NCBI GenBank assembly: GCA_031459535.1
Contig: JAVKIJ010000004.1
Coordinates: 79-64,078 of the forward strand
Direction: 5' to 3'
DNA: 64,000 bases
DNA from: Candidatus Fervidifonticultor quintus
GTDB lineage: Bacteria > Sysuimicrobiota > Sysuimicrobiia > Sysuimicrobiales > Humicultoraceae
In this document: one piece after another, positions 1 to 64,000 of the stretch
Numbering within the stretch: position 1 is the stretch's first letter
How the letters are laid out: every line of letters begins with the position of its first letter
Made by a program: the position numbers and the translations under genes
The notes under the pieces: generated by a model
The model's database searches: none
Seen by the model: the letters and a program-made list of their open reading frames with translations, nothing else
Told to the model about the DNA's origin: nothing

Positions 1-65
1 AGGGAACCCGGAAGGCCCTGCTGCCGTACCAAGTAGCGAGGGAGCCGGGCGGCCGCAGGTGCAGC

Positions 66-650
66 GTGGGAGAACGCCGTCAACCCGGGCGGCCGGCCAA
101 TTCCGAGGACGATCGGGTCAACTTCGAACGCCTGGTGACTCGCTACGGCCGGCGTGTGTACGCCATCGCCTATCGGATGACGGGGAACGAGGCCGATGCC
201 CGGGACTTGGTGCAGGAGGCGTTTGTCCGCGTCTGGCGGGCATGGCACCGCGTTGACCCAGACGCGCAGCTCGAGGGATGGCTGTATCGGATCGTGTCGA
301 ACCTGTATATCGATCTCCTGCGGCGGCGCCGCAGTACACGCGTGGTGTCCCTTGACGAACCCATGGCGACCGCCGCAGGGTCACTGGTCCGCGAGCGCGC
401 CGACCCGAGCGCGGACGTCGAGCGCCTCGTGCTCGACGCCACCGTCGACCGCCGTATCCAGGAGGCGCTGCTGGCCCTCCCTCCAGACCTGCGCATGGTG
501 GTCGTGCTGTCGGACGTTGAAGGCCACGCGTACGAGGAGATCGCCCAGATGATCAGGGTTCCCATTGGGACGGTGAAGTCGCGCCTGCATCGGGCCCGCC
601 GCGCGTTGCGAGACCGACTGTCGCCCATCCGGAACAGTCTGGGGGGGTGA
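66..650 (+). CDS. ECF-type RNA polymerase sigma factor (sigma-70 group 4)
   Basis: 194-aa ORF. Region 2-like DLVQEAFVRVWRAW...WLYRIVSNLYIDLLRRR and region 4 HTH YEEIAQMIRVPIGTVKSRLHRAR. GTG start. Stop overlaps the next gene (GTGATG). Confidence 0.9.
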   Translation: MGERRQPGRPANSEDDRVNFERLVTRYGRRVYAIAYRMTGNEADARDLVQEAFVRVWRAWHRVDPDAQLEGWLYRIVSNLYIDLLRRRRSTRVVSLDEPMATAAGSLVRERADPSADVERLVLDATVDRRIQEALLALPPDLRMVVVLSDVEGHAYEEIAQMIRVPIGTVKSRLHRARRALRDRLSPIRNSLGG

Positions 651-1135
651 TGCACGCGCACCACCGCGTCGAACAGCAGTTGAGCGCCTATCTCGATGGC
701 GAGCTGACGCCTGACCGGGCCGCCGAGGTGCGCGAGCACCTGGCTGGCTGCGCGGCGTGCCAGGCCGACCTGCAGGCCCTGCGGGCCGTCAAACGACTGC
801 TGGGCGCGCTCCGCGCACCCGAGCCTGCTCCCGACCTCGAAGCGGCCATCTTGGCGAGGGTCGAACGCGAATCCCGCTGGTTGTGGCTCCCGCGGCCCCG
901 GCCTGCGGTGGCGCTTGCCGCGGTGGCCCTGACAGTCGTCCTGGTGGCCGTGCCACTCGTGCGGGGACACCGGGACCGCCTGCGCGCCTCGGAGGTCAGC
1001 CTCGACGTGTTCATGCGCGCGGCGGTCCAGTCCACGGTCGCCGACCCCTTCGTCGACCGGGCGTACATCGGGTTGGTCCTCTCCGATGTGGACCTGCGCC
1101 TGGCCGGCGAGGATCCGAGGGCGCCAAGCCGATGA
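647..1135 (+). CDS. anti-sigma factor, zf-HC2 type, single-pass membrane protein
   Basis: N-terminal H-x3-C-x2-C motif (HLAGCAACQADL), central hydrophobic helix (AVALAAVALTVVLVAV), translationally coupled to the ECF sigma gene. Start is 647 (GTG) or 650 (ATG). Confidence 0.75.
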   Translation: MMHAHHRVEQQLSAYLDGELTPDRAAEVREHLAGCAACQADLQALRAVKRLLGALRAPEPAPDLEAAILARVERESRWLWLPRPRPAVALAAVALTVVLVAVPLVRGHRDRLRASEVSLDVFMRAAVQSTVADPFVDRAYIGLVLSDVDLRLAGEDPRAPSR

Positions 1136-2172
1136 TGCGCAGGGTCGCGCTGCTGGTGGCGGCCGGGTTGGCCGCGCTCGCGCCGATGGCTTCTGCCGGA
1201 TCGCCCGCGGCCCCCGAGCCCCTGCTGGGCGGGGTCACCGTACAGGAGGTCCTGCGGCACGGCGCGCTGTCGGCGCAGATCGTGGACTATGAGGGCACCA
1301 AGGTCCTCTCGGTCCTGCGCGGCCCGCTGATGGAGACCATCACGGTCAACCACGCTCACAAGCGCCCGGGGTTGACCAGGCTCGACTTCCTCTCTCCCGA
1401 CGGCGTCGCCGGCCGCGTGGTGATCGACGACGGGAGCCGGACCTGGCACTATGAACCCCGTCTCCACACGGTGTTTGTGGGTCCATCAGTGGCTGTGCCC
1501 GCCGTCGCCGCAGAGCGGCTGCCGGCCGAGCGGTACCGGGTGCGCCTGCTCGGCATCGAGGAAGTCATCGGCCGGCCCACGGTCGTGTTGAGCCTGTGGC
1601 CCCAGGCGGGACGCCGCGAGCGTCGGCTGTGGATCGACCGTCTCACCGGTGTCATGCTGCGGTCTGAGGAGCGAGACCCCGACGAGGGTCTGGTCGCGGT
1701 CGTCTACTTCACTCGGATCAGCTTCGGCCTCAATCTGCCGGCCACGTTGTTCCAGCCGAGGCTGCCGGCCGGCGCCCGGGTGGTGCGCCAGGACGGCCCC
1801 ACGACCACGCCCGTGCCGCTCTCCGTGCTCGAGCAGCGGGTCGGGTTTGCCCTCCACGCGCCGGCTGCGCTGCCCGGCGGGTTCAGGCTGCTTGGGGGCA
1901 GCCCGGTGCGCGACGGGCCCGTGGTGGCTGCGCACCTCCACTACACCGACGGCATCCGACCCCTGGCCCTGTTTGTGGCGCCGGCGTCCAGAATCGGCCC
2001 GCCCGGGCGGGGCGATCCAGTCGCCGGGCTGGGCGAGGATGCCCGCACGGTGGTCGTGGGTGCGATGCGACTCGTGCTGTGGCGGTCGGGCGATCGGCGT
2101 CTGACGCTCGTTGGCCCCCTCTCGCTCGCAGAGCTCGTACGTGTGGCCCACAGATTGGGGCAGGCACCGTGA
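1132..2172 (+). CDS. MucB/RseB-like sigma-E regulatory protein (LolA-fold), secreted
   Basis: ATG 1132 overlaps the anti-sigma stop (ATGA). Signal peptide MMRRVALLVAAGLAALAPMASA. Third gene of the sigma/anti-sigma operon. The upstream part of track ORF 757-2172 is out-of-frame overlap and was rejected. Confidence 0.55.
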   Translation: MMRRVALLVAAGLAALAPMASAGSPAAPEPLLGGVTVQEVLRHGALSAQIVDYEGTKVLSVLRGPLMETITVNHAHKRPGLTRLDFLSPDGVAGRVVIDDGSRTWHYEPRLHTVFVGPSVAVPAVAAERLPAERYRVRLLGIEEVIGRPTVVLSLWPQAGRRERRLWIDRLTGVMLRSEERDPDEGLVAVVYFTRISFGLNLPATLFQPRLPAGARVVRQDGPTTTPVPLSVLEQRVGFALHAPAALPGGFRLLGGSPVRDGPVVAAHLHYTDGIRPLALFVAPASRIGPPGRGDPVAGLGEDARTVVVGAMRLVLWRSGDRRLTLVGPLSLAELVRVAHRLGQAP

Positions 2173-2462
2173 CGCTGCGCGAGTTTCAGGCCAGGATCGA
2201 CGTGACCTACGGGGCGCGCGACCGTGGCCGAGGGCTCGATGCGACCTTCCGCTGGCTCGTCGAAGAAGTGGGCGAGCTGGCACGGGCGATCCGGGAAGGC
2301 GACCCGCGTCGCCTTGAGGAGGAGATCGGCGACCTGCTGGCCTGGACCGTGACGGTGGCATCCCTTTGCGGGGTGGACGCTGCCACGGCGGCGGCCCGCT
2401 ACGCAGACGGATGCCCCAAGTGTGGTGCCAGCCCATGCGTCTGCACGCCGTCGCCGGTGTAG
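2169..2462 (+). CDS. MazG-like nucleotide pyrophosphohydrolase domain protein
   Basis: GTG 2169 overlaps the previous stop (GTGA). EEVGELARAI...EEIGDLLAW pattern typical of MazG (EExxE...ExxD). Cys-rich tail CPKCGASPCVC. Confidence 0.65.
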   Translation: MTLREFQARIDVTYGARDRGRGLDATFRWLVEEVGELARAIREGDPRRLEEEIGDLLAWTVTVASLCGVDAATAAARYADGCPKCGASPCVCTPSPV

Positions 2463-3475
2463 CCTCCCCCTGCCTCATCCTGCTCGGGTGTCTGGCGGGT
2501 GGAAGCTGGGGCCGTGCGCTGTCCGCGCGCGAGGTGCACAGGTCGGCCATCGTGGTCGACCTGCACTGCGACACCCTCCTCGAGGTCGCCGCTGGAAAGC
2601 GGCGGCTGGACCAGCCCTCGAGCGTGAGTCATGTGGATCTTCCGAGGCTGCGAGAGGGAGGAGTCAGCGTCCAGGTCTTCGCGGTCTACATCGCGCCGGA
2701 GGAGGCGCAGGGGCCGGCGCGCGCCCGCCGGCTGCTGGAAGCCTTCAGGCAGGCCGTTGCGGCCGCCCCCGGCCCGATCGCCCACGCCACCACTGTGGAG
2801 GACATCGAGCGCCTGCGGCGCAGGGATGCGATCGCGGCCGTGCTCGCCATCGAGAACGGCGACGCGCTGGGTGGCGAACTGGCGCAGCTCGACGAGTTCT
2901 ACAGGGAGGGCGTGCGCCTGTTGGGCCTCACATGGAACTCGAGCAATGCCCTGGGTGATGGCGCGCTCGGCCACAGGCACGGCGGGCTGACCGATCTCGG
3001 CCGCGCGGTCCTGCGACGCATGGAGGCCCTGGGCATGGTCCCCGATCTCTCCCATCTGTCCGAACCGTCGTTTTGGGATGCGCTGAGGGCCACGCGCGGG
3101 CCGGTGATCGCCTCTCACGCGAACGCCGCGGCGATCTGGCGGCATCCCCGCAACCTCACGGACGCGCAACTTCGAGCCATCGCCAGCCGCGGGGGCGTGG
3201 TGGGGGTCAGTTTCGCGCCCGGATTTCTGGGTGGAGCGACCCTCGCCCACGTACTCGATCACATCGACCACATGGTCAGGGTGATGGGGATCGACCACGT
3301 CGCGCTGGGTTCCGATTACGATGGGATTCCCGACGTGCCGGTTGGACTGGAGGACGTCTCGAAGCTTCCCAACCTCACCGCCGGGCTCCTGGCCCGCGGC
3401 TACCGGCCGGAGCAGGTCCGCAAGATCCTGGGGGGTAACGCCCTGCGTGTCTTCCGGCAGGTGTGGGCGAGGTAG
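2435..3475 (+). CDS. membrane dipeptidase (peptidase M19), probable lipoprotein
   Basis: VVDLHCDTLLE motif, HLSEPSFWDAL, IGSDYDG. Lipobox-like LLGC near the N-terminus. ATG 2435 chosen inside track ORF 2366-3475. Confidence 0.85.
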   Translation: MRLHAVAGVASPCLILLGCLAGGSWGRALSAREVHRSAIVVDLHCDTLLEVAAGKRRLDQPSSVSHVDLPRLREGGVSVQVFAVYIAPEEAQGPARARRLLEAFRQAVAAAPGPIAHATTVEDIERLRRRDAIAAVLAIENGDALGGELAQLDEFYREGVRLLGLTWNSSNALGDGALGHRHGGLTDLGRAVLRRMEALGMVPDLSHLSEPSFWDALRATRGPVIASHANAAAIWRHPRNLTDAQLRAIASRGGVVGVSFAPGFLGGATLAHVLDHIDHMVRVMGIDHVALGSDYDGIPDVPVGLEDVSKLPNLTAGLLARGYRPEQVRKILGGNALRVFRQVWAR

Positions 3476-3476
3476 G

Positions 3477-4295
3477 CTACCGGCTGAAGGCCAGCAGCAT
3501 CTCCCGCACGAGCCAGGCGGCCAGCACCGCGGTCTGCCCTGTTGGGTCAAAGGGCGGACTGACTTCCGTGATGTCGCACCCGACCACGTAGCCCTCCCGC
3601 AGCACCGACAGCAGCGTCACGAAGTCGTCGACGGACAGGCCCAGCGGTTCCGGATTGCCGGTTCCGGGTGCCAGGCTGGGGTCGAATGCGTCGATATCCA
3701 CCGAGAGATAGATCGGGTGGCTCGCCATGGCCTGCCAGACGGGCGTCGGTAGCGCGCCGGTGCGCCCCCAGTACGTGAGGGATGAGGCGACCGCCCATTC
3801 CTCGCGCGCGCCCGATCGGGCGCCAAGGATCACGATGCGATCCAGCCCGATGCGCTCGCCGACGCGCCGGAACGTGGTCGCGTGCGACCAGCGTTCGCCT
3901 CCGTACCGGTCCCGCAGGTCCAGGTGGGCGTCCAGTGCCAGCACGTGCAGGTCCGAGTGCCGGGCTGCCAGCGCCGAGACCGCGCCTGCGGTCACCGTGT
4001 GTTCGCCCCCGAGCAGGCAGGGAAGGCCGGCCAGCCTGCTGACGGCGTCGGCGACCCGGGCCACGGCGGCCTGGGCGTCGAGCCCGGCCAGGTCCAGGTC
4101 TCCGGCGTCAGCCACGGCCAGGTCTCCCAGGTCGCGCCCCTGGACGGTGCTGTAGGTCTCGATGCTGTCCGAGGCCCAGCGGATGGCCGCCGGTGCGGCC
4201 TCCGCGCCGCGCCGGTGCGTAGCGGTGGCGTCGTAGGGCGCGCCGAGGATGGTGGCCGCGGGCCGGTCGTGGGGTCGCGCAGCGAGAAAGGGCAT
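3477..4295 (-). CDS. speB: agmatinase (arginase/ureohydrolase family)
   Basis: Mn-binding motifs GGEHTV, LDAHLDLRD, SVDIDAFDPSLAPGTG. Last gene of the pdaD-speE-speB operon. Confidence 0.85.
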   Translation of the reverse strand: MPFLAARPHDRPAATILGAPYDATATHRRGAEAAPAAIRWASDSIETYSTVQGRDLGDLAVADAGDLDLAGLDAQAAVARVADAVSRLAGLPCLLGGEHTVTAGAVSALAARHSDLHVLALDAHLDLRDRYGGERWSHATTFRRVGERIGLDRIVILGARSGAREEWAVASSLTYWGRTGALPTPVWQAMASHPIYLSVDIDAFDPSLAPGTGNPEPLGLSVDDFVTLLSVLREGYVVGCDITEVSPPFDPTGQTAVLAAWLVREMLLAFSR

Positions 4296-4334
4296 GGTCG
4301 CGGCTCCCGACTAGACTCGATCCCCGCCGCAGCG

Positions 4335-5186
4335 TCAGTCGTCGCCCAGTTCCGCCTGGAGGAACGGCGGCAGGTCGAACAGGCGCGCATGCAGAGCCGG
4401 CGTGTAGTATCGCGTCGGGATGTCCTGCAGTCGCTCGGCGATCTCTGCCGGGCTCAGCGAGAGGGGGTCCCGGTCCTGGGACGCGATGGTGAACGTCCAC
4501 AGGCCGCCCGGATAGGTGGGCACGGTGGCCATGTACAGGCGGACGAGTCTGAAGTGCGCTCGCATGTTGCGGCGCACCAACCGGATCACATCCTGCTGGT
4601 ACAGCGGTGAGCCGCTCTGGACCGCCAGTACGCCCGCTGCCCCCACGATCCTCGCGATGTGGCCGTAGAACTCCGACGAGAACAGACCCAGCGACGGCCC
4701 CGCAGGATCGGTGGAGTCCACCAGGGCGACGTCAAACTGCTCCGAGGTCTCCCGGGCGAAGGCGATGCCGTCCTGGATGAGGAGGCGGGCCCGCGGGTCG
4801 TCGTAGGCGTCGCCGGGAATCGAAGGGATGAACCGGCGTGTGGCCTCCACGACCTGGCGGTCCAACTCGACCATCGTCGCATGCTCGATCCTCTGCCGGA
4901 GCACCTCGCGCAACAGGCCGCCGTCCCCACCGCCGATGATCAGCACCCGCCGCGGTGACCGGTGGGTGCACAGGGGGACGTGCGCCAGCAGCTCATGGTA
5001 GATGAAGTCGTCGCGCTCGGTGGTCTGTATGGCCTCGTCGAGGATGAGCATGCGGCCAAAGTCGGCGTTCTCAATGACGCGGATGCGCTGGTAGGCCGAT
5101 CGCTCATCGTGCAGCAGCCGCTGGACGCGGTAGGCCTGCGCAAACCCCGGGCCACCCGGATCTATGATCCATTCGTCGTGAACCAT
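4335..5186 (-). CDS. speE: spermidine synthase (polyamine aminopropyltransferase)
   Basis: VLIIGGGDGGLLREVL, DVALVDSTDPAGPS, and the typical N-terminal tetramerisation region. Confidence 0.9.
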   Translation of the reverse strand: MVHDEWIIDPGGPGFAQAYRVQRLLHDERSAYQRIRVIENADFGRMLILDEAIQTTERDDFIYHELLAHVPLCTHRSPRRVLIIGGGDGGLLREVLRQRIEHATMVELDRQVVEATRRFIPSIPGDAYDDPRARLLIQDGIAFARETSEQFDVALVDSTDPAGPSLGLFSSEFYGHIARIVGAAGVLAVQSGSPLYQQDVIRLVRRNMRAHFRLVRLYMATVPTYPGGLWTFTIASQDRDPLSLSPAEIAERLQDIPTRYYTPALHARLFDLPPFLQAELGDD

Positions 5187-5198
5187 GTCCCGCCTCGC

Positions 5199-5660
5199 TC
5201 AGTCGGGCCAGAACAGCACGGCCGCCACCGCGCACCCCATGCGCTGCACCACATGATCCTTGCTGGCCACGATGATCTCTCTGGTGTGCAGTCGCCGGGT
5301 TGCCATGGCCTCCTCGATCATGCGCCGGACCACCTCTTCGGCGTTCTCGGCCGTGCCCGCGTGCGAGTGCTCCATGATCACCCCATAGCCTTCTTCACCG
5401 ATCCCGACGCCCACCGCGGCAGCGATCCGTTCGCCCGGCGTGTGGCGCGTGATCCGGGCGTACACCGCCGGCATCAGCAGGCCGGGGACGTAAGGCCGCA
5501 TGGGCACCACGCGGGCGCCTGTGGGGAAGACGCTGGTGACGCGGATGAAGTTCAGGTTGGCGATCCCGGCGTCCATCAGGGCGTGGTCGAACGCGTTCAG
5601 GTCGGTGGTACCTTCGCCGGCGCCGGCGGTCACCGAGATCGAACGCGGCAGTGTCCACAT
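5199..5660 (-). CDS. pdaD: pyruvoyl-dependent arginine decarboxylase
   Basis: ATG at 5660 preceded by AAGGAGG. GAGEGTTDLNAFDHALMDAGIANLNFIRVTSVFP matches the PdaD family, including the self-cleavage Ser region. The upstream 79 codons of the track ORF were rejected. Confidence 0.85.
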   Translation of the reverse strand: MWTLPRSISVTAGAGEGTTDLNAFDHALMDAGIANLNFIRVTSVFPTGARVVPMRPYVPGLLMPAVYARITRHTPGERIAAAVGVGIGEEGYGVIMEHSHAGTAENAEEVVRRMIEEAMATRRLHTREIIVASKDHVVQRMGCAVAAVLFWPD

Positions 5661-5750
5661 CGAACAACCTCCTTCGTGGGTCGCGACGCGCTGACAACAA
5701 GGCGCTTCTATTCCACCGGCCGCGGGGCCTTCCTGCTCTGAGAGGGAGCC

Positions 5751-6137
5751 GTGCCCCGGCGCCGAACCCCTGCACACGTGCACATGCGTCCGGCGCCCTG
5801 GCGGTGGGTTCCTGTGGTGTTGTGGACGGCGGGCATCACCGCAGGCTCGCTGCTCCCCGGGATCGGCGCGCCCTCGGGACCAGATGTGCTCCTGCACGGC
5901 GGCGCCTACCTCGGCCTCGCCTGGCTGATCCGCAGCGCGCTGGCCGGCCGCTCACGCCAGGACTGGTGGCATGCCGTGCTGCCTGCCGTCGCCTACGGCA
6001 TCCTCATGGAGGGTCTGCAGTCCACCCTGGGCTATCGTGGGGCACAGCTGCACGACGTCATGGCCAATGCTGCGGGCGCGCTGGCAGGCGCGCTGCTCCC
6101 GCCCATCCGCTGGCCGGTGCGCCGTGAAGGTCGCTAA
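5751..6137 (+). CDS. VanZ-like family membrane protein
   Basis: 128 aa, four hydrophobic segments, H..AY..L and EGLQ motif typical of VanZ-like proteins. GAGGGAG precedes GTG 5751. Confidence 0.55.
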   Translation: MPRRRTPAHVHMRPAPWRWVPVVLWTAGITAGSLLPGIGAPSGPDVLLHGGAYLGLAWLIRSALAGRSRQDWWHAVLPAVAYGILMEGLQSTLGYRGAQLHDVMANAAGALAGALLPPIRWPVRREGR

Positions 6138-7830
6138 CCCTCGCTCGGTCCTTCGGCGGCTCGTTCTCCCGACCGCGGTCGTCCTCGTGGCCGCGACCGG
6201 CCGCGTGGGGTCGACTCAACCTGCCTTCCCCGCATCGACGGCGATGGGACCGGTGGTGCAGCTCGGACTCGTCTCTTCGGATGCCAGCACCTATCGGGCG
6301 GCCCGGGCTGCCGGTGCCCGCGTGGTGAAGGTCCTGGCCGATTGGAACGTACTGGAACCACAGCGAGGGCGGCTGTCGTGGACGGACCAGGACCGCCTTG
6401 TGGCGGCCGCCATCGGCGAAGGGCTGGCAGTGGTCATGGTGCTGGCGCACACTCCCCGGTGGGCCAGCGTCGGCACCGGCGCCGACCTCAACCGCGTGGA
6501 CATCTACTCCCGCCAGCCGCCGCGGGATGTTCGGGACTGGGAGCGGTTCGTCGGCGCCGTTGCGGAGCGCTACCGAGGCCGCGTGGCCGACTACCAGGTC
6601 TGGACTCGGCTCGGCCTGCCCGACTTTCGAGGAACCGGAACGGAGTACCTGGCTCTCCTGCAGGCAGCCAGGACCCGCGTGCGCGCTGCCGATCCCGCCG
6701 CGCGGATCGTGATGGCGACGCCCGTGGGGGTGGACCTAGGCTTCATCCTGGGCGTCGCGGAGCGAGCGCCGGCCGCGTTCGACGCCGCAAGCCTCGTCCC
6801 CGAAGGGTTTGCCCCCGAGCGCCTGCTGAGGCCGCTGTCGGTGCTCTCCCAGCGCCTGCGGCCGTTGGGAAAGGCGGTCTGGATGGACTGGCTGCCTGAG
6901 GAGGCGGCCTCCCAGGCCGCCAGCGCGGACCTCTGGGCTCGCCTGCTGGCCGTGGCCGCAGCGGGAGGCGTCCAACGCGTCTTTGCCGCCGCGCCCGCGC
7001 AGATCGGTGTCGGCCTGCATCAGGCCGCCTCCGTGCTGCTGGCCGAACCGCTGCTCGGGTACCTGCAGCGCGAGCCCGATGTCTACGCCGTGGTGCTGGG
7101 CTCCGGTGCCGCCGCCTCCGCGGTCGTCTGGGCCACGGCCGAAGGCCGGACCCTCGAGCTGCCCGCGGTGCCCGCGCGGGCAACGACGATAGATGGCCGT
7201 CCGGTCATCCCTGAGGCGCGTGAAGGGCGCGCGGTGCTGCGGCTTGGGCTCGAGCCGCTCGTCGTCCACGGGATTCCGGTGGCCCTGATCGAAGAAGCTC
7301 GGGCCACTGCCGCCCGGAGTCCGATGCTGCCGGTCGTTGCCGCCGATCGAGACTATGGCCGCCGTACTGAGGTCTACGCGCGACTCGGCCGCCAGGGAGA
7401 GGAGAGGGGGCTCTACAACCTGCCGTACCGCTCCCGCCGGGGCGGTGCAGTCGAGCCGGTCGAGGTCGGCGGGGCGGAGGCGGTCAAGACCAGCATCGCG
7501 CGGCAGGTAGTCTACGTCTACTTCGACGTCGACGACACCTTCCTGTACTTCGAGGAAGGCCGCACGCCCATCGAGGTGAGCGTGGAGGTCTGGGGGGCCC
7601 GCGCCACGCGGCAAGTCGGCTTCAACCTGCTCTACGATTCGATCGGCGGGTACCGGTTCACACCCTGGCAATGGGTGGACGTCCGGGACGGGTGGACGAT
7701 CCACACCGTGCGCCTGACCGACGCCCGCATGGCCAACACCTGGGGCTGGGATTTCGCCATCAACGCCGCAGGGAACCGCACAGAGGACCTCATTGTCCGA
7801 ACGGTCACCGTGAGGAAGGGAGCCCCCTAG
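6124..7830 (+). CDS. secreted TIM-barrel glycoside-hydrolase-like protein with C-terminal beta-rich domain
   Basis: GTG 6124 with signal-like LVLPTAVVLVAATG. Clan GH-A-like stretch (VKVLADWNVLEP...LVAAAIGEGLAVVMVLAHTPRWAS...RYRGRVADYQVW). Product assignment is tentative. Confidence 0.45.
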   Translation: MKVANPRSVLRRLVLPTAVVLVAATGRVGSTQPAFPASTAMGPVVQLGLVSSDASTYRAARAAGARVVKVLADWNVLEPQRGRLSWTDQDRLVAAAIGEGLAVVMVLAHTPRWASVGTGADLNRVDIYSRQPPRDVRDWERFVGAVAERYRGRVADYQVWTRLGLPDFRGTGTEYLALLQAARTRVRAADPAARIVMATPVGVDLGFILGVAERAPAAFDAASLVPEGFAPERLLRPLSVLSQRLRPLGKAVWMDWLPEEAASQAASADLWARLLAVAAAGGVQRVFAAAPAQIGVGLHQAASVLLAEPLLGYLQREPDVYAVVLGSGAAASAVVWATAEGRTLELPAVPARATTIDGRPVIPEAREGRAVLRLGLEPLVVHGIPVALIEEARATAARSPMLPVVAADRDYGRRTEVYARLGRQGEERGLYNLPYRSRRGGAVEPVEVGGAEAVKTSIARQVVYVYFDVDDTFLYFEEGRTPIEVSVEVWGARATRQVGFNLLYDSIGGYRFTPWQWVDVRDGWTIHTVRLTDARMANTWGWDFAINAAGNRTEDLIVRTVTVRKGAP

Positions 7831-7877
7831 AGCCCGGCGAACGGTCCGTTTCAACTGCCGCGCAAGGGGGGATTCCG

Positions 7878-9149
7878 GTGAGGGGACAACTGTCCGGTGT
7901 TGTCGCAATAGCGGTCGTGCTGTTGTTCGCGGTCAATGCGGCCGTCGCCCAGGGGCCGCCGCCGCTGCCGGCGACCATCAAAGTGGGCGCGCTCTTCGAT
8001 CTCACTGGACCGACGTCCGATGTGGGCGTGGATTACCACAAGGGGGTCCTCGACCACGTCCGGTACATCAATGAGGTCGGGGGCGGCATCCGCGGCAAGG
8101 TCAAGATCGACCTGGTGTGGGCCGACTATGCCTATCGCATCCCGGAGAGCCTGAACCTGTACCGCAAGTACCGCGACGTGGACCGCGTCCAGGCCATCAT
8201 CGGCTGGGGCACCAACGACACCGAGGCGCTCAAAGAGCAGATTGCGGCCGATCAGATCCCGTACATCTCCGCGTCGTACTCGTCTCACCTCAACGATCCG
8301 TCCAAGACCCCCTACAACTTCTACCCGGTCTCGTCCTACTCGGATCAGTTGCGCGCCGCGTTGAAGTTCGCCCGCGAGCTGGCCCGCCGAGAACGCATTG
8401 AGCGGCCCAAGTTCGTCTTCGTCTACCCTGACCACCCCTACGGCCGCGCCCCGATCCCCGCCGGCAAGGACTACGCCAAGGAGCTGGGCTTCGACGTGGG
8501 CCCCGATCAGTTCGTGGCGCTGACCGCGCTGGAGGCCCGGTCACAGATCTCGGCGGTCCGAACGTTCGGCGCCGATTTCGCGTGGTTCGGCGGCACCACG
8601 AACTCGGCGTCGGTGACCGTGCGCGACGCCAGTCAGGCCGGGTTGAAGACCAGATGGTTCGTCAACGTGTGGGGCTACGACGAGAACATGATCAAGCTCA
8701 TCGGGCCGGCCGCCGAGGGCGTCTACGGTTCCACGCCGCACGTCTACGTCGGTGAGAACGTCCCCGGGATGAAGACCATCGCCGATGCCTACCGTCGCTT
8801 CCAGGGCAAGGAGATGCCAAAGTTCGAGGTGGGGACGCCCCAGACGCCCTACATCGCGTCGTACGTCCGTGGCTGGCTCAACGTGTTCCTGCTCAAGCGC
8901 GGGCTCGAACAGGTCGTCGATGGCTGGTCGTCGTACGGTCGCCTGGGCGGGTTTGCGGGTACCAACGTGCGGTCGGCCCTCGAGCTGTTGAAGAACTGGG
9001 ATCCCGACGGACTCGCCCCGCCCATCACCCTAGCCCGCGACGACCACCGACCCTCGACGACCACGCGCATCATGCAGGTGCAGAAGGGACGGATCGTCCT
9101 GGTGGAGCCGGTGACCGTTGAGCGCAGGAAGGACTGGCTGGGGTATTGA
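7878..9149 (+). CDS. Liv-type (type I periplasmic binding fold) ABC transporter substrate-binding protein
   Basis: GTG 7878, signal peptide VVAIAVVLLFAVNAAVAQG, LivJ-family-like IKVGALFDLTGPTSDVG...GWGTNDTEAL. Confidence 0.85.
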   Translation: MRGQLSGVVAIAVVLLFAVNAAVAQGPPPLPATIKVGALFDLTGPTSDVGVDYHKGVLDHVRYINEVGGGIRGKVKIDLVWADYAYRIPESLNLYRKYRDVDRVQAIIGWGTNDTEALKEQIAADQIPYISASYSSHLNDPSKTPYNFYPVSSYSDQLRAALKFARELARRERIERPKFVFVYPDHPYGRAPIPAGKDYAKELGFDVGPDQFVALTALEARSQISAVRTFGADFAWFGGTTNSASVTVRDASQAGLKTRWFVNVWGYDENMIKLIGPAAEGVYGSTPHVYVGENVPGMKTIADAYRRFQGKEMPKFEVGTPQTPYIASYVRGWLNVFLLKRGLEQVVDGWSSYGRLGGFAGTNVRSALELLKNWDPDGLAPPITLARDDHRPSTTTRIMQVQKGRIVLVEPVTVERRKDWLGY

Positions 9150-9159
9150 GCGATCTCGG

Positions 9160-9948
9160 GTGTTGAGCCTTAACAACATCGAGGTGGTCTACTGGGGCAC
9201 GATCCTGGTCCTCAAGGGCGTGTCCCTGACTGTGGAGCGGGGCAGCATCACCGCCCTGATTGGCGCCAACGGCGCCGGGAAGACCACGACGCTCAAGGCC
9301 CTCTCGGGCCTGGTCCGTCTGGAGCGCGGGCAGGTGACGCGGGGGTCGATCGAGTTCGACGGTCGGCGGATCGAGAACCGGCTGCCGGAGGAGATTGCCC
9401 GCATGGGCATCGTCATGGTGCGCGAGGGGCGCCGCCTCTTCGAGGAGCTGAGTGCCGAGGAAAACCTGCTGGTGGGCGCTGCCCTACATGGCCAGGCGCA
9501 CGTGCGCGACGGCCTGGATCTGGTCTACACGTACTTTCCCAGACTGCGGGAGCGCCGCGGGGTCCGGGCCGGCTACCTCTCGGGCGGCGAGCAACAGATG
9601 CTGGCCATCGGGTGCGCCCTGATGGCACGGCCGACCCTGCTGCTGCTGGACGAGCCGAGCCTGGGTCTGGCGCCCCTGGTGGCCCGGGAGATCTTCGATC
9701 TCACGCGGCGCCTGAATGCCGACCAGGGGCTTTCGATCCTGCTCGTGGAGCAGAACGCCAAGATGGCCCTGCAGGTGGCCTCATACGGGTACGTGATGGA
9801 GAACGGGAAGATCGTCCTGGACGGCCCGGCCGAGCGCCTGCGCGAAGACGCTGATGTGAAGGAGTTCTATCTGGGGATGAATCGGACCGGCCGGCGACGA
9901 TTCAGCGAGGTGAAGAGCTACAAGCGCCGGAAGCGCTGGCTGGCGTAG
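9160..9948 (+). CDS. Liv-type ABC transporter ATP-binding protein (LivF-like)
   Basis: Walker A GANGAGKTT, signature LSGGEQQML, Walker B LLLLDEPS. KRRKRW C-terminal tail seen in some LivF proteins. Confidence 0.9.
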   Translation: MLSLNNIEVVYWGTILVLKGVSLTVERGSITALIGANGAGKTTTLKALSGLVRLERGQVTRGSIEFDGRRIENRLPEEIARMGIVMVREGRRLFEELSAEENLLVGAALHGQAHVRDGLDLVYTYFPRLRERRGVRAGYLSGGEQQMLAIGCALMARPTLLLLDEPSLGLAPLVAREIFDLTRRLNADQGLSILLVEQNAKMALQVASYGYVMENGKIVLDGPAERLREDADVKEFYLGMNRTGRRRFSEVKSYKRRKRWLA

Positions 9949-9969
9949 GCGCCCGCCTCCAACCCGGGC

Positions 9970-12126
9970 TCACACCTCATCCGGTGACCATGGGGCCTCG
10001 ACCACCTGCAGGCTCCCCTCGTGGACCTCGACGTGGCATCGGGTCCGGCCCCCGTCCAGGTAGGCCTCCAGGTCGAAGCGCGCCTGTCCGCAGGTCAGAC
10101 CGAGCAGCTTCACCCGCGGCATCCAGGCGGGCAGGGTGGGATCGATCAGCAGCCGTCCGTGGGGCGCGTCGGCCCGCAGGCCCAGGATCATGCTGAGCAG
10201 GGCAAAGACCGCACCTGCCGCCCAGCCCTGCGGGCAGTTGGCGCCAGGATACTGCACGGGGAACGCGCGATTGCCGCGGGGCAAGCCGGCGAAGAGTTCG
10301 GGCAGCTGGTGCGCCTGGAAGTGGGCCGCCGCCTCGAAGATGGCCTGGGCGATGCGCAGCGCCGCATCCACGTGGCCGTAGCGCTTCAGCCCCAGGGCGA
10401 TCAGGCAGTTGTCGTGCGGCCAGATGGCGCCGACCTGGTAGCCGAACGGGTTGTAGGCAGGATGGGCGCTGGAGAGGGTGCGAATGCCCCAACCGCTGAA
10501 CATGTCCGGGGCCAGCAGCCGCGCGGCCACACCGTCGGCTTGAAGCTGCGGTGCGATCCCCGACCATAGCGCGTGGCCGGCGTTGCTCACGACGCTGCGG
10601 ACCGGCCGCTTGGCGCCGTCCAGCGCGAAGTAGTACGTGTGCTCGGCAGGCCACCAGAACGCCTCGGCGAACTGGGCGCGCAGCGCCCGCGCCGCCTGCC
10701 GCAGCGCGGCGGCCTGCTCGGGGTGGCCAAATGCCTCGTACAGCTCTGCCATCCGACGCCGGGCGTCGTAGACATAGCCCTGCAGCTCCACCAGGGCGAC
10801 CGGCGGCTGGACATCCCGGCCGTCCCCGTCGATCACGGCGTCGCCCGAGTCCTTCCAGCCCTGGTGGCGGATGCCGCGGGGCGCCCGGCGCTGGTACTCT
10901 TGAAACCCGTCGCCGTCCATGTCGCCGTAGCGGTCGATCCACTCCAGCGCGCGGGCGGCCGACGGCAGGAGCTCCCGGACCAGTTGGCGATCACCGGTCC
11001 ACCGGTAGGTCTCGTGGAGCGCGATGAGGAACAGGGCGGTGGCATCGGCGGTGCCGTAGTACGGGGTATGGGGCACTTGGCTGAAGTGGGCCAGTTCGCC
11101 GTAGCGGATCTCATGGGGGATCTTGCCGGGCTGGGCGTCCCGCCAGTCGTCCACCTCAGTGGCCTGCAGCGCGCCAAGCGCCCTCAACACCGCCGGGGCG
11201 AACTGCTTGGTGACCGGGAGGGTCTGCACGGTGATGATGAGACTGTCGCGACCGAACAGCGTGGCAAACCACGGGATGCCCGCCGCCACCACGCAGCGCT
11301 CGTCCGGCGCGTCGGCCGCGCACAGGCGGAGAACCGTCATGTCCTCCACGGCCTGGCGGTAGGCCGAGACCACGTCGTCGTTGGCCGCAGTGCATTGAGC
11401 CACCGATCGGTACCAAGCCTGACGCCGCACTTCCACATCCTCGATTTCGACCAGGTCGCAGGCGGTCGGCGCACCGACGAGCCGGTCGCCCACCAGCGGC
11501 AGCAGGTGCAGGCAGGCACGCCAGGTCTGCTGGGGCCGCAGCGTCACCGGGAAGGCGACACCTGCCCCCGAGAGGCGTGGCGGGCTGTCGGCGCGTGCCA
11601 CCCGTAGCTCCAGCCCGCGACGGAAGTCCCCGCGCTGATAGAGCCAGCGAATGCTCGGGCCCCCCTCGTCGTCCCTGACCGCAGTCTGCACCTGTCGCGT
11701 GACCCATGGTTCCAACCCCCGCACCTCGAACAGGTCGCGGAAGTCGCAGTTCGCGTCGATGCTGACCACAAACTCCGCCACGTCCCCCCCGTGGTGGGTG
11801 ATCTCCAGGTCCTGATGGATCCCGCCGTGCAGCGTGTAGGCCACGCGCAACGCGAGGGTGTTGCGGGGAATCCTGACGGTACCGCCTGAGAGGGTCGGAT
11901 TTACGAAATACAACCGTGCCGCATAGTGCGTGACCGGTGCGGAGGACACCAACACCCAGGGCGACCGGTCGATACGGATCCGATAGGAGGACAGCAACCG
12001 CGTGTCCCGGACGAAGAACCCCTGTTCTTCGCCGGGGTCGATCTCGCCCGCGGGGGTCGTCACCAGCAGGCTGGAGCCCTCGGCGAGGGTGAGCCGCGCC
12101 GGGCCGAGCTGAATCCGAGATGGCAT
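9970..12126 (-). CDS. glycogen-debranching-enzyme-like amylo-alpha-1,6-glucosidase family protein
   Basis: 718 aa. GIPWFATLFGRDS, GKIPHEIRYGE, HQGWKDSGD and YNPFGYQVGAIWPHDN resemble the archaeal-type GDE N-terminal plus six-hairpin glucosidase domains. Confidence 0.8.
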   Translation of the reverse strand: MPSRIQLGPARLTLAEGSSLLVTTPAGEIDPGEEQGFFVRDTRLLSSYRIRIDRSPWVLVSSAPVTHYAARLYFVNPTLSGGTVRIPRNTLALRVAYTLHGGIHQDLEITHHGGDVAEFVVSIDANCDFRDLFEVRGLEPWVTRQVQTAVRDDEGGPSIRWLYQRGDFRRGLELRVARADSPPRLSGAGVAFPVTLRPQQTWRACLHLLPLVGDRLVGAPTACDLVEIEDVEVRRQAWYRSVAQCTAANDDVVSAYRQAVEDMTVLRLCAADAPDERCVVAAGIPWFATLFGRDSLIITVQTLPVTKQFAPAVLRALGALQATEVDDWRDAQPGKIPHEIRYGELAHFSQVPHTPYYGTADATALFLIALHETYRWTGDRQLVRELLPSAARALEWIDRYGDMDGDGFQEYQRRAPRGIRHQGWKDSGDAVIDGDGRDVQPPVALVELQGYVYDARRRMAELYEAFGHPEQAAALRQAARALRAQFAEAFWWPAEHTYYFALDGAKRPVRSVVSNAGHALWSGIAPQLQADGVAARLLAPDMFSGWGIRTLSSAHPAYNPFGYQVGAIWPHDNCLIALGLKRYGHVDAALRIAQAIFEAAAHFQAHQLPELFAGLPRGNRAFPVQYPGANCPQGWAAGAVFALLSMILGLRADAPHGRLLIDPTLPAWMPRVKLLGLTCGQARFDLEAYLDGGRTRCHVEVHEGSLQVVEAPWSPDEV

Positions 12127-12130
12127 CGCG

Positions 12131-13201
12131 TCAGGCGAAGACCTTCTCCAGGGCGGGCCGGATGCCGGGCGGCCAGCGTTCCTCGCGCAGGCGTTCGTAA
12201 ACTGCCTCGTAGTCGGCGGCCATGCGCTCGGCGCCGAACCGTTCCTCCACCCGGCGGCGGCAGACTCTCCGATCGATCTCGGGCACGCGCCGCACGGCGG
12301 CGATCATCTCGTCCAGGCTCCGACAGACGAAGCCTGTGAGGCCGGGCTCCACGATCTCCGGAACCGACCCGCACGCCATGGCGATGACCGGGGTCCCGGT
12401 GGCCATGGCTTCGATCATGGTCAGGCCGAACGGCTCCGGCCAATCGATCGGAAACAGGTACGCGTAGGCCTCGCCCAGGAACCGATCCTTCTCGCGCTCA
12501 TCGATCTCGCCGGCATACTCCACCAGCGGATGGTCGAGCAGGGGCTTGATGGCGTGCCGGTAGTAGTCCTGGTCCGCGGGGTCAATCTTCGCGGCGACCT
12601 TCAGCGGCAAGTCGGTGGCCCGCGCGATCTCGATGGCGCGATCCAGGCGCTTCTCCGGAGAGATCCGGCCCAGGAATGCCAGATACTGCCCCGGTCGCGG
12701 CCGCAGCCGATAGTGCTCGAGGGGGATCCCATGGTAGATCGTGGCGATCCAGTTGGCCGTCCGCAGGGGCGTCCGTTGGGCGCGGCTCACCGAGACCAGC
12801 GGCAGATCCCGGAAGAACTGCGAGATGCGCCTCATCGCCGGCAGGTCGAGCCGGCCATGCAGGGTCGTGAGGGTTGGTGTCTGGACCAACCGTGCCATGG
12901 GGAACGAGGCGTAGTCGATGTGGTTGTGGATGATGTCAAACTCGTCGGCTCGTGAGTAGACCATGCCCAGTTGGATCGTGGTAAAGGCGTGCGCGTCGGT
13001 GATCTGGCCGGCCAGCCGCAGCCCCTGCTCACAGCAGGGTACGAGCCGGGCTGAGGTGGCACTGTCACCGCTGGCAAACAGGGTGACGTCGTGGCCACGG
13101 CGCACCAGTGCCTCGGTCAGGGACCAGACCACGCGTTCCGTGCCGCCGTAGAGGCGTGGCGGCACGCTCTCGAAGAGAGGGGCAACTTGTGCAATTCTCA
13201 T
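12131..13201 (-). CDS. glycosyltransferase family 4 (GT-B, group 1)
   Basis: MRIAQVAPLFESVPPRLYGGTERVV N-terminus, EPFGLTMIEAMATGTPVIA (E-x7-E region). GGGAGG SD 11 nt upstream of ATG 13201. Confidence 0.9.
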   Translation of the reverse strand: MRIAQVAPLFESVPPRLYGGTERVVWSLTEALVRRGHDVTLFASGDSATSARLVPCCEQGLRLAGQITDAHAFTTIQLGMVYSRADEFDIIHNHIDYASFPMARLVQTPTLTTLHGRLDLPAMRRISQFFRDLPLVSVSRAQRTPLRTANWIATIYHGIPLEHYRLRPRPGQYLAFLGRISPEKRLDRAIEIARATDLPLKVAAKIDPADQDYYRHAIKPLLDHPLVEYAGEIDEREKDRFLGEAYAYLFPIDWPEPFGLTMIEAMATGTPVIAMACGSVPEIVEPGLTGFVCRSLDEMIAAVRRVPEIDRRVCRRRVEERFGAERMAADYEAVYERLREERWPPGIRPALEKVFA

Positions 13202-13544
13202 GCGCCAGCGTACCTCCCTCTGAGTGGGACCACACCCGAATTTCTACCGCAGCGATGTGATGCTGGCCCAACGGGCGTCCGACCACGGTCACGACGACCC
13301 CGGGGCGAATCGCGTCGAACGAAGCCGGTCTGCCCGCGGCATGGTGCACCCGCGTCATGCTCGGGTCGACGAGCAGAGCATACACGTCTCCCTGGTGGAG
13401 GACGTAGATTGTCTGCAGCGGCGCGGAGACGTTGACGACCCGCCCCGTGAGCACGGTCTCGCGATGCGCGTCGCAGCCGCCCTCCACAATGGTCAGCATC
13501 GCCAGACCGGCCAAGATGCCGATGCGACGCGTACCCCAGCCCAT
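13065..13544 (-). CDS. hypothetical lipoprotein
   Basis: Lipobox-like LTIVEGGC after a signal segment, then beta-rich sequence. The ORF runs 137 nt into the GT4 gene in another frame, so its 3' end is doubtful. Confidence 0.35.
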   Translation of the reverse strand: MGWGTRRIGILAGLAMLTIVEGGCDAHRETVLTGRVVNVSAPLQTIYVLHQGDVYALLVDPSMTRVHHAAGRPASFDAIRPGVVVTVVGRPLGQHHIAAVEIRVWSHSEGGTLAHENCTSCPSLRERAATPLRRHGTRGLVPDRGTGAPWPRRHPVCQR

Positions 13545-13735
13545 GGGCGCAGAGGCTGATACGGCAAGCTCCCGGTGCCCCCGGCGGGTCTCCTATTCAG
13601 TTGATCGTATTGGGACCCCCAGCCCGACTGACCCGGTCTGGGCACCGGCGAGCCGAGTCCCTGAAACCTTCCAACAATTTTCCATAAGATGGGACGCGGG
13701 CGCTGTCAAGGGTCTGCTGCGGCACCCCGGCGCCC

Positions 13736-14776
13736 TCAATGGGGTAACGGCCAGAGGTCCAGGTACCGTTTCAACTTCCGCAACAGCATCGCCAGCCCGC
13801 CGGGCTCCCAGATCAGAATGCCGATCAGGATGGCGCCAAAGACGATCTCGCGCACCGACGTAGCAGCCTTCCCGAAGATGGGCGAGATGGCGATCAGGGC
13901 CGGCAACGCGAATCGAAGGACCTGGTTGAGCAGGATGACGAACGCGGCACCCAGGTGTGGACCCCAGATGCTGCCGAGCCCCCCGATCACGATAATGGCA
14001 ATGTAGTCGATGGACAGACCGATGCCGAAATGCTCGGCCCCGATGACCTTGTTGTAGTGCGCGAACAGGCTACCGGCTACACCGGCGTACGACGCCCCCA
14101 GGGCGAACGCCAGGGTCTTGTAGCGGAGGAGGTTGACGCCCAGCACCTGCGCGGCGTAGTCACGGTCCCGCACGGCCATCAGTGCCAGACCGACGCGTCC
14201 GCGGACCAGGTTGGCCGCCCAGACGCCCCCGACGAACCAGACCGGGAGCAGGAGGTAGTAGAACTGGTGCTCCTTGGTGATGCGGTACGGGCCAAGAGAC
14301 GGCGATGGCACCGCGGTGCCGCCCAGCCCCCCGGCCGTATGGATGATCACGTACTCGGTGATGAACTGGAACGCCAGCGTGGCGATGGCCAGGTAGAGGC
14401 CCTTGATGCGCAGCGACGGCAGGCCGACCAGCGCGCCGACCGAGAATGTCACGCACCCGGCGACGGGCACCGCCACGGGAAACGGCAACCCCAGACGCGC
14501 GGTCACATACCACGACGTGTAGGCGCCGATGGCCATGAAGGCGGCGTGGCCTAGCGAGATCTGACCGGCGACGCCGGTGAGCAGCGCCAGGCCCACGGCC
14601 CCCAGTGCGAAGATGCCGATGGTGTTCAACAGAAACAGATAGGTGCCCAACAGATACGGCGCTGCCAGCAGGGCCATGGCCAGCAGGACGAACCCGATCC
14701 GGTAAAACCGGGTATCCAGGAGCGCCATGTCCTGGGCGTAGGCCGTCTTGAAGTCGCCGGCCGGCCGAGTGCTCAT
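13736..14776 (-). CDS. Liv-type ABC transporter permease (LivM-like)
   Basis: ATG 14776 overlaps the upstream permease stop (ATGA). Multi-TM sequence with LivM-like GQISLGHAAFMAIGAY. The upstream 187 codons of the track ORF were rejected. Confidence 0.9.
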   Translation of the reverse strand: MSTRPAGDFKTAYAQDMALLDTRFYRIGFVLLAMALLAAPYLLGTYLFLLNTIGIFALGAVGLALLTGVAGQISLGHAAFMAIGAYTSWYVTARLGLPFPVAVPVAGCVTFSVGALVGLPSLRIKGLYLAIATLAFQFITEYVIIHTAGGLGGTAVPSPSLGPYRITKEHQFYYLLLPVWFVGGVWAANLVRGRVGLALMAVRDRDYAAQVLGVNLLRYKTLAFALGASYAGVAGSLFAHYNKVIGAEHFGIGLSIDYIAIIVIGGLGSIWGPHLGAAFVILLNQVLRFALPALIAISPIFGKAATSVREIVFGAILIGILIWEPGGLAMLLRKLKRYLDLWPLPH

Positions 14777-15693
14777 AGCCGTTCGATGTGCTCCGTGCCG
14801 AACAGACCGTACGGCTTGACCAGGAGCACGAGGAGGATCACCACGAACGGCGTGATCTCCTTGAACCCCTGGAGCGGGACCCCCGCCAGGCTCACATGGG
14901 CATCGATGTAGCCGCCCAGCACGTTCTCCACGAGCCCGATGATGAACCCGCCCAGGATGGCGCCCGGCACGCTGTCGAGTCCGCCCAAGATGACCGCGGC
15001 CAGCGCCTTGAGGCCCACGTGGGCCAGCGCGAAGTTGACACCCAGCCACAGGCCCAACAGAATGCCTCCGAACGAGGCGGCGATGGCGGCGAACGACCAC
15101 GCGTAGGCGTAGACGCGGGTGAGGCTCACTCCCAGGGTAGAAGCCGTCAACTGCTCGTTGGCTGCGGCCCGCATCGCGATGCCCCATAGCGAATACCGGA
15201 AGAACAGCGCAAAGCCCGCCAGCAGGATGACAGCTACCCCCGCCGCCCAGATGCCGACCTCTGGGATGATGAGGCCAGCTGCGCGGGCCACGCCGGCAGG
15301 GACCACGGGCGGGAACTGGCGGGTATCTCCGCCCCACAGGCCGACCATCAGCCCGCGGATGACGTACCCCATCGCCAGGGTCACGATGATCACCGACAGG
15401 AGCGGCTGTCCGAACAGCGGCCGCATCACCCCCCGCTCGATGACGAACCCCAGCGCCGCCGCCGCGGCCAGCGTGGCCAGGACCGCCGCGACGAACGCCC
15501 AGACCGGAGGCATCGGAAGGGCCCGGGTGAGGGCGATGGCCATGTATCCGCCGAAGAGCACCATCTCGCCATGGGCGAGGTTGAGGATCTTCGTGGACTT
15601 GTAGAGCAGGGTGAAGCCCAGGGCGATCAAGGCGTAGATCGACCCTACCGCGAGGCCGATGACGGTGCCTTCAAGGACGAACTGCAGGCTCAC
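14773..15693 (-). CDS. Liv-type ABC transporter permease (LivH-like)
   Basis: 306 aa, multi-TM, LNLAHGEMVLFGGY motif typical of LivH. Confidence 0.9.
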   Translation of the reverse strand: MSLQFVLEGTVIGLAVGSIYALIALGFTLLYKSTKILNLAHGEMVLFGGYMAIALTRALPMPPVWAFVAAVLATLAAAAALGFVIERGVMRPLFGQPLLSVIIVTLAMGYVIRGLMVGLWGGDTRQFPPVVPAGVARAAGLIIPEVGIWAAGVAVILLAGFALFFRYSLWGIAMRAAANEQLTASTLGVSLTRVYAYAWSFAAIAASFGGILLGLWLGVNFALAHVGLKALAAVILGGLDSVPGAILGGFIIGLVENVLGGYIDAHVSLAGVPLQGFKEITPFVVILLVLLVKPYGLFGTEHIERL

Positions 15694-15724
15694 CGGGCTC
15701 TCGCGCCCCCGCTTCTCGACGGCA

Positions 15725-17683
15725 TCAGCCGTCTAAGGTGCGGATCTGCATCACCGGCCGGATTTCAGCCGTGCGGCCATCCTCGTAACGCACCACGAAG
15801 GTGGCCTGGAACGACGGGGCGCCGCGATAGATGGCAGCAATCAGGTCGCGGTACCGTTCGCTGATGTGACCGCGCCGCAGTTTGCGCGTGCGCGTGAGCT
15901 CGTCGTCGTCGGGGTGGAACTCCTTGTAGAGAGACACGAAGCGCCTGATGCGCCACTCGGGTCGCAGGCGCGCGTTGGTCTGGGCTACCAGACGCTCCAA
16001 GAGATCCAGGACCTGAGGTTTCTGGGAGAGATCTGCGTATGAGGTGTAGGCGAGTCCGCAGTCCTCGGCCCACTTGCCCACGTTGCGCAGATCAATGTTG
16101 AGGATGGCGGCCAGGTAGGGCTGCCTGTCGCCGATCACCATGGCCTCGGAGATATAGGGGGTGAACTTCAGCATGTCCTCGATCACCCTCGGCGCCACCC
16201 GGGTGCCCTCTGCCGTCTCGATCACATCGCCCATGCGGTCGAACAGGATGACATCCCCGCTGGGGTCGAGGGCCCCGTAGTCTCCGGAGTAGAGCCACCC
16301 GTCCCGCAGCGCCCTGGACGTCGCCTCCGGATTGCGGTAGTAGCCCTGAAAGACCGAGGGGCTCCGCTCAAGGATCTCGCCCTCGGCGGAGATCCTGACC
16401 TCCGTGTTGGCGATCGGGGCCCCCATGGTCCAGAAGCGGACCTGCCCGTCACGGTGCACGCAGGAAATCCCGGCGATCTCGGTCTGACCGTAGATCTGCT
16501 TGAGGTTCAGCCCCATGGCCCGGAAAAACTTGTGGTAGTCGGGGCCCAGCGAGGCGCCGCCGTTCCAGGCCACGCGCATGCGTATCATGCCCATCTTGTC
16601 CAGAATGGGCCGGTAGACGGTCCAGTAGAACCCGCGGCGCAGTGCCCGCATCCACCACGGAACAGGCTTACCCTCGGCCTCCAGCTCCACGGCCCGGACG
16701 CCGAGCCGCATCGCCAGGTTGTAGATCGCCTGCCGGATCGGCCCCGCGTCCAGCATGCGCACCGTGACTGCGGAGTGCAGGCCCTCGTAGATGCGGGCAG
16801 GGGCAAATGTGAAGTGCGGCCCGATTTCCCTGAAGTCCCGCTGGGCGGTCTCGGGCTCCTCGGGGAAGTTGACGGTGAACCCCACTGTCTGGTGCAGGCT
16901 CAGCGAGATCATCTGCTCGCCAATCCAGGCGAACGGCAGATAGCTCACGAACTCGTAGCGAGGAGAGAGACGGGGTTCGGCCGCCAGGAAGTTCTCGGAC
17001 TGGCTCATGAGGTTGCGATGAGACAGCATGGCCAGCTTGGGCAGCGCGGTCGTGCCCGAGGTCTGGCAGAGGATCGCCACGTCGTCGGCCCGACCCTGGT
17101 CGACTTCCGCGTCGAAGCATCCGGGGTCGGCCGCCATGGCCTGGCGGCCCAGGTCCAACAGGCGGTGGAAGGCCAGCAGTTTAGGATGGCGGTAGCGCCA
17201 CATACCGCGCCAGTCTTCCACAATGATCCACTCCACCGCGGGCAGCCAGGCCTCCATATCCAGCACCTTGTCGGTCTGCTCCTGGTCCTCGCAGAACACG
17301 ACCCTGGCACCGGCGAACTCGACCAGCTGCGCGAGCTGTTCGGCTAGGCTGTCCTGATAGAAGGCGCAGGAGACGGCGCCGATGGCCTGGGCGCCCATGG
17401 CCAGGTAGTACAGTTCGGGTCGATTGTCACCAACGAGGGCCACCACGTCGCCGCGTCGCACGCCCAACGCGCGCAGCCCCATGGCAGATGCCTGCGCGCC
17501 CTGCAGATACTGCCGCCACGTGATCTCCTGCCAGATGCCCCACTCCTTCTCGCGAAACGCCACCCGGTCGCCGTAGCGTTGGGCGTTGCACCGTAGCAGT
17601 TTGGGCAGCGTATCGGGTCGATCTGCTAGGGCTGGCGCGGGGACGGCCACCGTGGGTCGGTCGCGGACCGCGTGCGCGCTCAT
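15725..17683 (-). CDS. AMP-dependent synthetase/ligase (long-chain acyl-CoA synthetase-like)
   Basis: AMP-binding motifs ILCQTSGTTALPK and IYGQTEIAG, GWLYSGD. ATG overlaps the LivG-like stop (ATGA). Confidence 0.85.
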   Translation of the reverse strand: MSAHAVRDRPTVAVPAPALADRPDTLPKLLRCNAQRYGDRVAFREKEWGIWQEITWRQYLQGAQASAMGLRALGVRRGDVVALVGDNRPELYYLAMGAQAIGAVSCAFYQDSLAEQLAQLVEFAGARVVFCEDQEQTDKVLDMEAWLPAVEWIIVEDWRGMWRYRHPKLLAFHRLLDLGRQAMAADPGCFDAEVDQGRADDVAILCQTSGTTALPKLAMLSHRNLMSQSENFLAAEPRLSPRYEFVSYLPFAWIGEQMISLSLHQTVGFTVNFPEEPETAQRDFREIGPHFTFAPARIYEGLHSAVTVRMLDAGPIRQAIYNLAMRLGVRAVELEAEGKPVPWWMRALRRGFYWTVYRPILDKMGMIRMRVAWNGGASLGPDYHKFFRAMGLNLKQIYGQTEIAGISCVHRDGQVRFWTMGAPIANTEVRISAEGEILERSPSVFQGYYRNPEATSRALRDGWLYSGDYGALDPSGDVILFDRMGDVIETAEGTRVAPRVIEDMLKFTPYISEAMVIGDRQPYLAAILNIDLRNVGKWAEDCGLAYTSYADLSQKPQVLDLLERLVAQTNARLRPEWRIRRFVSLYKEFHPDDDELTRTRKLRRGHISERYRDLIAAIYRGAPSFQATFVVRYEDGRTAEIRPVMQIRTLDG

Positions 17684-18474
17684 GCCACGGCCGCCTCGCC
17701 CAGGTACGCCCGGATGACCTCAGGGTTCCGCTGGATCTCCGTCGGCAGCCCCTCGGCGATCTTCTGGCCATAGTCCATGACGGCGATGCGGTCGCAGAGG
17801 TCCATGACCACCCCCATGTCGTGCTCGATCAGGATCATCGGGAGCCCCCGCACCTCGCGTAGCTCGAGGATGAACCGGGCCATGTCCGCCTTCTCATCGG
17901 CGGTCATGCCGGCCATGGGCTCGTCCAGAAGCAGCAGACGCGGTTCCAGGGCTAGGGCCCGCCCGAGCTCCACCTTCTTCTGGATGCCGTAGGCCAGCTC
18001 CGCCACGCGGCGATCGCGCACGCCCTCCAGCTCCAGGAAGTCGATGATGGTCTCCACGTGCCGGCGGTGCTCGACCAGCTCCCGTTGGGCCGGGCCCCAG
18101 TACATGCCGCAGGCCACCAGTGGCGAGCGCATGTGGATCAGCCGGCCGGACATGATATTGGCCAGCACACTCATGCCCGGGTAGAGGGCGATGTTCTGGA
18201 ACGTGCGCGCGATGCCCATCGCGGCCCGTCGGTGCGGCGGCTCGCGGGTGATGTCACGGCCCCCAAAGACGATGACGCCCGCCTGGGGGTGGTAGAACCC
18301 GCTGATGCAGTTCAGGACGCTGGTCTTGCCGGCCCCGTTGGGTCCGATGATCCCCAACAACTCGCCTGGTCGAAGCGAGAAGGACAGGCCGTCGACGGCC
18401 ACGACGCCGGTGAACCTCAGCGAGAGCCTCTCGACGGCCAGGACCGAGTCCGGCGCGGATGTTCTGCGCTCCAT
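17680..18474 (-). CDS. Liv-type ABC transporter ATP-binding protein (LivG-like)
   Basis: ATG 18474 chosen. Walker A GPNGAGKTS, signature-region LAYGIQKKVELGRAL, Walker B LLLLDEP. The upstream Arg/Pro-rich 118 codons were rejected. Confidence 0.88.
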   Translation of the reverse strand: MERRTSAPDSVLAVERLSLRFTGVVAVDGLSFSLRPGELLGIIGPNGAGKTSVLNCISGFYHPQAGVIVFGGRDITREPPHRRAAMGIARTFQNIALYPGMSVLANIMSGRLIHMRSPLVACGMYWGPAQRELVEHRRHVETIIDFLELEGVRDRRVAELAYGIQKKVELGRALALEPRLLLLDEPMAGMTADEKADMARFILELREVRGLPMILIEHDMGVVMDLCDRIAVMDYGQKIAEGLPTEIQRNPEVIRAYLGEAAVA

Positions 18475-18572
18475 TGGGAGGAGGAATACTGCCCACCCGC
18501 TTCTGAAACCTTCAGCATTTGAACCGGCTGGGAGCAGCGGTGGGGCCGGTTGGGCAGGAGAGGGGGTGGCCT

Positions 18573-19817
18573 GTGGACGAGGTCTGGCACCCGGCCGAGC
18601 GGTGGAGTGAGGACGAACGCCTGCGTTGGCAGGAGCGGCGACTGCGGGCCGTGCTGCGGCGTGCCGTGGTCCATGCCAGCGCATTGCGCGACCGGCTGAA
18701 TGGAGCCGGGCTCGCGGCACATCGGTTGACGCTGGCCGATCTGCCGCGACTGCCCATCCTGTCCAAAGACTCGTTGCCGGCGGCACAGGGCCTGGCGCCT
18801 CCCCTGGCCGGATGGCTGGGCGTGCCACTCAGTGAGCTCTCTCGGCTGTACCGCTCGCCCGGCCCCATCTTCGATCCCGAGGGACGCGGCGAGGACTACT
18901 GGCGGTTCGCTCCAGCGCTGTTCGCGGCCGGCTTTCGCCCCGGGGACGTGGTCCTGAATACCCTCTCGTACCACCTGACGCCTGCGGGCCACATGTTCGA
19001 CGGCGCCCTGCGCGTGATGGGGTGCCCGGTCATTCCGGCCGGGCCAGGCAACACCGAGGTGCAGGTCCAGTTGCTCGCAGCCCTGGGCGTCAGCGGGTTC
19101 GTCGGGACGCCGAGCTTCCTGGTCACGGTGCTCGAGGCCGCACGGCGCCTGGGCGCCGCTGTGGGCCTGCGCGTGGCGTTCCTCATCGCCGAGATGCTGT
19201 CCGAGTCGCTGCGCCAGCGTCTGGAGCGCCAGCACGGCGTCCACACCAGCCAGGGCTACGGGACGGCGGACGTGGGGTCAATCGCCTACGAGTGTCGGGC
19301 ACGCGCGGGGATGCACATTGCCCTCGAGACGATCGTCGAGCTGATAGACCCGCAGACCGGGCGCCCCGCCGATCCGGGCCAGCCAGGCGAGGTGGTGGTG
19401 ACCGCCCTCAACCCGGTCTACCCGCTGGTGCGGTTCGGCACAGGCGACCTGGCCGTCCTGGCCCAGGGCTCCTGCCCGTGTGGCCGCACCGGCCCGCGGC
19501 TGGCCCGCATTCTGGGCCGCGTGGGCGAGGCGGTCAAGGTGCGGGGGATGTTCGTGCATCCGGCTGAACTCGATCACCTCATGGCGCGCCACCCCGAGGT
19601 GAGGCGGTACCAGGCCGTCGTCACCCGCAGCGACCACCACGACGAGATGGTCGTGCGCGTGGAGGCGCGGGCGCAGGAGGGAAAGGACGCGCTGGCGGGC
19701 AGGCTGCGGCAGGCCCTGAGCGAGGGCTTGCGGCTGCGGCTCGAGGTCGAGCTGCTCGAGCCGGGGACCCTGCCCCCCGATGCCGGGAAGGTGGTCGATC
19801 GGCGGACCTGGGATTGA
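18573..19817 (+). CDS. phenylacetate-CoA ligase-like (PaaK / F390 synthetase family) adenylate-forming enzyme
   Basis: GTG 18573 after GGAGAGG. PaaK-like N-terminus (W.PAERWSEDERLRWQERRLRAVLRRA), YGTADVG, GDL..L....CPCGRTGPRL. Confidence 0.8.
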   Translation: MDEVWHPAERWSEDERLRWQERRLRAVLRRAVVHASALRDRLNGAGLAAHRLTLADLPRLPILSKDSLPAAQGLAPPLAGWLGVPLSELSRLYRSPGPIFDPEGRGEDYWRFAPALFAAGFRPGDVVLNTLSYHLTPAGHMFDGALRVMGCPVIPAGPGNTEVQVQLLAALGVSGFVGTPSFLVTVLEAARRLGAAVGLRVAFLIAEMLSESLRQRLERQHGVHTSQGYGTADVGSIAYECRARAGMHIALETIVELIDPQTGRPADPGQPGEVVVTALNPVYPLVRFGTGDLAVLAQGSCPCGRTGPRLARILGRVGEAVKVRGMFVHPAELDHLMARHPEVRRYQAVVTRSDHHDEMVVRVEARAQEGKDALAGRLRQALSEGLRLRLEVELLEPGTLPPDAGKVVDRRTWD

Positions 19818-19832
19818 GCCCGGCAGCGCGCG

Positions 19833-19861
19833 TTGACACGCCATGGAGCCCGTGCTAGATT
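19833..19861 (+). promoter_or_regulatory. sigma-70-like promoter for lysA (TTGACA-17-TAGATT)
   Basis: TTGACA at 19833-19838, exactly 17-nt spacer, TAGATT at 19856-19861. The ATG is only 12 nt downstream and there is no SD. Confidence 0.45.
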
Positions 19862-19873
19862 GGCCCTGACTTC

Positions 19874-21214
19874 ATGACCATTCCCCAGCGATTCGGCTTC
19901 AACGTCGACAGCCACGGCAATCTCCTCATCGGCGGGATCGCTGCCGCCGATCTCGCTGCCCGGTTCGGGACGCCGCTGCACGTGATTGACGAGGCGCGGC
20001 TGCGGGCCAACTGCCGCGCCTACGTGGAGGCCGTGCGCCGGCACGCCCCGGGGGCGGGCAGGGTGCTCTATGCGTCCAAGGCGTTGTGTATCGTCGCCGC
20101 CTGTCAGGTGGCGCACGAGGAAGGGCTGGGCCTCGACGTGGTCAGCGCCGGGGAGATCTACACGGCGCTCCAGGCTAGGGTCCCGGCGGAGGCTCTCTAC
20201 TTCCACGGCAGTAACAAGACGCCCGAGGAGATCGCCTACGGGCTCGAGGTTGGGGTCGGCCGGTTCGTCGTGGACAACGAGTACGAGCTGGCACTGCTGG
20301 ACCGCCTGGCCCGCGAGCGGGGACGCCGGGCTGAGGTGCTGTTGCGCCTGACCCCCGGCATCGAGCCGCACACCCACCGGGCGATCACCACCGGCGGCGT
20401 AGACTCCAAGTTCGGGTTCGGACTGCTCGACCCATCCGCCCGGCGTGCCGTGCGGACCGCGCTGGCAGCGCCGGGGATACGGCTCCGAGGACTGCACTGC
20501 CACATCGGGTCCCAGATTCTCCAACTCGAGCCGTTCGTGCAGGCGACGCGGGCGCTCCTGGCGTTTGCCGCAGAGATGCGGTCCGCCGGCCTGGCCCTCG
20601 AAGAGCTCGACCTGGGCGGGGGCCTCGGTGTGCGCTACCTCCCCGACGACGAACCACCGGCAATCGGCGCGTATGTGGGCGCGGTGATGGACAGCGTGCG
20701 GGAGCTGCTGGCACAGCACCGGCTGCCGACGCCCCTGGTGGTGCTTGAGCCCGGCCGGTCCATCATCGGCGACGCGGGCGTCACGCTCTACACCGTGGGG
20801 GCGATCAAGACGATCCCGGGCGTGCGCACGTACGTCTCGGTGGACGGCGGCATGTACGAAAATCCGCGGCCGGCCCTCTACGATGCGCGCTACAGCGCCG
20901 TGGTGGCCACACGGGCGGCCGAGGCGCCGGCGCAGCGCGTGACCATCGCCGGCCGCTGCTGTGAATCCGGCGACGTCCTCATCTGGGATGCTGACCTGCC
21001 GGTCTTGCGGGAGGGCGATCTGCTGGCCGTCTTCTCCACCGGAGCATACAACTATTCCATGGCCAGCAACTACAACCGGTATCCGAGGCCGTCGGTGATC
21101 TTTGCCCGCGACGGTAGTGCCCAGGTGGTCGTGGAGCGGGAGACGTCAGCAGACCTGGTGCGGCACGACCGGCCGCTGCTGCCGTCGGCCACCGGCCCGA
21201 TCCGCACGCGATGA
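19874..21214 (+). CDS. lysA: diaminopimelate decarboxylase
   Basis: 446 aa. PLP-Lys region LYASKAL, HCHIGSQ, CESGD, and GAYNYSMASNYN typical of LysA. Confidence 0.92.
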   Translation: MTIPQRFGFNVDSHGNLLIGGIAAADLAARFGTPLHVIDEARLRANCRAYVEAVRRHAPGAGRVLYASKALCIVAACQVAHEEGLGLDVVSAGEIYTALQARVPAEALYFHGSNKTPEEIAYGLEVGVGRFVVDNEYELALLDRLARERGRRAEVLLRLTPGIEPHTHRAITTGGVDSKFGFGLLDPSARRAVRTALAAPGIRLRGLHCHIGSQILQLEPFVQATRALLAFAAEMRSAGLALEELDLGGGLGVRYLPDDEPPAIGAYVGAVMDSVRELLAQHRLPTPLVVLEPGRSIIGDAGVTLYTVGAIKTIPGVRTYVSVDGGMYENPRPALYDARYSAVVATRAAEAPAQRVTIAGRCCESGDVLIWDADLPVLREGDLLAVFSTGAYNYSMASNYNRYPRPSVIFARDGSAQVVVERETSADLVRHDRPLLPSATGPIRTR

Positions 21215-21828
21215 TCTCCGGCGATCTTGGCACGCTCGTGTCCGTCGTCGCTGCCTTTCTGATCGCGGTGACAGTCCACGAGTTCGCGCACGGGTGGATG
21301 GCGGACCGGCTCGGCGACCCCACGCCGCGGCTGCGCGGCCGGTTGTCGCTGAATCCGCTGGTGCACCTGGACCTGATCGGCACCCTGCTGCTGCTGTTCG
21401 CCGGCTTCGGATGGGCCAGACCCGTAGAGGTGAACCCCCGGCACTTCTCCAACTGGAGAAGAGGAATGCTGACCGTCGCGGCCGCCGGGCCGCTTTCCAA
21501 TGTCAGCGTGGCCTTCGCGGCGGGGTTGCTTTTCCAGCTCGGGCTCACCGGCGCCGCACCCGCACTTGGTCGCCTGGTGCACGCCGTGGTCTACGTCAAT
21601 GCCATGCTGGCGGTCTTCAACCTCATCCCGATTCCGCCCCTGGACGGCTCGCGAATCCTCTCCAATATCTTGCCGCCGGCACAGGCTCTGGCTTACGACC
21701 GGTTGGCGCCGTACGGGCCTCTCGTGCTTCTGGTGCTCATCATGATGCCTGGCAATGTCGTCGGCCATCTGATCCGCCCCGGCATCACCTGGTTGGCGGA
21801 TGCGGCCCTGGGAGGGCTGCGGCTGTGA
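21211..21828 (+). CDS. site-2 protease family (peptidase M50) zinc metalloprotease
   Basis: HEFAHG (HExxH) in the first TM region, NLIPIPPLDGS motif. ATGA overlap with lysA. Confidence 0.85.
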   Translation: MISGDLGTLVSVVAAFLIAVTVHEFAHGWMADRLGDPTPRLRGRLSLNPLVHLDLIGTLLLLFAGFGWARPVEVNPRHFSNWRRGMLTVAAAGPLSNVSVAFAAGLLFQLGLTGAAPALGRLVHAVVYVNAMLAVFNLIPIPPLDGSRILSNILPPAQALAYDRLAPYGPLVLLVLIMMPGNVVGHLIRPGITWLADAALGGLRL

Positions 21829-22574
21829 GCGAGCAGCGGGGCGCCACACCGCCGGGGCACACCCCCGTGGCCGACTACACGGTCAAGGTCCCCGGGTTCC
21901 AGGGGCCGCTGGATCTGCTCCTGACGCTGGCCCACCAGGGCAAGATCGACCTGAGGACGGTTCCCCTGGCTGAGCTCGCGGGCGAGTTCCTGGAGCGGTC
22001 CAGGCGCGCGATGGATCTCAACACGGCCACGGAGGCGCTGTGGATGCTGGCGGCGCTGGTGGAGATGAAGGCCAAGCTTCTGCTGCCCAAGCCCCCGCCT
22101 CCTGAGCCGCTCCCCGACACAGGGGCGAGCGACCTGCCGGAGCGCTTGGAAGAGCAGCTCAGTGAGTATCGCGCGTTCCGGGAGGCGGCCGAGGCTCTGA
22201 GGGCCCTGGAGGAGTTCCAGCGGCGCGTGTTCGTCCGGACTCCACAGGCCGAGCCAGCGGACCTGCTGCTCGAAGGGTTGACGGTTGACGATCTGTTCCA
22301 GGCCTTTCAGGCGGTGCTCAGCCGCGTCCGAGCGGAACGCGCGGCCGAAGTGGTGGACGAGCCTGTGCGGGTCTCCGACCGCAAGGCGGCCATTCTGCAG
22401 GCCCTGCGGCGCGAGCCCCGTGGCTTGGAGTTTGCCCAGCTGTTTGCGGGGAGGGTCACCATGGTGCTCATCGTGGTCACCTTCCTGGCCTTGCTCGAAC
22501 TCATCAAGGACCGGGCGGTGCGGGTCCACCAAACCTCGCCGCTGGCGCCGATCTTCGTGACGCTGGCCCGATGA
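21825..22574 (+). CDS. scpA: segregation and condensation protein A
   Basis: GTG 21825 (GTGA overlap). FQGPLDLLLTLAHQGKIDLRTVPLAEL is the kleisin ScpA N-terminal signature. The upstream part of track ORF 21102-22574 was rejected. Confidence 0.85.
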   Translation: MSEQRGATPPGHTPVADYTVKVPGFQGPLDLLLTLAHQGKIDLRTVPLAELAGEFLERSRRAMDLNTATEALWMLAALVEMKAKLLLPKPPPPEPLPDTGASDLPERLEEQLSEYRAFREAAEALRALEEFQRRVFVRTPQAEPADLLLEGLTVDDLFQAFQAVLSRVRAERAAEVVDEPVRVSDRKAAILQALRREPRGLEFAQLFAGRVTMVLIVVTFLALLELIKDRAVRVHQTSPLAPIFVTLAR

Positions 22575-23119
22575 GCGACGATCCAGCGGTCGCGGCGCTG
22601 GCAGCGGCTCTGGAGAGCCTCCTGTTCGTTGCCGACGGTCCGGTCCCGCTCCAGCGGCTGGCCGAGGCTGCCGATGCCTCCCCGGCCCTGGCGCAGGAGG
22701 CGCTGGAGCACCTGCGGACCCGGCTGGCCGGCGGCGGCCTGCTGCTCCAGGCCGTGGCCGGTGGGTACCAGCTGGCCACGCGGCCGGAGCACGCAGAGAT
22801 CGTGCGGCGGTTCCTTCAGCGAGAACACGGTGAGAAGTTGTCGAAGGGAGCGCTGGAAACTCTGGCGGTGATCGCCTACCGCCAGCCCGTGACCCGCGGC
22901 GACATCGAAGCGGTTCGCGGCGGAAACAGCGACTGGCACATCGAGCGGCTGCTGGAGCGAAAACTGATCCGCGCAGTCGGGCGGCGATCCACGCCGGGCC
23001 GTCCGGTTCTGTTTGGTACCACAGAGCTCTTCCTGCGGTACTTCGGCCTCAACGATCTCACCGAGCTGCCGCCCATGGGCGACCGCGGGGTTCGGGCACT
23101 GCTCGATGTCAGCAGGTAG
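22571..23119 (+). CDS. scpB: segregation and condensation protein B
   Basis: ALESLLFVADGPV, LSKGALETLAVIAYRQPVTRGDIEAVRG. ATGA overlap with scpA. Confidence 0.9.
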   Translation: MSDDPAVAALAAALESLLFVADGPVPLQRLAEAADASPALAQEALEHLRTRLAGGGLLLQAVAGGYQLATRPEHAEIVRRFLQREHGEKLSKGALETLAVIAYRQPVTRGDIEAVRGGNSDWHIERLLERKLIRAVGRRSTPGRPVLFGTTELFLRYFGLNDLTELPPMGDRGVRALLDVSR

Positions 23120-23945
23120 CCACGTGGTGCGACGGGCAGCGGTCCTGGCGTTGGTGCTCGGTCTGGGTCTCGACCTGCCGGTGGGCCCGGCTGCGGCGCG
23201 ACTGCCCCTGCGTGCCGAGGCGGTCGCGCTCGTGGACGTCTCCAGCGGCCGCCTGCTCTACGGACAGGCGGCGGACCGCCGGATGGCGCCGGCCTCGACC
23301 ACGAAGATCCTGACCGCCGCCCTGGCCATTGAGAAACTCCCACCTGGCGCGGTCATCACGGTTGGTCCGGGCGCAGCCGCGATGCGCCGCGGTTCCACCC
23401 TCGGGCTTGCGGCTGGTGAGCGCTGGGCCGCAGACGATCTGCTCCACGCGCTCTTGCTGGTCTCGGCCAACGATGCCGCGATCGCCCTGGCCGAAGCGAC
23501 CGCCGGCACCGTGCGGCGATTCGTCGCGCTCATGAATGCCCGTGCCAGAGCGCTGGGCGCCCGCTCGAGCCACTTCAGCAACCCCCACGGGCTGGACAGC
23601 GAGGACCACTACACCACGGCGCGCGACCTGGCGCTGATCGCCCGGTACGCACTGGGCTCTCCCAGGTTCCGCGCCATCGTGCGCACCGAGACCTGGCAGG
23701 TCCGCCGGTGGGGCCTCCCGGCGGAGCAACTGGTCAACCGCAACCAGTTCCTGGCGCGCTATCAGGGCGCCGACGGTGTGAAGACGGGCATGACGGCAGC
23801 CGCCGGGTACACGTTCGTCGCGTCGGCGACCCGCGACGGCCGGCAACTGGTGGCCGTCGTGCTCCGGAGCCCCGACATCTACGGCGACGCGGAGCGCCTG
23901 ATGGACTTCGGGTTCCAGCTCTACCCCCGCCCGTCGTCCCCATGA
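23106..23945 (+). CDS. D-alanyl-D-alanine carboxypeptidase (peptidase S11)
   Basis: SxxK (ASTTK), SxN (SANDAA) and KTG (VKTGMT) motifs, N-terminal signal segment. Start 23106 (ATG) or 23124 (GTG). Confidence 0.85.
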   Translation: MSAGSHVVRRAAVLALVLGLGLDLPVGPAAARLPLRAEAVALVDVSSGRLLYGQAADRRMAPASTTKILTAALAIEKLPPGAVITVGPGAAAMRRGSTLGLAAGERWAADDLLHALLLVSANDAAIALAEATAGTVRRFVALMNARARALGARSSHFSNPHGLDSEDHYTTARDLALIARYALGSPRFRAIVRTETWQVRRWGLPAEQLVNRNQFLARYQGADGVKTGMTAAAGYTFVASATRDGRQLVAVVLRSPDIYGDAERLMDFGFQLYPRPSSP

Positions 23946-24526
23946 AGGCTGATCGGGAGAAGTGGGAGGCGCGGTACAGGGCCGGTGAGCGGACCCACGA
24001 CGGCCCGCCCTCGGGTCTGCTGCGGCGCTGGCTGCCCGTGTTGCCGAAGGGCCGCGCGCTGGATGTGGCGGCCGGTCTGGGGCGCAACGCGATCTTCCTC
24101 GCCCGCGCAGGATATCGCGTAGACGCCGTGGACATCTCACCGACCGGCCTTGCGGAGGCCGCGAGGCGGGCACGGAGACTGGGCGCGCGGGTCAGATGGA
24201 TCGAAGCCGATCTGGACGTCTGGAAGCCGCCCTCGTCCGCCTACGACCTGGTCGTCAACACCTTTTTCCTCAAGCGCCGTCTCATCCCGGCCCTCCAGCG
24301 TGCCGTGCGGCCTGGCGGCGCGTTTGTGTTCGAGACCCACCTCCAGGGCGACGAACACGGCGGGCCGGGCGCCGCCCACCGCCTCCGCCCGGGAGAACTA
24401 CAGCGCCGCTTCAAGGGTTGGGACATCCTGGAGCTGGAAGAGGGGCGGTTCAGCGAAGGGGGCAGGTCATGGCTGCTTGGCCGGCTGGTGGCTCGACGCC
24501 CGATGCCCGCGACGCGTCGTCGGTGA
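23942..24526 (+). CDS. class I SAM-dependent methyltransferase (TehB-like)
   Basis: ATG 23942 (ATGA overlap). ALDVAAGLGRNAIFLARAGYRVDAVDIS SAM-binding motif I. Confidence 0.75.
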   Translation: MKADREKWEARYRAGERTHDGPPSGLLRRWLPVLPKGRALDVAAGLGRNAIFLARAGYRVDAVDISPTGLAEAARRARRLGARVRWIEADLDVWKPPSSAYDLVVNTFFLKRRLIPALQRAVRPGGAFVFETHLQGDEHGGPGAAHRLRPGELQRRFKGWDILELEEGRFSEGGRSWLLGRLVARRPMPATRRR

Positions 24527-25383
24527 ATCGGCGGTGCCAGCGGTTGGCGGCGTATATGGCGGTGGCCGTGGTTGCGGCGTACGCCGCTGCGCCCCCTGTG
24601 GCGTCCGGCGGCTACCCGCTGCGCCTGGTCGACGCGACCGGCGCGCAGATCACCATTGCCCGGCGCCCGGCCCGGGTGATCTCGCTCGCGCCGAGCGTGA
24701 CTGAAATTCTGTTCGCGCTGGGCCTCGAGCACGAAGTCGTCGGCATCAGCGACGCTGACGACTTCCCCCCTGAGCGCGTCCGGGGGAGAACCCGCGTCGG
24801 CGGGGTCGTGCTCAATCTGGAACGGATCGTGGCGTTGCGGCCGGACCTCATCATCGGCATGCCGAGCCTGCAGCGGGATCAACTCTTGCGGCTGCGCTCG
24901 CTTCGCCTCCCTGTTTTGGCTGTGGACGCCACGTCGGTCAGCGAGACCATCGCCCAGATCCGGCTGCTGGGCCGCGTCACGGGACGGCCGCGCGACGCCG
25001 AGCGCCTGGCGCACGCGGTTGAGAGCCGGGCGCGGCCGCGCCATCCTCCGCAGATGCCGCGGGTCTACGCCGAACTATGGTACGAGCCCGTGATGGCCGC
25101 TGCGGCTGGCACCCTCGTGGACGACGTCATCACACGGGCCGGTGGCCGCAATGTCTTCAGCGACCGACGCGGGTACGTCCAGGTGCCCCTCGAAGCCGTG
25201 CTGGTGCGCAATCCGCAGGTGATCCTGCTCCTGCATGGGGGCCGTGCGCAGGCACTCGCTCGTCCGGGGTGGCGGGCGGTGGGACCGATCTTCGAGGTAC
25301 CGGCGTCGCTGGTGACGCGACCGGGACCCCGGATCTCCGACGGCGTGGCTATGGTTGCGAGGTTCCTGGGCAGTGACCGCTGA
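24523..25383 (+). CDS. BtuF/FhuD-type (cluster A) periplasmic binding protein
   Basis: GTG 24523 (GTGA overlap), signal-like AAYMAVAVVAAYAAA, RVISLAPSVTEILFALGLEHEVVGISD typical of cobalamin/siderophore binding proteins. Confidence 0.8.
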   Translation: MNRRCQRLAAYMAVAVVAAYAAAPPVASGGYPLRLVDATGAQITIARRPARVISLAPSVTEILFALGLEHEVVGISDADDFPPERVRGRTRVGGVVLNLERIVALRPDLIIGMPSLQRDQLLRLRSLRLPVLAVDATSVSETIAQIRLLGRVTGRPRDAERLAHAVESRARPRHPPQMPRVYAELWYEPVMAAAAGTLVDDVITRAGGRNVFSDRRGYVQVPLEAVLVRNPQVILLLHGGRAQALARPGWRAVGPIFEVPASLVTRPGPRISDGVAMVARFLGSDR

Positions 25384-26650
25384 GAGGACGGCCGCTTCGG
25401 GGCTCGAGATCAGGGTCGGCGGCCTTGTCTGCCGGCTGGGGACGCTCGCCGCCCTCCACGGAGTGTCGGTGGTCATCCCTGCCGGGATCCTCTGCGGGGT
25501 GGCCGGCCCCAACGGCGCCGGCAAGACCACCCTGCTGCGCGCCCTGGCTGGTGCCCTCGGCCGCGAGGAGGGCACGGTGCTGGTCGGGGGCCACGACCCG
25601 TTCGTGACCCCGCCCGCAGCGCTCGCGCGGGTCATGGCGGTGCTGCCGCAGCGCCCCGTGGCACCAGCGGGCCTGACCGCCCGCCAGGCCGTCGCGTGGG
25701 GACGCGATCCCCACCTCGGCCGACTGGCCCGGCCCGGCCTTGAGGATCAGCGCGCCGTGGATGCGGCACTGGATCAGACCGGCACCCGCGCCCTGGCGGA
25801 CCGGCCCGTCGAGACCCTCAGCGGCGGCGAGCTCCACCGTGTCCTGATTGCGCGGGCGCTCGCCCAGGAACCGCGCGTGCTCCTGCTCGACGAGCCTACG
25901 GTGCACCTGGACATCAGCCACCAGGTCGAGATCATGCAGCTCCTGCGGCGCCTGGCGGAGGAAGGTCGCACGATCGTCGTGGCGATCCACGACCTCAATC
26001 TGGCCGCGGCCTACTGCGACCGCATCGCGCTGCTGGCCCACGGGCGACTGGTGGCGTACGGTGAGCCCGGCGATGTCATCCGCCCTGACCTGATCCAACA
26101 AGCGTACGGCGCGGCGGCGGTGATCCGCGTCAATCCGGCCACCGGTCGGCCCTACCTGGTGGTGGCCAGTCCACCGATCCGTCCGGCCGCGGGCCCGCGG
26201 GTGCACGTCATCTGCGGGGGCGGCACGGGCGCCGAACTGCTGGCCCGGTGCGTGCAACTGGGCTATCGGGTCACCGTGGGCGTCGTGCACGTGATGGACA
26301 CGGACGAGGAGACGGCCCGATCACTGGGACTTGAGGTGATCCAGGAGGCGCCGTTCTCGCCGTTGGGCGACGAGGCGGTGGAGGCCGCGGCGCAGGCGGC
26401 GCGGACGGCGGATGCCGTGATCGTCGCCCCGGTGCCGCTGGGACCGGGCAACCTGCGCAACCTGGAGGTAGCCGCCGCGGCTCTGGGCAATGGTGTGCCC
26501 GTGATCATGGTCGATGGCGTCGGGGCCCGCGACTTCGCCGGGGGTCAGGCTGCCGCGGCAGCCTCGGCCCTGATCGCGCGAGGCGCGCGGCTGGTGCCCG
26601 ACCTCGCGGGTGCGGTCGCCGCTCTCGTGCGCCTGGCCCCGGTGGGCTGA
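25373..26650 (+). CDS. FecE/BtuD-type ABC ATPase fused to an uncharacterised ~160-aa alpha/beta C-terminal domain
   Basis: Walker A GPNGAGKTT, LSGGELHRV, LLLLDEPT, H-loop IHDLN. Then an extra domain RVHVICGGGTGAELL...AVIVAPVPLGPGN...VPVIMVDG. Start 25355 (TTG) or 25373 (GTG). Confidence 0.8.
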   Translation: MTAERTAASGLEIRVGGLVCRLGTLAALHGVSVVIPAGILCGVAGPNGAGKTTLLRALAGALGREEGTVLVGGHDPFVTPPAALARVMAVLPQRPVAPAGLTARQAVAWGRDPHLGRLARPGLEDQRAVDAALDQTGTRALADRPVETLSGGELHRVLIARALAQEPRVLLLDEPTVHLDISHQVEIMQLLRRLAEEGRTIVVAIHDLNLAAAYCDRIALLAHGRLVAYGEPGDVIRPDLIQQAYGAAAVIRVNPATGRPYLVVASPPIRPAAGPRVHVICGGGTGAELLARCVQLGYRVTVGVVHVMDTDEETARSLGLEVIQEAPFSPLGDEAVEAAAQAARTADAVIVAPVPLGPGNLRNLEVAAAALGNGVPVIMVDGVGARDFAGGQAAAAASALIARGARLVPDLAGAVAALVRLAPVG

Positions 26651-26651
26651 C

Positions 26652-27353
26652 GTGGGTGGCGGGGCCGCACGAGGCTCGCGGGGGCCCGTGATCGCCATTG
26701 ACGGCCCCACAGCGGCCGGGAAGTCCACGGTGGGACGCGAGGTGGCCCGCCGCCTGGGGCTGGACTACGTGGACACAGGCGCCATGTATCGCTCGGTGGC
26801 CTGGGCCGCCCTGCAGCGGAAGGTGGACCTTGGGGACGCAGCAGCCCTGGAGCGGCTCGCCGCCGCGCTGCGCATTGAGACAATCTTCGACGCGTCCGGA
26901 CACAGGATCCTCGTGGATGGCCAGGACGTGACGCAGGCCATCCGCAGTCCACAGGTCAGCGAGGCCGCCTCGGCCGTGAGCGCGGTGCCGGGCGTGCGGA
27001 CCACCCTGGTCGCCCTGCAGCGCCAGCGCGCGGCGGCAGGCGGTGTCGTCATGGAGGGGCGCGACATCGGGACCGTGGTGCTACCCGATGCGGACGTGAA
27101 GGTCTTCCTCCAGGCGTCGTTGGACACCCGGGCCCGGCGACGGCACGCCGAGTTGCGGGCACGGGGCGTGCAGGCCACCCTCGAAGAGGTGCGACGGCAG
27201 GAAGCAGCGCGCGACCACCGGGACCAGACCCGGGCGCACTCCCCGCTACGCGCGGCGGCCGACGCGGTGGTGATCGACACGACCGCCCGCCGGCCCGAAG
27301 AGGTCGCGGAGGTGATCGTGCGCATGGTCCGCGAACGGAGCGGCGCGCGGTGA
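26652..27353 (+). CDS. cmk: cytidylate kinase
   Basis: VIAIDGPTAAGKSTVGREVARRLGLDYVDTGAMYR signature. GTG 26652. Confidence 0.92.
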   Translation: MGGGAARGSRGPVIAIDGPTAAGKSTVGREVARRLGLDYVDTGAMYRSVAWAALQRKVDLGDAAALERLAAALRIETIFDASGHRILVDGQDVTQAIRSPQVSEAASAVSAVPGVRTTLVALQRQRAAAGGVVMEGRDIGTVVLPDADVKVFLQASLDTRARRRHAELRARGVQATLEEVRRQEAARDHRDQTRAHSPLRAAADAVVIDTTARRPEEVAEVIVRMVRERSGAR

Positions 27354-28048
27354 CAGCGTGGTACGCCTTCTGGTATCGCTTCTACAGCCTGCTGTTCCGG
27401 CTGCTGTTCCGGCTGCGCGTTGAAGGGCGGGCGCACGTGCCCCCGTCGGGTCCGTTGCTCGTCGTCAGCAACCATGTCAGCGCCGTGGACCCTCCGATTG
27501 CCGGCGTGGCCGTCGGCCGCCAGGTCTGGTACATGGCGAAGGAGGAGCTGCTCAAGACACCCCTGCTGGGACCGTATCTGCGTTCCCTGGGTGTCTTTCC
27601 GGTCCGGCGCGGCGAGGCGGACCGGCGGTCGGTCCGTACGGCTCTGGGGGTCCTGCAACGAGGCGGAGCGCTGCTCATGTTTCCCGAGGGCACCCGCAGC
27701 CCCGACGGTCGCCTGCAGCCTGCTGAACCGGGCGCGGCGCTCCTGGCACTCCGCACCGGTGCGCTGGTGTTGCCCCTAGCGGTGATCGGGACGCAGCAGG
27801 TCATGCCCAAGGGAGCGCGCTTCCCGCGACTGCGTCCGGTAACCGTCCGGATCGGCCCGCCCATCCGGGCCTCGAAGGTGGCGGGACGGCTCGACCGAGA
27901 GTTGCTCGAACGGTGGGGGCAGACGTTCATGGCCGCGATTGCCGCGTTGCTGCCGCCGGATCAGCAGCCGGTCCCGGGTGCTAGCGCGCCCCGGGCGTCG
28001 GCTCCGGAACAGGCGCCAGAACAGGCAGCGCGCCCGGGTGCACCCTGA
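27350..28048 (+). CDS. plsC: 1-acyl-sn-glycerol-3-phosphate acyltransferase
   Basis: NHVSAVD (NHxxxxD) and FPEGTRS motifs. GTGA overlap with cmk. Confidence 0.85.
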   Translation: MTAWYAFWYRFYSLLFRLLFRLRVEGRAHVPPSGPLLVVSNHVSAVDPPIAGVAVGRQVWYMAKEELLKTPLLGPYLRSLGVFPVRRGEADRRSVRTALGVLQRGGALLMFPEGTRSPDGRLQPAEPGAALLALRTGALVLPLAVIGTQQVMPKGARFPRLRPVTVRIGPPIRASKVAGRLDRELLERWGQTFMAAIAALLPPDQQPVPGASAPRASAPEQAPEQAARPGAP

Positions 28049-28877
28049 ACACTGCGGGGATCGTGCCGACGGCTTCTCCATCTGCCTGAATGGCCAGTGG
28101 GACCTCGCTGGTCACCCGGATCTCCCGCGCCTGCACCGCTCGGACCTTCGGGTGCCCCAGGTGGCCACCCGAGAACACTTTGGGCAGGACCAGGAGCGTC
28201 TCCAAGCGGGTGAGGGGGCCTGCGATCACAGCGTGGAGGAAGCCATCGTCGGGCCGGGCCTGCGGCACCAACCACATCCCGCCTGCGTTCCACGCCGTAT
28301 TGGCCACGGCCAGCAGGAAGAGGCGCTCGCGCTCGGTGAAGCCGTTTGCGGTGATGCTGGCCTCGACCGGACGGTAGGTCACGAGAGTCTTGAGAATACC
28401 GAGCCCGTACATGGTGACCGCGCTGAGGACCTTGGGCCACGCGTTGACCTGACGGGCCACCTCACCGTCGAAGCCCACCCCGCTGATCGTGAGAAAGTAG
28501 CGACCGTTCACCTCGCCCACATCGAGGGCTCTGGGCTTGCAGCGGATCAGCATCGCCGCTGCGGCCAACGGGTCGCGCGGCAGTCCCAGCGCCCGGGCGA
28601 AATCATTGCCGGTCCCCAACGGCAGCACCGCCATGACCCCGCCGCGCCGGCTCTGCAGCAGGCCGTTAGCGACCTCGTGCGCGGTCCCGTCTCCGCCTGC
28701 GGCCAGCACGACGCGCGCGCTGGCCCCGGCGGCCAGGTCGCGCGCGTGGCCCCGGCGCTCGGAGATCCGTTCCTCGATCTGCCACCCCGCCTGTTCGAGG
28801 ACCGCACGCACGCGGTACCACTGGCGCAGGGCCCGCCGGCCGCCCGAGGTGGGGTTGATGATGGCCTGCACATGCAC
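27981..28877 (-). CDS. diacylglycerol kinase family lipid kinase (YegS/BmrU-like)
   Basis: AAGGDGTAHEVANGL and LPLGTGNDFAR motifs. The 3' end overlaps plsC convergently by 68 nt. Confidence 0.85.
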   Translation of the reverse strand: MHVQAIINPTSGGRRALRQWYRVRAVLEQAGWQIEERISERRGHARDLAAGASARVVLAAGGDGTAHEVANGLLQSRRGGVMAVLPLGTGNDFARALGLPRDPLAAAAMLIRCKPRALDVGEVNGRYFLTISGVGFDGEVARQVNAWPKVLSAVTMYGLGILKTLVTYRPVEASITANGFTERERLFLLAVANTAWNAGGMWLVPQARPDDGFLHAVIAGPLTRLETLLVLPKVFSGGHLGHPKVRAVQAREIRVTSEVPLAIQADGEAVGTIPAVFRVHPGALPVLAPVPEPTPGAR

Positions 28878-28910
28878 GGCAGTTCCCCCCGATCCCAGCA
28901 GGAGTTCGCG

Positions 28911-29297
28911 ATGCCGGGCGCGGACTCATTCGGCGTGCGCCCGCTTTTTCGTGCTTCTCATCCGGTGGTCGTCGAAGTCCTGGCGCCCGGTCTGGTGGGC
29001 GCCGGCCTGCCTCGACTGCGCCGGAGCGCGCGCACGCGTGCCCATCCCGCACCGGGGGACGTCGGGAGTGAGGAGGCGTTCCGGCTGCTGAACCTCCTAG
29101 ACCGCCTCCACGCCGAGTTTGATACGAGGGTCGTCATTCATCTGATCGAGCCGTTCTCGTTCGCGTGGATCGTCCGTGTCCTCCGGTACCGGCCGGCCCG
29201 ATTTCCCGCTTTCATCGTGGGCGGCCGGACCGCGGTGGCCGGGCTGGACGAGCATGGCGTGCGGGAGGCGATCGCATCGTCTATGGGCCCTGCCTGA
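28911..29297 (+). CDS. hypothetical protein (possibly a thioredoxin-fold remnant without CxxC)
   Basis: Distal 128 codons of track ORF 27939-29297, the only part not antisense to the lipid kinase gene. FPAFIVGGRTAVAG resembles small thioredoxin-like proteins. Weak. Confidence 0.3.
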   Translation: MPGADSFGVRPLFRASHPVVVEVLAPGLVGAGLPRLRRSARTRAHPAPGDVGSEEAFRLLNLLDRLHAEFDTRVVIHLIEPFSFAWIVRVLRYRPARFPAFIVGGRTAVAGLDEHGVREAIASSMGPA

Positions 29298-29369
29298 AGG
29301 AAGCCCCCCGTAGGGGCCACGAAGCTTCTGGGCGGAACCAGACCTGCCACGCTTTGGGGGGGACGAGGG

Positions 29370-30506
29370 ATGCGCCGTACAGCATGGACGCTGCTGGTAG
29401 CAGTGAGCCTGACGCTCCTGGGATGGCCGGCCTTCCGCGCCGGGGCCCAGGCCGCCATCGAGGACCGTCTGGTGATCATTACCCCGGTGGCCAGGACGGT
29501 TGCGGATCCGACGGTGGCGGCCTTCCGCGAGTTCGCCCGCCGGCAGTTCAACGTCACCGTCAACGTGACGGTCGTCTCGGCCGGCACGCCGGTGGCGTAC
29601 GGCCGCATCAGAGAGTGGGGCGGGCGGCCCGAGGCCGACATCTTCTGGGGCGGCGAGCCGGCGCTGTTCGACGATCTGGCGGAGCGGAAACTGCTAGCCG
29701 TGCTCGACCTGCCCGAAGCCGTCCTCCGGGAGATTCCCGCGTCTCTCGGCACCCCCAAGGCGGTCTTCCTCAAGGACCCAAAGGGCTTCTGGGTCGGATG
29801 TTGCCTCACTCCCTATGGTCTGGTCTACCATCCCCGCCTGCTCAAGCGCCTGGGGATGGAGGCCATCCGCGACTGGGACGACCTGCTCGACTGCCGCCTG
29901 AAGGGGCAGATCGCCCAGGCCACGCCGGACCGGTCGAGCTCCAACCACGCGTCCTACGAGGTCATCCTGCAGATGCTCGGCTGGCAGAAGGGGTGGGAAT
30001 GGGCCCAGCGCCTGGGCGCCAACACAGGCATCTTCGTGGCCCGCAGCCGTGACGTGCCCACGGTGGTGGCCAAGGGCGAGTTTGCCGTCGGGTTCGCCGT
30101 GCCGGCCTACATGGCGTTCGAGGACGTGCTCGACGGGCACGACCTGAAGTACGTCCATCCGACCGCGGCGTTCGTAACCCCCGAACCCCTGGCCATCCTG
30201 GCCGGCTCGCGCAACCCCCGGGCGGCTCGGGCCTTCATCCAGTACGCGCTGAGCGAGGAGGGCCAGCGCGTCATGATGGCCCGGGGGCAGTACGGCATCT
30301 CGCCCAAGTACCGCATGGAGGGACCGAAGGGTTCGCCCGTGGAGCGGATGGCGGAGTTCGCCGGCATTCGGTCGTTCTTCGACCGGCCGGTGCGCAACGT
30401 CTATGACGACAACGTGGCCCAGGGCCGATACAGCCTGGTCAACGACACCTTCCGCAAACTGATCGTCGAACGGCACGCTGAACTGAAGCGGCTACACTGC
30501 CCGTAG
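29370..30506 (+). CDS. ABC transporter substrate-binding protein (family 1, Fe3+/thiamine-type)
   Basis: 378 aa, signal peptide TLLVAVSLTLLGWPAFRAGAQA, ADIFWGGEP and GFAVPAY motifs of the FbpA/AfuA-like family. Confidence 0.85.
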   Translation: MRRTAWTLLVAVSLTLLGWPAFRAGAQAAIEDRLVIITPVARTVADPTVAAFREFARRQFNVTVNVTVVSAGTPVAYGRIREWGGRPEADIFWGGEPALFDDLAERKLLAVLDLPEAVLREIPASLGTPKAVFLKDPKGFWVGCCLTPYGLVYHPRLLKRLGMEAIRDWDDLLDCRLKGQIAQATPDRSSSNHASYEVILQMLGWQKGWEWAQRLGANTGIFVARSRDVPTVVAKGEFAVGFAVPAYMAFEDVLDGHDLKYVHPTAAFVTPEPLAILAGSRNPRAARAFIQYALSEEGQRVMMARGQYGISPKYRMEGPKGSPVERMAEFAGIRSFFDRPVRNVYDDNVAQGRYSLVNDTFRKLIVERHAELKRLHCP

Positions 30507-30561
30507 GCCTCTGCGGATGCTCCGGTTGCCGGAGCCCGCTGGCAGCACGAGGTAGAACGGA

Positions 30562-30600
30562 GGAGGGCATCCCCGGGGTGCCCTCCTCGGCCTCGAGGCC
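30562..30600. terminator. GC-rich hairpin plus adjacent palindrome between convergent genes
   Basis: GGAGGGCA (30562-30569) pairs with TGCCCTCC (30579-30586), followed by the perfect palindrome GGCCTCGAGGCC (30589-30600). No clear T-tract. Confidence 0.35.
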
Positions 30601-30617
30601 TGCGGGGGAGAAACTCT

Positions 30618-31166
30618 TCAGGGAATCGATCGCTCCAGAGGAGAATCTCCGGCGGAGGCCCGGTGGGATTCTGCGTATTGCTGGCGCCTCTTGGCGATGG
30701 TCTTGAGGTGGTAGTCCACATGCTCGACCATATGCTTCACGATCCACTCGAGGGTCTGGGGCCCGTGCTTGCTGTGGATCCCGACGTGCTCCCACGCTCC
30801 GGCCGGGGCCCGGCGGAGGACGTCCGCGGTCGTCTCCCGGACGGCGCGCATCAACGCCAGGGCCTTCTGCAGGGGCACCGCCGAGTAGTCGAAAGCCTTC
30901 GCCCACCCCGCCGCATCCGTCGCCAGGAGCGGGGCGCCCGGCATGGCGAGGACGAAACGGATTCGCGCCGCGACGATCAGGTCGATGTCGGCCACATGCG
31001 CGACGTTCTCCTGGATGCTCCAGTGTTCCGGGCCGGGCTTGAAGCGGAGTTCGTCGTCGGGCACGCCCGCCAGGGCTGACTCCATCAGCCGGGGCCCGTC
31101 CGCGTAGGCCCCGATGAGCGCTGCGATCTCGTGGGTCGTGAGCATCGTCGGGTGGCGCCTCCTCAC
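30618..31166 (-). CDS. DinB-family (DinB_2-like) metal-dependent protein
   Basis: Spaced His residues (WSIQENVAHVAD, HVGIHSKHG, VEHVDYHL) in a four-helix-bundle-like sequence. Start 31166 (GTG) or 31145 (ATG). Confidence 0.75.
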   Translation of the reverse strand: MRRRHPTMLTTHEIAALIGAYADGPRLMESALAGVPDDELRFKPGPEHWSIQENVAHVADIDLIVAARIRFVLAMPGAPLLATDAAGWAKAFDYSAVPLQKALALMRAVRETTADVLRRAPAGAWEHVGIHSKHGPQTLEWIVKHMVEHVDYHLKTIAKRRQQYAESHRASAGDSPLERSIP

Positions 31167-31171
31167 TTGCC

Positions 31172-31879
31172 GTGCGACCTCGGGAGCGCGGTCTGGTCTG
31201 GAACCCGAGGCTGCTCAAGCGACTTGGCATCGATGCCATGCGCGACTGGGACGATCTGCTGGACTGCCGCCTCAAGGGACAGATTGCCCAGGCCACGCCC
31301 GATCGCTCGAGCACCAATCATTCCTCCTACGAGGTGATCCTCCAGCTCCACGGGTGGCAGAAGGGATGGGAGTGGGCTCAGCGTCTGGGTGCCAACACGG
31401 GGATCTTCGTCGCCGGTAGCCGCGACGTCCCCACCGTGGTGGCCAAAGGCGAGTTCGCCGTGGGGTTTGCGGTGCCCGTGACGATGGCCTTCGATGACTT
31501 CAGGTCCGGATTCGACATCAGGTTTATCCATCCCACGGCGGGTTACGTCACGCCGGAGCCCATGGCAGTGCTGGCGGGCGCGCGGAGCCCCCGGGCGGCG
31601 CGCTCCTTCATCCAGTGGGCCCTCAGCGACGAGGGGCAGCGCCTGTTCATGAGCGTGGGGCTGTTCAGCATCATGCCGAAGTACCACATGGAGGGACCAC
31701 CCGGCTCTCCGCTGGACCGCATGGCCCAGTTCTCCGGCGTTCGGTCGTTCTACGACAAGCCGATCCGCAACGTGTACGATGAAGACGTGGCGCAGAAGCG
31801 GTACAGCGAGGTCAATGCTGTCTTTCGCAAGCTGATTTTGGAGCGGCATGACGAACTGAAACGGCTCTACTGCCGATAG
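31172..31879 (+). pseudogene. 5'-truncated paralogue of the substrate-binding protein gene at 29370-30506
   Basis: From about 31192 it aligns gaplessly with codons ~150-378 of the upstream SBP (PRLLKRLG..DWDDLLDCRLKGQIAQATPDRSS...RNVYD..VAQ.RYS). It lacks the signal peptide and the N-terminal ~150 aa. Confidence 0.75.
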
Positions 31880-31979
31880 AGGGCCCTGCAGGACGTAGCC
31901 GGCGCAGGCGCCAAGATACCAGGGTAGGGAGAGAGGCGGACGCTACCCAGCGCCCGCCTTTGCGCGGAGGAGTGACGCG

Positions 31980-33059
31980 GTGAAAGTTCGCCTGGAAGGC
32001 GTCGTCAAGCGCTTCAGGACCACCGAGGCCCTGGCTGGCGTGTCGCTCACCATCCATGAGGGCGAGTTCTTCACGCTGCTCGGGCCGTCGGGGTGCGGGA
32101 AGACCACGACGCTGCGGGTCATCGCCGGATTCTACGACCCCGATGCCGGGACAGTCTACTTCGACGATGTCCCCATGAACGGCGTGCCGCCGGCTGAACG
32201 CGGCATCGGGATCGTCTTCCAGAACTACGCCCTGTGGCCCCACATGACGGTGTTCGACAACATCGCCTATGGACTTCGAATCAAGAAGCTACCCGCCTCA
32301 GAGATCGGGCCGCGGGTGGAGGCCGTCCTCCGCCAGGTAGGGTTAGAAGGGCTACAGACCCGCACCCCCGGCCAGCTCTCGGGTGGGCAGCAGCAGCGCG
32401 TGGCCGTGGCAAGGGCCCTGGTGCTCAACCCTCGGGTGCTGTTGCTCGACGAGCCGCTCTCCAACCTGGACGCCAAGGTGCGCGCCAGACTGCGCAGCGA
32501 GATCCGCCGATTGCAGCAGGACCTGCGCATCACCACCATCTATGTGACCCATGATCAGGAGGAGGCCCTGGTGCTCTCCGACCGCATCGCGGTCATGGAC
32601 GCCGGCCGGGTGCTGCAGGTCGGCACGCCCGTCGAGCTGTACGAGCGGCCCGCCACGCTCTTCGTTGCCGACTTCATCGGCACCAACAACCTCGTGTCGG
32701 GCACCGTGACCGAGGTGGATGACGGCCTGGCATCGTTGACGACCCGGGCGGGGCTGCTGCGCGGGGTGGCGATGGGAGCCCTGGCACCCGGCGCGAGGGC
32801 CGTGGCCGCCATCCGTCCGGAGAATCTGGCGTTTGAGGACGGCGCAGGCGGCGCTGACGTCACGCTGCGCGGCCGCGTGGTGATCGCCCAGTACCTGGGC
32901 AGCCTGATGCGCTACGAACTGGACGTGGGCGAGGGCACCGCCCTGCGGGTGGACATCGGCGATCCCAAGCGCCACCGCCGCTTCGCGCCTGGAGAGGTCG
33001 TCACCGTCGGCTTTCGGGCATCAGCAGCCCAGATCTTCCCCGCCGGAGACGCCGCATGA
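31980..33059 (+). CDS. ABC transporter ATP-binding protein (PotA/FbpC-like)
   Basis: Walker A GPSGCGKTT, LSGGQQQRVAVARAL, LLLDEPLSNLD, C-terminal TOBE-like region. Confidence 0.92.
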   Translation: MKVRLEGVVKRFRTTEALAGVSLTIHEGEFFTLLGPSGCGKTTTLRVIAGFYDPDAGTVYFDDVPMNGVPPAERGIGIVFQNYALWPHMTVFDNIAYGLRIKKLPASEIGPRVEAVLRQVGLEGLQTRTPGQLSGGQQQRVAVARALVLNPRVLLLDEPLSNLDAKVRARLRSEIRRLQQDLRITTIYVTHDQEEALVLSDRIAVMDAGRVLQVGTPVELYERPATLFVADFIGTNNLVSGTVTEVDDGLASLTTRAGLLRGVAMGALAPGARAVAAIRPENLAFEDGAGGADVTLRGRVVIAQYLGSLMRYELDVGEGTALRVDIGDPKRHRRFAPGEVVTVGFRASAAQIFPAGDAA

Positions 33060-34771
33060 CGCCCCCCGCGGTGGCCAGCGCCGCGGCCCGGGCCAGCGCG
33101 CGCCTGCGCGTGCCAGGCGTGGTTCGGGCGCTCCCCATCTACCTGTTCCTGCTGGCGTTCATCCTGTTCCCGCTGTTCAGGCTGTTCGCGGATGCCGTGA
33201 CGACCGAGGACGGGCAGTTCACCCTGCGCCACCTGACCGAGTTTGCCCGCGACCCCTTCTACCGGGTGGCGCTGGGAAACTCACTGGTGGTGGCCGCCGG
33301 CACGGTGATCGGGTGCATCGTCATTGGATTCCTGGCCGCGTTCTTGCTGGTGCGCTACGAATTCCCGGGCCGGGCGACCTTCAGCTACCTGACCATGCTC
33401 CCGATCATCATGCCGCCGCTGGTCGGCATCATGGGCCTGGTGTTCGTCCTGGGTCGGGCCGGCACGGTCAACGTCCTCTTGATGGACTACCTGGGCCTGC
33501 GGCGGCCCATCAACTTCATCTACGGCTGGCACGGCGTCCTGCTCGCCATGACCATGCACTACTTCCCCCTCATCACGCTCAACCTGGTGGACGGCCTGAG
33601 CAAACTGGACGCCTCGCTGGAGGAGGCCGCCGAGGCCATGGGGTCCCGGGGATTGCGCAAGATCCGGGACATCGTCATGCCCCTGGTGACGCCCGGGTTC
33701 GTGTCCGGCGCGACGCTGGTGTTCATCCTGGCGTTCGCGGATTTCGCCACTCCCCTGGTCGTGGGGCTGCAGAACCTGATCGCCTCGCAGGCCTACCTCA
33801 ACATCGTCCAGTTCGTGGACCGCCGCCTGTTCAAGATGGGGATCGTCATCGGCGCGCTGATGGCGCTGATGGCCATCGCGTTCCTGCTGGTGGCGCAGCG
33901 GGTCGTGGCCCTGCGCGAGTACGCGGTGCTCTCGTACCGGGCCGTGGAGCGCCGACCGCTAAGGGGCCCCGCACGGGTGCTGGCCCCGGCGTTCTTCGTC
34001 GCGGTCCTCTTCGTGGCGTTCCTCCCGTACCTGGGCGTGACCCTGGCCGCGTTCGGACGGGCCTGGTCGCTAACTCCCTTCCCCACCCGGTTCACCCTGG
34101 CCCACCTGGACGCGGTGCTGCACCTGACACCGATCTATGTGATCAACACCCTGCGGTGGAGCGCGCTGGCGGTGCTCATCATCCTGCTGGTCGGCGTGCC
34201 GCTGGGCTGGATCCTGGCCCGCACCAACCTGCCCGGCAAGAACGCCCTTGATGCCATCGTGACCCTGGTCCTGGCCCTCCCGGGGACCGCCATCGGGATC
34301 GCCTACATCCGCGCGTTCCACTCCCCGATCCTGGGGGTGGCCCTCAGCAGGCTCTGGCTCATCATGCCGCTGGTGCTCGCCGTGCGCCGCATGCCCTACA
34401 CGGTGCGCGCAACGTTTGCCTCGATGCTCAGTCAGCACCCCTCAATGGAGGAGTCGGCGGCCAGCGTGGGGGCCTCGGGCCTGCGCATCTTCAAGGACAT
34501 CACGATCCCGCAGATCTGGCGGGGGATCCTGGCTGGCGCGCTGTTCTCCCTGATGTTCGTCATGCAGGAAGCCGCCGCGACGATCCTGCTCTTCCTGCCG
34601 GGCTGGGAGACCATGACCATCGGCATCTTCACGTACTACACCTCCGGCACATTCGGCCAGGCTGCGGCACTGGGGTTCGTGCTGATCCTGCTGTGCGCCG
34701 CAACCCTCTATGCGGCCTACCGGCTTACAGGCGCCCGAATGGGAGGGCTCTTTGGCTCCGGCGGTGGATAG
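33056..34771 (+). CDS. two-domain ABC transporter permease (FbpB/ThiP-like)
   Basis: 571 aa, about 12 TM segments, two EAA loops (EEAAEAMGSRGLRKIRDIVMPL and EESAASVGASGLRIFKDITIPQ). ATGA overlap with the ATPase. Confidence 0.9.
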   Translation: MTPPAVASAAARASARLRVPGVVRALPIYLFLLAFILFPLFRLFADAVTTEDGQFTLRHLTEFARDPFYRVALGNSLVVAAGTVIGCIVIGFLAAFLLVRYEFPGRATFSYLTMLPIIMPPLVGIMGLVFVLGRAGTVNVLLMDYLGLRRPINFIYGWHGVLLAMTMHYFPLITLNLVDGLSKLDASLEEAAEAMGSRGLRKIRDIVMPLVTPGFVSGATLVFILAFADFATPLVVGLQNLIASQAYLNIVQFVDRRLFKMGIVIGALMALMAIAFLLVAQRVVALREYAVLSYRAVERRPLRGPARVLAPAFFVAVLFVAFLPYLGVTLAAFGRAWSLTPFPTRFTLAHLDAVLHLTPIYVINTLRWSALAVLIILLVGVPLGWILARTNLPGKNALDAIVTLVLALPGTAIGIAYIRAFHSPILGVALSRLWLIMPLVLAVRRMPYTVRATFASMLSQHPSMEESAASVGASGLRIFKDITIPQIWRGILAGALFSLMFVMQEAAATILLFLPGWETMTIGIFTYYTSGTFGQAAALGFVLILLCAATLYAAYRLTGARMGGLFGSGGG

Positions 34772-35597
34772 AACCAGAGATCGGACCGGGGATCGGGCCG
34801 GGGCGCTGGTGCGGCGGCCGCGAAGGCTGTACGCGGGCTACGCGTTCGACCTGGACGGGACGACCTATCTCGGTGAGGCACTCCTGCCCGGGGTCAGGGA
34901 AGTCATCGAGGCGTTGCGGGCCAGAGGACGAGCCGTGGTCTTCGTGTCCAACAACCCCTTGCTCGACCGCGGCGAGTACGCGGCGAAGCTGACGCGGCTG
35001 GGCATCCCGGCGGCGCCCGACGATGTGGTGAACTCCTCGGCTGTACTGGTGCACTACCTGCTCCGTGTGGCGCCGGGCGCGCACCTGTTCGTCATCGGTG
35101 AGGACTCGGTAAAGGCCGAGCTGCGCTCAGCCGGCTTCACCCTCAGCGACCAGCCCGGCGAGATTGACATGGTCGTCGCCTGTTTCGACCGGACCTTCGA
35201 CTACCGCAAGCTGCAGATCGCCTTCGACGCGATTCGCGCCGGCGCGCGGTTTGTCGCCACCAATCGCGACGCATACTGCCCGACGCCCCAGGGCGGGCTC
35301 CCGGACTGCGCGGCCGTCATCGCGGCTGTCGAGGCCTGCACCGGGCACCGGGTAGAAGAGGTGGTCGGCAAGCCGTCCCCAATCATGGGCCAGGCGTTGC
35401 TGGAGCGCCTGGGCACGGCGCCGGCGGACAGCCTGATGGTGGGTGACCGGCTCGAGACCGACGTGGCCATGGGCCGCGCCTCGGGCATGGCCACCGCCCT
35501 GGTGCTGACCGGGGCCACGACCCCCGAGGCGGCTGCCTCAGCCGACCCGCCGCCCGACTACATCCTGGAGCGCCTGGACCAGGTGCTGCCCGACTGA
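34764..35597 (+). CDS. HAD-IIA family hydrolase (NagD-like phosphatase)
   Basis: FDLDGT, VSNNP and MVGDRLETDV motifs. GTG 34764 chosen within track ORF 34710-35597. Confidence 0.8.
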   Translation: MDRTRDRTGDRAGALVRRPRRLYAGYAFDLDGTTYLGEALLPGVREVIEALRARGRAVVFVSNNPLLDRGEYAAKLTRLGIPAAPDDVVNSSAVLVHYLLRVAPGAHLFVIGEDSVKAELRSAGFTLSDQPGEIDMVVACFDRTFDYRKLQIAFDAIRAGARFVATNRDAYCPTPQGGLPDCAAVIAAVEACTGHRVEEVVGKPSPIMGQALLERLGTAPADSLMVGDRLETDVAMGRASGMATALVLTGATTPEAAASADPPPDYILERLDQVLPD

Positions 35598-35611
35598 GCG
35601 GAGCAACCCTC

Positions 35612-36355
35612 GTGGCGATCGAGTCTCCGCGTCGTCCGATGGTCGTCGCGCACCGCGGGGCCAGTGGCGAGGCACCCGAGAACACGCTGGCCGCGTTTCG
35701 CCTGGCGCTGGAGCTGGGCGCTGAAGGCGTGGAGCTGGACGTCCACCTGTCGGCGGAGGGCGTGCCGGTCGTGTTGCACGATGCGCTGGTGGACCGCACG
35801 ACCGACGGCCGCGGGCCGGTGCGCGATCTATCGCTTGAGGCGCTCCGGGGACTCGACGCCGGCCGGTGGTTCGCCGACCGCTTCTCCGGCGAACGGATTC
35901 CGACCCTGGCCGAGGCCCTGGCCCTGCTGCGGCCGGTGCGGGTCATCGTCGAGATTAAGAACGGGCCCATCTACTACGAGGGGATCGCCCGCGAGGTGGC
36001 CGCGGTGATCCAGCAGATAGATCACCCGGCCGTCACCGTGTCGTCGTTCGATCATCCCGTGCTGCTCGAGATGAAAGAGCTCTGCCCCCGCCTGCCCACC
36101 GCGGTGTTGTTTGTCGCGCGGCCCATCGATCCGGTCCGGCTGGCAAAGGATGCCGGGGCGGCGTACCTGCATCCGCAGTGGGCATACGTCACGGCCGCCA
36201 TGGTCGAGCAGGCCCACCGTGCCGGGCTCCGGGTGGAGGCGTGGACGGTGGATGACCCCGTCGTGATGACCCGCCTGGCCGAGATGGGCGTGGACGGGAT
36301 CATGAGCAACTATCCCGGGCGGCTCCGCGCGTTGCTCACGGCCCCCCAGCCGTAG
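35612..36355 (+). CDS. glycerophosphodiester phosphodiesterase
   Basis: VAHRGASGEAPENTLAAF, VELDVHLSAEGVPVVLHD, IEIKN motifs of GDPD. Confidence 0.9.
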   Translation: MAIESPRRPMVVAHRGASGEAPENTLAAFRLALELGAEGVELDVHLSAEGVPVVLHDALVDRTTDGRGPVRDLSLEALRGLDAGRWFADRFSGERIPTLAEALALLRPVRVIVEIKNGPIYYEGIAREVAAVIQQIDHPAVTVSSFDHPVLLEMKELCPRLPTAVLFVARPIDPVRLAKDAGAAYLHPQWAYVTAAMVEQAHRAGLRVEAWTVDDPVVMTRLAEMGVDGIMSNYPGRLRALLTAPQP

Positions 36356-38006
36356 TGGCCGCCGGGGTCATCCAGGCACGCTCCCGCTCGAGGGCGGCCT
36401 CGAACTGTTCCCGCTGCCGGCGGACCTCCGCGGGCTCCCATCGGAGCTCTTGCGCCATGAGCGCGGCCACCGCCGGCGCGGCTTCGGCGGCCGCGGCAGC
36501 ATCAATGCGGCCGAGCCGTGTCCGCAGGAACATCACATCCGACAGCGAGACGGCCATCTCGGCGCGGCACGCGTAGACGACCTCCGCCCCGATCGCGGGC
36601 GCCGTGGGGTGGAGGGGGCTGGCCAGCGCCGGGTCGGCGCGGATCAGCGCCAGGATCTCCCTCGCCCGTGAGCCGTACGCCTCGAAGAGGTGCGTCTGCT
36701 GCTCCGCCCCCAGCCGCGAGACGGCCAGCGCCGCCTGCGTCTCGTGCAGCGCCTCGGCCCCTGCGAGCCTCATGTCCGCCGTGCGGCACGGCCGGCGCGT
36801 CCCCTCGCGCCGGACGACGACATCCACGGCATCCTCGGCCATTTTCCGGTAGCTCGTGAGTTTGCCGCCCACGATGCTGACGAGCCCGCCGGCCGAGACC
36901 GACACCACGTGATCGCGGGCCAGGCCGGCGGTCGCACCGCCCGCCGCTGCGGCGACCAGCGGCCGGATGCCCGACCAGGCCGCGGTGACATCGCCGGGGT
37001 CCAACCGGCGTCGCAGGTACCGGTTGGCGTGGTCGAGCAGGTAGCGTACGTCGCCGGGCGTGGCGCGGGGATCGGCGAGGTCGCCCTCGTAGGGCTCGTC
37101 GGTAGTGCCCACGAGCGGCCGGCCGGCCCACGGCACGATGAACGCCAGCCTGCCGTCGTCGGTCTCGGGGATGACGAGCGCCCCGCTGGCGCGAATCGCG
37201 CCAGCGCGCAGGACCAGGTGCGTGCCCTTGCTGTGCCGGATGCGGAAGGGAGGCATCCCGTCCAGGGCGGCCACCCGTTCGCCCCAGATTCCGGTGGCGT
37301 TGACCACGAATCTCGCCGGCGCGTCGTAGGAGCGGCCGGTCAGCCGGTCCTCCACGCGCGCGCCGGCCACGGCACCCCCGGCGCGGAGCAGAGTCCTAAC
37401 TTCCGCGTGGTTGACCGTGACGGCGCCGTGCATCCGCGCGGTCGCCAGCACCGCGTGGGTCAGGCGGACGTCGTCAGTGCGCGCATCGTAGTACACCAGG
37501 GCGGCACGCAGGCCTTCGGTGTAAAGATCGGGGCACTGCGCCTCGAGCTCCGACCGGGCCAGCCTCCGGTGGCGGAGGTCCGGCCTGCCCGCGAACCAGT
37601 CGTAGACCGACAGGCCCGTCCGGATGCCCAGAGGGGCCAGGGGGCGGAGTGGGGCCGGAATGCGGACCCCCAGCGGGCGCTTCGTCCCCGCGTACAGCGG
37701 GATGATGAACGGCAGCGGGTGCACCACGTGCGGCGCCAGGCGCAGCAACCGGGTGCGTTCCCGGAGGCCTTCGCGCACCAGGCCGATGTGGCCCTGCGGG
37801 AGATAGCGGATCCCTCCGTGGACCAGCTTGGTGGACCGGCTGCTGGTGCCGCTGGCGAAGTCCGCGCGGTCCACCAGCCCCACGCGATAGCCCCGGCTGG
37901 CCGCGTCTAGCGCCACCCCTGCACCGGTGATACCGCCGCCGATGACCAGGACGTCCACGCCCGCTTGCAGTGCTTGGAAGCCCTCATCACGGGAGAGTGT
38001 CTGCAT
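36336..38006 (-). CDS. glpD: FAD-dependent glycerol-3-phosphate dehydrogenase
   Basis: DVLVIGGGITGAGVALDAASRG, SGTSSRSTKLVHGGIRYL, and C-terminal GlpD-type helical domain. Confidence 0.9.
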   Translation of the reverse strand: MQTLSRDEGFQALQAGVDVLVIGGGITGAGVALDAASRGYRVGLVDRADFASGTSSRSTKLVHGGIRYLPQGHIGLVREGLRERTRLLRLAPHVVHPLPFIIPLYAGTKRPLGVRIPAPLRPLAPLGIRTGLSVYDWFAGRPDLRHRRLARSELEAQCPDLYTEGLRAALVYYDARTDDVRLTHAVLATARMHGAVTVNHAEVRTLLRAGGAVAGARVEDRLTGRSYDAPARFVVNATGIWGERVAALDGMPPFRIRHSKGTHLVLRAGAIRASGALVIPETDDGRLAFIVPWAGRPLVGTTDEPYEGDLADPRATPGDVRYLLDHANRYLRRRLDPGDVTAAWSGIRPLVAAAAGGATAGLARDHVVSVSAGGLVSIVGGKLTSYRKMAEDAVDVVVRREGTRRPCRTADMRLAGAEALHETQAALAVSRLGAEQQTHLFEAYGSRAREILALIRADPALASPLHPTAPAIGAEVVYACRAEMAVSLSDVMFLRTRLGRIDAAAAAEAAPAVAALMAQELRWEPAEVRRQREQFEAALERERAWMTPAATTAGGP

Positions 38007-38100
38007 GAGTGCCTGCCGTCTGGCTCCGCTGTTGCAGAGTAGAGATACTCCAGGCTGCCGCGGGCTTCCTGGGCCTCGCGAGCCCCGTGGTGCCGGCGGT

Positions 38101-38922
38101 CTACTTGATCGCCCCGGCGGTCAGGCCGCTGATGAACCATCGGCCGGCGAGCCCGAACAGCAGGATCGGGGGCACGGCGATGATGACCGAGCTCGCCATC
38201 AGCAGTCCCCAGTCGATGAAGTACTGCTCCAGGAAGTAGGCCATGCCGATGGGCAACGTCTTGCGCGCGTCGCTGATGATGAAGATGGCGGCGAAGAGGT
38301 ATTCGGTCCACGACATCAGGAACGAGTTGAGGGCCAGCGCCGCCAGCCCCGGCGCCGACAGCGGCAGGAAGATGCGCACCAGGACCTGGAGGCGACTCGC
38401 GCCGTCCACCATCGCCGCGTCCTCGAGTTCGAGCGGGACGCCGGTGAAGAACGCGCGCAGCATCCAGATGCTGAACGGCGCCACCACCGTGACGTTGACG
38501 ATGATTAGGGCCACCAGGGTGTCGATGATGCCCAGGTGTGTGAAGGTCACATAGAGGGGGATGATCAGCAGCACCCGGGGGAAGATGTAGATGGAGATGA
38601 AGGCCCGGAAGAGCAGCTCTCGGCCACGGTAGCGGCATCGGTAGACGCTGTAGGCAGCGAGGCTGGCCAACACCAGGGTAATGGCGGTCGCGCCCGCGGC
38701 CACGTAGACGCTGTTCAGGAAATACGTGACGAACGGCACTTGGTGGAACAGCCGAACGTAGTGCTCCAGGGTGAACGTCTTGGGCCAGAAGGTCGGCTGG
38801 GGGCTCGTCAGCTCGGGTACGGTCTTGAAGGAGCCGATGACCACCCAGTACATGGGCAGCAGTACCACGGCCAGCACCAGGATCACCGACAGGTATCGGC
38901 CGACGGTCCGAACGGTCTTCAC
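38101..38922 (-). CDS. carbohydrate/G3P-type ABC transporter permease (MalG/UgpE-like)
   Basis: GTG 38922 (GTGA overlap with the upstream permease). EAA loop LEDAAMVDGASRLQVLVRIFLPL. The upstream part of track ORF 38101-39750 was rejected. Confidence 0.9.
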   Translation of the reverse strand: MKTVRTVGRYLSVILVLAVVLLPMYWVVIGSFKTVPELTSPQPTFWPKTFTLEHYVRLFHQVPFVTYFLNSVYVAAGATAITLVLASLAAYSVYRCRYRGRELLFRAFISIYIFPRVLLIIPLYVTFTHLGIIDTLVALIIVNVTVVAPFSIWMLRAFFTGVPLELEDAAMVDGASRLQVLVRIFLPLSAPGLAALALNSFLMSWTEYLFAAIFIISDARKTLPIGMAYFLEQYFIDWGLLMASSVIIAVPPILLFGLAGRWFISGLTAGAIK

Positions 38923-39827
38923 GCGGCCGCCTCGGTCTCGGGACGGCTGACGTACCGAAAGTAGAGCAGGCCGAAGGCCAGCAACATCAGGAACATGAGC
39001 AGCGACACGGTGGCGGCGTGGCTGATGCGGTGTTCGACGAAGCCCTTGTAGTAGATGAGGATCGAGAAGGTGGTGGTGGCGTAGCGGGGTCCGCCGCGCG
39101 TCAGCAGCCAGATGGCGTCGAAGATGTTCACGGCCCACAGGCATGCGATCAGAATGACGACCCTCAGGACCGGACCGATCACCGGGAGCTCCACGTACCA
39201 CAGGCGTGCCAGATACCCGGCGCCATCGATGTCGGCGGACTCCCCGAGCTCCCGGGGGATCGTCTGGAGCGCCGCCAGGATGATCACCGAGAAGAAGGGG
39301 AACCATCGCCAGACGTTGACCGCGGTGACCGCGTAGAGCGCGGTGGTCACCGAGCCCAGGAATGAGAGCGGCCGCGCAATGAGCCCGGCCTGCAGCAGCA
39401 GGTAGTTGACGACCCCCAGCGTCGGGTCGAGGACCCACTTGCCCATGGTGGCCAGGACGATGGAGGGGAAGAGCCACGGCAGGATGATCCAGTTCCGCAC
39501 GACTTCCCTGCCCCGAAAGTCCTGGTTCAGCACGAGGGCGGTCACCAGCGCCAGGGCCAGCTGCAGCGCCACGTTGAGCGCGGTCCACACCACGCTGACG
39601 CGCAGCGCGGACCAGAACTCCGAGGAAGCTAACACCGCTCGGAAGTTGGCGAGCCCGGCAAACGTGCCGCTCGTCCCCACGTACCCCACGTTCAGGACGC
39701 TGAGGCGGATGGTGTCGGCCAGGGGATAGGCGAGCGTGAGCAGCGCCCACGTCAGCAGTGGGAGGATCAGCAGGTAGCCGAAGTACGGGTCCTGCTGCAG
39801 CCGCTGGGCCAGGGGAGCCCGCCTCAC
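38919..39827 (-). CDS. carbohydrate/G3P-type ABC transporter permease (MalF/UgpA-like)
   Basis: 302 aa, 6 TM, EAA loop GESADIDGAGYLARLWYVELPV. Confidence 0.9.
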   Translation of the reverse strand: MRRAPLAQRLQQDPYFGYLLILPLLTWALLTLAYPLADTIRLSVLNVGYVGTSGTFAGLANFRAVLASSEFWSALRVSVVWTALNVALQLALALVTALVLNQDFRGREVVRNWIILPWLFPSIVLATMGKWVLDPTLGVVNYLLLQAGLIARPLSFLGSVTTALYAVTAVNVWRWFPFFSVIILAALQTIPRELGESADIDGAGYLARLWYVELPVIGPVLRVVILIACLWAVNIFDAIWLLTRGGPRYATTTFSILIYYKGFVEHRISHAATVSLLMFLMLLAFGLLYFRYVSRPETEAAA

Positions 39828-39838
39828 ATGCGCTCGAG

Positions 39839-39881
39839 GCGGGGCGTTCCCGGGGCGGTGCGCGCCCCGGGAACGCCCCGC
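39839..39881 (-). promoter_or_regulatory. very stable intercistronic hairpin between the binding-protein and permease genes
   Basis: GGGGCGTTCCCGGGG (39841-39855) is the exact reverse complement of CCCCGGGAACGCCCC (39865-39879). Pairing is extendable at both ends to about 19 bp with a 5-nt loop. Confidence 0.55.
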
Positions 39882-39900
39882 GATCCCGCGCGGACCGCCG

Positions 39901-41211
39901 CTAGCGCAGCGCCTCGCGCATCCGCTCTGCCCCGCGCCGCACCGCCTCCCGAGGCGAGAGCCCCTCGTGGATCATCAGTTGGGCTGCCCACGCAATGAGA
40001 TTCTGGCCGATGATCCGACCGATGTACCGGTGGTAGGGTTCCACGGTGAAGCCCAGTTGCTTGCCATACTTGGACTCCTCGATCATCACCTCGTACGAGT
40101 GCATGTGGGCCTTTACGGTCGGGTGATCGAGGAGCTCGCGTGCGCGCCAGGCCTCGTCGGTCACGGGCAAGAAGAACCCGGGGGCGACCGTGAGGACGCG
40201 CGCCATGTTGGCCGGCTTGGTCAGGTAGTCGACGAACTGCGCGAACGCCGGCCGGACCTTGGGGTCCGGGTTCAGCAACATGATACCGTTCGCCCATACG
40301 GCCGTGCCCCGTTGCCCGTTCTGGTCCGGGATGGGCACCGGCGCGGCGCCGAGGTACTCGGCCGGGAGCCTGGTGCGCAGGGCCCACTGCTCGTTGTACT
40401 GGCCCTTCTCGATGACCATGGCGATCTCGCCGGCCACGAGGGCGGCGATGGGCTGGTCCCACTGCCAGGCCTCCGACCCCGGGGGCGACAGCCTGAACAG
40501 CCGCTGATACATCTCGAAGGCTCGGACCGTGTCGGGATTGTCGAAGACCACGTTGCCCCGGGCGTCCAACAGGTGCTCGGCTCTCGCCGTGACCATCAGC
40601 GGGTAGATCTGCTGCACCGTGGCCAGGTGCCAGTCTCCGGGCACGCCGATCGCGTACTTGACCACACCGCTCTTGGTCAACGCGGCGGCCGCGTTCAGCA
40701 GTTCCGACCATGTCCTGGGCGGCCTTCGCGGATCCAGGCCGGCCTTCTGGAACAGGTCGGTCCGGTACCAGAGGACCTCGGACATGTTGTACAGCGGGAC
40801 CGCCCAGTACTTCCCCTCGGAGAAGAACGGGCGGAGGGCGGCTTCGTTCACCTTGTAGGCGCGCCTCATGGCGTTGACTTCCGCGGTGACGTCCTGGACC
40901 GATTCGGTCAGGCGAACGTCCATGGTCAAGTCCGGGGTGGTGAACATCATATCGGGGGGTCGCCGGGCCATTACCGCCGCCGAGATCTTCATGTAGACGT
41001 CGGCCCAGCTTTGGACCTCGACCTTGATGGTTACCGCGCGCTGGCTGCGGTTGAAGGCGTCCACCATCTCCTCGATCGCCTTCACCCGGGTGGGGCGGGC
41101 CTCCATGTGCCACAGCGTCAACGGCTGCTGGGCGCCCACCGGGACCGCGAGCGCCAGAGCAGCCAGTCCGGCAACGAGCCCGAGGAGCCGCATCCGGCCC
41201 ATGCTTCTCAA
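39901..41211 (-). CDS. ABC transporter substrate-binding protein (family 1, sugar/G3P-type)
   Basis: 436 aa, signal peptide LLGLVAGLAALALAVPVGAQ. First gene of the SBP-permease-permease-glpD unit. TTG 41211 is 9 nt after GGAGG. Confidence 0.9.
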   Translation of the reverse strand: MRSMGRMRLLGLVAGLAALALAVPVGAQQPLTLWHMEARPTRVKAIEEMVDAFNRSQRAVTIKVEVQSWADVYMKISAAVMARRPPDMMFTTPDLTMDVRLTESVQDVTAEVNAMRRAYKVNEAALRPFFSEGKYWAVPLYNMSEVLWYRTDLFQKAGLDPRRPPRTWSELLNAAAALTKSGVVKYAIGVPGDWHLATVQQIYPLMVTARAEHLLDARGNVVFDNPDTVRAFEMYQRLFRLSPPGSEAWQWDQPIAALVAGEIAMVIEKGQYNEQWALRTRLPAEYLGAAPVPIPDQNGQRGTAVWANGIMLLNPDPKVRPAFAQFVDYLTKPANMARVLTVAPGFFLPVTDEAWRARELLDHPTVKAHMHSYEVMIEESKYGKQLGFTVEPYHRYIGRIIGQNLIAWAAQLMIHEGLSPREAVRRGAERMREALR

Positions 41212-41256
41212 GAACCATCACCTCCGTGGGGATCGGGTGGGGTGGGACGGCACTTC

Positions 41257-41270
41257 TGACAACGTTGACA
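41257..41270. promoter_or_regulatory. candidate LacI-family-type operator
   Basis: TGACAACGTTGACA: 14-nt near-palindrome centred on CG, with one mismatch per half-site pair. It lies 46 nt upstream of the SBP start codon. Confidence 0.25.
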
Positions 41271-41359
41271 ATATCCCGCACCCAGTATTGGGGACCCCTG
41301 CGGCGCCTGCAATCCGGTGGAGGCCCGATTCGGCGCCGCCGGCGGGTCCATCCGGGACG

Positions 41360-41388
41360 TTGCCCCGGTGGGGGGCCTCTGCTATCCT
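41360..41388 (+). promoter_or_regulatory. candidate ispH promoter (TTGCCC-17-TATCCT)
   Basis: Hexamers with a 17-nt spacer, 35 nt upstream of GTG 41423. Weak -35. Confidence 0.3.
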
Positions 41389-41422
41389 CGGAGCGAAACC
41401 TGCACGCCCGCGGGGGTGGCGC

Positions 41423-42295
41423 GTGGAAGTGGTGTTGGCCAGGCACCAGGGGTTCTGTGGCGGCGTCCGCCGGGCCGTGGAGATGTCCGAGGCCGCAGCC
41501 AGGGAGCACGCCGGCGGCGTCCAGACCTGGGGCCCGCTCATCCACAATCCCCAGGTGGTCGGCCGGCTCGAAGAGGCCGGCGTGGCGGTCACCGAAGAGC
41601 CCGACGGGCTCCGCGGTGAGGCGTTCGTCGTCTCGGCCTACGGGGTCGAGCGCGGGGTGCTGGAAGCGGCCAGGGCCCGCGGCATGACCATCATCGATGC
41701 GACCTGCCCCGTGGTGACCAGGGCCCACTCGCTGGCGTCCAAGCTGGTCGAGGAGGGCTACCAGCTCATCGCGGTCGGCGACCACGGCCATCCGGAGATG
41801 GTGACGCTGAAGGAAGCGCTTGGGGACCGCGTCACCGTCGTCCACACTCGGGAGGAGGCGGCGGCGGTCAAGCTCCGCGGCAAGATCGGCGTCATCTCCC
41901 AGACGACCCAGTCCATGGAGAACTTCCGCCAGATCGTGGGCGACATCGCGCTGCGCACCAAAGAGATGAAGGTCGTCAACACCCTCTGTCCGGCCATCAC
42001 CGTCCGTCAGGAAGAGGCTGAGGTGTTGGTCCGGCAGGTGGATGCGCTGGTGGTCGTGGGCGGCCATCACAGCAGCAACACCACCCGCCTGGCCGAGATC
42101 GGCCGCAGCGGCGGTCTGCCGACCTTCCACATCGAGGTGGCCGACGAACTGGACCCGGCGTGGTTTGCCGGCATCGGGCGCGTGGGCGTGATGTCAGGGG
42201 CGTCAACGCCGGACTGGATCATCGCCCAGGTGGTCCGGCGGCTCGAGGAGATCGGCGCCACGATGGAGGAGGCCGCCGCTCAAGCGGCGTCGTGA
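41423..42295 (+). CDS. ispH: 4-hydroxy-3-methylbut-2-enyl diphosphate reductase
   Basis: GFCGGVRRAV, GPLIHNPQVV, DATCPVVT and NTLCPAIT (three Fe-S Cys regions). GTG 41423. The upstream part of the track ORF was rejected. Confidence 0.9.
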   Translation: MEVVLARHQGFCGGVRRAVEMSEAAAREHAGGVQTWGPLIHNPQVVGRLEEAGVAVTEEPDGLRGEAFVVSAYGVERGVLEAARARGMTIIDATCPVVTRAHSLASKLVEEGYQLIAVGDHGHPEMVTLKEALGDRVTVVHTREEAAAVKLRGKIGVISQTTQSMENFRQIVGDIALRTKEMKVVNTLCPAITVRQEEAEVLVRQVDALVVVGGHHSSNTTRLAEIGRSGGLPTFHIEVADELDPAWFAGIGRVGVMSGASTPDWIIAQVVRRLEEIGATMEEAAAQAAS

Positions 42296-43674
42296 GCCCC
42301 ACCCCAGCGCTCCCGGTCGTTGCCATCATCGGCCGGCCCAACGTGGGCAAGTCCGCCCTCTTCAATCGCCTGCTCGGGCAGCGTCTGGCCATCGTCGAGG
42401 ACACCCCGGGCGTCACCCGCGACCGGCTCTATGCCGAGGCCGAGTGGCGGGGACGGCGGTTTGCGCTCGTGGACACGGGCGGGCTGCTGTCCGGCAAGCT
42501 CGACGGGCTCGGCGCGCAGGTCCGCTCCCAGGCTGCGGCGGCACTGGTTGAGGCAGACCTCGTGCTCTTCGTGGTGGACACCCGTGACGGCATCGTGCCC
42601 GAAGATCGCCAGATCGCCCAGCTCGTGCGCGAGGCCCGGGTGCCGGTGCTCCTGGTCGCCAACAAGGTGGACGCGCCCGCGCAGGAACCGGCCGCCGCGG
42701 AGTTCCACGGCCTGGGCCTGGGCGAGCCCTTTCCGGTCTCCGCCCTCCACGGCCGCGGCATCGGCGAGCTCCTCGACGCGATCGTCGCGCTGCTCCCGGA
42801 GGTGCCGCCCCCGGCGGAGACGAGCGCGCCGGTGGCCGTGGCCGTCGTCGGCCGCCCCAACGTCGGCAAGTCGTCGCTGGTGAACGCGTTGCTGGGGCAG
42901 GAACGCGTGGTCGTCGACGCCGCTCCCGGGACCACCCGCGATGCGGTGGACACCCTGTGCGAACGAGAGGGCCGACGGTATCTGCTCATCGACACCGCCG
43001 GCCTGCGGCGCCGGTCCCGGGTCGGCTCGGAGATCGAAGTCTACAGCGCGGTGCGCACGCGTCGGGCCATTGCGCGGGCGGACGTGGCGGTGCTGGTGCT
43101 GGACGCCTGTGAGCCGCCGGCCGATCAAGATCAGCACATCGCCAGCGAGATTGCCAGGGCCGGCTGCGGCGTGGTGGTGGCGCTCAACAAGTGGGACTGC
43201 GTCGCGGCGGGCCCGCACCCCGACCGGGCCCGAGAGCGGGCGGTGCGGCACGCGTTGCGTTTCGTGGACTACGCGCCGATTGTGGCGGTCTCCGCCGCCA
43301 GGCGCTGGGGCCTGGAGCGCCTGTTTGGGGCCATCGATGCCGTCGCCGCCGCCCACCGGTGCCGTATCGGCACCGGCGTGCTCAACCGGGTGTTGCAGGA
43401 GGCGGTGGCGGCGCAGCCGCCGCCGGCCGACGCCGCCGGCCGACGCCTGCGCCTGTACTACGCCACACAGCCCGCAACCGGGCCGCCGACCGTGGTGCTC
43501 TTCGTCAACGAGCCCGCGCGCATGCCCGAGGCCTACCGGCGCCACCTGGAGCGGGCCCTTCGCTCCCGGTTCGACCTGACCGGCGTGCCGTTGCGGCTGG
43601 TGCTGCGCCGCCGGGGCGAGGACGCCGGGGCCGCGAGATCAGGGGGTCAGGATGCCCGAGCTACCCGAAGTTGA
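42292..43674 (+). CDS. der: ribosome-associated GTPase Der (EngA)
   Basis: Two tandem G domains (GRPNVGKSALFN and GRPNVGKSSLVN, with DTGG / DTAG) plus a KH-like C-terminus. GTGA overlap with ispH. Confidence 0.92.
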   Translation: MSPTPALPVVAIIGRPNVGKSALFNRLLGQRLAIVEDTPGVTRDRLYAEAEWRGRRFALVDTGGLLSGKLDGLGAQVRSQAAAALVEADLVLFVVDTRDGIVPEDRQIAQLVREARVPVLLVANKVDAPAQEPAAAEFHGLGLGEPFPVSALHGRGIGELLDAIVALLPEVPPPAETSAPVAVAVVGRPNVGKSSLVNALLGQERVVVDAAPGTTRDAVDTLCEREGRRYLLIDTAGLRRRSRVGSEIEVYSAVRTRRAIARADVAVLVLDACEPPADQDQHIASEIARAGCGVVVALNKWDCVAAGPHPDRARERAVRHALRFVDYAPIVAVSAARRWGLERLFGAIDAVAAAHRCRIGTGVLNRVLQEAVAAQPPPADAAGRRLRLYYATQPATGPPTVVLFVNEPARMPEAYRRHLERALRSRFDLTGVPLRLVLRRRGEDAGAARSGGQDARATRS

Positions 43675-44470
43675 CACTGCGCGGCGCACGCTTGAGCCGC
43701 TGGTGGTTGGCCGGCGCATCGAGCGGTTGGAGGTGTTGCGGGCGGCCTGCCTGCGCACGCACGCGCCGGCTGAGGCCTCCCGGATCCTGGCGGGGCGACG
43801 CATCCAGGCGATCGGCCGCCGGGGCAAGGCCCTGGTCTTCTCGCTCGACGGCGGTTGGGTCTTGACCTTCCACTTCGCGCTGTGGGGCGTCGTGCGGGTG
43901 CGCGACGCCCTAGCGGGAGCGGCCCCTTCCGGCGATGCGGCGACCTCGGCGCTCTTGCACCTGGAAGGCGGCCGCGCCGTCGAGTTCCGCGAGCTCCAGT
44001 TGAGCGGGTTGCATCTGTACCGGGAAGCCGAGCTCAAGCGGACCCCGTTCTTCGCCGAGATGGGGCCCGACGCGCTCGCCCCCGGATTGACCCTGCGCCA
44101 GTTTCGCGAGCGCCTCCGGGGCCGGGGCACGATCCGCTCGTTGCTCACTGACCAGTCCCGTCTGGCCGGGATCGGCAACATGTGGTCGCAGGAGATCCTG
44201 TTTGCCGCGGGCCTGCGGCCGTCGCGGGCGGCGCAGACGCTTGACGCCGCCGCATGGTCGCGGCTCTATCGGGCCACCCGCACTGTGTTGCGCCGGGCCG
44301 TGCGTGCCGGTGGGGAGCCGGAATTTCCCGATGCCACCGGCCGACTGGGCCGCTTTGCCCTGGCCGTCTACAAGCGCGCCGGGCAGCCGTGCCGGGTGTG
44401 CGGGACGACGATCGCGCAGGGACGCGTCGGCGGCCGGCCAGCGTTCTACTGTCCGACGTGCCAGCGATGA
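43652..44470 (+). CDS. mutM: formamidopyrimidine-DNA glycosylase
   Basis: N-terminal MPELPEV, H2TH region, C-terminal zinc finger CRVCGT...CPTCQ. Confidence 0.9.
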   Translation: MPELPEVDTARRTLEPLVVGRRIERLEVLRAACLRTHAPAEASRILAGRRIQAIGRRGKALVFSLDGGWVLTFHFALWGVVRVRDALAGAAPSGDAATSALLHLEGGRAVEFRELQLSGLHLYREAELKRTPFFAEMGPDALAPGLTLRQFRERLRGRGTIRSLLTDQSRLAGIGNMWSQEILFAAGLRPSRAAQTLDAAAWSRLYRATRTVLRRAVRAGGEPEFPDATGRLGRFALAVYKRAGQPCRVCGTTIAQGRVGGRPAFYCPTCQR

Positions 44471-44486
44471 ACGGAGGCTGGGCGTC

Positions 44487-44837
44487 GTGAGTCCCCGTAT
44501 GCCCATGCCCGTCGAGATGGGCAGCGTGACCGACCACATCCTGCGCATCACGTGGTCCGACGGGCACCGCTCTGTCTACTCGTGGGTGATGCTGCGGGTC
44601 AACTGTCCGTGCGCGGCCTGCGTCGGCGAGTGGCGGGACCGACGGCCGCGGCTGCGGCCCGAAGACGTCCCGCCCGACATCCGGGCGCTCGCGGTGAGTC
44701 GCGTCGGCGCGTACGCCCTGCGGTTCGACTGGTCGGACGGGCACAACACGGGACTGTACACGTTCGCCTCGCTCCGCCACGAGCTGTGCGAGTGTGACGC
44801 GTGCGCGAGGGCCAGAGGCACACCGCGCAGCGGGTGA
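44487..44837 (+). CDS. DUF971-family protein (gamma-butyrobetaine hydroxylase-like N-terminal domain)
   Basis: GTG 44487 is 9 nt after GGAGG. ILRITWSDGH...LRVNCPCAAC...YALRFDWSDGHNTGLYTF is the typical DUF971 double repeat. Confidence 0.7.
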   Translation: MSPRMPMPVEMGSVTDHILRITWSDGHRSVYSWVMLRVNCPCAACVGEWRDRRPRLRPEDVPPDIRALAVSRVGAYALRFDWSDGHNTGLYTFASLRHELCECDACARARGTPRSG

Positions 44838-44875
44838 TCCCGTGTCGCGTTGGGCGGCTATGTTCCCGGCCGGTG

Positions 44876-44884
44876 TGGTATACT
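44876..44884 (+). promoter_or_regulatory. extended -10 element (TGGTATACT) upstream of tRNA-Pro
   Basis: TGnTATACT lies 13 nt upstream of the tRNA 5' end. No convincing -35. Confidence 0.3.
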
Positions 44885-44897
44885 CGGCGGTGGACGT

Positions 44898-44974
44898 CGG
44901 GCCGTAGCGCAGCTTGGTAGCGCGCCTGAATGGGGTTCAGGAGGTCGGCGGTTCAAGTCCGCCCGGCCCGACCA
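44898..44974 (+). tRNA. tRNA-Pro (anticodon GGG)
   Basis: Hand-folded cloverleaf: acceptor CGGGCCG/CGGCCCG, D stem GCGC/GCGC, anticodon stem CCTGA/TCAGG with loop A-T-GGG-G-T, 5-nt variable loop, T stem GGCGG/CCGCC with TTCAAGT loop, discriminator A and encoded CCA. Confidence 0.92.
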
Positions 44975-45019
44975 GCTCAAGGCGGGACAGGAAGGTCCGG
45001 GATTCAACCGGTCATCGTC

Positions 45020-45457
45020 GTGGGTAGCCTCTTGAGTCTCCCTCTTACGATACAGCAACGCGAGCGCCTGAGGGAGATCGCGTCACGCCACCGGCTTCGC
45101 CTGATTGTGGCGTTTGGGTCGGCGGTCACCGGGCGGACGCATCTGGGCAGTGATCTCGACCTGGCCGTGCTGCCGGCGGATGGGTTGGAGCTCTCCCTGG
45201 ACGACTTTGCGCACCTGCGAGCCGGTCTGGCCGATGTGTTTGCGCCCGCCGAGGTGGACCTGGCGCTCATGTCACGCGCGGACCCGCTGTTCCTGCGCAA
45301 GATCTTCGAGACGGCCGTGCTGCTCTACGGCGACGGACGCACCTTCCGCTGGTATCGGGTCTACGCGTTTCGGCGTTTCAGTGAGTACCTGCCTTACCTG
45401 CGCGTAGAGGCCGAGAGCACGCGGACGCTGGTGCGACGGCTGCGCCATGCCGGTTGA
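45020..45457 (+). CDS. mntA: MntA-type nucleotidyltransferase antitoxin (type VII TA)
   Basis: Minimal nucleotidyltransferase motif FGSAVTGRTHLGSDLDLAV. Overlaps the downstream DUF86 gene by 11 nt. Start 45020 (GTG) or 45035 (TTG). Confidence 0.8.
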   Translation: MGSLLSLPLTIQQRERLREIASRHRLRLIVAFGSAVTGRTHLGSDLDLAVLPADGLELSLDDFAHLRAGLADVFAPAEVDLALMSRADPLFLRKIFETAVLLYGDGRTFRWYRVYAFRRFSEYLPYLRVEAESTRTLVRRLRHAG

Positions 45458-45890
45458 CCGTGACATCGTTCAGCGGAAGATCACTCTGATCGCCGAAGAT
45501 CTGCTGCGCCTGCAACCTTTTGCGCGCCTGCCGCTCGAAGACTACCTGGCCCGCACCGAGGTGCAGCTGGCGACCGAACGGCTGCTGGAACGCGTGATCG
45601 GGCGGATGTTGGACATCAACTACCACCTGGCGGTGGAGCTCGGCGGAGTCGCCCCTCGAGATTTCCACGATTCGTTCCTGAAGCTGGTGGAGCTGGGTAT
45701 CTTGCCGGCGGAGTTCGCCCGGCGGATTGCACGGGCGGCAGGCCTGCGCAACCGTCTTGCCCACGAGTACAACGACCTGGACGCGGCCAAGGTGCACGAG
45801 GCGGCGGCCGGGACGTTGGCCGATGTCCCGGTCTACCTCGACGACGTGCAACAGTTCCTGGATCGCATGGCAATCGCCGACGGCCCCTGA
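45447..45890 (+). CDS. hepT: HepT-type (DUF86) RNase toxin
   Basis: 147 aa with the R-x4-HxY motif (RNRLAHEY) of HEPN/DUF86 toxins. Confidence 0.85.
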   Translation: MPVDRDIVQRKITLIAEDLLRLQPFARLPLEDYLARTEVQLATERLLERVIGRMLDINYHLAVELGGVAPRDFHDSFLKLVELGILPAEFARRIARAAGLRNRLAHEYNDLDAAKVHEAAAGTLADVPVYLDDVQQFLDRMAIADGP

Positions 45891-45910
45891 CCCACCAGCC
45901 ACTCCACGAG

Positions 45911-46240
45911 TCATCCGCGCCGCACCGCCGGCGCCTCCCACAACGACGGCAGCCCCTCCAACCGGCGCCAGCCTTCCCCTTCGCGCACGCGCTCGACGCG
46001 GAGTTCCTCGAAGTACTCGTCCAGTACCGCCGCGCGCTCCATCGCCAGCGGCGGGGAGCAGTAGTCTTCCTCCTCCCACACGGCCTCACCCGTCTGAGGG
46101 TCGCGCCGGGCGCCCTCCAGCGCCCGGGTCAGCGAACGGCCGAACGGGCGCATCGGTGTGAACTCGTGGCGGTCGAGCCGCGCGCGCAGTGCGGTCAGCC
46201 GGTCTTCCCGGGCGCGCGCACGCACCAGGTAGTACGCCAT
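45911..46240 (-). CDS. hypothetical protein
   Basis: ATG 46240 preceded by GGGGAGGG. Balanced composition (MAYYLVRARAREDRLTALRARLDRHEF...). The upstream part of the 495-aa track ORF overlaps the MFS gene out of frame and was rejected. Confidence 0.55.
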   Translation of the reverse strand: MAYYLVRARAREDRLTALRARLDRHEFTPMRPFGRSLTRALEGARRDPQTGEAVWEEEDYCSPPLAMERAAVLDEYFEELRVERVREGEGWRRLEGLPSLWEAPAVRRG

Positions 46241-46353
46241 GGCACCCTCCCCTTGTGATGGCGGGACGTTCTGCCCTGTAGCAACCGGAGACTCGGTGCG
46301 GGCATTCCTGCCGGCTGCGGGGTATGGGCGGCGGGTTGCCAACCCTAGAGGAT

Positions 46354-47682
46354 CTAGGGCTGACGTGCCGCCGCGCCGCCAAGCGCCAGTCCGCACGCCA
46401 GCGCTAGTACGGTGAGCGCCACGCCTGGTACGAAGAAGACGCCGAAGCCCCAGCGATCCACGACCCATCCGTAGAGCGGCGGCGCCACCAGCCCACCCAG
46501 GGCGCCGGTCGCTCCCCACAGGCCCGAGTAGAGGCCCACGCGGCGGGCGGGGATCAACTCCAGCAGCACCGGGTACGCGTTGGTCAGGAACAGTGCCCAC
46601 GCCAGTCCCCCCAGGAGCAGGGCGGCGGTGAGCGGGCCGGGCGCCTGCGCGGCGTGCGCCAGGAGGAACGCGCCCACAGTGCCGGCCAGCCCTGCCCGCA
46701 GGGCGCGCACGCGGCCGAAGCGGTCGCCCACTGCGCCCGCGGGCACGGCGGCAGCGATAAAGGTCAGTACGAAGACGCCCAGGAGCCCGGCGGCCCCGGC
46801 GGCGTCCAGGCCCAAGCGATGGACGCCGAACCGTGTGAACATGTTCTGCACACCGTTCAGCGCCGCCACCGCGCAGAATCCAAGCACCGCTAACAGGAGC
46901 AGCGCCCGGTGCCGGCGCACCTCGCGGCCCACGGCCACCACGCCGCGCCACCAGCCGGAGCCCCCGGGCCGAGGGCATCGCGCCTCGGCCCGACCGGCCA
47001 CCGCGTCGCGGCGTTCGCGGATTGTGAGCACGATGGCCGCCAGCGCCGCGAGCATCGCCAGGCTTGCGCCGTGGAAGGGTAGGGTGGGGAGTATGCGCGA
47101 GGCCGGCGCCAGCGCGAAGAACGCCAGCATGGCGCCGCACCCGGCCAGCGCGTTGATGATGCCGGTGGCGCGCCCGCGGTACGGCTGCGGCGTGATGTCG
47201 GGCATGAGCGCCATCATGGGCGCCGCCGCCGCGGCCAGCGCCAGGTTCATGAGCGCGGTAGCCGCCAGTAGCGGGCCGAGGCCGGTCGCCCTGGGAATCA
47301 GGGAGAAGCACAGGGCGGCCAACGGCATGCCCGCGGCCAGGAACGGGATGCGCCGCCCCCAGCCCGTGGCAGTGCGGTCGCTGAGGGTGGCGAACCACGG
47401 TCCCAGCAGCACGGCTGTGGCGTCGTCCAGCACCATGACCAGACCGATCCTCGCGTTGCTCTCGACGAACCGGCCGTACAGCAGCGGGAGGTAGACGTTG
47501 TACGTCGCCCAGGTGAGCTGCGTCGCCAGGGCACCCAGACCCAGGGCGAGGGTGCGGACGGTCAAGGCCGCGGCGGCTCCTCGAGCAGGCGGTCGAGCAG
47601 GCCCGCCAGTCGGAGTACCTCGGGCGGATCTCCTTGACCAGTCCTGGACAACATGAGCGGAACGTCCTTCGGTTTCAATCAT
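46354..47682 (-). CDS. MFS transporter
   Basis: 442 aa, about 12 hydrophobic segments, MFS loop motif (LSDRTATGWGRRIPF). Confidence 0.85.
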   Translation of the reverse strand: MIETEGRSAHVVQDWSRRSARGTPTGGPARPPARGAAAALTVRTLALGLGALATQLTWATYNVYLPLLYGRFVESNARIGLVMVLDDATAVLLGPWFATLSDRTATGWGRRIPFLAAGMPLAALCFSLIPRATGLGPLLAATALMNLALAAAAAPMMALMPDITPQPYRGRATGIINALAGCGAMLAFFALAPASRILPTLPFHGASLAMLAALAAIVLTIRERRDAVAGRAEARCPRPGGSGWWRGVVAVGREVRRHRALLLLAVLGFCAVAALNGVQNMFTRFGVHRLGLDAAGAAGLLGVFVLTFIAAAVPAGAVGDRFGRVRALRAGLAGTVGAFLLAHAAQAPGPLTAALLLGGLAWALFLTNAYPVLLELIPARRVGLYSGLWGATGALGGLVAPPLYGWVVDRWGFGVFFVPGVALTVLALACGLALGGAAARQP

Positions 47683-47746
47683 ACCGGACTCAACGAGGAA
47701 CGCTTTAGAAACGCCACACCTGGTAAGGGTGCAAGCGGCACCATCT

Positions 47747-47792
47747 GCGCCTGCGCCGCCTGTTGGACTGGCGAGCGCGCCTGCGCCGCCTG
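47747..47792. repeat. two exact 16-nt direct repeats GCGCCTGCGCCGCCTG with a 30-nt period
   Basis: Copies at 47747-47762 and 47777-47792, in the gap between the SARP-like ORF and the MFS operon start. Confidence 0.7.
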
Positions 47793-47835
47793 GTCGCGGT
47801 CCTGACGTCTCGCGAACCCGCCGCCTGGCTCGCTC

Positions 47836-48222
47836 TCAGGCAACTGTACGAGCTCGCACCTCGGGAAGGCTGCGTCGGAGTTCCAGCACGAGCTTGCGCA
47901 GGTTGGTGCGGGCCCGACCTTCGGGCGAGTCTGGCCAGAAGAGCGCCGCGAGCCGCTGCCGCGGCTGTGGGCCCGGATGGAGCATCAGGTAGGCCAGCAG
48001 CGACTGTACCCTGGCCGAAGCGATCGGCACCACCGCCCCGTCGGGATCGGCGAGGCGGAATCCACCCAGCAACTGGATGCTGAACGGGCTGGCGGGCGCG
48101 TCGTCTGACACCGCGGCCTCCGGCCGGCGCGATGGCCTGTAGGCTTCCCCGGCGGTCCGCGCAGTTCCTCCGGGCCACCGTGCTGCCAGGGCTTGTGCGC
48201 TGCTCTGTCTTTCGGCTCGCAT
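47836..48222 (-). CDS. SARP/AfsR-type winged-helix DNA-binding domain only (truncated or stand-alone)
   Basis: IQLLGGFRLADPDG..VPIASARVQSLLAYLMLHP...RQRLAALFWPD....ARTNLRKLVLELRRSL is the N-terminal wHTH of SARP/BTAD regulators. The ORF stops before any BTAD/ATPase region. Confidence 0.45.
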   Translation of the reverse strand: MRAERQSSAQALAARWPGGTARTAGEAYRPSRRPEAAVSDDAPASPFSIQLLGGFRLADPDGAVVPIASARVQSLLAYLMLHPGPQPRQRLAALFWPDSPEGRARTNLRKLVLELRRSLPEVRARTVA

Positions 48223-48255
48223 AATGGGGAACACGGTTCTGTGGAGGGAAGAATC

Positions 48256-49549
48256 ATGCGCACCGCTCCAGTCATCGGCATTCTGTTGGCCTTCGCGTTC
48301 TCCTCGAGCCTGCTGTTGGGTCGGGCTCATGCTCAGTACGAGGATCTGATTGCCCGGGTCAAACCCGGTGTCGTCCTGGTCCAGGCCAGGCACGTGCGCG
48401 GCGCAGAGGGCCACGGGTCCGGATTTGTCTACGACCCTTCCGGGTTCATCCTCACCAACCAACACGTGGTCGCCGGGGCCCGGAGCATCACCGTGGTGCT
48501 CTCCGACGGCCGGAAGCTACCGGCGACCGTCGTGGACTACGTCCGCCGCATGGACTTTGCGTGCCCCCCCGCGGGTGGAGCGATGGATTGACGCGGCGAT
48601 CCTGAAAGTCGAGGCCGACGGCCTGCCCACGGTCCCGCTGGGGGACTCGGCGGCCCTGCGCCAGGGCCAGGAGGTGCTCGTCCTGGGCTACCCGGGCGGC
48701 GTCGGGACTGAAGAAGTGAGCGTCACGCGGGGCATCGTGGGCGCCCTCCGGGCGGGGTGGTTCCAGACCGACGCGACCATGCTCCCGGGCAACAGTGGCG
48801 GACCCGTGGTCGACCGGGACGGCCGGGTCGTCGGCCTCGCCACGTTCGGGACGGGCCAGTTCTTCAAGATCGGCGGCGCCGTGGCGATCAACAGCATCCG
48901 ACGCATGGCCGAGATTGCGCTGACCCAGGGCGCGCCGCGGGCACAAGAATTCCACGTGACCGGGCTCGGATACCTCAGCCCCATCGCCGTGGGGCGGAAG
49001 CGTCTTACCCGGGTGACCTATGACCCGGGCGCGACCGGCGGGCGAGGGGGGATCTACGAGTACACCTCCGAGATCACCCAGGTGGTCAACCTGGCCGGGG
49101 AGGTGCTCTATACCATCAGGGACAGCGACGGCGACGAATACCAGAACTTCCTCGACGCCGAAGGGCTCGTCCGCGTGGCGACCTCGATGAAGTCCTGGAA
49201 GTTCTCCTACCCGAGGCCACGCGTGCTGCTGGCGTTCCCCGTCTGCCCTGGCGTTGGCTGGAAGAACCAGTGGCTCCAGCAGAACCTCTCCAGCGGAGCC
49301 GTCTACCGCGTCGAGGAGAGCTCCAGGATCGAGAGCACGGGTGAATCAGTCTCCGTCCCTGCGGGGAACTTCGCGCAGGCCCTGGTGGAGCGAGGCAGCT
49401 TCGAGTGGGTGGACACCAAGGGGGGCCAGGTCGTCTGGCGGTCCGTCGCGGCCCACTGGTGGGCGGAGGGCGCCGGCGTCGTGCGCTCCACGGAAGAGCG
49501 CGAGGGAACCCGGGAGCGATGGGTGTCTGAGCTCGTGTCCCTGAAGTAG
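48256..49549 (+). pseudogene. trypsin-like (S1C/HtrA-like) serine protease with a non-PDZ C-terminal domain, interrupted by a frameshift
   Basis: GGAGGG then ATG 48256, signal peptide, His region LTNQHVV in frame 1 (stop at 48591). Asp region IDAAILKV and Ser region GNSGGPVV are in frame 2. A C7 run at 48564-48570 lies at the frame junction. Confidence 0.75.
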
Positions 49550-49585
49550 CCAGCGGCACGGGGCAGGAGAAATCGAGAGAGATAG
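49483..49585 (+). repeat. direct repeat copy A (3' end of the protease gene plus ~36 nt downstream)
   Basis: Aligns with 50336-50435. The first 66 nt are 60/66 identical by hand count. The tail shares AAATCGAGAGAG..ATAG, with small indels. Confidence 0.85.
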
Positions 49586-49601
49586 CGTCCTGCTAGGATC
49601 C

Positions 49602-50114
49602 TCAAGTTAGGTGCTCGATCTTGAGACCGAGGAAGCGGCGGAAGCCCCGGTCTTCGGTGAGCAGCACGCGGACGCCGTGTTCCCGGCACAGCGCAGCAAT
49701 TTGGGCGTCGAATGCCAGGTTCCCCGCGGCGCGCGCCTCGTACGCCACCTCCCGGAACAGCGGCCAGTACCGCTCCCCGGGAGACAAGATCTGGAGGCTG
49801 GGACTGGCGACCAGAGCCGCAAGGGCGTCGAGCGCTTCGTTCAGGGGCGAGGGCGGGCGGAGGATCCGCGGGTGGGTGACGACGCGCACGAATTCGCCAA
49901 GACAGACTACCGGTATCGCCCACGTCGAGGGTCCCTCGGCCAGTTCCGCCAGGCGCCGGAGCGCCCGGGTGTGGAGCGGGAGTTCCTCACGGTGGGCGTA
50001 AACCAGAATGTTGGTGTCGACGGCGATCAGCGGCGTTCCTCCATCACTTCCAGGAGCGCGTCGCGGTCGGCGATGTCGGCGGCGGGTGGTCCCTCCCCGC
50101 GGCGGACCGGCCAC
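49602..50114 (-). CDS. vapC: PIN-domain toxin VapC
   Basis: LIAVDTNILVY...GEFVRVVTHP...AFDAQIAALCREHGVRVLLTEDRGF. The true start is probably near 50045 (no canonical start codon found there); the track start at 50114 would overlap vapB by 88 nt. Confidence 0.8.
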   Translation of the reverse strand: MAGPPRGGTTRRRHRRPRRAPGSDGGTPLIAVDTNILVYAHREELPLHTRALRRLAELAEGPSTWAIPVVCLGEFVRVVTHPRILRPPSPLNEALDALAALVASPSLQILSPGERYWPLFREVAYEARAAGNLAFDAQIAALCREHGVRVLLTEDRGFRRFLGLKIEHLT

Positions 50115-50263
50115 CGCAGGCGATAGGGGCGATGACCCCGGCGCCGGGTCAGGAAGAGCCTCAGCGCTTCCTCGAAGAGCGCGGTGAGGGTGCGGCCTTC
50201 CTGAGCCGCCCTCTTCTTGGCCTCGCGCAGGAGGCTGTCATTGAGGTTGAGCGTGGTGCGCAC
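50027..50263 (-). CDS. vapB: VapB-type antitoxin
   Basis: 78 aa. MRTTLNLNDSLLREAKKRAAQEGRTLTALFEEALRLFL is a typical type II antitoxin N-terminus. GTG start, located directly upstream of vapC. Confidence 0.8.
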   Translation of the reverse strand: MRTTLNLNDSLLREAKKRAAQEGRTLTALFEEALRLFLTRRRGHRPYRLRWPVRRGEGPPAADIADRDALLEVMEERR

Positions 50264-50298
50264 CGGTGCGTACCTTCGGGCTCATGGGGTCACATACA

Positions 50299-50327
50299 AA
50301 CATACTCATTCCCTCATATATCTGCAA
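50299..50327 (-). promoter_or_regulatory. candidate vapBC promoter (TTGCAG-17-TATGTT) in an AT-rich patch
   Basis: Reverse strand reads TTGCAG, a 17-nt spacer, then TATGTT, ending 36 nt upstream of the vapB GTG. Local composition is much more AT-rich than the surroundings. Confidence 0.35.
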
Positions 50328-50335
50328 GCCATCGC

Positions 50336-50435
50336 GCGATCCACGGAAGAGCGCGACGGAACCCGGGAGCGAGGGGTCTCTGAGCTCGTCGCCCTGAAGT
50401 ACGCGGCGGCCCGGGCAGAAATCGAGAGAGAATAG
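50336..50435 (+). repeat. direct repeat copy B (orphan copy of the protease 3' end)
   Basis: Encodes RSTEERDGTRERGVSELVALK versus RSTEEREGTRERWVSELVSLK in copy A. The stop TAG is changed to TAC. Confidence 0.85.
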
Positions 50436-50522
50436 AGAGAATGGGAGGAGGTTGGCCCCGGATCACAGAATCTTTGGCTAACGTGTATTAGCGAGCATCA
50501 CATCCCTCGCCGTTGGTGGGAA

Positions 50523-51068
50523 GTGAGCCGGTCTCATTCCTGCAGCCGTCCTATCCCGGTCGACCCCGGCGGCGCCGCCTGGTTCGTCGTCCAGACGAAG
50601 CCCCGCGCCGAAGACCAGGCGCAGCAGTTCCTCCATCGGCGCGCTGTCCATACGTTCCTGCCCCGGCTGCTGGTGCGCAGGCGCCACGGCTCTCGGCGGT
50701 GGCAGGCCCTCGAGCCGCTGTTTCCGGGCTATCTGTTCTGCCACTTCGCGCCCGTTCCAGAAACAGTTGCACGGGTGCAGTGGACGCCCGGCGTGCGCCG
50801 TCTGCTGGGCGATGACGACGGCCCGATTCCCATTGACCGCGAGATCATCGACTATCTCAAGGCGCGGCAAGCGATAGACGGCTACATTGCCGCCGGCCGG
50901 CCGCTGGCGCCCGGCGATCGGGTGCGGTTCGTCGGGGGTCCGTTCGCGTTGCTGGAAGGCATCATCGAGCGGCCGACGACGCGCGCCGAACGGGTGCGGG
51001 TGCTGCTCTCACTGATGGGCACCTCGGTGGTCGTGGAGGTTGACGAGGCGGTCCTGGAACGGTGCTGA
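50523..51068 (+). CDS. NusG-paralogue transcription antiterminator (RfaH/LoaP/UpxY-like)
   Basis: NGN-like WFVVQTKPRAE...EPLFPGYLF and KOW-like GDRVRFVGGPFALLEGIIE. First gene of the polysaccharide locus. Confidence 0.8.
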   Translation: MSRSHSCSRPIPVDPGGAAWFVVQTKPRAEDQAQQFLHRRAVHTFLPRLLVRRRHGSRRWQALEPLFPGYLFCHFAPVPETVARVQWTPGVRRLLGDDDGPIPIDREIIDYLKARQAIDGYIAAGRPLAPGDRVRFVGGPFALLEGIIERPTTRAERVRVLLSLMGTSVVVEVDEAVLERC

Positions 51069-51207
51069 TGGGGGGCAGCGCCGGCCGGTAGCCTGCCTCG
51101 CCGGACATGCAGTCGAGCTCGGCACAATTCAGGGGTGACCGGGGGTCAGGGGTGCGTGCCCCAGCGGCGGAGCCATGCCCGGGCCCCGAGCATGCTGGAG
51201 GCGGGCG

Positions 51208-51438
51208 ATGAGCATAACTCCCCCGCGCGCAGGCCGCATCGTCCCCGGGTCGGTCACGGTGCCGGGCGGCGAGCAGGCCCTGCGTCCGTGCGAGGCCAAG
51301 CTGCTGGCGTACATTCGCAACCACTGGGCCCTGGACTTCGGCACGCGGGAGGTCAGGTTGGTCATTGAATACCAGGACGGCGTCCCGGTGCTGATCCGCG
51401 TGACGGGGAACATCGTCCGGGAGGAGAAGTTGAGATAA
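51208..51438 (+). CDS. small hypothetical protein (DUF2292/YezD-like?)
   Basis: ATG 51208 is 6 nt after GGAGG. C-terminal VRLVIEYQDGVPVLIRVTGNIVREEKL resembles YezD-like small proteins. Tentative. Confidence 0.4.
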   Translation: MSITPPRAGRIVPGSVTVPGGEQALRPCEAKLLAYIRNHWALDFGTREVRLVIEYQDGVPVLIRVTGNIVREEKLR

Positions 51439-51534
51439 GGAAGCGTGCACCCGCGCGGGCCGTACCGCGTCGGGACGAGGCACTGCACGGCGTAACCGAA
51501 TAACGACGGGACCGGGTTCCTGACCCGACGAAGC

Positions 51535-51604
51535 GGGAGGGGGCTGATCGTTGTTTCGCGCGCCGCATCCGGTGCGCAGACGTTCGGCCCCCTCCCGGTT
51601 TTCT
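51535..51604 (+). terminator. candidate intrinsic terminator/attenuator in the leader of the wza-like gene
   Basis: GGGAGGGGGC (51535-51544) pairs with GCCCCCTCCC (51587-51596). The interior can pair further (e.g. GCGCGCC/GGTGCGC). It is followed by GGTTTTCT. Confidence 0.45.
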
Positions 51605-51665
51605 CGAGACCGCAGTGCGCAGACGACGCCACGACAGCGGCAGACCCTCAGGGAGGTTACCCGCG

Positions 51666-52976
51666 ATGATGCGGCATGCGATTGACACGTTTCCGTCCGC
51701 CCGGCGGGCCTGGCCCGGGGCGACCCGGGGCGGCACCGCAATCGTGCGTAGCGCGGCCGTGCTGGTCGCCCTGCTGCTGGTCGGCCTGCTGCCCGGTGGC
51801 GCCCCCGCGCGGGCGCAGACCGGAGCACCGCCTCTCTCGGGCCTGTCAACTCCCGCCGCCACTCACGCGACCTACGTGCTCGGTCCCGAAGACGTGCTGG
51901 AGATCTCGGTGTGGGGATACCCCGACCTTACGCGCGTCGTCGCCGTGCTGCCCGACGGCCGCATCAGCGTGCCCCTGGTCGGCGCCGTGATGGCCGCTGG
52001 CCAGACCGTCGAGCAGCTCACCCGGGCGCTGGTGCGGGGCTTCGCGCGGTACATCCGCGAGCCGCAGGTCACGGTCATCGTCAAGGAGTTCCGCAAGGTG
52101 CGTGCCTCGGTGCTGGGCCAGGTGGCCAAGCCCGGGACGTACGCCCTGCCTCCCGGCGCACGGCTGCTCGACCTGATCTCGGCCGCGGGCGGCCTCACCG
52201 AGGTGGCGTCGTTGGGCGACGCCCAGCTGCTGCGCGGCAGGGGGCCGGCGCTGGTGGTCGACCTCGACCGCGTGTTGGCCGGCGACCCCGAGGCCAACGT
52301 GGAGCTGACGGGCGGCGAGACGCTGGTGGTCCGAGAAGACCTGGTCAACATCGTCAACGTCGCCGGCGAGGTGGTCAAGCCCGGGCGCTACCGCCTCAAG
52401 GGCGAGATGCGCGTGCTCGACGTCCTGCTGCTGGCGGGCGGCCTCACGGAGCGGGCTTCGGTCACCGCGGCGCGGCTAGTCCGGGGCGGCGAGGCCCACG
52501 ACTTGGCCCTCGACGCCCTGCTGCTGCGCCAGGACATGAGCCACAACGTGCGCCTGCGCCCCGGCGACACGATACTCGTGCCCGAAGAGACCAACAACAA
52601 GGTCTACGTGCTGGGCGACGTCAACAGCCCCGGCGTCTTCCCCCTCAAGGGCGAGGTCACGCTGTTGCAGGCCGTGGCCATGGCGGGTGGTCCGGTGCAG
52701 CGTGGACCGGCCACGGCCCGCACGATTCACATCGTGCGCCGGGGTGCGGTCGAACGCGCGGTGGTGGCGGGCGCGGCGAGCGGCATTCGGGTCGAGGCGA
52801 TCCCGGGCGGCCGGGCGCTGATCAGCGCCGACCTGCAGAACTTGTTGCGCAACAGCGCGACCCGTGATATCAGCGTGCAGCCCGGCGACGTGATCGTCGT
52901 GCCGCAGTCCGGGCTCACGGGCCTGCAGGTCGCCCTCAACATCCTGGCCGGGCTCGTCTGGCCGTTCCGCTGGTAG
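51666..52976 (+). CDS. wza: polysaccharide export protein (Wza/OPX-like, Poly_export + SLBB repeats)
   Basis: GGGAGG 9 nt upstream of ATG 51666. YVLGPEDVLEISVWGYPDL...LPDGRISVPLVGAVMAAGQTVEQL, and repeated V.V.GEV..PG.Y SLBB-like units. Confidence 0.85.
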   Translation: MMRHAIDTFPSARRAWPGATRGGTAIVRSAAVLVALLLVGLLPGGAPARAQTGAPPLSGLSTPAATHATYVLGPEDVLEISVWGYPDLTRVVAVLPDGRISVPLVGAVMAAGQTVEQLTRALVRGFARYIREPQVTVIVKEFRKVRASVLGQVAKPGTYALPPGARLLDLISAAGGLTEVASLGDAQLLRGRGPALVVDLDRVLAGDPEANVELTGGETLVVREDLVNIVNVAGEVVKPGRYRLKGEMRVLDVLLLAGGLTERASVTAARLVRGGEAHDLALDALLLRQDMSHNVRLRPGDTILVPEETNNKVYVLGDVNSPGVFPLKGEVTLLQAVAMAGGPVQRGPATARTIHIVRRGAVERAVVAGAASGIRVEAIPGGRALISADLQNLLRNSATRDISVQPGDVIVVPQSGLTGLQVALNILAGLVWPFRW

Positions 52977-53006
52977 GATGGTTGAGGCGGCACGAGGTTA
53001 GTGACG

Positions 53007-53357
53007 ATGCCGATCTACGAGTACCGTTGCGGCGACTGTCGGGCGCGCTTTTCGGTCTTCTTCCTGCCGCCCGAGCGACCCGACCCGCGCTGCCGGCGCT
53101 GCGGCAGCACCAACGCCGTCCGCCTCATGTCCCGCTTCTCGATGGTGCGCTCCGACGAGGCGCGTCTGGACGCCCTGGCTGACGACCCCGACCTCGCCAG
53201 TGTGGACGAGTCGGACCCGCGCAGCGTCGCGCGCTGGATGAAGCGCATGGGACGCGAGATGGGCGAAGACCTGGGCCCCGGGTTCGACGAGGCCCTGGAG
53301 ACCATGGAGCAGGGCGGCGGTGAGGGCGAGGTAGCGGACGCAGAGCCGCCCGACTGA
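53007..53357 (+). CDS. FmdB-family zinc-ribbon protein
   Basis: MPIYEYRCGDCRARF...CRRCGS (CxxC-x-CxxC) followed by an acidic tail. Confidence 0.8.
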   Translation: MPIYEYRCGDCRARFSVFFLPPERPDPRCRRCGSTNAVRLMSRFSMVRSDEARLDALADDPDLASVDESDPRSVARWMKRMGREMGEDLGPGFDEALETMEQGGGEGEVADAEPPD

Positions 53358-53398
53358 GTGGTGCAGCCTGGTGGGTGCTGCGGCGTGCGGGCTCTTTC

Positions 53399-53944
53399 CT
53401 ATGGAAGCAGGTCGCTGACGGCGATCCGAACCGTCGGGGCGGCCAGCGGCGCGATGCTGTCTCCTGCGGCCAGACGCATCGTGGCTCGGTAGGCAGATTC
53501 GTGGGGTTCCCGGTAGATCTCCAGGACGCGGTCAACAAGGTTGAGGAGCCAATATTCGGGGATGCGCGCGCGGGCGTACATCGCCTGCTTGCGGGTGCGG
53601 TCAAAGTCCAGCGTGGTGTCGGCGACTTCCATCACGAGGACGGCCGTGGCAGGATGGCGATCGGCGCGAGTTCTCGGGGGACCCGCGACCACGGCCAGGT
53701 CGGGCTCAGGCTCGGACTCCGCCCCAAGCGCCAGGGGCAGTTGGACGCGGACGCTGTACTCCGGAGCCAGCGCGCCGAGCGCGCTCTGCGCCAGTTCGAC
53801 GGCGGCCGCGTGCAGCGCGCTCTGGGGTGTCATCTCGACGATCTCTCCGCAAACGAGCTGGACGCGGGCTCCCGGAGGAAAGGCGCGGGCGGCAACCAGC
53901 CGCTCGTACTCCTCCCGGGTCCACAGCTTTGTGCGCACACCCAT
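53399..53944 (-). CDS. Uma2-family (DUF820) putative endonuclease
   Basis: WTREEYERLVAARAF...PDLAVV...VMEVADTTLDFDRTRKQAMYARARIPEYWLLNL matches the Uma2 PD-(D/E)xK pattern. GGGAGAGG SD. Confidence 0.85.
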   Translation of the reverse strand: MGVRTKLWTREEYERLVAARAFPPGARVQLVCGEIVEMTPQSALHAAAVELAQSALGALAPEYSVRVQLPLALGAESEPEPDLAVVAGPPRTRADRHPATAVLVMEVADTTLDFDRTRKQAMYARARIPEYWLLNLVDRVLEIYREPHESAYRATMRLAAGDSIAPLAAPTVRIAVSDLLP

Positions 53945-55424
53945 GGCGCCTCTCCCTGACGCCTATCATACCCGAAACACACTCGCGTGGGCCACCGCGA
54001 CCGTCGCCGCCGGCCTGGCGCTGGGCCTGTTCGCCGGCGCGGCCGCGCACTCAAGCGCCGGCGCACACCCCGGCGCCCCCGCGCCCCGTCCCAACGCCGT
54101 GCTCGCCGCCGATCACTGGGCCTACCCGGCCCTCTACAGGCTGGCCGCCGCCGGGCTGGCACCTCTGTGGGCGGCCTCGGCCCGACCGCTGCCTCGGCTC
54201 GAGGTCGCGCGCATGGTGGCCGAAGCGCTCGAGCGCGCGGCGCAGTCCCAAACTGCTGGCGCGCCACGCCGGGACTTCCTGCAGGCCGACCTGGCCGCGC
54301 TGCGCGACGAGTTCGCCGCCGAGCTGCGCCTGCTCGAGGAGGCGCGCGCCGGCCGGCAGCCCTCCGGTGCGGTGGGCGCGGCTCTGGGCGCCGCCGGCAC
54401 GGTACGCGCGGCCGGCGGCACCGCCCCGCACTTCGTGCGACACGAGAGCAGCGGGTTCGATCTCGACCGCGCCTACCTTGGTGCGCGCGCTGGTGACGTC
54501 GCCGTCCAGGCGGGCCGCGATCTCCTCTGGTGGGGGCCGGCCTTCCGAGGCGCGTTCCTGCTCTCCGACAACGCCGGGCCGCTCGACTACCTGAGCCTGT
54601 CGGCGACCTCCGGCCGGTTCCGCATGGTCAAGCTGGTCGCGCCGCTGGCCGACCCCGAACGGTACCTCTACGGACTGCGCGTGGACTGGCAGGCGCGCGA
54701 CGACCTGCGGATCGGCTTCGGCGAGGTGATGGCGGCCTCCGGCGGGCCCTCGGTGCTCTATGCGCTGAACGTCGTTCCAGGCATCGCCTATGCCATCGCC
54801 CACTATGTGCGCACCGGCTCCAACGACAACTACAGCTTCGCCCTCGACGCCGACTGGCGACCGCGGCCCGGGACGCTGTTCTACGGCGAGCTGTACGTGG
54901 ACGACCTGGCCGTCTTCGACCCCTACAACCCCTTCCCGCACCGCATCGCGGGTACCGTCGGCCTGTACCTGGCCGACCCGTTCGGCGACGGCCGCACCAG
55001 CCTGCGCTTCGAACACAGCCGGGCGAGCAACTGGATCTACGCGGCGCCCGCGCCGGGAGCGCACACCCTCCGCGGGGCCCGGGCGGTCGGCCACTGGTGC
55101 GCGCCCGACTGCGAGTTGTGGTCGGCGGCGATGATCCGGCAGCTGTCCCCGCGCTCCGGCGTGCTGGTCGGTTACGACCTGATCCGCAAGGGCGAGGGCC
55201 GGCTGGGTGAGACCTGGACTGACCCCGACGACGCGTGGCGGCGCTACTACCTGTCCGGTGTCGTCGAGACCACGCACGCCCTGCGCGCTGCGGCCTGGTG
55301 GTCCGCGGGCGACCTGCGCGCGACCCTGACCGCGGTCTGGAGTACCGCGTCCAACGCGGGGCACGTCGCCCGCGCGACGCGTCAGGGTTGGTTCGTTCTG
55401 TGGGAGGCGACCTATGGGTTCTGA
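53943..55424 (+). CDS. Wzi-like capsule-assembly / outer-membrane beta-barrel protein (putative)
   Basis: Signal peptide TLAWATATVAAGLALGLFAGAAAHS. LLWWGPAFRGAFLLSDNAGPLDYLSL resembles the Wzi family. Alternating beta-strand pattern and terminal aromatic (YGF). The start shares CCATGG with the divergent Uma2 start. Confidence 0.5.
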   Translation: MAPLPDAYHTRNTLAWATATVAAGLALGLFAGAAAHSSAGAHPGAPAPRPNAVLAADHWAYPALYRLAAAGLAPLWAASARPLPRLEVARMVAEALERAAQSQTAGAPRRDFLQADLAALRDEFAAELRLLEEARAGRQPSGAVGAALGAAGTVRAAGGTAPHFVRHESSGFDLDRAYLGARAGDVAVQAGRDLLWWGPAFRGAFLLSDNAGPLDYLSLSATSGRFRMVKLVAPLADPERYLYGLRVDWQARDDLRIGFGEVMAASGGPSVLYALNVVPGIAYAIAHYVRTGSNDNYSFALDADWRPRPGTLFYGELYVDDLAVFDPYNPFPHRIAGTVGLYLADPFGDGRTSLRFEHSRASNWIYAAPAPGAHTLRGARAVGHWCAPDCELWSAAMIRQLSPRSGVLVGYDLIRKGEGRLGETWTDPDDAWRRYYLSGVVETTHALRAAAWWSAGDLRATLTAVWSTASNAGHVARATRQGWFVLWEATYGF

Positions 55425-57633
55425 CCGCACCGACGTCGAGCGGCTCGGCGGGCCACCGGCCCCCCAGCCCGAGGCCGAGCCCGGCCTGCGCGACTACCTG
55501 GACGTGCTGCGCCGGCGCTGGTGGCTGCTGGTGGTCACCACCGGCGTGGCGTTCTCGGTGGCGCTGGGCCTGAGCCTGGGTATGGCGCCGGTCTACCGCG
55601 GCCAGGCCACCGTGGTGGTCGACCGCAGCGGCTCGTCGTTCGCCATGACCGCCGACCTGACGGGCATCAGTCAGCAGGCCTTCGTGGACACCCTGGCCGA
55701 GCTGGTCAAGAGCCGGGCCGTGGCCGAGCAGGCCCTCGAGCGTCTGGGTGTCCCCGCGGAGGCCCGGCCCGCCGTGCTGCGCACGCTCCAGGCCGGGCTG
55801 CGGGTGCGCCGCGTGCGCAACGCCGACCTCATCGTCATCGAGGCCGAAGGCGCCACGCCCCAGGACGCGGCCCTCTACACCAACGCCGTGGCCGAGGCCC
55901 TGCTCGACTGGCACGTGGAATCGCGCCGCAAGCAGGCCGCAGCCGGCCGACAGTTCATCGAGGGCCAGGTCGAGGCCGTGGGCCGCGAGCTGCGCGCCGC
56001 TGAGGACGCGCTGGCCCGCTACAAGGTAGGGGCCGGGCAGGTCTCGCTGTCGGAGCAGAGCACGCTGGCGGTGACCAAGCTGGCCGAGTTCGAAGCGCAG
56101 CGGCGCGCGGTGGCTACCGAGCGCCGGGGGGTCGAAGCCAGTCTGCGCGAAGCCCGCGCGGCGCTGGTGCGTCAGGCGCCCACCGTGCCCGCGTCGTTTG
56201 TCGAGGGTGAAGACCCCGTGGTCGCCCAGGTCCGCGGCGACCTGGCGAGGCTCGAGCTGGAGCTGGTGGGCCTGCAGCGCCAGTTCACCGACCGGCACCC
56301 GCAGGTGCTCGCGACCCGGGCGCGCATCGAAGAGGCCAAGGCCCGCCTGCGCCGGCAGGCCGGCCGCACGCTGCTCTCGCAGGAGTTCGCGGCCAATCCG
56401 CTGCGCTCCGACCTGGCCGGCCAGATCATCAAACTCGAGGTCGAGCGCCAGGCGCTGCAGGCGCGCGAGGCCGCGCTGGCCGCGGTGGTGGGCCAGTACG
56501 CCCGCGACGTCCGCGACCTGCCGCCCCGCGAGGTGGCCCTGGCGCGCCTGACCCGCGACCTCAAGGTGGCCGAGGAGACCTACCTCCTGCTCTCGCAGAA
56601 ACTGCAAGAAGCCCGCATTGCCGAGTCGTCCGTGGTGGGCGACCTGCGCATCGTTGACCGCGCGGCGCCACCCGAGGTGCCGGTGCGGCCGCGGCCCGTG
56701 CGCAACATGCTGTTCGGCGCGCTGCTGGGTTTGGTCGTGGGGCTGGGAGGCGCGTTCCTGGCCGAGGCGCTCGACGACACGTTCCGCACGCCCGACGAGG
56801 CGGCGCAGTTGCTGGGCCTACCGCTGCTGGCCGCGATCCCGCGCACGAACCCACCTCCGGCCGAGGCGTCAACCAATAACGCCCGTCCGGGCCGCGGCAA
56901 CGGCCGGCGAACCAGGGGCGGCGGTCAGGCCGCGGCGATGCCGCTCATGACCGCCGAGCACCGCCGCTCGCCGTTCGCCGAGGCCTTCCGCCACCTGCGT
57001 ACCAACCTCGACTACCTGAGCCCCGACCGGCCGCTGCGGACGGTGCTCGTCACCAGCACCGGCCCCGAGGAAGGCAAGAGCACCGTCACCGCCAACCTGG
57101 CTGCGGCTCTGGCGCTGGCTGGCCGCCGCGTGTGGGTGGTCGAGGCCGACCTGCGCAAGCCCGCGATGTCCTGGGCGTTCCAGCCTGCGGGTACCCGCGG
57201 GCTCTCCGACCTGCTGATCGTAGGGGCCGACCCCGCCGCCGCACTCGCCCCCACGCAGATCGAGAACCTGTCGTTCGTCCCCGCCGGCACCCCGCCGCCC
57301 GACCCCGCGGAGCTGCTCGGCAGCCAGCGCATGCGGGCGTTCCTGGCCGCCGCCCGCGAGCAGGCCGACGCCGTGATCGTGGATGCGACTCCCGTGCTGC
57401 CGGTGACCGACGCCGTGGCCCTGGCCCCGCACGTGGACGGGGTGCTGCTGGTGGTCGACCTCGCTCGCACGCCCCGCGACGCCGCCCGCCGCGCCGCCGC
57501 GCAGTTGCGGGCCGTGGGCGCGAGGGTGGCGGGGGTGGTCGTGAACAACGTGCCGGCCAACGGGCGGGGGTATTACTACTACCGCTACTACCCGTACGCG
57601 CGCGAAGAAGCGGTGGCCGGTGCGGACGGTTGA
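55414..57633 (+). CDS. wzc: polysaccharide co-polymerase with C-terminal BY-kinase (Wzc/GumC-like, PCP-2a)
   Basis: Wzz-like N-terminus, long coiled-coil region, second TM, Walker A STGPEEGKST, A' VWVVEADLRKP, B VIVDATPVLPVTD, and a C-terminal Tyr cluster GRGYYYYRYYPY. Confidence 0.9.
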   Translation: MGSDRTDVERLGGPPAPQPEAEPGLRDYLDVLRRRWWLLVVTTGVAFSVALGLSLGMAPVYRGQATVVVDRSGSSFAMTADLTGISQQAFVDTLAELVKSRAVAEQALERLGVPAEARPAVLRTLQAGLRVRRVRNADLIVIEAEGATPQDAALYTNAVAEALLDWHVESRRKQAAAGRQFIEGQVEAVGRELRAAEDALARYKVGAGQVSLSEQSTLAVTKLAEFEAQRRAVATERRGVEASLREARAALVRQAPTVPASFVEGEDPVVAQVRGDLARLELELVGLQRQFTDRHPQVLATRARIEEAKARLRRQAGRTLLSQEFAANPLRSDLAGQIIKLEVERQALQAREAALAAVVGQYARDVRDLPPREVALARLTRDLKVAEETYLLLSQKLQEARIAESSVVGDLRIVDRAAPPEVPVRPRPVRNMLFGALLGLVVGLGGAFLAEALDDTFRTPDEAAQLLGLPLLAAIPRTNPPPAEASTNNARPGRGNGRRTRGGGQAAAMPLMTAEHRRSPFAEAFRHLRTNLDYLSPDRPLRTVLVTSTGPEEGKSTVTANLAAALALAGRRVWVVEADLRKPAMSWAFQPAGTRGLSDLLIVGADPAAALAPTQIENLSFVPAGTPPPDPAELLGSQRMRAFLAAAREQADAVIVDATPVLPVTDAVALAPHVDGVLLVVDLARTPRDAARRAAAQLRAVGARVAGVVVNNVPANGRGYYYYRYYPYAREEAVAGADG

Positions 57634-57639
57634 GGTGCG

Positions 57640-57887
57640 ATGGTTACCCTGCCGCTGACCCGTTCAGCTGGTCACCGAGGGAGGCCGGAGGGTCAACCTT
57701 CCCAGGCCCTGCGCGAGCTGTGGGCGTTCCGCCACACCGTGCTGGCCTTCGCCGAGCGGGACGTGCGGCTCAAGTACAAGCAGACGGTCCTCGGCGTGGC
57801 CTGGGCCGTTATCCAACCGCTGGCCTTCATGGACATCTCCTTGCTGACGTTCGGACGGCTGGCCAAGCTGCCGGGAGGCGGGGTGCC
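57640..57887 (+). pseudogene. 5' stub of an ABC-2 (Wzm-type) permease gene
   Basis: Coupled to wzc (TGA 57631, GAGG, ATG 57640). ALRELWAFRHTVLAFAERDVRLKYKQTVLGVAWAVIQPLAFM matches the N-terminus of the intact wzm at 58860. Homology ends at 57887. Confidence 0.75.
57703..57887 (+). repeat. direct repeat copy 1 (wzm 5' region)
   Basis: Gapless alignment to 58938-59122, 151/185 identical by hand count. Confidence 0.85.
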
Positions 57888-57957
57888 AAAGGCCGATGGA
57901 CGTGGGAGGGTAGACCTCAAAGTCAAGGGCGTGTCGCGGCGGCTGCGTAGGCGGTTG

Positions 57958-58302
57958 CTACAGGAAATCCACCGCGTAGGCGGGAAGCCCTGCCGGTTGC
58001 TCCGCCGCGTAGGCCGCCAGGGCCTCGGCGATCGGCGCGAACCGGTCCGCAGGCAGTGTGTAGGGCACAATGAGCACGCCGAAGTGGGGACGCCGGTCGT
58101 TGAAAAACTGAATCGTGAGGCGGATGAAATCGTCACGATTTCGCGTGACAAGACACCGGCCGTCCCGGGCGGCGCGTTCGAGTTGCTCGTGGTCGGAAAG
58201 TCCCTCCGCCCCGACCTCATGCGCACTGACGGCATCCGCGCCGTGAGCGCGCAGCAGCTCGGCTATCCGCTGGCTGAGGTCTTCGTCGAGGTAGTATTTC
58301 AA
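57958..58302 (-). CDS. DUF5615-family (PIN-like/Mut7-C-like) putative toxin
   Basis: [28 protein letters not shown]...LVTRNRDDF is typical of DUF5615. The TTG start overlaps the antitoxin stop (TTGA). Confidence 0.8.
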
Positions 58303-58718
58303 CGGCCTTCGGCGGCCAGCGAGGGGTGGCGTTCGGCGAGTCCTTGCGGGCTCCAGGAGTCGTTGCGGGCGATCAGCCGGTCGATCTCCTCCTTATACGC
58401 GGCGTAGTAGCCGAACGCCGCCCGCAGGTGGGCTTCCGAGAGCCAGTGGTAGGTCTGGCGCAGGCGGCCGCGGTCCCGGTCGAGGCTTTTGTAGGTGGCG
58501 ATGATCTCCCAGACATCGAGGCCGGTGCCGGCCACGCGGGCCCGCCGCCCGAAGGGTCCGTCGGCAAAGAAAATCCCGGGGCACCGCCGCATCTTGACAG
58601 CCTCCACGAGCAGCTCGTTGGCGACGGAAGAGAAGTCGCGCCCCGTCGCCTCGGCCAGGGATTGGATCTCCCTGGCGACGTCGCCGGGAATGCGCAGGCT
58701 CTTCTGCACTGTGGGCAT
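58299..58718 (-). CDS. DUF433-domain putative antitoxin with an RHH-like N-terminus
   Basis: ATG 58718 after [33 protein letters not shown] is the DUF433 core. The N-terminal [31 protein letters not shown] is ribbon-helix-helix-like. Confidence 0.8.
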
Positions 58719-58753
58719 CGATGTCGCTCCTTTTGTGCGATGTCCGCAATTGT

Positions 58754-58782
58754 AGAATACGGTGGAACGCATTGTAAGTCAA
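58754..58782 (-). promoter_or_regulatory. TA-module promoter (TTGACT-17-TATTCT) with flanking AACGCAT direct repeats
   Basis: Reverse strand reads TTGACT (58782-58777), a 17-nt spacer, then TATTCT (58759-58754). AACGCAT occurs at 58766-58772 and 58781-58787 (+ strand), overlapping the -35. Confidence 0.45.
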
Positions 58783-58859
58783 CGCATGGGATTGTCTCTC
58801 GAACGATTACTCGAAAATATTGGCGTAACAATATCAGCCCTGCATGAGGTGGAAGCGCG

Positions 58860-59717
58860 GTGGGCGCCGACGGAACCGCCCTGCAGGTAACCAAACTCGA
58901 ACTCGTCATCGAGGGCGGCCCACGTCCCCGCCTGGGGCAAGCCCTGCGGGAACTGTGGGCGTTCCGCCACACCGTCCTGGCCTTCGCCGAGCGCGACGTG
59001 CGCGTGAAGTACAAGCAGACCGTCCTGGGCGTGCTGTGGGCCATTCTCCAACCCCTGGCTTTCATGGTGATCTTCTCCGTGGCCTTTGGGCGCCTGGCCA
59101 AAGTGCCGGGCGGCGGTGCCCCCTACGCGGCGTTCTCGCTGTCCGTCCTGGTCCCCTGGACGTTCCTGCAAACGGCGGTGACCTTCGGCGCCAACTCCCT
59201 GCTGATGGATTCCGCCATCATCCGGAAGGTTTACCTTCCGCGGGAGGTGCCGGTCCTGGGCGCGGTCGCCCACGCGGGGGTGGACCTCGCCATTGGCGTC
59301 GGTCTCTTCGCCCTCCTGGCGCCGGTGGTCGGGGCGCGCTTCTCGCCCACCTGGCTGCTGGTCCCGATCCTGGCCGTGCTGCTAGGGCTGCTGGCGGTCG
59401 CGGTGGCTCTGCCGCTGGCCGCCCTCAACGTCTACTACCGGGACTTCCGCTACGCGCTGCCGTTTGCGCTGCAACTGTGGCTGTTTGCCTCGCCGGTCGC
59501 CTACCCGCTGTCCGTCGTGCCCGCGCCGTGGCGCGAGCTCTACGTGACGCTGAACCCGGCCGCCGGCCTCCTGGACGCCTTCCGGCGGGTGCTGGCGATG
59601 GGGGCGTGGCCCGACCCGGGCCTGCTGGCGGTCAGCCTGGCGGGCACGGCGGTGCTTCTGTGGGCCGGCTACTGGATCTTCAAGGGCCTCGAGCCGAACT
59701 TCGCCGACGTGGTGTAG
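58860..59717 (+). CDS. wzm: ABC-2 type polysaccharide export permease
   Basis: 285 aa, 6 TM, conserved N-terminal ELW.FR.....A.RD...KYKQTVLG..W....P motif of Wzm/TagG/KpsM-like permeases. Confidence 0.88.
   Translation: MGADGTALQVTKLELVIEGGPRPRLGQALRELWAFRHTVLAFAERDVRVKYKQTVLGVLWAILQPLAFMVIFSVAFGRLAKVPGGGAPYAAFSLSVLVPWTFLQTAVTFGANSLLMDSAIIRKVYLPREVPVLGAVAHAGVDLAIGVGLFALLAPVVGARFSPTWLLVPILAVLLGLLAVAVALPLAALNVYYRDFRYALPFALQLWLFASPVAYPLSVVPAPWRELYVTLNPAAGLLDAFRRVLAMGAWPDPGLLAVSLAGTAVLLWAGYWIFKGLEPNFADVV
58938..59122 (+). repeat. direct repeat copy 2 (inside the intact wzm)
   Basis: See copy 1. 16 of the 27 differing codons are synonymous by hand count. Confidence 0.85.
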
Positions 59718-59720
59718 GCC

Positions 59721-60977
59721 GTGGCCTACGCGGTGCGCCTTGAAGAGGTCACCAAACGGTACAGCGGGGGCGGCCCGCGCTACGCCTCGCTGCGCCACGA
59801 ACTCTCCGAAGGTGTCCGGCGCCTGGCGGCGCGGTTGCGCGGGCTCAGGCCCGAGCCCCGAGGCACGCTCGCCCTGGACAGGGTTTCCTTCGAGGTGGAA
59901 GAGGGGGAGGCCTTCGCCATCATCGGCCCCAACGGGGCGGGTAAGACCACCGCCCTCAAGCTCGTCTCCCGGATCAGCTACCCAACCGGGGGCCGGGTTC
60001 GGGTCCGGGGAAGGGTGGCGGCCCTCATCGAGGTCGGCTCTGGCGTCCACCCCGAACTCACCGCGAGGGAGAACATCTGGCTCTACGGCCAGATCCTGGG
60101 GATGAGTCGGGCGGAGATCCGCCGGCGGTTCGACGAGATCGTGGAGTTCGCCGAACTCGCCCACGTCCTGGACACGCCGGTGAAGATGTACTCCTCGGGG
60201 ATGCAGCTTCGCCTGGGCTTCGCTATCGCGAGCCACCTGGAGCCCGACATCTTCGTGGTGGACGAAGCCCTGGCTGTGGGCGACGCTGGCTTCCAGGCCA
60301 AGTGCGTGGAGCGGATGACGAAGCTGGTGGGGGAGGGGAGAACCTTGCTTTTCGTATCCCACAACCTCTCGGCGGTCGAAGCCGTCTGCACTCGAGGGCT
60401 GTTCCTGCTCGACGGACAGGTTCGAAAGGTGGGCAGAGTTCGGCAAGCGCTGCGTGCCTACATGAATTGGGTGGACGCGGAGCATCAGGCGCGCCTGGGA
60501 GAGGAGATCGCAGTGCGACCCTCCACTCTCCTCCACTTTGAAGGCATCTGCTGTTATGGCGCCGACGGAGGCGAACGCTACGCGTTTCGCACCGGCGAGG
60601 ACGTTGAGCTTCGCCTCCGCTTCAGGCCTCTCGCTCCTCTACGACGCCCATATGTAAGCCTGGGCATCACTGACGGACGCCCCGGGAACCTGATCCTGTG
60701 CTCAATGCTTGTGGACGGAGGAGCTCCAGAGTGTGTTGAGGACCCCTTCGAGGCCCGGCTCAAAATGCGGAGCCTCCCGCTCCTGCCCCGTGTGTACCAG
60801 CTCTGGTGCTCTGTTCGGACGGAGCATGCGTTTGGAGACGTGTTCGACTGGCAACCTGTGGGCACTTTCCGCGTGACCGAGCCGCCATCACTCTCCGGTC
60901 CGGCGGCTGTTGCGCACACGTCGACGGATGGTCCCGTACATGTGGACCACTACTGGGAGGTCGTCCCGTGCCGGTAG
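59721..60977 (+). CDS. wzt: polysaccharide ABC exporter ATP-binding protein with a C-terminal glycan-binding-type domain
   Basis: Walker A GPNGAGKTT, signature YSSGMQLRL, Walker B IFVVDEA. An extra ~170-aa beta-rich C-terminal domain sits in the position of Wzt_C. Confidence 0.9.
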   Translation: MAYAVRLEEVTKRYSGGGPRYASLRHELSEGVRRLAARLRGLRPEPRGTLALDRVSFEVEEGEAFAIIGPNGAGKTTALKLVSRISYPTGGRVRVRGRVAALIEVGSGVHPELTARENIWLYGQILGMSRAEIRRRFDEIVEFAELAHVLDTPVKMYSSGMQLRLGFAIASHLEPDIFVVDEALAVGDAGFQAKCVERMTKLVGEGRTLLFVSHNLSAVEAVCTRGLFLLDGQVRKVGRVRQALRAYMNWVDAEHQARLGEEIAVRPSTLLHFEGICCYGADGGERYAFRTGEDVELRLRFRPLAPLRRPYVSLGITDGRPGNLILCSMLVDGGAPECVEDPFEARLKMRSLPLLPRVYQLWCSVRTEHAFGDVFDWQPVGTFRVTEPPSLSGPAAVAHTSTDGPVHVDHYWEVVPCR

Positions 60978-61798
60978 CGCCACCGGATACCCCCCCGAGG
61001 TTAGACCCTGTCTTTCTGACGGAAGACGACTTGGAGGATCTGGCATCTTTCACAGGATTGAGTCGCGACGCCTGCCTGGAGCGAGTGCGCGCGTTCTCAA
61101 GCGAGGAATTGGCCGAGGCCTGGCGGAGAGCCGACCCGAAGACGCCCGAGGAGATTGTCACCTTCTATGGTTCAACCGATCTCTACATCTGGGAACTCAT
61201 GCAGTGGCATGCGAGCCCGGCACGTCTTCCCTACTGGCAGGCACTCTCGAGACTCGTCCACCACTGGCCAGCGCAGGCCGGGTGGCGCCGCGTGCTGGAC
61301 TTTGGTTGCGGGGTGGGGACCGACGCCCTGTACCTTGCGACGCAGGGGTACGACGTGACCCTGGTAGACGTTCCAGGTCCCACCTTCGAGTTCGCCAAGC
61401 ATCGATTTCGACGCCGGGGCCTTTCGGCCCGGTTCATCGAGTCTCGCTCTCCGCTCTTCTTGCCAGACAGAGTCTACGATGTTGTGGTCTGCTTTGACGT
61501 CTTTGAACATCTTCCCGACCCTCTTACGGTGGCTCGAAAGCTTGTGGATTCATTGCGGATCGGAGGCCTGATGTTGCAGCAAGGAAACTTCGGAGACGAA
61601 GGGCACCACCCGTGCCACCTTCGCAGTGGGATCAAGCAGTTTGGCGGATTGCGCTGGCAGATCCATCTCGCGGGGCTGGGTCTACGCGGTGCAGACGGCG
61701 CCATGGTCTACCGGAAGGCAAGTGGAGTAGAGCGTCTCACTCAGCGGGCCCGGTTTATCGTGTGGCGTGGCACGCGATTGTGGATCATACGAACATGA
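60968..61798 (+). CDS. class I SAM-dependent methyltransferase
   Basis: GTG 60968 chosen. RVLDFGCGVGTDALYLATQGYDVTLVD motif I and DVVVCFDVFEHL motif. The region is lower in GC. Confidence 0.8.
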   Translation: MPVAPPDTPPRLDPVFLTEDDLEDLASFTGLSRDACLERVRAFSSEELAEAWRRADPKTPEEIVTFYGSTDLYIWELMQWHASPARLPYWQALSRLVHHWPAQAGWRRVLDFGCGVGTDALYLATQGYDVTLVDVPGPTFEFAKHRFRRRGLSARFIESRSPLFLPDRVYDVVVCFDVFEHLPDPLTVARKLVDSLRIGGLMLQQGNFGDEGHHPCHLRSGIKQFGGLRWQIHLAGLGLRGADGAMVYRKASGVERLTQRARFIVWRGTRLWIIRT

Positions 61799-61869
61799 CG
61801 GAAAGCCTTTCTCTCGTTTCAATCGTCGTACCCACCCGCAAGCGCGCGATCTTACTCCGTGATCCCTGA
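61795..61869 (+). pseudogene. 24-codon stub of a GT2 glycosyltransferase gene
   Basis: ATGA-coupled to the methyltransferase. MTESLSLVSIVVPTRKRAILL is a canonical GT2 N-terminus but is stopped after 24 codons, followed by ~180 nt of non-coding DNA. Confidence 0.5.
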
Positions 61870-62050
61870 CTGCCTTCTGAGCCTTGTCGCTCACCTGCTA
61901 GGGCCTTGGTTGTGCGCGTTGCGATGCCCCAATACTTGTGTGTAACAGCCGCGAAGCAGGGTCTAGCAGGCGGCCACGAGTGAAAAGTTCCTACTGGGGC
62001 TCGGCCGCCTCAGTTTCAATGTGAGGGCTATAGGGTTCGCACCCCAGACA

Positions 62051-62932
62051 ATGCCGAGTGACCTACCATTCGCGTCGGTAGTGGTGCCCACCAGGAACCG
62101 GGCGGCCGGACTTCTGCGACGATGCCTGAAGAGCTTGCTCGCTCAAGACTATCCTCCCGATCGATACGAGGTTATCGTCATCAACGACGGATCGACGGAC
62201 AACACCTCTGAGGTGGTCGCGCGTTTCGCCGGAAGAGAGACCCCTCCCGTCCGCTACGTGCCCCAGCCGCACGGTGGCCTGAACAGCGCCCGGAACGCCG
62301 GGATTGCTGCAGCCCGGGGTGACCCCATCTGCTTCGTCGACGACGACGTGGAAGCCCCGCCAGGATGGCTCTCAGCCCTTGTATCGGGGGCACTTCGTCA
62401 CCCGGAGGCGGGCTGCTTCGGAGGCCCCATCCGGCTCCGCCTGGAGGGAACGCCTCCTCGCCTGCGCGGCCATGAACCGCTCGGCGAGAGCGAGCTGAAT
62501 CTGCGGGACGCGGAGGGAGAGGACGCTCTCGTCTGGGGAGCGAACATGGCTGTTCGCCGCAGCGCCCTCGCACAGGTCGGCGCCTTCGACGAAGAGCTCC
62601 CGATCTCCGGTGACGAGCAGGAGTGGGAGGAGCGGCTGCTCGACGCAGGGGGCAAGATCCGCTACATCGCAGACGCGTGGCTATGGCACCTCCGAACGCA
62701 GGAGGACCTCAGGTTGACAACCATGATGCGGCGGCGCTTCATTCGTGGAATGCATCGCATTTTTTACCTTCGGAAGCGCGGCCTCCCGCTGCCGACGGTC
62801 CGCGGCGAGTTGATCTCGGCGCTGCGCGTGGTGGGTCACGCCGTCAGGAGACGGTGTGCCTGGGGGCTGCTGGCTGCTGCGGGGCATGTCGGAGCCGCTT
62901 GGGCACCTGTTGTGGAGGGACGGAGACGTTGA
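62051..62932 (+). CDS. family 2 glycosyltransferase
   Basis: ASVVVPTRNRAAGL...EVIVINDGSTDNT...CFVDDDV (DxD). Start 62051 (ATG) or 62021 (GTG). Confidence 0.85.
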   Translation: MPSDLPFASVVVPTRNRAAGLLRRCLKSLLAQDYPPDRYEVIVINDGSTDNTSEVVARFAGRETPPVRYVPQPHGGLNSARNAGIAAARGDPICFVDDDVEAPPGWLSALVSGALRHPEAGCFGGPIRLRLEGTPPRLRGHEPLGESELNLRDAEGEDALVWGANMAVRRSALAQVGAFDEELPISGDEQEWEERLLDAGGKIRYIADAWLWHLRTQEDLRLTTMMRRRFIRGMHRIFYLRKRGLPLPTVRGELISALRVVGHAVRRRCAWGLLAAAGHVGAAWAPVVEGRRR

Positions 62933-63969
62933 CCCTGCGCAGCCAGCTGCAGTCGGTCTCTGTCGTCATCCCCACCCGGAACCGCTTGGCGCTCCTGCAG
63001 GAAGCAATCGAGAGCGTGCGGCGCCAGACCTATTCCCACTGGGAGCTGATCGTCGTGGACGACTGCTCCGAGGATGACACCTGGGCCTGGCTCTCGTCGC
63101 TCGGGGATCCCCGCATCCGGGCCGTGCGGCTGGAGCGGCACTCGGAGCGCAGCGCGGCACGGAACCGCGGCCTCGCCGAGGCGAGGGGTGAGTACGTGCT
63201 CTTCCTGGATGACGATGACCTGCTCACCCCGAGGGCCCTGGAGCGCCTGATGGAGGCCGCCAGGAGGCACCCGGATGCGGTCGGGGTCGCCGGCGCCGCG
63301 GTCCAGTTCGACGGCAGGGGGCACCGCCGCCGCGTCTCCTGGGTGAAGCGGCGGTGGCAGGGGCGAGTCTGGCCCGTCGTGCTCTGGGGGCGATGGATCC
63401 TGCCTGGGCAGGCGGCGATCCGCCGCGACGAATTAGTCCAGATCGGGGGATGGGGCGAACGCCTGACGGCCGGCGAGGATCAGGAACTCTGGCTCCGGCT
63501 TGGGCTCCGCGGGCCGGCCGTACTCCTGCCTAACGTGGTGCTAAAGAACCGGGTGCACATGACGTGGCGCGGGGCGGACACGGCCGAGGTGGAATCGCGT
63601 ATCCGCCAAGTCTTCCTAGAACGGTTGCCCGCCACCGAGGCCAGCCTGGCCCGACGGGTCCTCGCATCCAGGGAGGCCTTTGGGCGCGCCGCCACCGCTT
63701 ACGCCGAGAATAGGTTTCGCGAGGCGTTTACCTGGTGGACGCGGAGTCTGCGCGAGGCGCCTGACGTCACTCTGTCAGCGCCTCTGCGAGAAACCCTGCT
63801 GGGGGTAGGGGTTCGGATCATCCTCGGCCTCGTGCTTGGGTCGCGCGGCGTTGATCTACTCCGGCGCGCATGGCCCCGCGGACGCGAGCGGCTACGTAGG
63901 GCGCCGCATGGCCAGGTCCAGGTATCGGGTTCGGCCCTTCGCCCATCAGATCACCGGATCGGCGATTGA
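62929..63969 (+). CDS. family 2 glycosyltransferase
   Basis: TTG 62929 (TTGA overlap). VSVVIPTRNRLALL...ELIVVDDCSEDDT...LFLDDDD (DxD). Confidence 0.85.
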   Translation: MTLRSQLQSVSVVIPTRNRLALLQEAIESVRRQTYSHWELIVVDDCSEDDTWAWLSSLGDPRIRAVRLERHSERSAARNRGLAEARGEYVLFLDDDDLLTPRALERLMEAARRHPDAVGVAGAAVQFDGRGHRRRVSWVKRRWQGRVWPVVLWGRWILPGQAAIRRDELVQIGGWGERLTAGEDQELWLRLGLRGPAVLLPNVVLKNRVHMTWRGADTAEVESRIRQVFLERLPATEASLARRVLASREAFGRAATAYAENRFREAFTWWTRSLREAPDVTLSAPLRETLLGVGVRIILGLVLGSRGVDLLRRAWPRGRERLRRAPHGQVQVSGSALRPSDHRIGD

Positions 63970-64000
63970 TGCTTCTTGACCGGCGCCCGGGGCATCTGCT

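Follow-up and report, generated by a model that had tools for sequence, protein, structure and literature searches.

Phage 21 and e14 in icd, and SXT in prfC, are integrating elements that bring with them a replacement end of their target gene, and such phages and ICEs carry an integrase gene and have an identical att core in common. In mosaic O-antigen and capsule loci, gene remnants lie at module boundaries; to our knowledge, toxin-antitoxin (TA) cassettes at block boundaries are not standard in the polysaccharide loci that have been described.

A different process has been reported for restriction-modification (RM) modules (Nobusato et al. 2000, Gene 259:99; Furuta, Abe & Kobayashi 2010, PMC2853133) under the name "insertion with long target duplication"; its repeats are ~45 to ~420 bp long and mostly 93-100% identical. 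Homology-facilitated illegitimate recombination (HFIR) goes back to de Vries & Wackernagel 2002, Prudhomme et al. 2002 and Meier & Wackernagel 2003, as cited in PMC5361080 and PMC2884548. Also described are sequential displacement within the effector-immunity arrays of T6SS loci and displacement of Rhs C-termini (Kirchberger et al. 2017, PMC5361080; Jackson et al. 2009); displacement of the HFIR type leaves orphaned gene ends beside immunity genes in T6SS and Rhs loci (PMC5361080), and PMC3874152 is a further precedent.

The DNA analysed here, a 64-kb stretch referred to as the window, is a recombination-prone, TA-rich part of a Candidatus Fervidifonticultor-like genome (phylum Ca. Sysuimicrobiota). 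A preliminary description drew attention to three sites at which antisense cargo lies between a gene and a partial copy of it, and weighed two possible common origins for this signature, which its author did not know to have been described as a class. In this paper we compare the sites with related contigs and conclude that they are probably three different scars of ordinary illegitimate recombination and not the work of one mechanism. The likely assignment is a deletion at site 1, a vapBC cassette between long repeats at site 2 and a one-sided allele replacement at site 3. All of these kinds of scar are already known from other bacteria.

Results

Comparison of the whole window with itself by blastn returned only three strong direct repeats, at the places given by the preliminary description, each with E of 1e-25 or better (Table 1); the remaining self-matches are at most 112 bp long, the best with E ~1e-7. 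Local alignment of flank against flank scored 556, 127 and 203 at sites 1, 2 and 3, where the top of 100 shuffles was ~30. With three repeat pairs and all cargo on the minus strand, the arrangement of gene, antisense cargo and partial gene copy is real, and the duplicated host segments are as long and diverged as had been stated (104-687 bp, 76.4-84.6% identity). Their conservation at the protein level is borne out at site 1 (SBP1 against the SBP2 remnant, 690 nt that align in frame without gaps, dN/dS 0.19, dS 0.90) and at site 3 (60 codons, dN/dS 0.16, dS 0.60), and is not demonstrable over the 23 codons of site 2 (8 substitutions, dN/dS 0.63, dS 0.17). The preliminary description was also right that the cargo genes of the three sites carry no recombinase domain detectable with Pfam and that no convincing inverted repeats flank the sites; microhomology at the illegitimate junctions is likewise not convincing. 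The suggested bias in cargo orientation is not significant, because three antisense cargoes of three have a probability of 1/8 under a coin-flip null.

Table 1. Positions in the window of the features discussed in the text
Feature	Position	Strand	Basis and details
Site 1 repeat pair	29817-30501 vs 31190-31874		self-blastn; 687 bp, 76.4%
SBP1, intact Fe3+-type ABC substrate-binding protein gene, 378 aa	29370..30506	+	ORF; Pfam SBP_bac_1/8/11
DinB_2 family gene	30618..31166	-	Pfam
Deletion junction	31182..31189	.	relatives have gntR (±SIS) and SBP2 5' ~447 bp here
SBP2 3' remnant	31190..31879	+	229 codons and stop codon, no internal stop
tRNA-Pro(GGG), left edge of island	44898..44974	+	ARAGORN, Rfam
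Strain-specific island, 5.6 kb	44993..50547	.	blastn synteny breaks; Pfam
Trypsin-like serine protease pseudogene	48193..49549	+	two overlapping ORFs, Pfam Trypsin_2 on both
Site 2 repeat pair	49479-49582 vs 50332-50431		self-blastn; 104 bp, 84.6%
Direct repeat a, site 2	49479..49582	+	final 71 nt of protease gene and 33 nt beyond
VapC, PIN	49602-50114 (or from CTG at 50030)	-	Pfam PIN; start-codon check
VapB	50027-50263	-	Pfam VapB_antitoxin/RHH
Direct repeat b, site 2	50332..50431	+	decayed copy of protease 3' end
Left half of polysaccharide-export (EPS) cluster	50548..57633	+	NusG-like, small ORF, Wza, Zn-ribbon, Uma2 (-), Wzi, Wzc; Pfam
Uma2 (PD-(D/E)XK-like) gene, after Zn-ribbon gene	53399..53944	-	Pfam
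Site 3 repeat pair	57703-57881 vs 58938-59116		self-blastn; 179 bp, 82.7%
Internal relic of A-type wzm allele	57666..57887	+	sequence comparison with L031
DUF5615 (PIN-like)	57958-58302	-	Pfam
DUF433	58299-58718	-	Pfam, 20.6 bits, under the Pfam cut-off of 23.6
Intact B-type wzm (ABC-2 permease)	58860..59717	+	identity to L005
Chimeric wzt	59721..60977	+	sliding identity and diagnostic-site change-point

At site 1 the dinB gene had been taken for an insert. Five related contigs (L001, L002, L057, L058 and L059), however, share the order SBP1, DinB (-), GntR (±SIS) and full-length SBP2, and dinB was rejected as cargo and is an ancestral resident; its orthologue in L001 and L002 (89%) has the position and orientation seen in the window, as does a DinB_2 gene in L057-L059. 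SBP1 itself has orthologues at 93-94% in L001 and L057. Window positions 29139-31182 and 31189-37955 align with 6313-8378 and 10447-17183 of L001, and 24600-31164 and 31190-41875 with 40-6607 and 8058-18747 of L057, which leaves a clean synteny gap. These alignments show site 1 to be the product of a single 1.45-2.07 kb deletion that took gntR and the 5' ~447 bp of SBP2. SBP1 and SBP2 are evidently old paralogues. The SBP sequences form two clades, both present on single contigs; dS between SBP1 and SBP2 is ~1.0, with the same value within L001, and their homology ends at the stop codon. The remnant has 96.1% amino acid identity to SBP2 of L001 (dN/dS 0.054) and 75% to SBP1. From an ancestor with SBP1, dinB (-), gntR (±SIS), SBP2, ATPase and permease, the deletion left the in-frame SBP2 3' end beside the resident dinB.

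The stub and the full gene at site 3 belong to different allele lineages. The relic, in which the first ~40 nt are gone, a 1-nt deletion has occurred and the end falls at about codon 87, is 88.7% identical to the wzm of L031 as against 77.9% to the window's own wzm, and it agrees with L031 at 35 of 48 diagnostic sites. The full wzm is 93.2% identical to that of L005, 90.1% to that of L006 and ~75% to that of L031. Positions 58385-59716, which span into the TA genes, have 93.8% nucleotide identity to L005, and the DUF5615 and DUF433 genes (57958..58718), which appear to form a toxin-antitoxin-like pair, have 95% amino acid identity to a pair in L005 that also adjoins wzm, so that the TA-wzm junction is common to the two. 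A scan found three promoter-like sites (0.3 expected) at 58749-58798, beside the pair. The same two genes occur at 76% nucleotide identity in another slot of L034 and L043, with homology confined to the ORFs. From the TA pair through the full wzm to the middle of wzt, identity to L005 is 92-94%, and downstream the sequence returns to the A lineage (L031-like); in wzt the nucleotide-binding half is B-type or mixed and the C-terminal half A-type, with a change-point at ~60314-60319. Given this profile of B, then mixed, then A, site 3 can be recognised as a B-in-A mosaic, and because the two wzm copies are not sister sequences, an insertion that copies its target is ruled out here.

An origin of site 3 by HFIR, the first idea of the preliminary description, is well supported, and we infer its mechanism as follows. 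A segment made up of DUF5615-DUF433, the B-type wzm next to it and wzt as far as its middle would have been imported from a diverged lineage; the right crossover would have been homologous, within wzt at ~60316, and the left end an illegitimate join inside the resident A-type wzm that stranded its 5' relic. The left end of the import would have had no homologue because the donor, on this model, has the TA upstream of wzm.

Upstream of site 3, the left half of the EPS cluster has 86.6-88.9% nucleotide identity to L008 and L012, and dS from NusG to Wzc is 0.25-0.43 versus 0.6-0.94 for core genes at 32-44.5 kb; the NusG-to-Wzc block was evidently exchanged between lineages later than the core genome. 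Uma2 had been counted as a fourth antisense insert, one without a repeat. Flank-against-flank alignment does find no repeat around it, but its status as an insert was rejected, since the gene is ancestral in its slot, with an 87% orthologue in octavus (L012), an 80% homologue in the equivalent slot of L033 and a 27-aa relic in tertius (L008). One-sided homologous and illegitimate recombination, offered earlier as a general explanation, thus fits site 3 and fails for the deletion at site 1 and for Uma2.

Site 2 lies in an island that blastn synteny finds absent from octavus (L012) and tertius (L008). The tRNA-Pro(GGG) at its edge has 100% identical copies in L012 and L001, followed there by NusG or other genes without the island. 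According to Pfam, the island carries MNT-HepT TA genes, a minus-strand MFS gene, vapBC and the frameshifted protease, together with the 3' copy of the latter; neither an integrase nor a repeat of the end of the tRNA gene occurs there. The protease, reported as intact, is a pseudogene with a +1 frameshift in a C-run at ~48563-48572, one extra base relative to L004 and L003, which is seen again in an independent Logan assembly (contig L032). In repeat b the stop codon has been lost and a conserved Trp has become Gly. The genes at 49602..50263 (-) are evidently a vapBC type II toxin-antitoxin operon, and make up a minimal cassette of 749 bp that is flanked on either side by an imperfect 104-bp repeat of the 3' end of the protease gene; the upstream region at 50264-50331 is lower in GC (59%; 0.59 over 50200-50499). 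Among the relatives no empty site or alternative allele was found. The cassette would have arisen either by one-sided recombination, as at site 3, with possible import from a diverged relative, or by insertion with long target duplication.

Sites 2 and 3 might instead repeat the history of site 1, which is exactly a case of paralogue trimming: ancestral full protease and wzm pairs would have had cargo between them, and one copy would then have been deleted. We consider this quite improbable. Site 2 does not look like a pair of old paralogues: its copies remain similar for 33 nt beyond the stop codon, with a dS as low as 0.17. No relative shows a second protease copy. Truncated genes do occur in the EPS loci of relatives, and because MAG bin GCA_031459465.1 holds both an A-type (L031) and a B-type (L005) wzm cluster, the two types may be paralogues and not alleles, which makes a deletion history conceivable; a single deletion, however, cannot also give a wzt with an A-type 3' half and A-type downstream genes.

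Two further repeat-flanked TA cassettes were found in related contigs. In L033, the sequences on either side of vapBC are 104-bp copies of a noncoding leader, of which L034 and L043 have one each; the two L033 copies match each other at 92% and the lone L034 copy at only 87%. As an "empty site", L034 is only half comparable, because its left flank has no homology to that of L033. In L031 an RHH-PIN pair, co-oriented with the duplicated gene, lies between 42-bp repeats. Flanking direct repeats of 42-222 bp, with no mobility gene or inverted repeats, thus accompany four of the seven TA or TA-like cassettes examined, and the inserted units are minimal operons (3' tails of 19-70 nt, promoter sides of 68-180 nt). 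A dedicated mobility of TA cassettes, which made sites 2, 3, L033 and L031 by insertion with long target duplication and left repeats of the target that have since diverged, would account for these features and has its precedent in the RM modules. It nevertheless seems rather unlikely to us: the other three cassettes (MNT-HepT in the window, DUF433-DUF5615 in L034 and PIN in L008) have no flanking repeats, the repeats have diverged by 8-17%, which is a high value for insertions specific to one strain, and the foreign tract at site 3 reaches 2.4 kb past the TA. The preliminary description's alternative of an insertion mode that copies a long target fails at sites 1 and 3, and its remaining candidates are site 2, L033 and L031.

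That the junctions are chimeric metagenome-assembly joins between co-occurring strains is very improbable. Strain switching at shared k-mers would give chimeric single genes, not a stub, cargo and a full gene, and L032 independently covers the protease to vapC with 3 SNPs, L056 covers 57879-59006 at 99.5% identity, the TA-wzm join recurs in L005, and against three independent contigs the junction at site 1 shows as a simple gap in otherwise collinear sequence. In favour of an artefact, the window is from a MAG contig and all sequences compared are metagenome assemblies; contigs of relatives repeatedly break near Wzc and TA, short Logan contigs terminate within repeats, and no independent assembly reaches across the right-hand junction at site 2 or the left-hand one at site 3.

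Discussion

The deletion at site 1 and the mosaic junction at site 3 speak against the common origin first proposed, and the signature has precedents in the RM insertions (PMC2853133) and in the HFIR-type displacement of T6SS and Rhs loci (PMC5361080). The scars may persist because the TA cargo is addictive, so that its recombinational loss between flanking repeats would be counter-selected, and an antisense cassette with its own promoter may do least harm to the operon.

As with phage 21/e14 and SXT, an intact gene and a diverged partial copy flank foreign DNA, although the inserts in the present region measure 0.75-1 kb and lack both a recombinase and an identical core. Mosaic polysaccharide loci resemble this region in pairing a conserved half for export with a variable one, in consisting of blocks that differ in ancestry and in having truncated genes at the joins; TA cassettes at block boundaries set the present region apart. 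Site 2, L033 and L031 share with the RM insertions an addictive two-gene module without transposase or integrase; in both, local sequence forms direct repeats that are long, imperfect and variable and that in many cases overlap the 3' end of the neighbouring gene. These three cases differ in their cargo, which is type II TA (VapBC, RHH-PIN), and in repeats that are 85-92% identical; unlike RM insertions, moreover, site 3 has repeats that are not sisters, site 1 is a deletion and no empty counterpart of site 2 was found.

Site 3 resembles HFIR, as the sources cited above present it, in having one tract end in the homologous wzt and the other at a non-homologous join, with a heterologous TA carried between and an imported tract of different phylogenetic affinity. 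In those accounts HFIR is shown experimentally only in naturally competent model species, whereas here it is deduced from sequence, and it usually deletes recipient DNA and does not leave a duplication as here. The T6SS and Rhs arrays are co-oriented and consist of polymorphic toxins and immunity genes, whereas what is retained here is a stand-alone TA operon in antisense orientation, and the displaced pieces are housekeeping or export genes. In both, however, the incoming module is anchored in a conserved gene, the displaced gene end is kept downstream as an orphan beside a protective (immunity or antitoxin-like) gene, and retention is attributed to selection on that protective gene.

Three direct repeats and their cargo

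The window has a G+C content of 69%, and its nearest relatives are hot-spring metagenome MAGs of Candidatus Fervidifonticultor (Candidatus Sysuimicrobiota; Armatimonadota in older records). A self-blastn search of the 64 kb returned exactly three strong direct repeats, at the coordinates where the preliminary description had placed small antisense cargo genes between a gene and a partial copy of it. These are site 1 (genes for two ABC substrate-binding proteins, SBP1 and a remnant of SBP2, around dinB), site 2 (a protease gene and its 3' copy around vapBC) and site 3 (a wzm stub and a full wzm around a DUF5615-DUF433 toxin-antitoxin (TA) pair). Flank-against-flank alignment scores were 556, 127 and 203, respectively, against a shuffle maximum of about 30. 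Pfam confirmed the identity of the cargo as DinB_2, VapC (PIN) with VapB, and DUF5615 with DUF433 (the latter at 20.6 bits, under the cut-off of 23.6), as well as that of Uma2. Conservation of the repeat copies at the protein level was borne out at sites 1 and 3, where differences are mainly synonymous (dN/dS 0.19 and 0.16); the repeat at site 2 is too short for a dN/dS verdict.

No mobility features were found at the three sites, as first described, neither a recombinase nor an inverted repeat bracketing the cargo. A search for transposon, IS or MITE ends at the sites found only weak inverted matches of 12-31 nt, none of which bracket the cargo. A TR/VR pair of a diversity-generating retroelement was rejected: G/C transversions make up most of the mismatches, which are not specific to adenines, and no RT is present. 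An Rfam scan found tRNA alone, exact-protein look-ups for the ATPase and VapB gave no match, and the relatives recovered by a metagenome scan were all at <=73% identity.

Coordinates of the repeats and associated features (in the window unless a related contig is named)
Feature	Coordinates	Length	Identity	Remark
Site 1 direct repeats	29817-30501 vs 31190-31874		76%	self-blastn
Site 1 deletion junction	31182/31189
Site 1 gap, equivalent in L001	8379-10446	2068 bp
Site 1 gap, equivalent in L057	6608-8057	1450 bp
tRNA-Pro(GGG)	44898-44974			island begins immediately after
Island	44993-50547	5.6 kb
Site 2 direct repeats	49479-49582 vs 50332-50431	104 bp	85%	self-blastn
Site 3 direct repeats	57703-57881 vs 58938-59116	179-222 bp	83%	self-blastn
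L033 direct repeats	8766-8869, 9744-9846	104 bp	92%	copies of Wza-upstream element
L031 direct repeats		42 bp	90%	3' end of neighbour gene
Wza-upstream element, window	~51494-51544
Wza-upstream element, L034	5794-5888
Wza-upstream element, L008	6862-6895

Deletion between SBP paralogues at site 1

In five related contigs (L001, L002, L057, L058 and L059) the gene order is SBP1(+), DinB(-), GntR(+), with or without SIS(+), followed by a full-length SBP2(+) of 378 aa, an ATPase and a permease; both SBP copies are complete. The window is collinear with these relatives save for one gap, which ends inside the truncated SBP2; it has lost gntR, SIS (in comparison to relatives that have it) and ~447 bp from the 5' end of SBP2. 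SBP homologues form two clades, 78-96% and about 70% identical to the full copy of the window, and both clades occur on the same contigs. The dS between SBP1 and SBP2 is about 1.0 and is equal inside L001, while the SBP2 remnant shares 96% protein identity with orthologous SBP2 (dN/dS 0.054). Site 1 thus arose by deletion rather than insertion, and its partial copy is a recent deletion remnant. Given the shared order in relatives, the collinear gap and the divergence of the SBP genes, dinB is an old resident between two old paralogues; it is not the inserted cargo it was taken for, being already in the same place in all five contigs.

In the relatives gntR is preceded by a palindrome, TATACTGGTATAGACCAGTATA (L001 ~8385-8410), which is found at the left end of the sequence missing from the window and is likely the GntR operator. 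Elsewhere in the window, a 3.4-kb segment at 37955-41331 (two permease-like genes and an SBP gene, minus strand) is present in L057, the closer relative, and not in L001, and is an indel polymorphism between relatives.

A lineage mosaic at wzm (site 3)

The best protein match of the wzm stub is to L031, where a full wzm lies in an orthologous cluster with the order NusG, Wza, Wzc, two sugar genes, wzm, wzt, methyltransferase and glycosyltransferases. L031 carries A-type wzm and belongs to the same MAG bin (GCA_031459465.1) as L005, which carries B-type wzm. At the nucleotide level the stub (57666-57887) shares 88.7% identity with L031 and only 77.9% with the full wzm of the window, for which the values are 93.2% with L005 and 90.1% with L006. 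Diagnostic sites divide 35:9 in favor of L031 in the stub and 7:40, L005-like, in the full copy. In the stub ~40 nt are missing from the 5' end of the gene, and there is also a 1-nt deletion. The L005-like tract (~92%) starts no later than 58385, covers wzm and reaches into the first half of wzt; at ~60314-60319 affinity switches to L031-like (88-92%) over the C-terminal half of wzt and the methyltransferase gene (60.4-61.5 kb). The segment at 58.4-60.3 kb therefore differs in affinity from both of its flanks.

The two ends of this segment are of different kinds. On the right there is a homologous change-point within wzt, at ~60316, and on the left (57887-57958) the wzm relic abuts the 3' tail of the TA pair in a non-homologous join. 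The join between DUF433 and wzm is common to the window and L005; donor sequence, from L005, begins at the equivalent of 58385, to the right of the left join. A Logan contig, L056, has the same allele as the window. The TA pair is a conserved two-gene unit that moves as a whole: copies were found in L005, L034, L043 and L056, and these occupy two slots. The slot in L034 and L043 is not that of the window, and homology there (76% nucleotide identity) is confined to the two ORFs.

In the simplest history, the TA pair, a B-type wzm and half of wzt would have been imported into an A-type locus, with a homologous right crossover within wzt and an illegitimate left join inside the resident wzm. Site 3 is a mosaic junction and would, on this history, be a good natural footprint of homology-facilitated illegitimate recombination (HFIR), and the lineage mosaic with its homologous right and illegitimate left junctions upholds, for this site, the first of two earlier proposals, one-sided import of the HFIR type. 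In-situ duplication of the target, on which the second proposal depended, is excluded at site 3 because the identity matrix shows that the two copies are not sisters but belong to different lineages. The B-type tract continues for 2.4 kb past the repeat, and on this ground Campbell-type integration of a circle was rejected. Decay of tandem paralogues predicts relatives with two complete copies; no tandem full-length wzm pair was seen, and the A-type and B-type genes of the one bin lie on separate contigs. Read as import, site 3 would be a clean natural footprint of one-sided recombination that put a TA module into the exopolysaccharide export operon of an uncultured hot-spring lineage.

The tRNA-adjacent island and site 2

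The strain-specific island that follows tRNA-Pro(GGG) is present neither in Candidatus F. octavus (L012; ~200 bp from tRNA to NusG) nor in Candidatus F. tertius (L008). It holds an MNT-HepT TA pair (~44975-45890), an MFS gene, a frameshifted protease gene, vapBC and the protease 3' copy. A site-specific integrative element (phage, ICE or island) was rejected, as the 3' end of tRNA-Pro is not repeated within 45.0-51.2 kb, the island is without an integrase, and no integrase domain was found among the ORFs tested by Pfam.

The repeat at site 2 takes in the final 71 nt of the protease gene together with 33 nt past its stop; the 3' copy has lost the stop codon and has a substitution at a conserved Trp. 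Between the repeats lies a foreign unit of 749 bp, which continues for 19 nt beyond the vapC stop and, at its other end, has a 68-nt region of lower G+C (59%) upstream of vapB. The small vapB gene precedes vapC, and the two overlap (PIN, 64 bits; VapB_antitoxin, 31.7 bits); by sequence the region 49602-50263 has the gene architecture of a type II VapBC module with a predicted toxin. A sigma-70 scan for a vapBC promoter found none. The protease gene had been called intact, and it is in fact a trypsin-like gene split by a +1 frameshift in a C-run at ~48563-48572; since L032, an independently assembled Logan contig (same allele as the window), is identical in this respect, the frameshift is probably real and not a sequencing error.

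The nearest protease orthologues (72-76% identity) lie in unrelated contexts, have 8-9 extra C-terminal residues and cannot polarize the two repeats. No second protease copy, as paralogue decay would predict, was present in any relative locus examined, and no empty site was found among related loci. Site 2 may have originated either by HFIR or by insertion with long target duplication.

The NusG-Wzc block and the Uma2 slot

Sites 2 and 3 might be the two ends of a single imported block (50332-57887). This was not supported: homology of the NusG-Wzc block to relatives begins at 50548 and ends at 57633, just inside the two relics, and in no relative examined does the protease gene lie next to NusG. 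The locus is a patchwork: relative to octavus and tertius, genes from NusG to Wzc have a dS of 0.25-0.43, compared to 0.6-0.94 for core genes at 32-44.5 kb (the value for Der, computed in a wrong frame, is invalid). Synonymous divergence of the block (50548-57633) is 2-3 times lower than that of the core genes (31980-44470), which suggests more recent exchange of the block between species.

Several other features were observed in and around this block. In L008 a different PIN gene, split into two ORFs (12278-12703), lies antisense immediately after the Wzc stop, the spot of the wzm relic and TA pair in the window. A small conserved ORF between NusG and Wza (51175-51438, 87 aa; also L033 7473-7712) has no Pfam match. 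A 95-nt tRNA-Ala that ARAGORN placed within the coding sequence of wzi (54994-55088, minus strand) has no Rfam support and is probably a false positive. Further gene remnants at module boundaries are found in L006 (5752-6057 and 8770-9663), where the variable half of the EPS cluster has truncated calls for an epimerase (101 aa) and for RmlD (113 aa).

Uma2, counted at first as a fourth antisense insert, has an 87% orthologue at the same place in octavus and an 80% homologue in L033, after the Zn-ribbon gene, and tertius retains a 27-aa relic where the gene was deleted. The slot after the Zn-ribbon gene holds Uma2 in the window, L012 and L033 (8100-8732) and a DUF433-DUF5615 pair in L034 (4141-4898) and L043; the two are alternative antisense occupants of one position.

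Repeat-flanked TA cassettes in related contigs

When the direct-repeat screen took in all relative loci under comparison, two further repeat-flanked TA cassettes were found. One is an antisense PIN-RHH pair in L033, enclosed by copies of a conserved noncoding element upstream of Wza; the duplicated sequence therefore need not be coding. The element is single-copy and without vapBC in L034 and L043, the left flanks of which differ from that of L033. In L031 an RHH-PIN pair is flanked by repeats of the 3' end of a neighbour gene, with the cargo co-oriented. Antisense cargo is thus no general rule, and three of three antisense sites, with a probability of 1/8, leave it statistically unsupported. 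Around three other TA or TA-like units the flank-against-flank test found no repeats. The Wza-upstream element has a hairpin core (CGGGTC-CCT-GACCCG), occurs in many relatives, matches no Rfam family at gathering threshold, and may serve the export operon as a leader or regulatory RNA.

Repeats of >30 bp around an insert of <20 kb with no mobility gene, the definition of the Kobayashi group, are found at sites 2 and 3 and in L033 and L031. That VapBC, RHH-PIN and DUF433-DUF5615 cassettes spread autonomously in this thermophilic candidate phylum by insertion with long target duplication, leaving imperfect repeats of coding or noncoding target (40-220 bp), of which four of the seven sampled cassettes would be examples, seems to us unlikely. 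If true, it would carry to classical TA modules a mode until now documented only for restriction-modification (RM) systems. The cassettes hint at such an extension, which would support preferential preservation of addictive modules at recombination scars. As to how they are retained, we infer that an addictive TA module would block its own loss via repeat-mediated recombination, and that antisense, self-promoted cassettes would perturb the operon least.

Comparison with known systems

A single interpretation of all the sites, as offered in the preliminary description, holds in part: HFIR fits site 3, but site 1 is accounted for by ordinary deletion and Uma2 is no insert. A uniform-looking pattern of gene, antisense cargo and partial copy can conceal unrelated histories, which comparison with relatives separates quickly. 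None of these results overturns current understanding.

The signature had been thought undescribed, but there are precedents. RM systems undergo "insertion with long target duplication", in which variable, imperfect repeats of about 45 to about 420 bp flank addictive modules without mobility genes, by a mechanism that is unknown (PMC2853133; review PMC3874152), and HFIR-type displacement leaves orphaned gene ends beside immunity genes at T6SS and Rhs loci (PMC5361080). What stands of the claim concerns classical TA cassettes, for which our literature searches found no description of this signature. The present cases differ from the long target duplications of RM systems in their cargo, which is PIN/VapB and DUF5615/DUF433 rather than RM.

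Follow-up and report, generated by a model that had tools for sequence, protein, structure and literature searches.

In E. coli, phage 21 and e14 integrate in icd and bring a replacement gene end with them, and insertions with long target duplication were reportedly described by Nobusato, Uchiyama, Ohashi and Kobayashi in 2000 for Helicobacter restriction-modification units. Homology-facilitated illegitimate recombination (HFIR) is established in Acinetobacter, Pseudomonas stutzeri, Streptococcus pneumoniae and E. coli conjugation (PMC3240628; primary references in PMC5361080), and has been put forward to explain similar displacement scars (PMC5361080). Sequential displacement has been described for T6SS effector-immunity modules, and "orphan" 3' ends for Rhs/CDI (Kirchberger et al. 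2017, PMC5361080). Type II pairs of a PIN-like toxin and a COG2442 (DUF433) antitoxin are also documented (Makarova et al. 2009, PMC2701414; Synechocystis catalogue, PMC4963859).

We analysed a 64,000-nt stretch of DNA (the window) from an uncultured Armatimonadota bacterium in which a toxin-antitoxin (TA) pair separates two copies of the 5' end of wzm. The structure is probably a scar left by recombination in a polysaccharide-export locus of mosaic make-up, where a patch of ~2.5 kb replaced resident DNA; on our best reading the patch runs from 57888 to ~60.1-60.4 kb. Both the type of scar and the TA pair are of kinds already known, and the scar is unusually well resolved. Its features are the following:

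55414-57633, plus strand: wzc, tyrosine autokinase/co-polymerase, 739 aa (Pfam Wzz, GNVR and P-loop domains)
57640-57887, plus strand: wzm stub, the first 83 codons of a resident, L037-type wzm (alignment; 88.8% to the L037 wzm)
57703-57887, plus strand: direct-repeat copy 1, the ungapped core of the stub
57888-57957, no strand: unique 70 nt between the putative illegitimate joint 57887/57888 and the toxin stop codon, with no wzm homology
57958-58302, minus strand: toxin, DUF5615 PIN-like, 114 aa, TTG start (PF18480, 68.3 bits)
58299-58718, minus strand: antitoxin, 139 aa, weak RHH-like N-terminus plus DUF433 (PDB 2GA1 match)
58719-58859, no strand: divergent AT-rich intergenic region, 141 nt, 48% GC, 92% identical in L036
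58782-58754, minus strand: predicted TA promoter, -35 TTGACT at 58782-58777, 17-nt spacer, -10 TATTCT at 58759-58754
58766-58772 and 58781-58787: AACGCAT repeats, candidate operator
58846-58852: wzm Shine-Dalgarno sequence, GAGGTGG
58860-59717, plus strand: intact wzm, ABC-2 permease, 285 aa, apparently the incoming L036-type allele (PF01061)
58938-59122, plus strand: direct-repeat copy 2, inside the intact wzm
59721-60420, plus strand: nucleotide-binding half of wzt, end of the L036-like patch (three-way sliding comparison)
60421-61400, plus strand: C-terminal (glycan-recognition-type) domain of wzt and start of a methyltransferase gene, resident L037-type (L037 comparison)

As in HFIR, one end of this patch is anchored in homology (the wzt ATPase region) and the other is joined without it (in wzm), the TA pair having apparently been carried in with no recombinase. 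Unlike the HFIR reports, in which the process was observed, the event here would be read from a natural scar, and unlike a plain HFIR deletion, the joint lies within a region that the donor also carried, so that a partial duplication and a stub result. The likeness to T6SS, Rhs and CDI loci is that the resident allele gives way to a new one that brings linked genes, a remnant of the old gene staying alongside, in loci with conserved and variable parts; the remnant here is a 5' stub rather than a 3' orphan or immunity gene, the locus encodes a glycan exporter, what hitch-hikes is a type II TA pair, and no array of successive stubs was seen. Shared with the PIN-like/COG2442 pairs are small overlapping genes, the antitoxin first, with a 2GA1-like antitoxin and a toxin of the DUF5615/PIN_10/Mut7-C type, all known here from sequence, whereas an extra, weakly RHH-like N-terminal segment sets this antitoxin apart. 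Like the insertions said to occur with long target duplication, the locus combines a small selfish unit lacking a transposase with direct repeats of ~100 bp or more of target; the repeats here stem from different alleles (tree, AU test), rather than from a single target sequence. The repeats also resemble those left by phage 21 and e14 in being an old and a new gene end with mostly synonymous differences, the displaced fragment remaining as a pseudogene, but there is no integrase or att core, and the replacement comprises a whole gene and half of the next.

An earlier, sequence-only reading had described 57703-57887 and 58938-59122 as an ungapped repeat with 151/185 identical positions; our own count was the same, and MAFFT together with a repeat search returned an 83% direct repeat at 57703-57881/58938-59116, with no gaps and a spacing of 1235. 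Over 62 codons (186 nt), 28 codons differed, 17 synonymously and 11 non-synonymously, in place of the 27 and 16 given before, the last codon being the sole discrepancy; of the first nine that differ, eight do so synonymously, as had been noted. The 35 nucleotide differences split 7/5/23 over codon positions 1/2/3, the longest exact match between the copies is ~23 nt, and dN/dS between stub and intact copy was 0.157. At E = 1.6e-31 the stub protein matches the intact copy far above chance. Outside the ungapped core, weak and gapped homology to the intact wzm extends back to the ATG of the stub; thus the entire stub, 57640-57887, is the 5' end of a wzm gene. What had been called a "diverged direct repeat" is one gene end in two alleles, old and new, and should be annotated neither as an att site nor as a target duplication. 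No transposase or integrase and no flanking inverted repeat was found, in line with the earlier claim, and the two TA ORFs are the only ones between them. An integron-like or att-type core was ruled out because the repeat ends lack an identical core, and a transposon, IS or integrative element was rejected for want of a transposase or integrase, a flanking inverted repeat and an identical core.

Upstream of the stub, wzc closes a conserved export block (NusG-wza-wzi-wzc) and is identical in nucleotides to G005/L047 at 90% and to L049 at 83%. In each of these three relatives the homology stops at 57633-57635, and a different variable region lies beyond the wzc stop in G005/L047 and in L049. Since the conserved flank matches three relatives up to the wzc stop codon and no further, the stub is part of the variable region, and its native coupling to wzc, as previously suggested, is plausible. 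At the junction, the wzc TGA (57631-57633) is followed by GAGG and by the stub ATG at 57640, 6 nt past the TGA, and every wzm allele loses homology to the stub at 57887 in the alignment; both the spacing and the end point had been read correctly. The stub alone, comprising only the N-terminal 83 codons, gave no Pfam match. Two inferred deletions (-2 and -1 nt), which compensate each other, apparently leave its codons 9-21 (57664-57702) out of frame, and in the shifted frame LVTEGGRRVNL matches the N-termini of P0004 and P0026. Five stub-specific replacements lie at positions (nearly) invariant in six relatives, and like the two deletions they look like signs of decay. The ratio of non-synonymous to synonymous changes was 5:5 in the stub lineage vs 2:5 in L037, an excess in the expected direction but not significant (Fisher p = 0.62), and relaxed selection was dropped as an argument. 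The 255-aa ORF at 57640-58407 was discarded as a gene: it extends the reading frame of the stub across high-GC DNA, antisense to the TA genes, and should not be annotated as one.

The old and new wzm copies, as judged from their sequence relationships, come from different lineages. Over 57666-57887 the stub is 88.8% identical to the wzm of L037, another Armatimonadota locus, vs 81-82% to the intact copy, and its protein shares 54/62 residues with L037. Its synonymous divergence from L037 is 0.32, whereas for the intact wzm and the ATPase half of wzt it is 0.74-0.84. Stub and L037 formed a clade (support 90/99), and the AU test rejected both a sister relationship of stub and intact copy (p = 0.0015) and a clade of stub, intact copy and L036 (p = 0.008). 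Among 94 genomes of the order the best match of the stub is the intact copy, while broader databases hold the closer L037. The grouping and the AU test bear out the claim that this is not an in-situ or transposase-type target duplication and, with the dN/dS of the copies, that they diverged as working genes before being juxtaposed.

The intact wzm, which had been taken for a complete 285-aa gene with the second repeat copy in its 5' part, matched PF01061 (52 bits, residues 40-244) and is followed by wzt. It is 91.6% identical to L036, a third locus (dS 0.25), and 74% to L037 (dS 0.74). The ABC_tran domain (Pfam) of wzt spans residues 52-184, and the ATPase half has a dS of 0.44 to L036 and 0.84 to L037. 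In a sliding comparison, wzm and the wzt ATPase half had identities of 0.85-0.96 to L036, those to L037 being mostly lower (0.66-0.85 in wzm, 0.79-0.94 in the wzt ATPase half). The whole block of TA pair, intergenic region, wzm and wzt ATPase half gave matches of 92-100% to L036, with 94% over 58385-59716 and 96-100% in the antitoxin. Beyond it, 60421-61400 is 87-94% identical to L037 (dS 0.45) and has no homology to L036. The homologous crossover is placed at ~60060-60420, a zone rather than a point, close to the border between the ATPase and C-terminal domains. Both L037-like pieces, the stub and the wzt C-terminus, flank the L036-like block at similar divergence, and the wzm-wzt genes here are a three-parent mosaic, with L036 and L037, both from one MAG, as proxies for the true parents.

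The TA pair reads as a standard type II PIN-like/DUF433 module with intact genes, and the description of a DUF433/DUF5615 pair overlapping at TTGA on the minus strand was confirmed. The toxin scored above the Pfam cut-offs for PF18480 (68.3 bits, cut-off 23.8), PIN_10 (28.7, 26.2) and Mut7-C (23.8, 23.3), and retains all positions conserved in at least 95% of 100 homologues, including D6, E7, D8, D23, D37, D57 and D58, whose catalytic role is putative. The antitoxin matched PDB 2GA1 (DUF433) at E = 9.2e-6 over residues 41-120 (phmmer); its Pfam DUF433 score of 20.6 bits is below the 23.6 cut-off, and the G003 orthologue passes at 24.8. It starts at the ATG at 58718 (139 aa) rather than at 58772, as do its G003 homologue and the gene call on L038, with a Shine-Dalgarno sequence, AAAGGAGCG, upstream. 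The two genes are co-oriented, antitoxin first, and the antitoxin stop and toxin start overlap at 58299-58302. G003 has the same pair in another context, with 76% nucleotide identity over the two ORFs only. A search for toxin homologues gave no relative above 83% identity besides the window's own, a metagenome scan gave at most 75%, and Rfam, PADLOC and NCBIfam searches returned nothing significant. The promoter and the two AACGCAT repeats that had been proposed were both located in the intergenic region, and the pair is probably autoregulated at these repeats. Presumed active, it most likely acts selfishly, stabilising the patch against loss.

At the left joint, 57888-57957 is unmatched elsewhere in the genome and in the compared loci, except for an identical stretch in L038, and is probably donor-derived; the 70-nt flank and the intergenic region found matches only in L038 and L036. 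This joint was seen in one MAG assembly. The sole independent contig, L038, which carries L036-type SNPs, spans it with identity over 57879-57957 and extends just 9 nt into the stub, and an exact look-up of the window's Wzc for an independent contig across the joint found nothing. One illegitimate joint in wzm together with one homologous joint in wzt would be the signature of HFIR. The resident variable region would have been an L037-type wzm-wzt-methyltransferase module directly after wzc. Linear DNA from a related lineage would then have entered the cell, carrying the 70-nt flank, the DUF5615 toxin, the DUF433 antitoxin, the divergent promoter, an L036-type wzm and the ATPase half of wzt. 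Homologous recombination at its right end may have taken place in the conserved wzt ATPase region (~60.1-60.4 kb), and its left end, having no homologue, would have been joined illegitimately into the resident wzm after codon 83 (57887/57888). The resident DNA between the joints would have been replaced, and the first 248 nt of the old wzm, still coupled to wzc, would have remained and begun to decay. Because the TA pair, a full foreign wzm and the wzt ATPase half took the place of resident DNA, we infer that the intact wzm is the incoming copy and the stub the resident remnant. Export would have stayed functional, since the incoming complete wzm had its own Shine-Dalgarno sequence and promoter region. 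The sequence-only reading had a TA cassette wedged into wzm; the TA pair does lie between the copies, but it would have come as part of a ~2.5-kb patch with wzm and the wzt ATPase half. The donor's left flank (sequence left of the toxin) was not found. As to uptake, this genome has DprA. ComEC did not turn up in this MAG, which is 89% complete, but all 16 of the family's high-quality genomes have it; such genes are no proof of competence.

Two more TA cassettes in the genome carry the same stub scar:

49483-50435 of the window: vapBC scar, with L049 as empty site
contig C95: mazEF scar, repeat 104/129 identical, 18/25 differences at third positions, dN/dS 0.09

Both flanks of the vapBC scar are collinear with the relative that holds the empty site; for the mazEF scar no empty site or closer allele was found, the relatives being too distant. 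Divergence is similar in all three scars (82-85%). These recurrences tentatively suggest, as a possibility that we hold to be rather less than even, that TA pairs here are recombinase-free mobile units that use a neighbouring conserved gene as homology arm and spread by uptake and one-sided homologous recombination, addiction fixing allele replacements that would otherwise be neutral. If so, what was replaced is the generic wzm and the wzt ATPase half, the glycan-specific wzt domain being kept, and the stubs would be footprints of events, of which three in one 3.1-Mb genome would point to a common route.

The geometry of truncated copy, cargo and intact copy would also fit a circular molecule of TA pair and wzm 5' fragment that entered by a single Campbell-type crossover with the resident wzm and duplicated its arm, one of the two copies having come with the cassette. 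The three cassettes with the same scar agree with such a portable arm, as does the fact that the TA-intergenic-wzm block is 92-100% common to L036, whose downstream background differs. The L036-likeness, however, continues for ~1.3 kb past the repeat and takes in the whole of wzm as well as the ATPase half of wzt, with L037-like pieces on either side, and a Campbell event would thus presuppose a resident locus with a mosaic structure at precisely this place; moreover, neither copy switches allele type internally, and searches of toxin homologues and metagenomes found no circular form or arm-bearing cassette elsewhere. We consider this origin unlikely. An insertion of the TA pair with a long (~250 bp) target duplication that diverged afterwards, of the sort said to be known for Helicobacter restriction-modification units, or old tandem wzm paralogues of which the first was truncated, would be in keeping with the intact copy as the best match of the stub within the order. 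Such an in-situ origin is highly improbable given the AU test against sisterhood, the closer L037 (89% identical, 54/62 residues) and a dN/dS of 0.16, too low for one copy to have been dead throughout the divergence; no relative examined had wzm genes in tandem or a stub that lacked the TA pair, and stub plus full gene with no TA pair is what the sequence-only reading had named as evidence against itself.

That two co-occurring strains or species were joined in the assembly, the stub and the TA pair not being true neighbours, is suggested by a MAG of 138 contigs with 5.2% estimated contamination, by strain variants in the sample (L038 with L036-type SNPs), by L038 ending 9 nt inside the stub and L036 inside the antitoxin, and by the alike divergence of the three scars. 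Yet chimeras of the De Bruijn type form where k-mers are shared, and what they produce is a hybrid gene rather than a joint without homology, while 57888-57957 is unique in the genome and the copies share no exact match longer than ~23 nt; L038 crosses the joint with identical sequence, and the vapBC scar has flanks collinear with the empty-site relative. An assembly chimera is thus very unlikely in our judgement.

Under the preferred reading of a recombination scar, both parental allele types are identifiable, and a TA pair would enter the middle of an operon with no transposase or integrase, on homologous DNA, at the cost of a dead gene stub. As regards the evolution of glycan loci, the generic parts of the transporter, Wzm and the Wzt ATPase, would have been swapped separately from the glycan-specific part of Wzt, and the break falls close to where the two Wzt domains meet. 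Recurrence at two other TA cassettes makes TA-assisted allele replacement testable.

The sequence between the copies had been called low in G+C. This holds for the 141-nt intergenic region, but not for the toxin (64.9%) and the antitoxin (68.6%), vs 68.7% for the genome; with the pair near the genome mean, G+C and GC3 were dropped as markers of foreign origin. A GC3 drop at ~60350 is also present in the wzt of L037, and is therefore a property of the wzt domain rather than of the event.

The window lies on contig C73 of a MAG (G000; 138 contigs, 3.1 Mb, 88.9% complete, 68.7% G+C) whose nearest named relatives are Armatimonadota MAGs. The following open reading frames were delimited from wzc to wzt:

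55414-57633, plus strand: wzc
57640-58407, plus strand: frame opening at ATG 57640, 255 codons open
57958-58302 and 58299-58718, minus strand: overlapping toxin-antitoxin (TA) genes
58860-59717, plus strand: wzm
59721-60977, plus strand: wzt

The observation of a repeat, a truncated wzm copy and a TA pair made in the sequence-only reading was confirmed. MAFFT and a repeat search both recovered the ungapped direct repeat (57703-57887 and 58938-59122, 151 of 185 positions identical), and homology is indeed lost at 57887, where the similarity of the upstream copy to every wzm allele ends. A weaker, gapped similarity between the copies reaches back to the upstream ATG, and therefore all of 57640-57887 is a wzm 5' end (hereafter, the stub). 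The differences are mostly synonymous, as had been proposed, with corrected figures: 28 of 62 codons differ, 17 synonymously and 11 non-synonymously, instead of 27 and 16. Third codon positions hold 23 of the 35 base differences, and the codon-aligned comparison that had been suggested gave a dN of 0.103, a dS of 0.652 and a ratio of 0.157 (NG86). The 255-codon frame 57640-58407 overlaps in antisense the toxin gene and a part of that for the antitoxin; it is probably an artefact of high G+C, at risk of mis-annotation as a gene.

The 114-aa toxin matches DUF5615 (68 bits), PIN_10 and Mut7-C, and retains all positions at least 95% conserved in 100 homologues, acidic residues included. The 139-aa product encoded upstream of it matches the solved DUF433 protein 2GA1 (E = 9e-6); its Pfam score (20.6) is slightly below the cut-off, and that of its orthologue in the related genome G003 is above it. 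PIN/COG2442-DUF433 pairs form an established predicted type II TA family (PMC2701414, PMC4963859). The TTGA overlap of the two genes was seen again, as was the promoter-like site upstream of them (TTGACT-17-TATTCT, with two AACGCAT repeats). The low G+C ascribed to the cassette held only for the 141-nt intergenic region (48%), the TA pair itself (65-69%) not being low relative to the genome mean. The pair is present once in G000, and homologues with 70-83% identity were found in several phyla. In G003, locus L018 (contig C83) is a glycan locus whose positions 1-5500 are rich in TA modules: PIN/AbrB, a PemK pair and two DUF433/DUF5615 pairs. One of the DUF433/DUF5615 pairs is 76% identical to that of the window, and a 134-aa fragment of GDP-mannose dehydratase, truncated at the 5' end, is found 57 nt away from it.

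The window and three relatives have in common a NusG-wza-wzi-wzc block with 83-90% nucleotide identity, and homology to all three ends at the wzc stop codon (57633-57635), so that the variable region opens with the stub. After wzc, G012 carries glycosyltransferases, L049 an unrelated wzm-wzt, and G005/L047 an opposite-strand truncated PIN gene followed by a Wzx/Wzy-type cluster. In this last, sister species, the truncated toxin gene (L016, on G005 contig C77, 679-930; L047, 12452-12679) lies a few hundred bases beyond the stop codon of wzc, where there too the conserved block gives way to variable sequence, with a methyltransferase fragment before the cluster. JGI contigs with a wzm 86% identical (L039, L040) carry an unassigned 99-aa minus-strand ORF immediately upstream of wzm, together with fragments of an epimerase (101 aa) and of RmlD (113 aa) (L039 4041-4346 and 7302-7952, and L040), which add to the remnants of genes seen where modules meet.

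Among 94 genomes of the order, the best match of the stub was the intact copy; a larger protein collection contained alleles closer to the stub. As proxies for the donor-type and resident-type parents we used L036 and L037, respectively, two contigs of a single NCBI Armatimonadota MAG (GCA_031459465.1). L037 (wza-wzc-ugd-epimerase-wzm-wzt-methyltransferase-GT2-GT2) is collinear with the window, and over 57666-57887 the stub shares 88.8% identity with the 5' end of the L037 wzm; within a 186-nt core, identity of the stub is 89% with L037 and 81% with the intact copy. L036 starts within the antitoxin gene and is 94% identical to window 58385-59716 (antitoxin 96-100%, intergenic region 90-95%, wzm 89-96%). 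In a maximum-likelihood tree the stub grouped with L037 (support 90/99), and constraining it to the intact copy was 24.5 log-likelihood units worse (AU p = 0.0015). These results reject an in-situ duplication, short of a subsequent conversion of the entire stub, and the earlier proposal that the copies diverged before being juxtaposed proved right. L036 (477-2230) has a near-identical wzm, called as 247 aa because one nucleotide is inserted near the start of the coding sequence, in the N-terminal region, and a frameshifted TylF-like methyltransferase gene between wzm and wzt.

A three-way sliding comparison of the window, L036 and L037 delimited the foreign patch. Both wzm (58860-59700) and the ATPase half of wzt (59880-60360) are L036-like (identity 0.85-0.96), identity to L037 being mostly lower (0.66-0.85 and 0.79-0.94, respectively); from ~60420 onward, the methyltransferase included, identity to L037 is 0.87-0.94, and similarity to L036 is absent. 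Relative to L037, dS was 0.32 for the stub, 0.45 for the wzt C-terminal domain, 0.74 for wzm and 0.82-0.84 for the ATPase half; relative to L036, it was 0.25 for wzm and 0.44 for the ATPase half. Thus, an L036-type segment of ~2.5 kb carrying the TA pair is flanked by two L037-type segments of similar age, and the event is best read as an allelic replacement rather than a TA cassette wedged into wzm, as first read. GC3 drops from ~0.89 to ~0.69 at the wzt ATPase/C-terminal boundary (~60350) and stays low through the methyltransferase; since L037 has the same drop, it is no evidence for this replacement, and the lower-GC module (60350-61800) is common to distant hosts. Homology to L037 is lost within 61400-62060 and returns at 62063, at only 75%.

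A single replacement is the simplest history. The incoming DNA would have comprised a 70-nt flank, the TA pair, the promoter region, wzm and the wzt ATPase half, with a homologous crossover in the conserved ATPase region and, at its other end, an illegitimate joint to the resident wzm after codon 83. A portable-arm cassette entering by a single crossover is less parsimonious. The left joint is seen in the MAG contig and in one Logan contig, L038, a strain variant (99.5% identical) extending only 9 nt into the stub. Under the single replacement, the joint inside the resident wzm would have been tolerated because the donor brought a complete wzm; one inside wzc would not. Such a pattern is typical of homology-facilitated illegitimate recombination (PMC3240628), a process put forward to explain similar scars left by displacement at T6SS effector-immunity and Rhs loci (PMC5361080). 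Neither the TA family nor this type of scar is new. DprA was found in G000 and ComEC in all family members with a high-quality genome, although not in the incomplete G000 MAG, and DNA uptake is therefore plausible but unproven. The exchange affected generic transporter components and spared the Wzt domain that is specific to the glycan, which suggests that the patch may have been retained because of its TA pair and not because of its transporter allele. Transcripts of the operon that arrive from upstream would be antisense to both TA genes, and the imported intergenic region may provide an additional promoter for wzm. The stub appears to have begun to decay: from a comparison with the N-termini that related alleles encode (..TRLELV.EGGRRVNLP..), we infer 2-nt and 1-nt deletions that would leave 13 codons out of frame. 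Five replacements specific to the stub lineage also fall at sites that vary little or not at all among six relatives, an excess over L037 that is not significant.

Comparable scars occur twice more in G000, which brings the total in this genome to three:

Window 49483-50435, minus strand: vapBC cassette (PIN 49602-50114, VapB 50027-50263) between diverged protease 3'-end copies
Contig C95 49978-51162 (L070): 43-codon stub of a helicase gene, putative IS630-like fragment, mazE (RHH) and mazF (PemK), intact 1712-aa DEAD/DEAH-type helicase gene

The protease 3'-end copies (49483-49585 and 50336-50435; the last 66 nt plus ~36 nt) are identical at 59 of 66 positions, and five of the seven mismatches are third-position changes; L049 has this sequence once, without vapBC, and is therefore an empty site. 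The C95 scar emerged from self-comparison of the genome; its repeat (104/129 identical) has 18 of 25 differences at third positions and a dN/dS of 0.09, and its fragment, with no Pfam match, reads as a putative IS630-like transposase 3' end. Among repeats 200-4000 bp apart, to which the self-comparison was restricted, six exceeded 80% identity, one of them on contig C31; of the other five, two are paralogous gene ends and three bracket TA cassettes.
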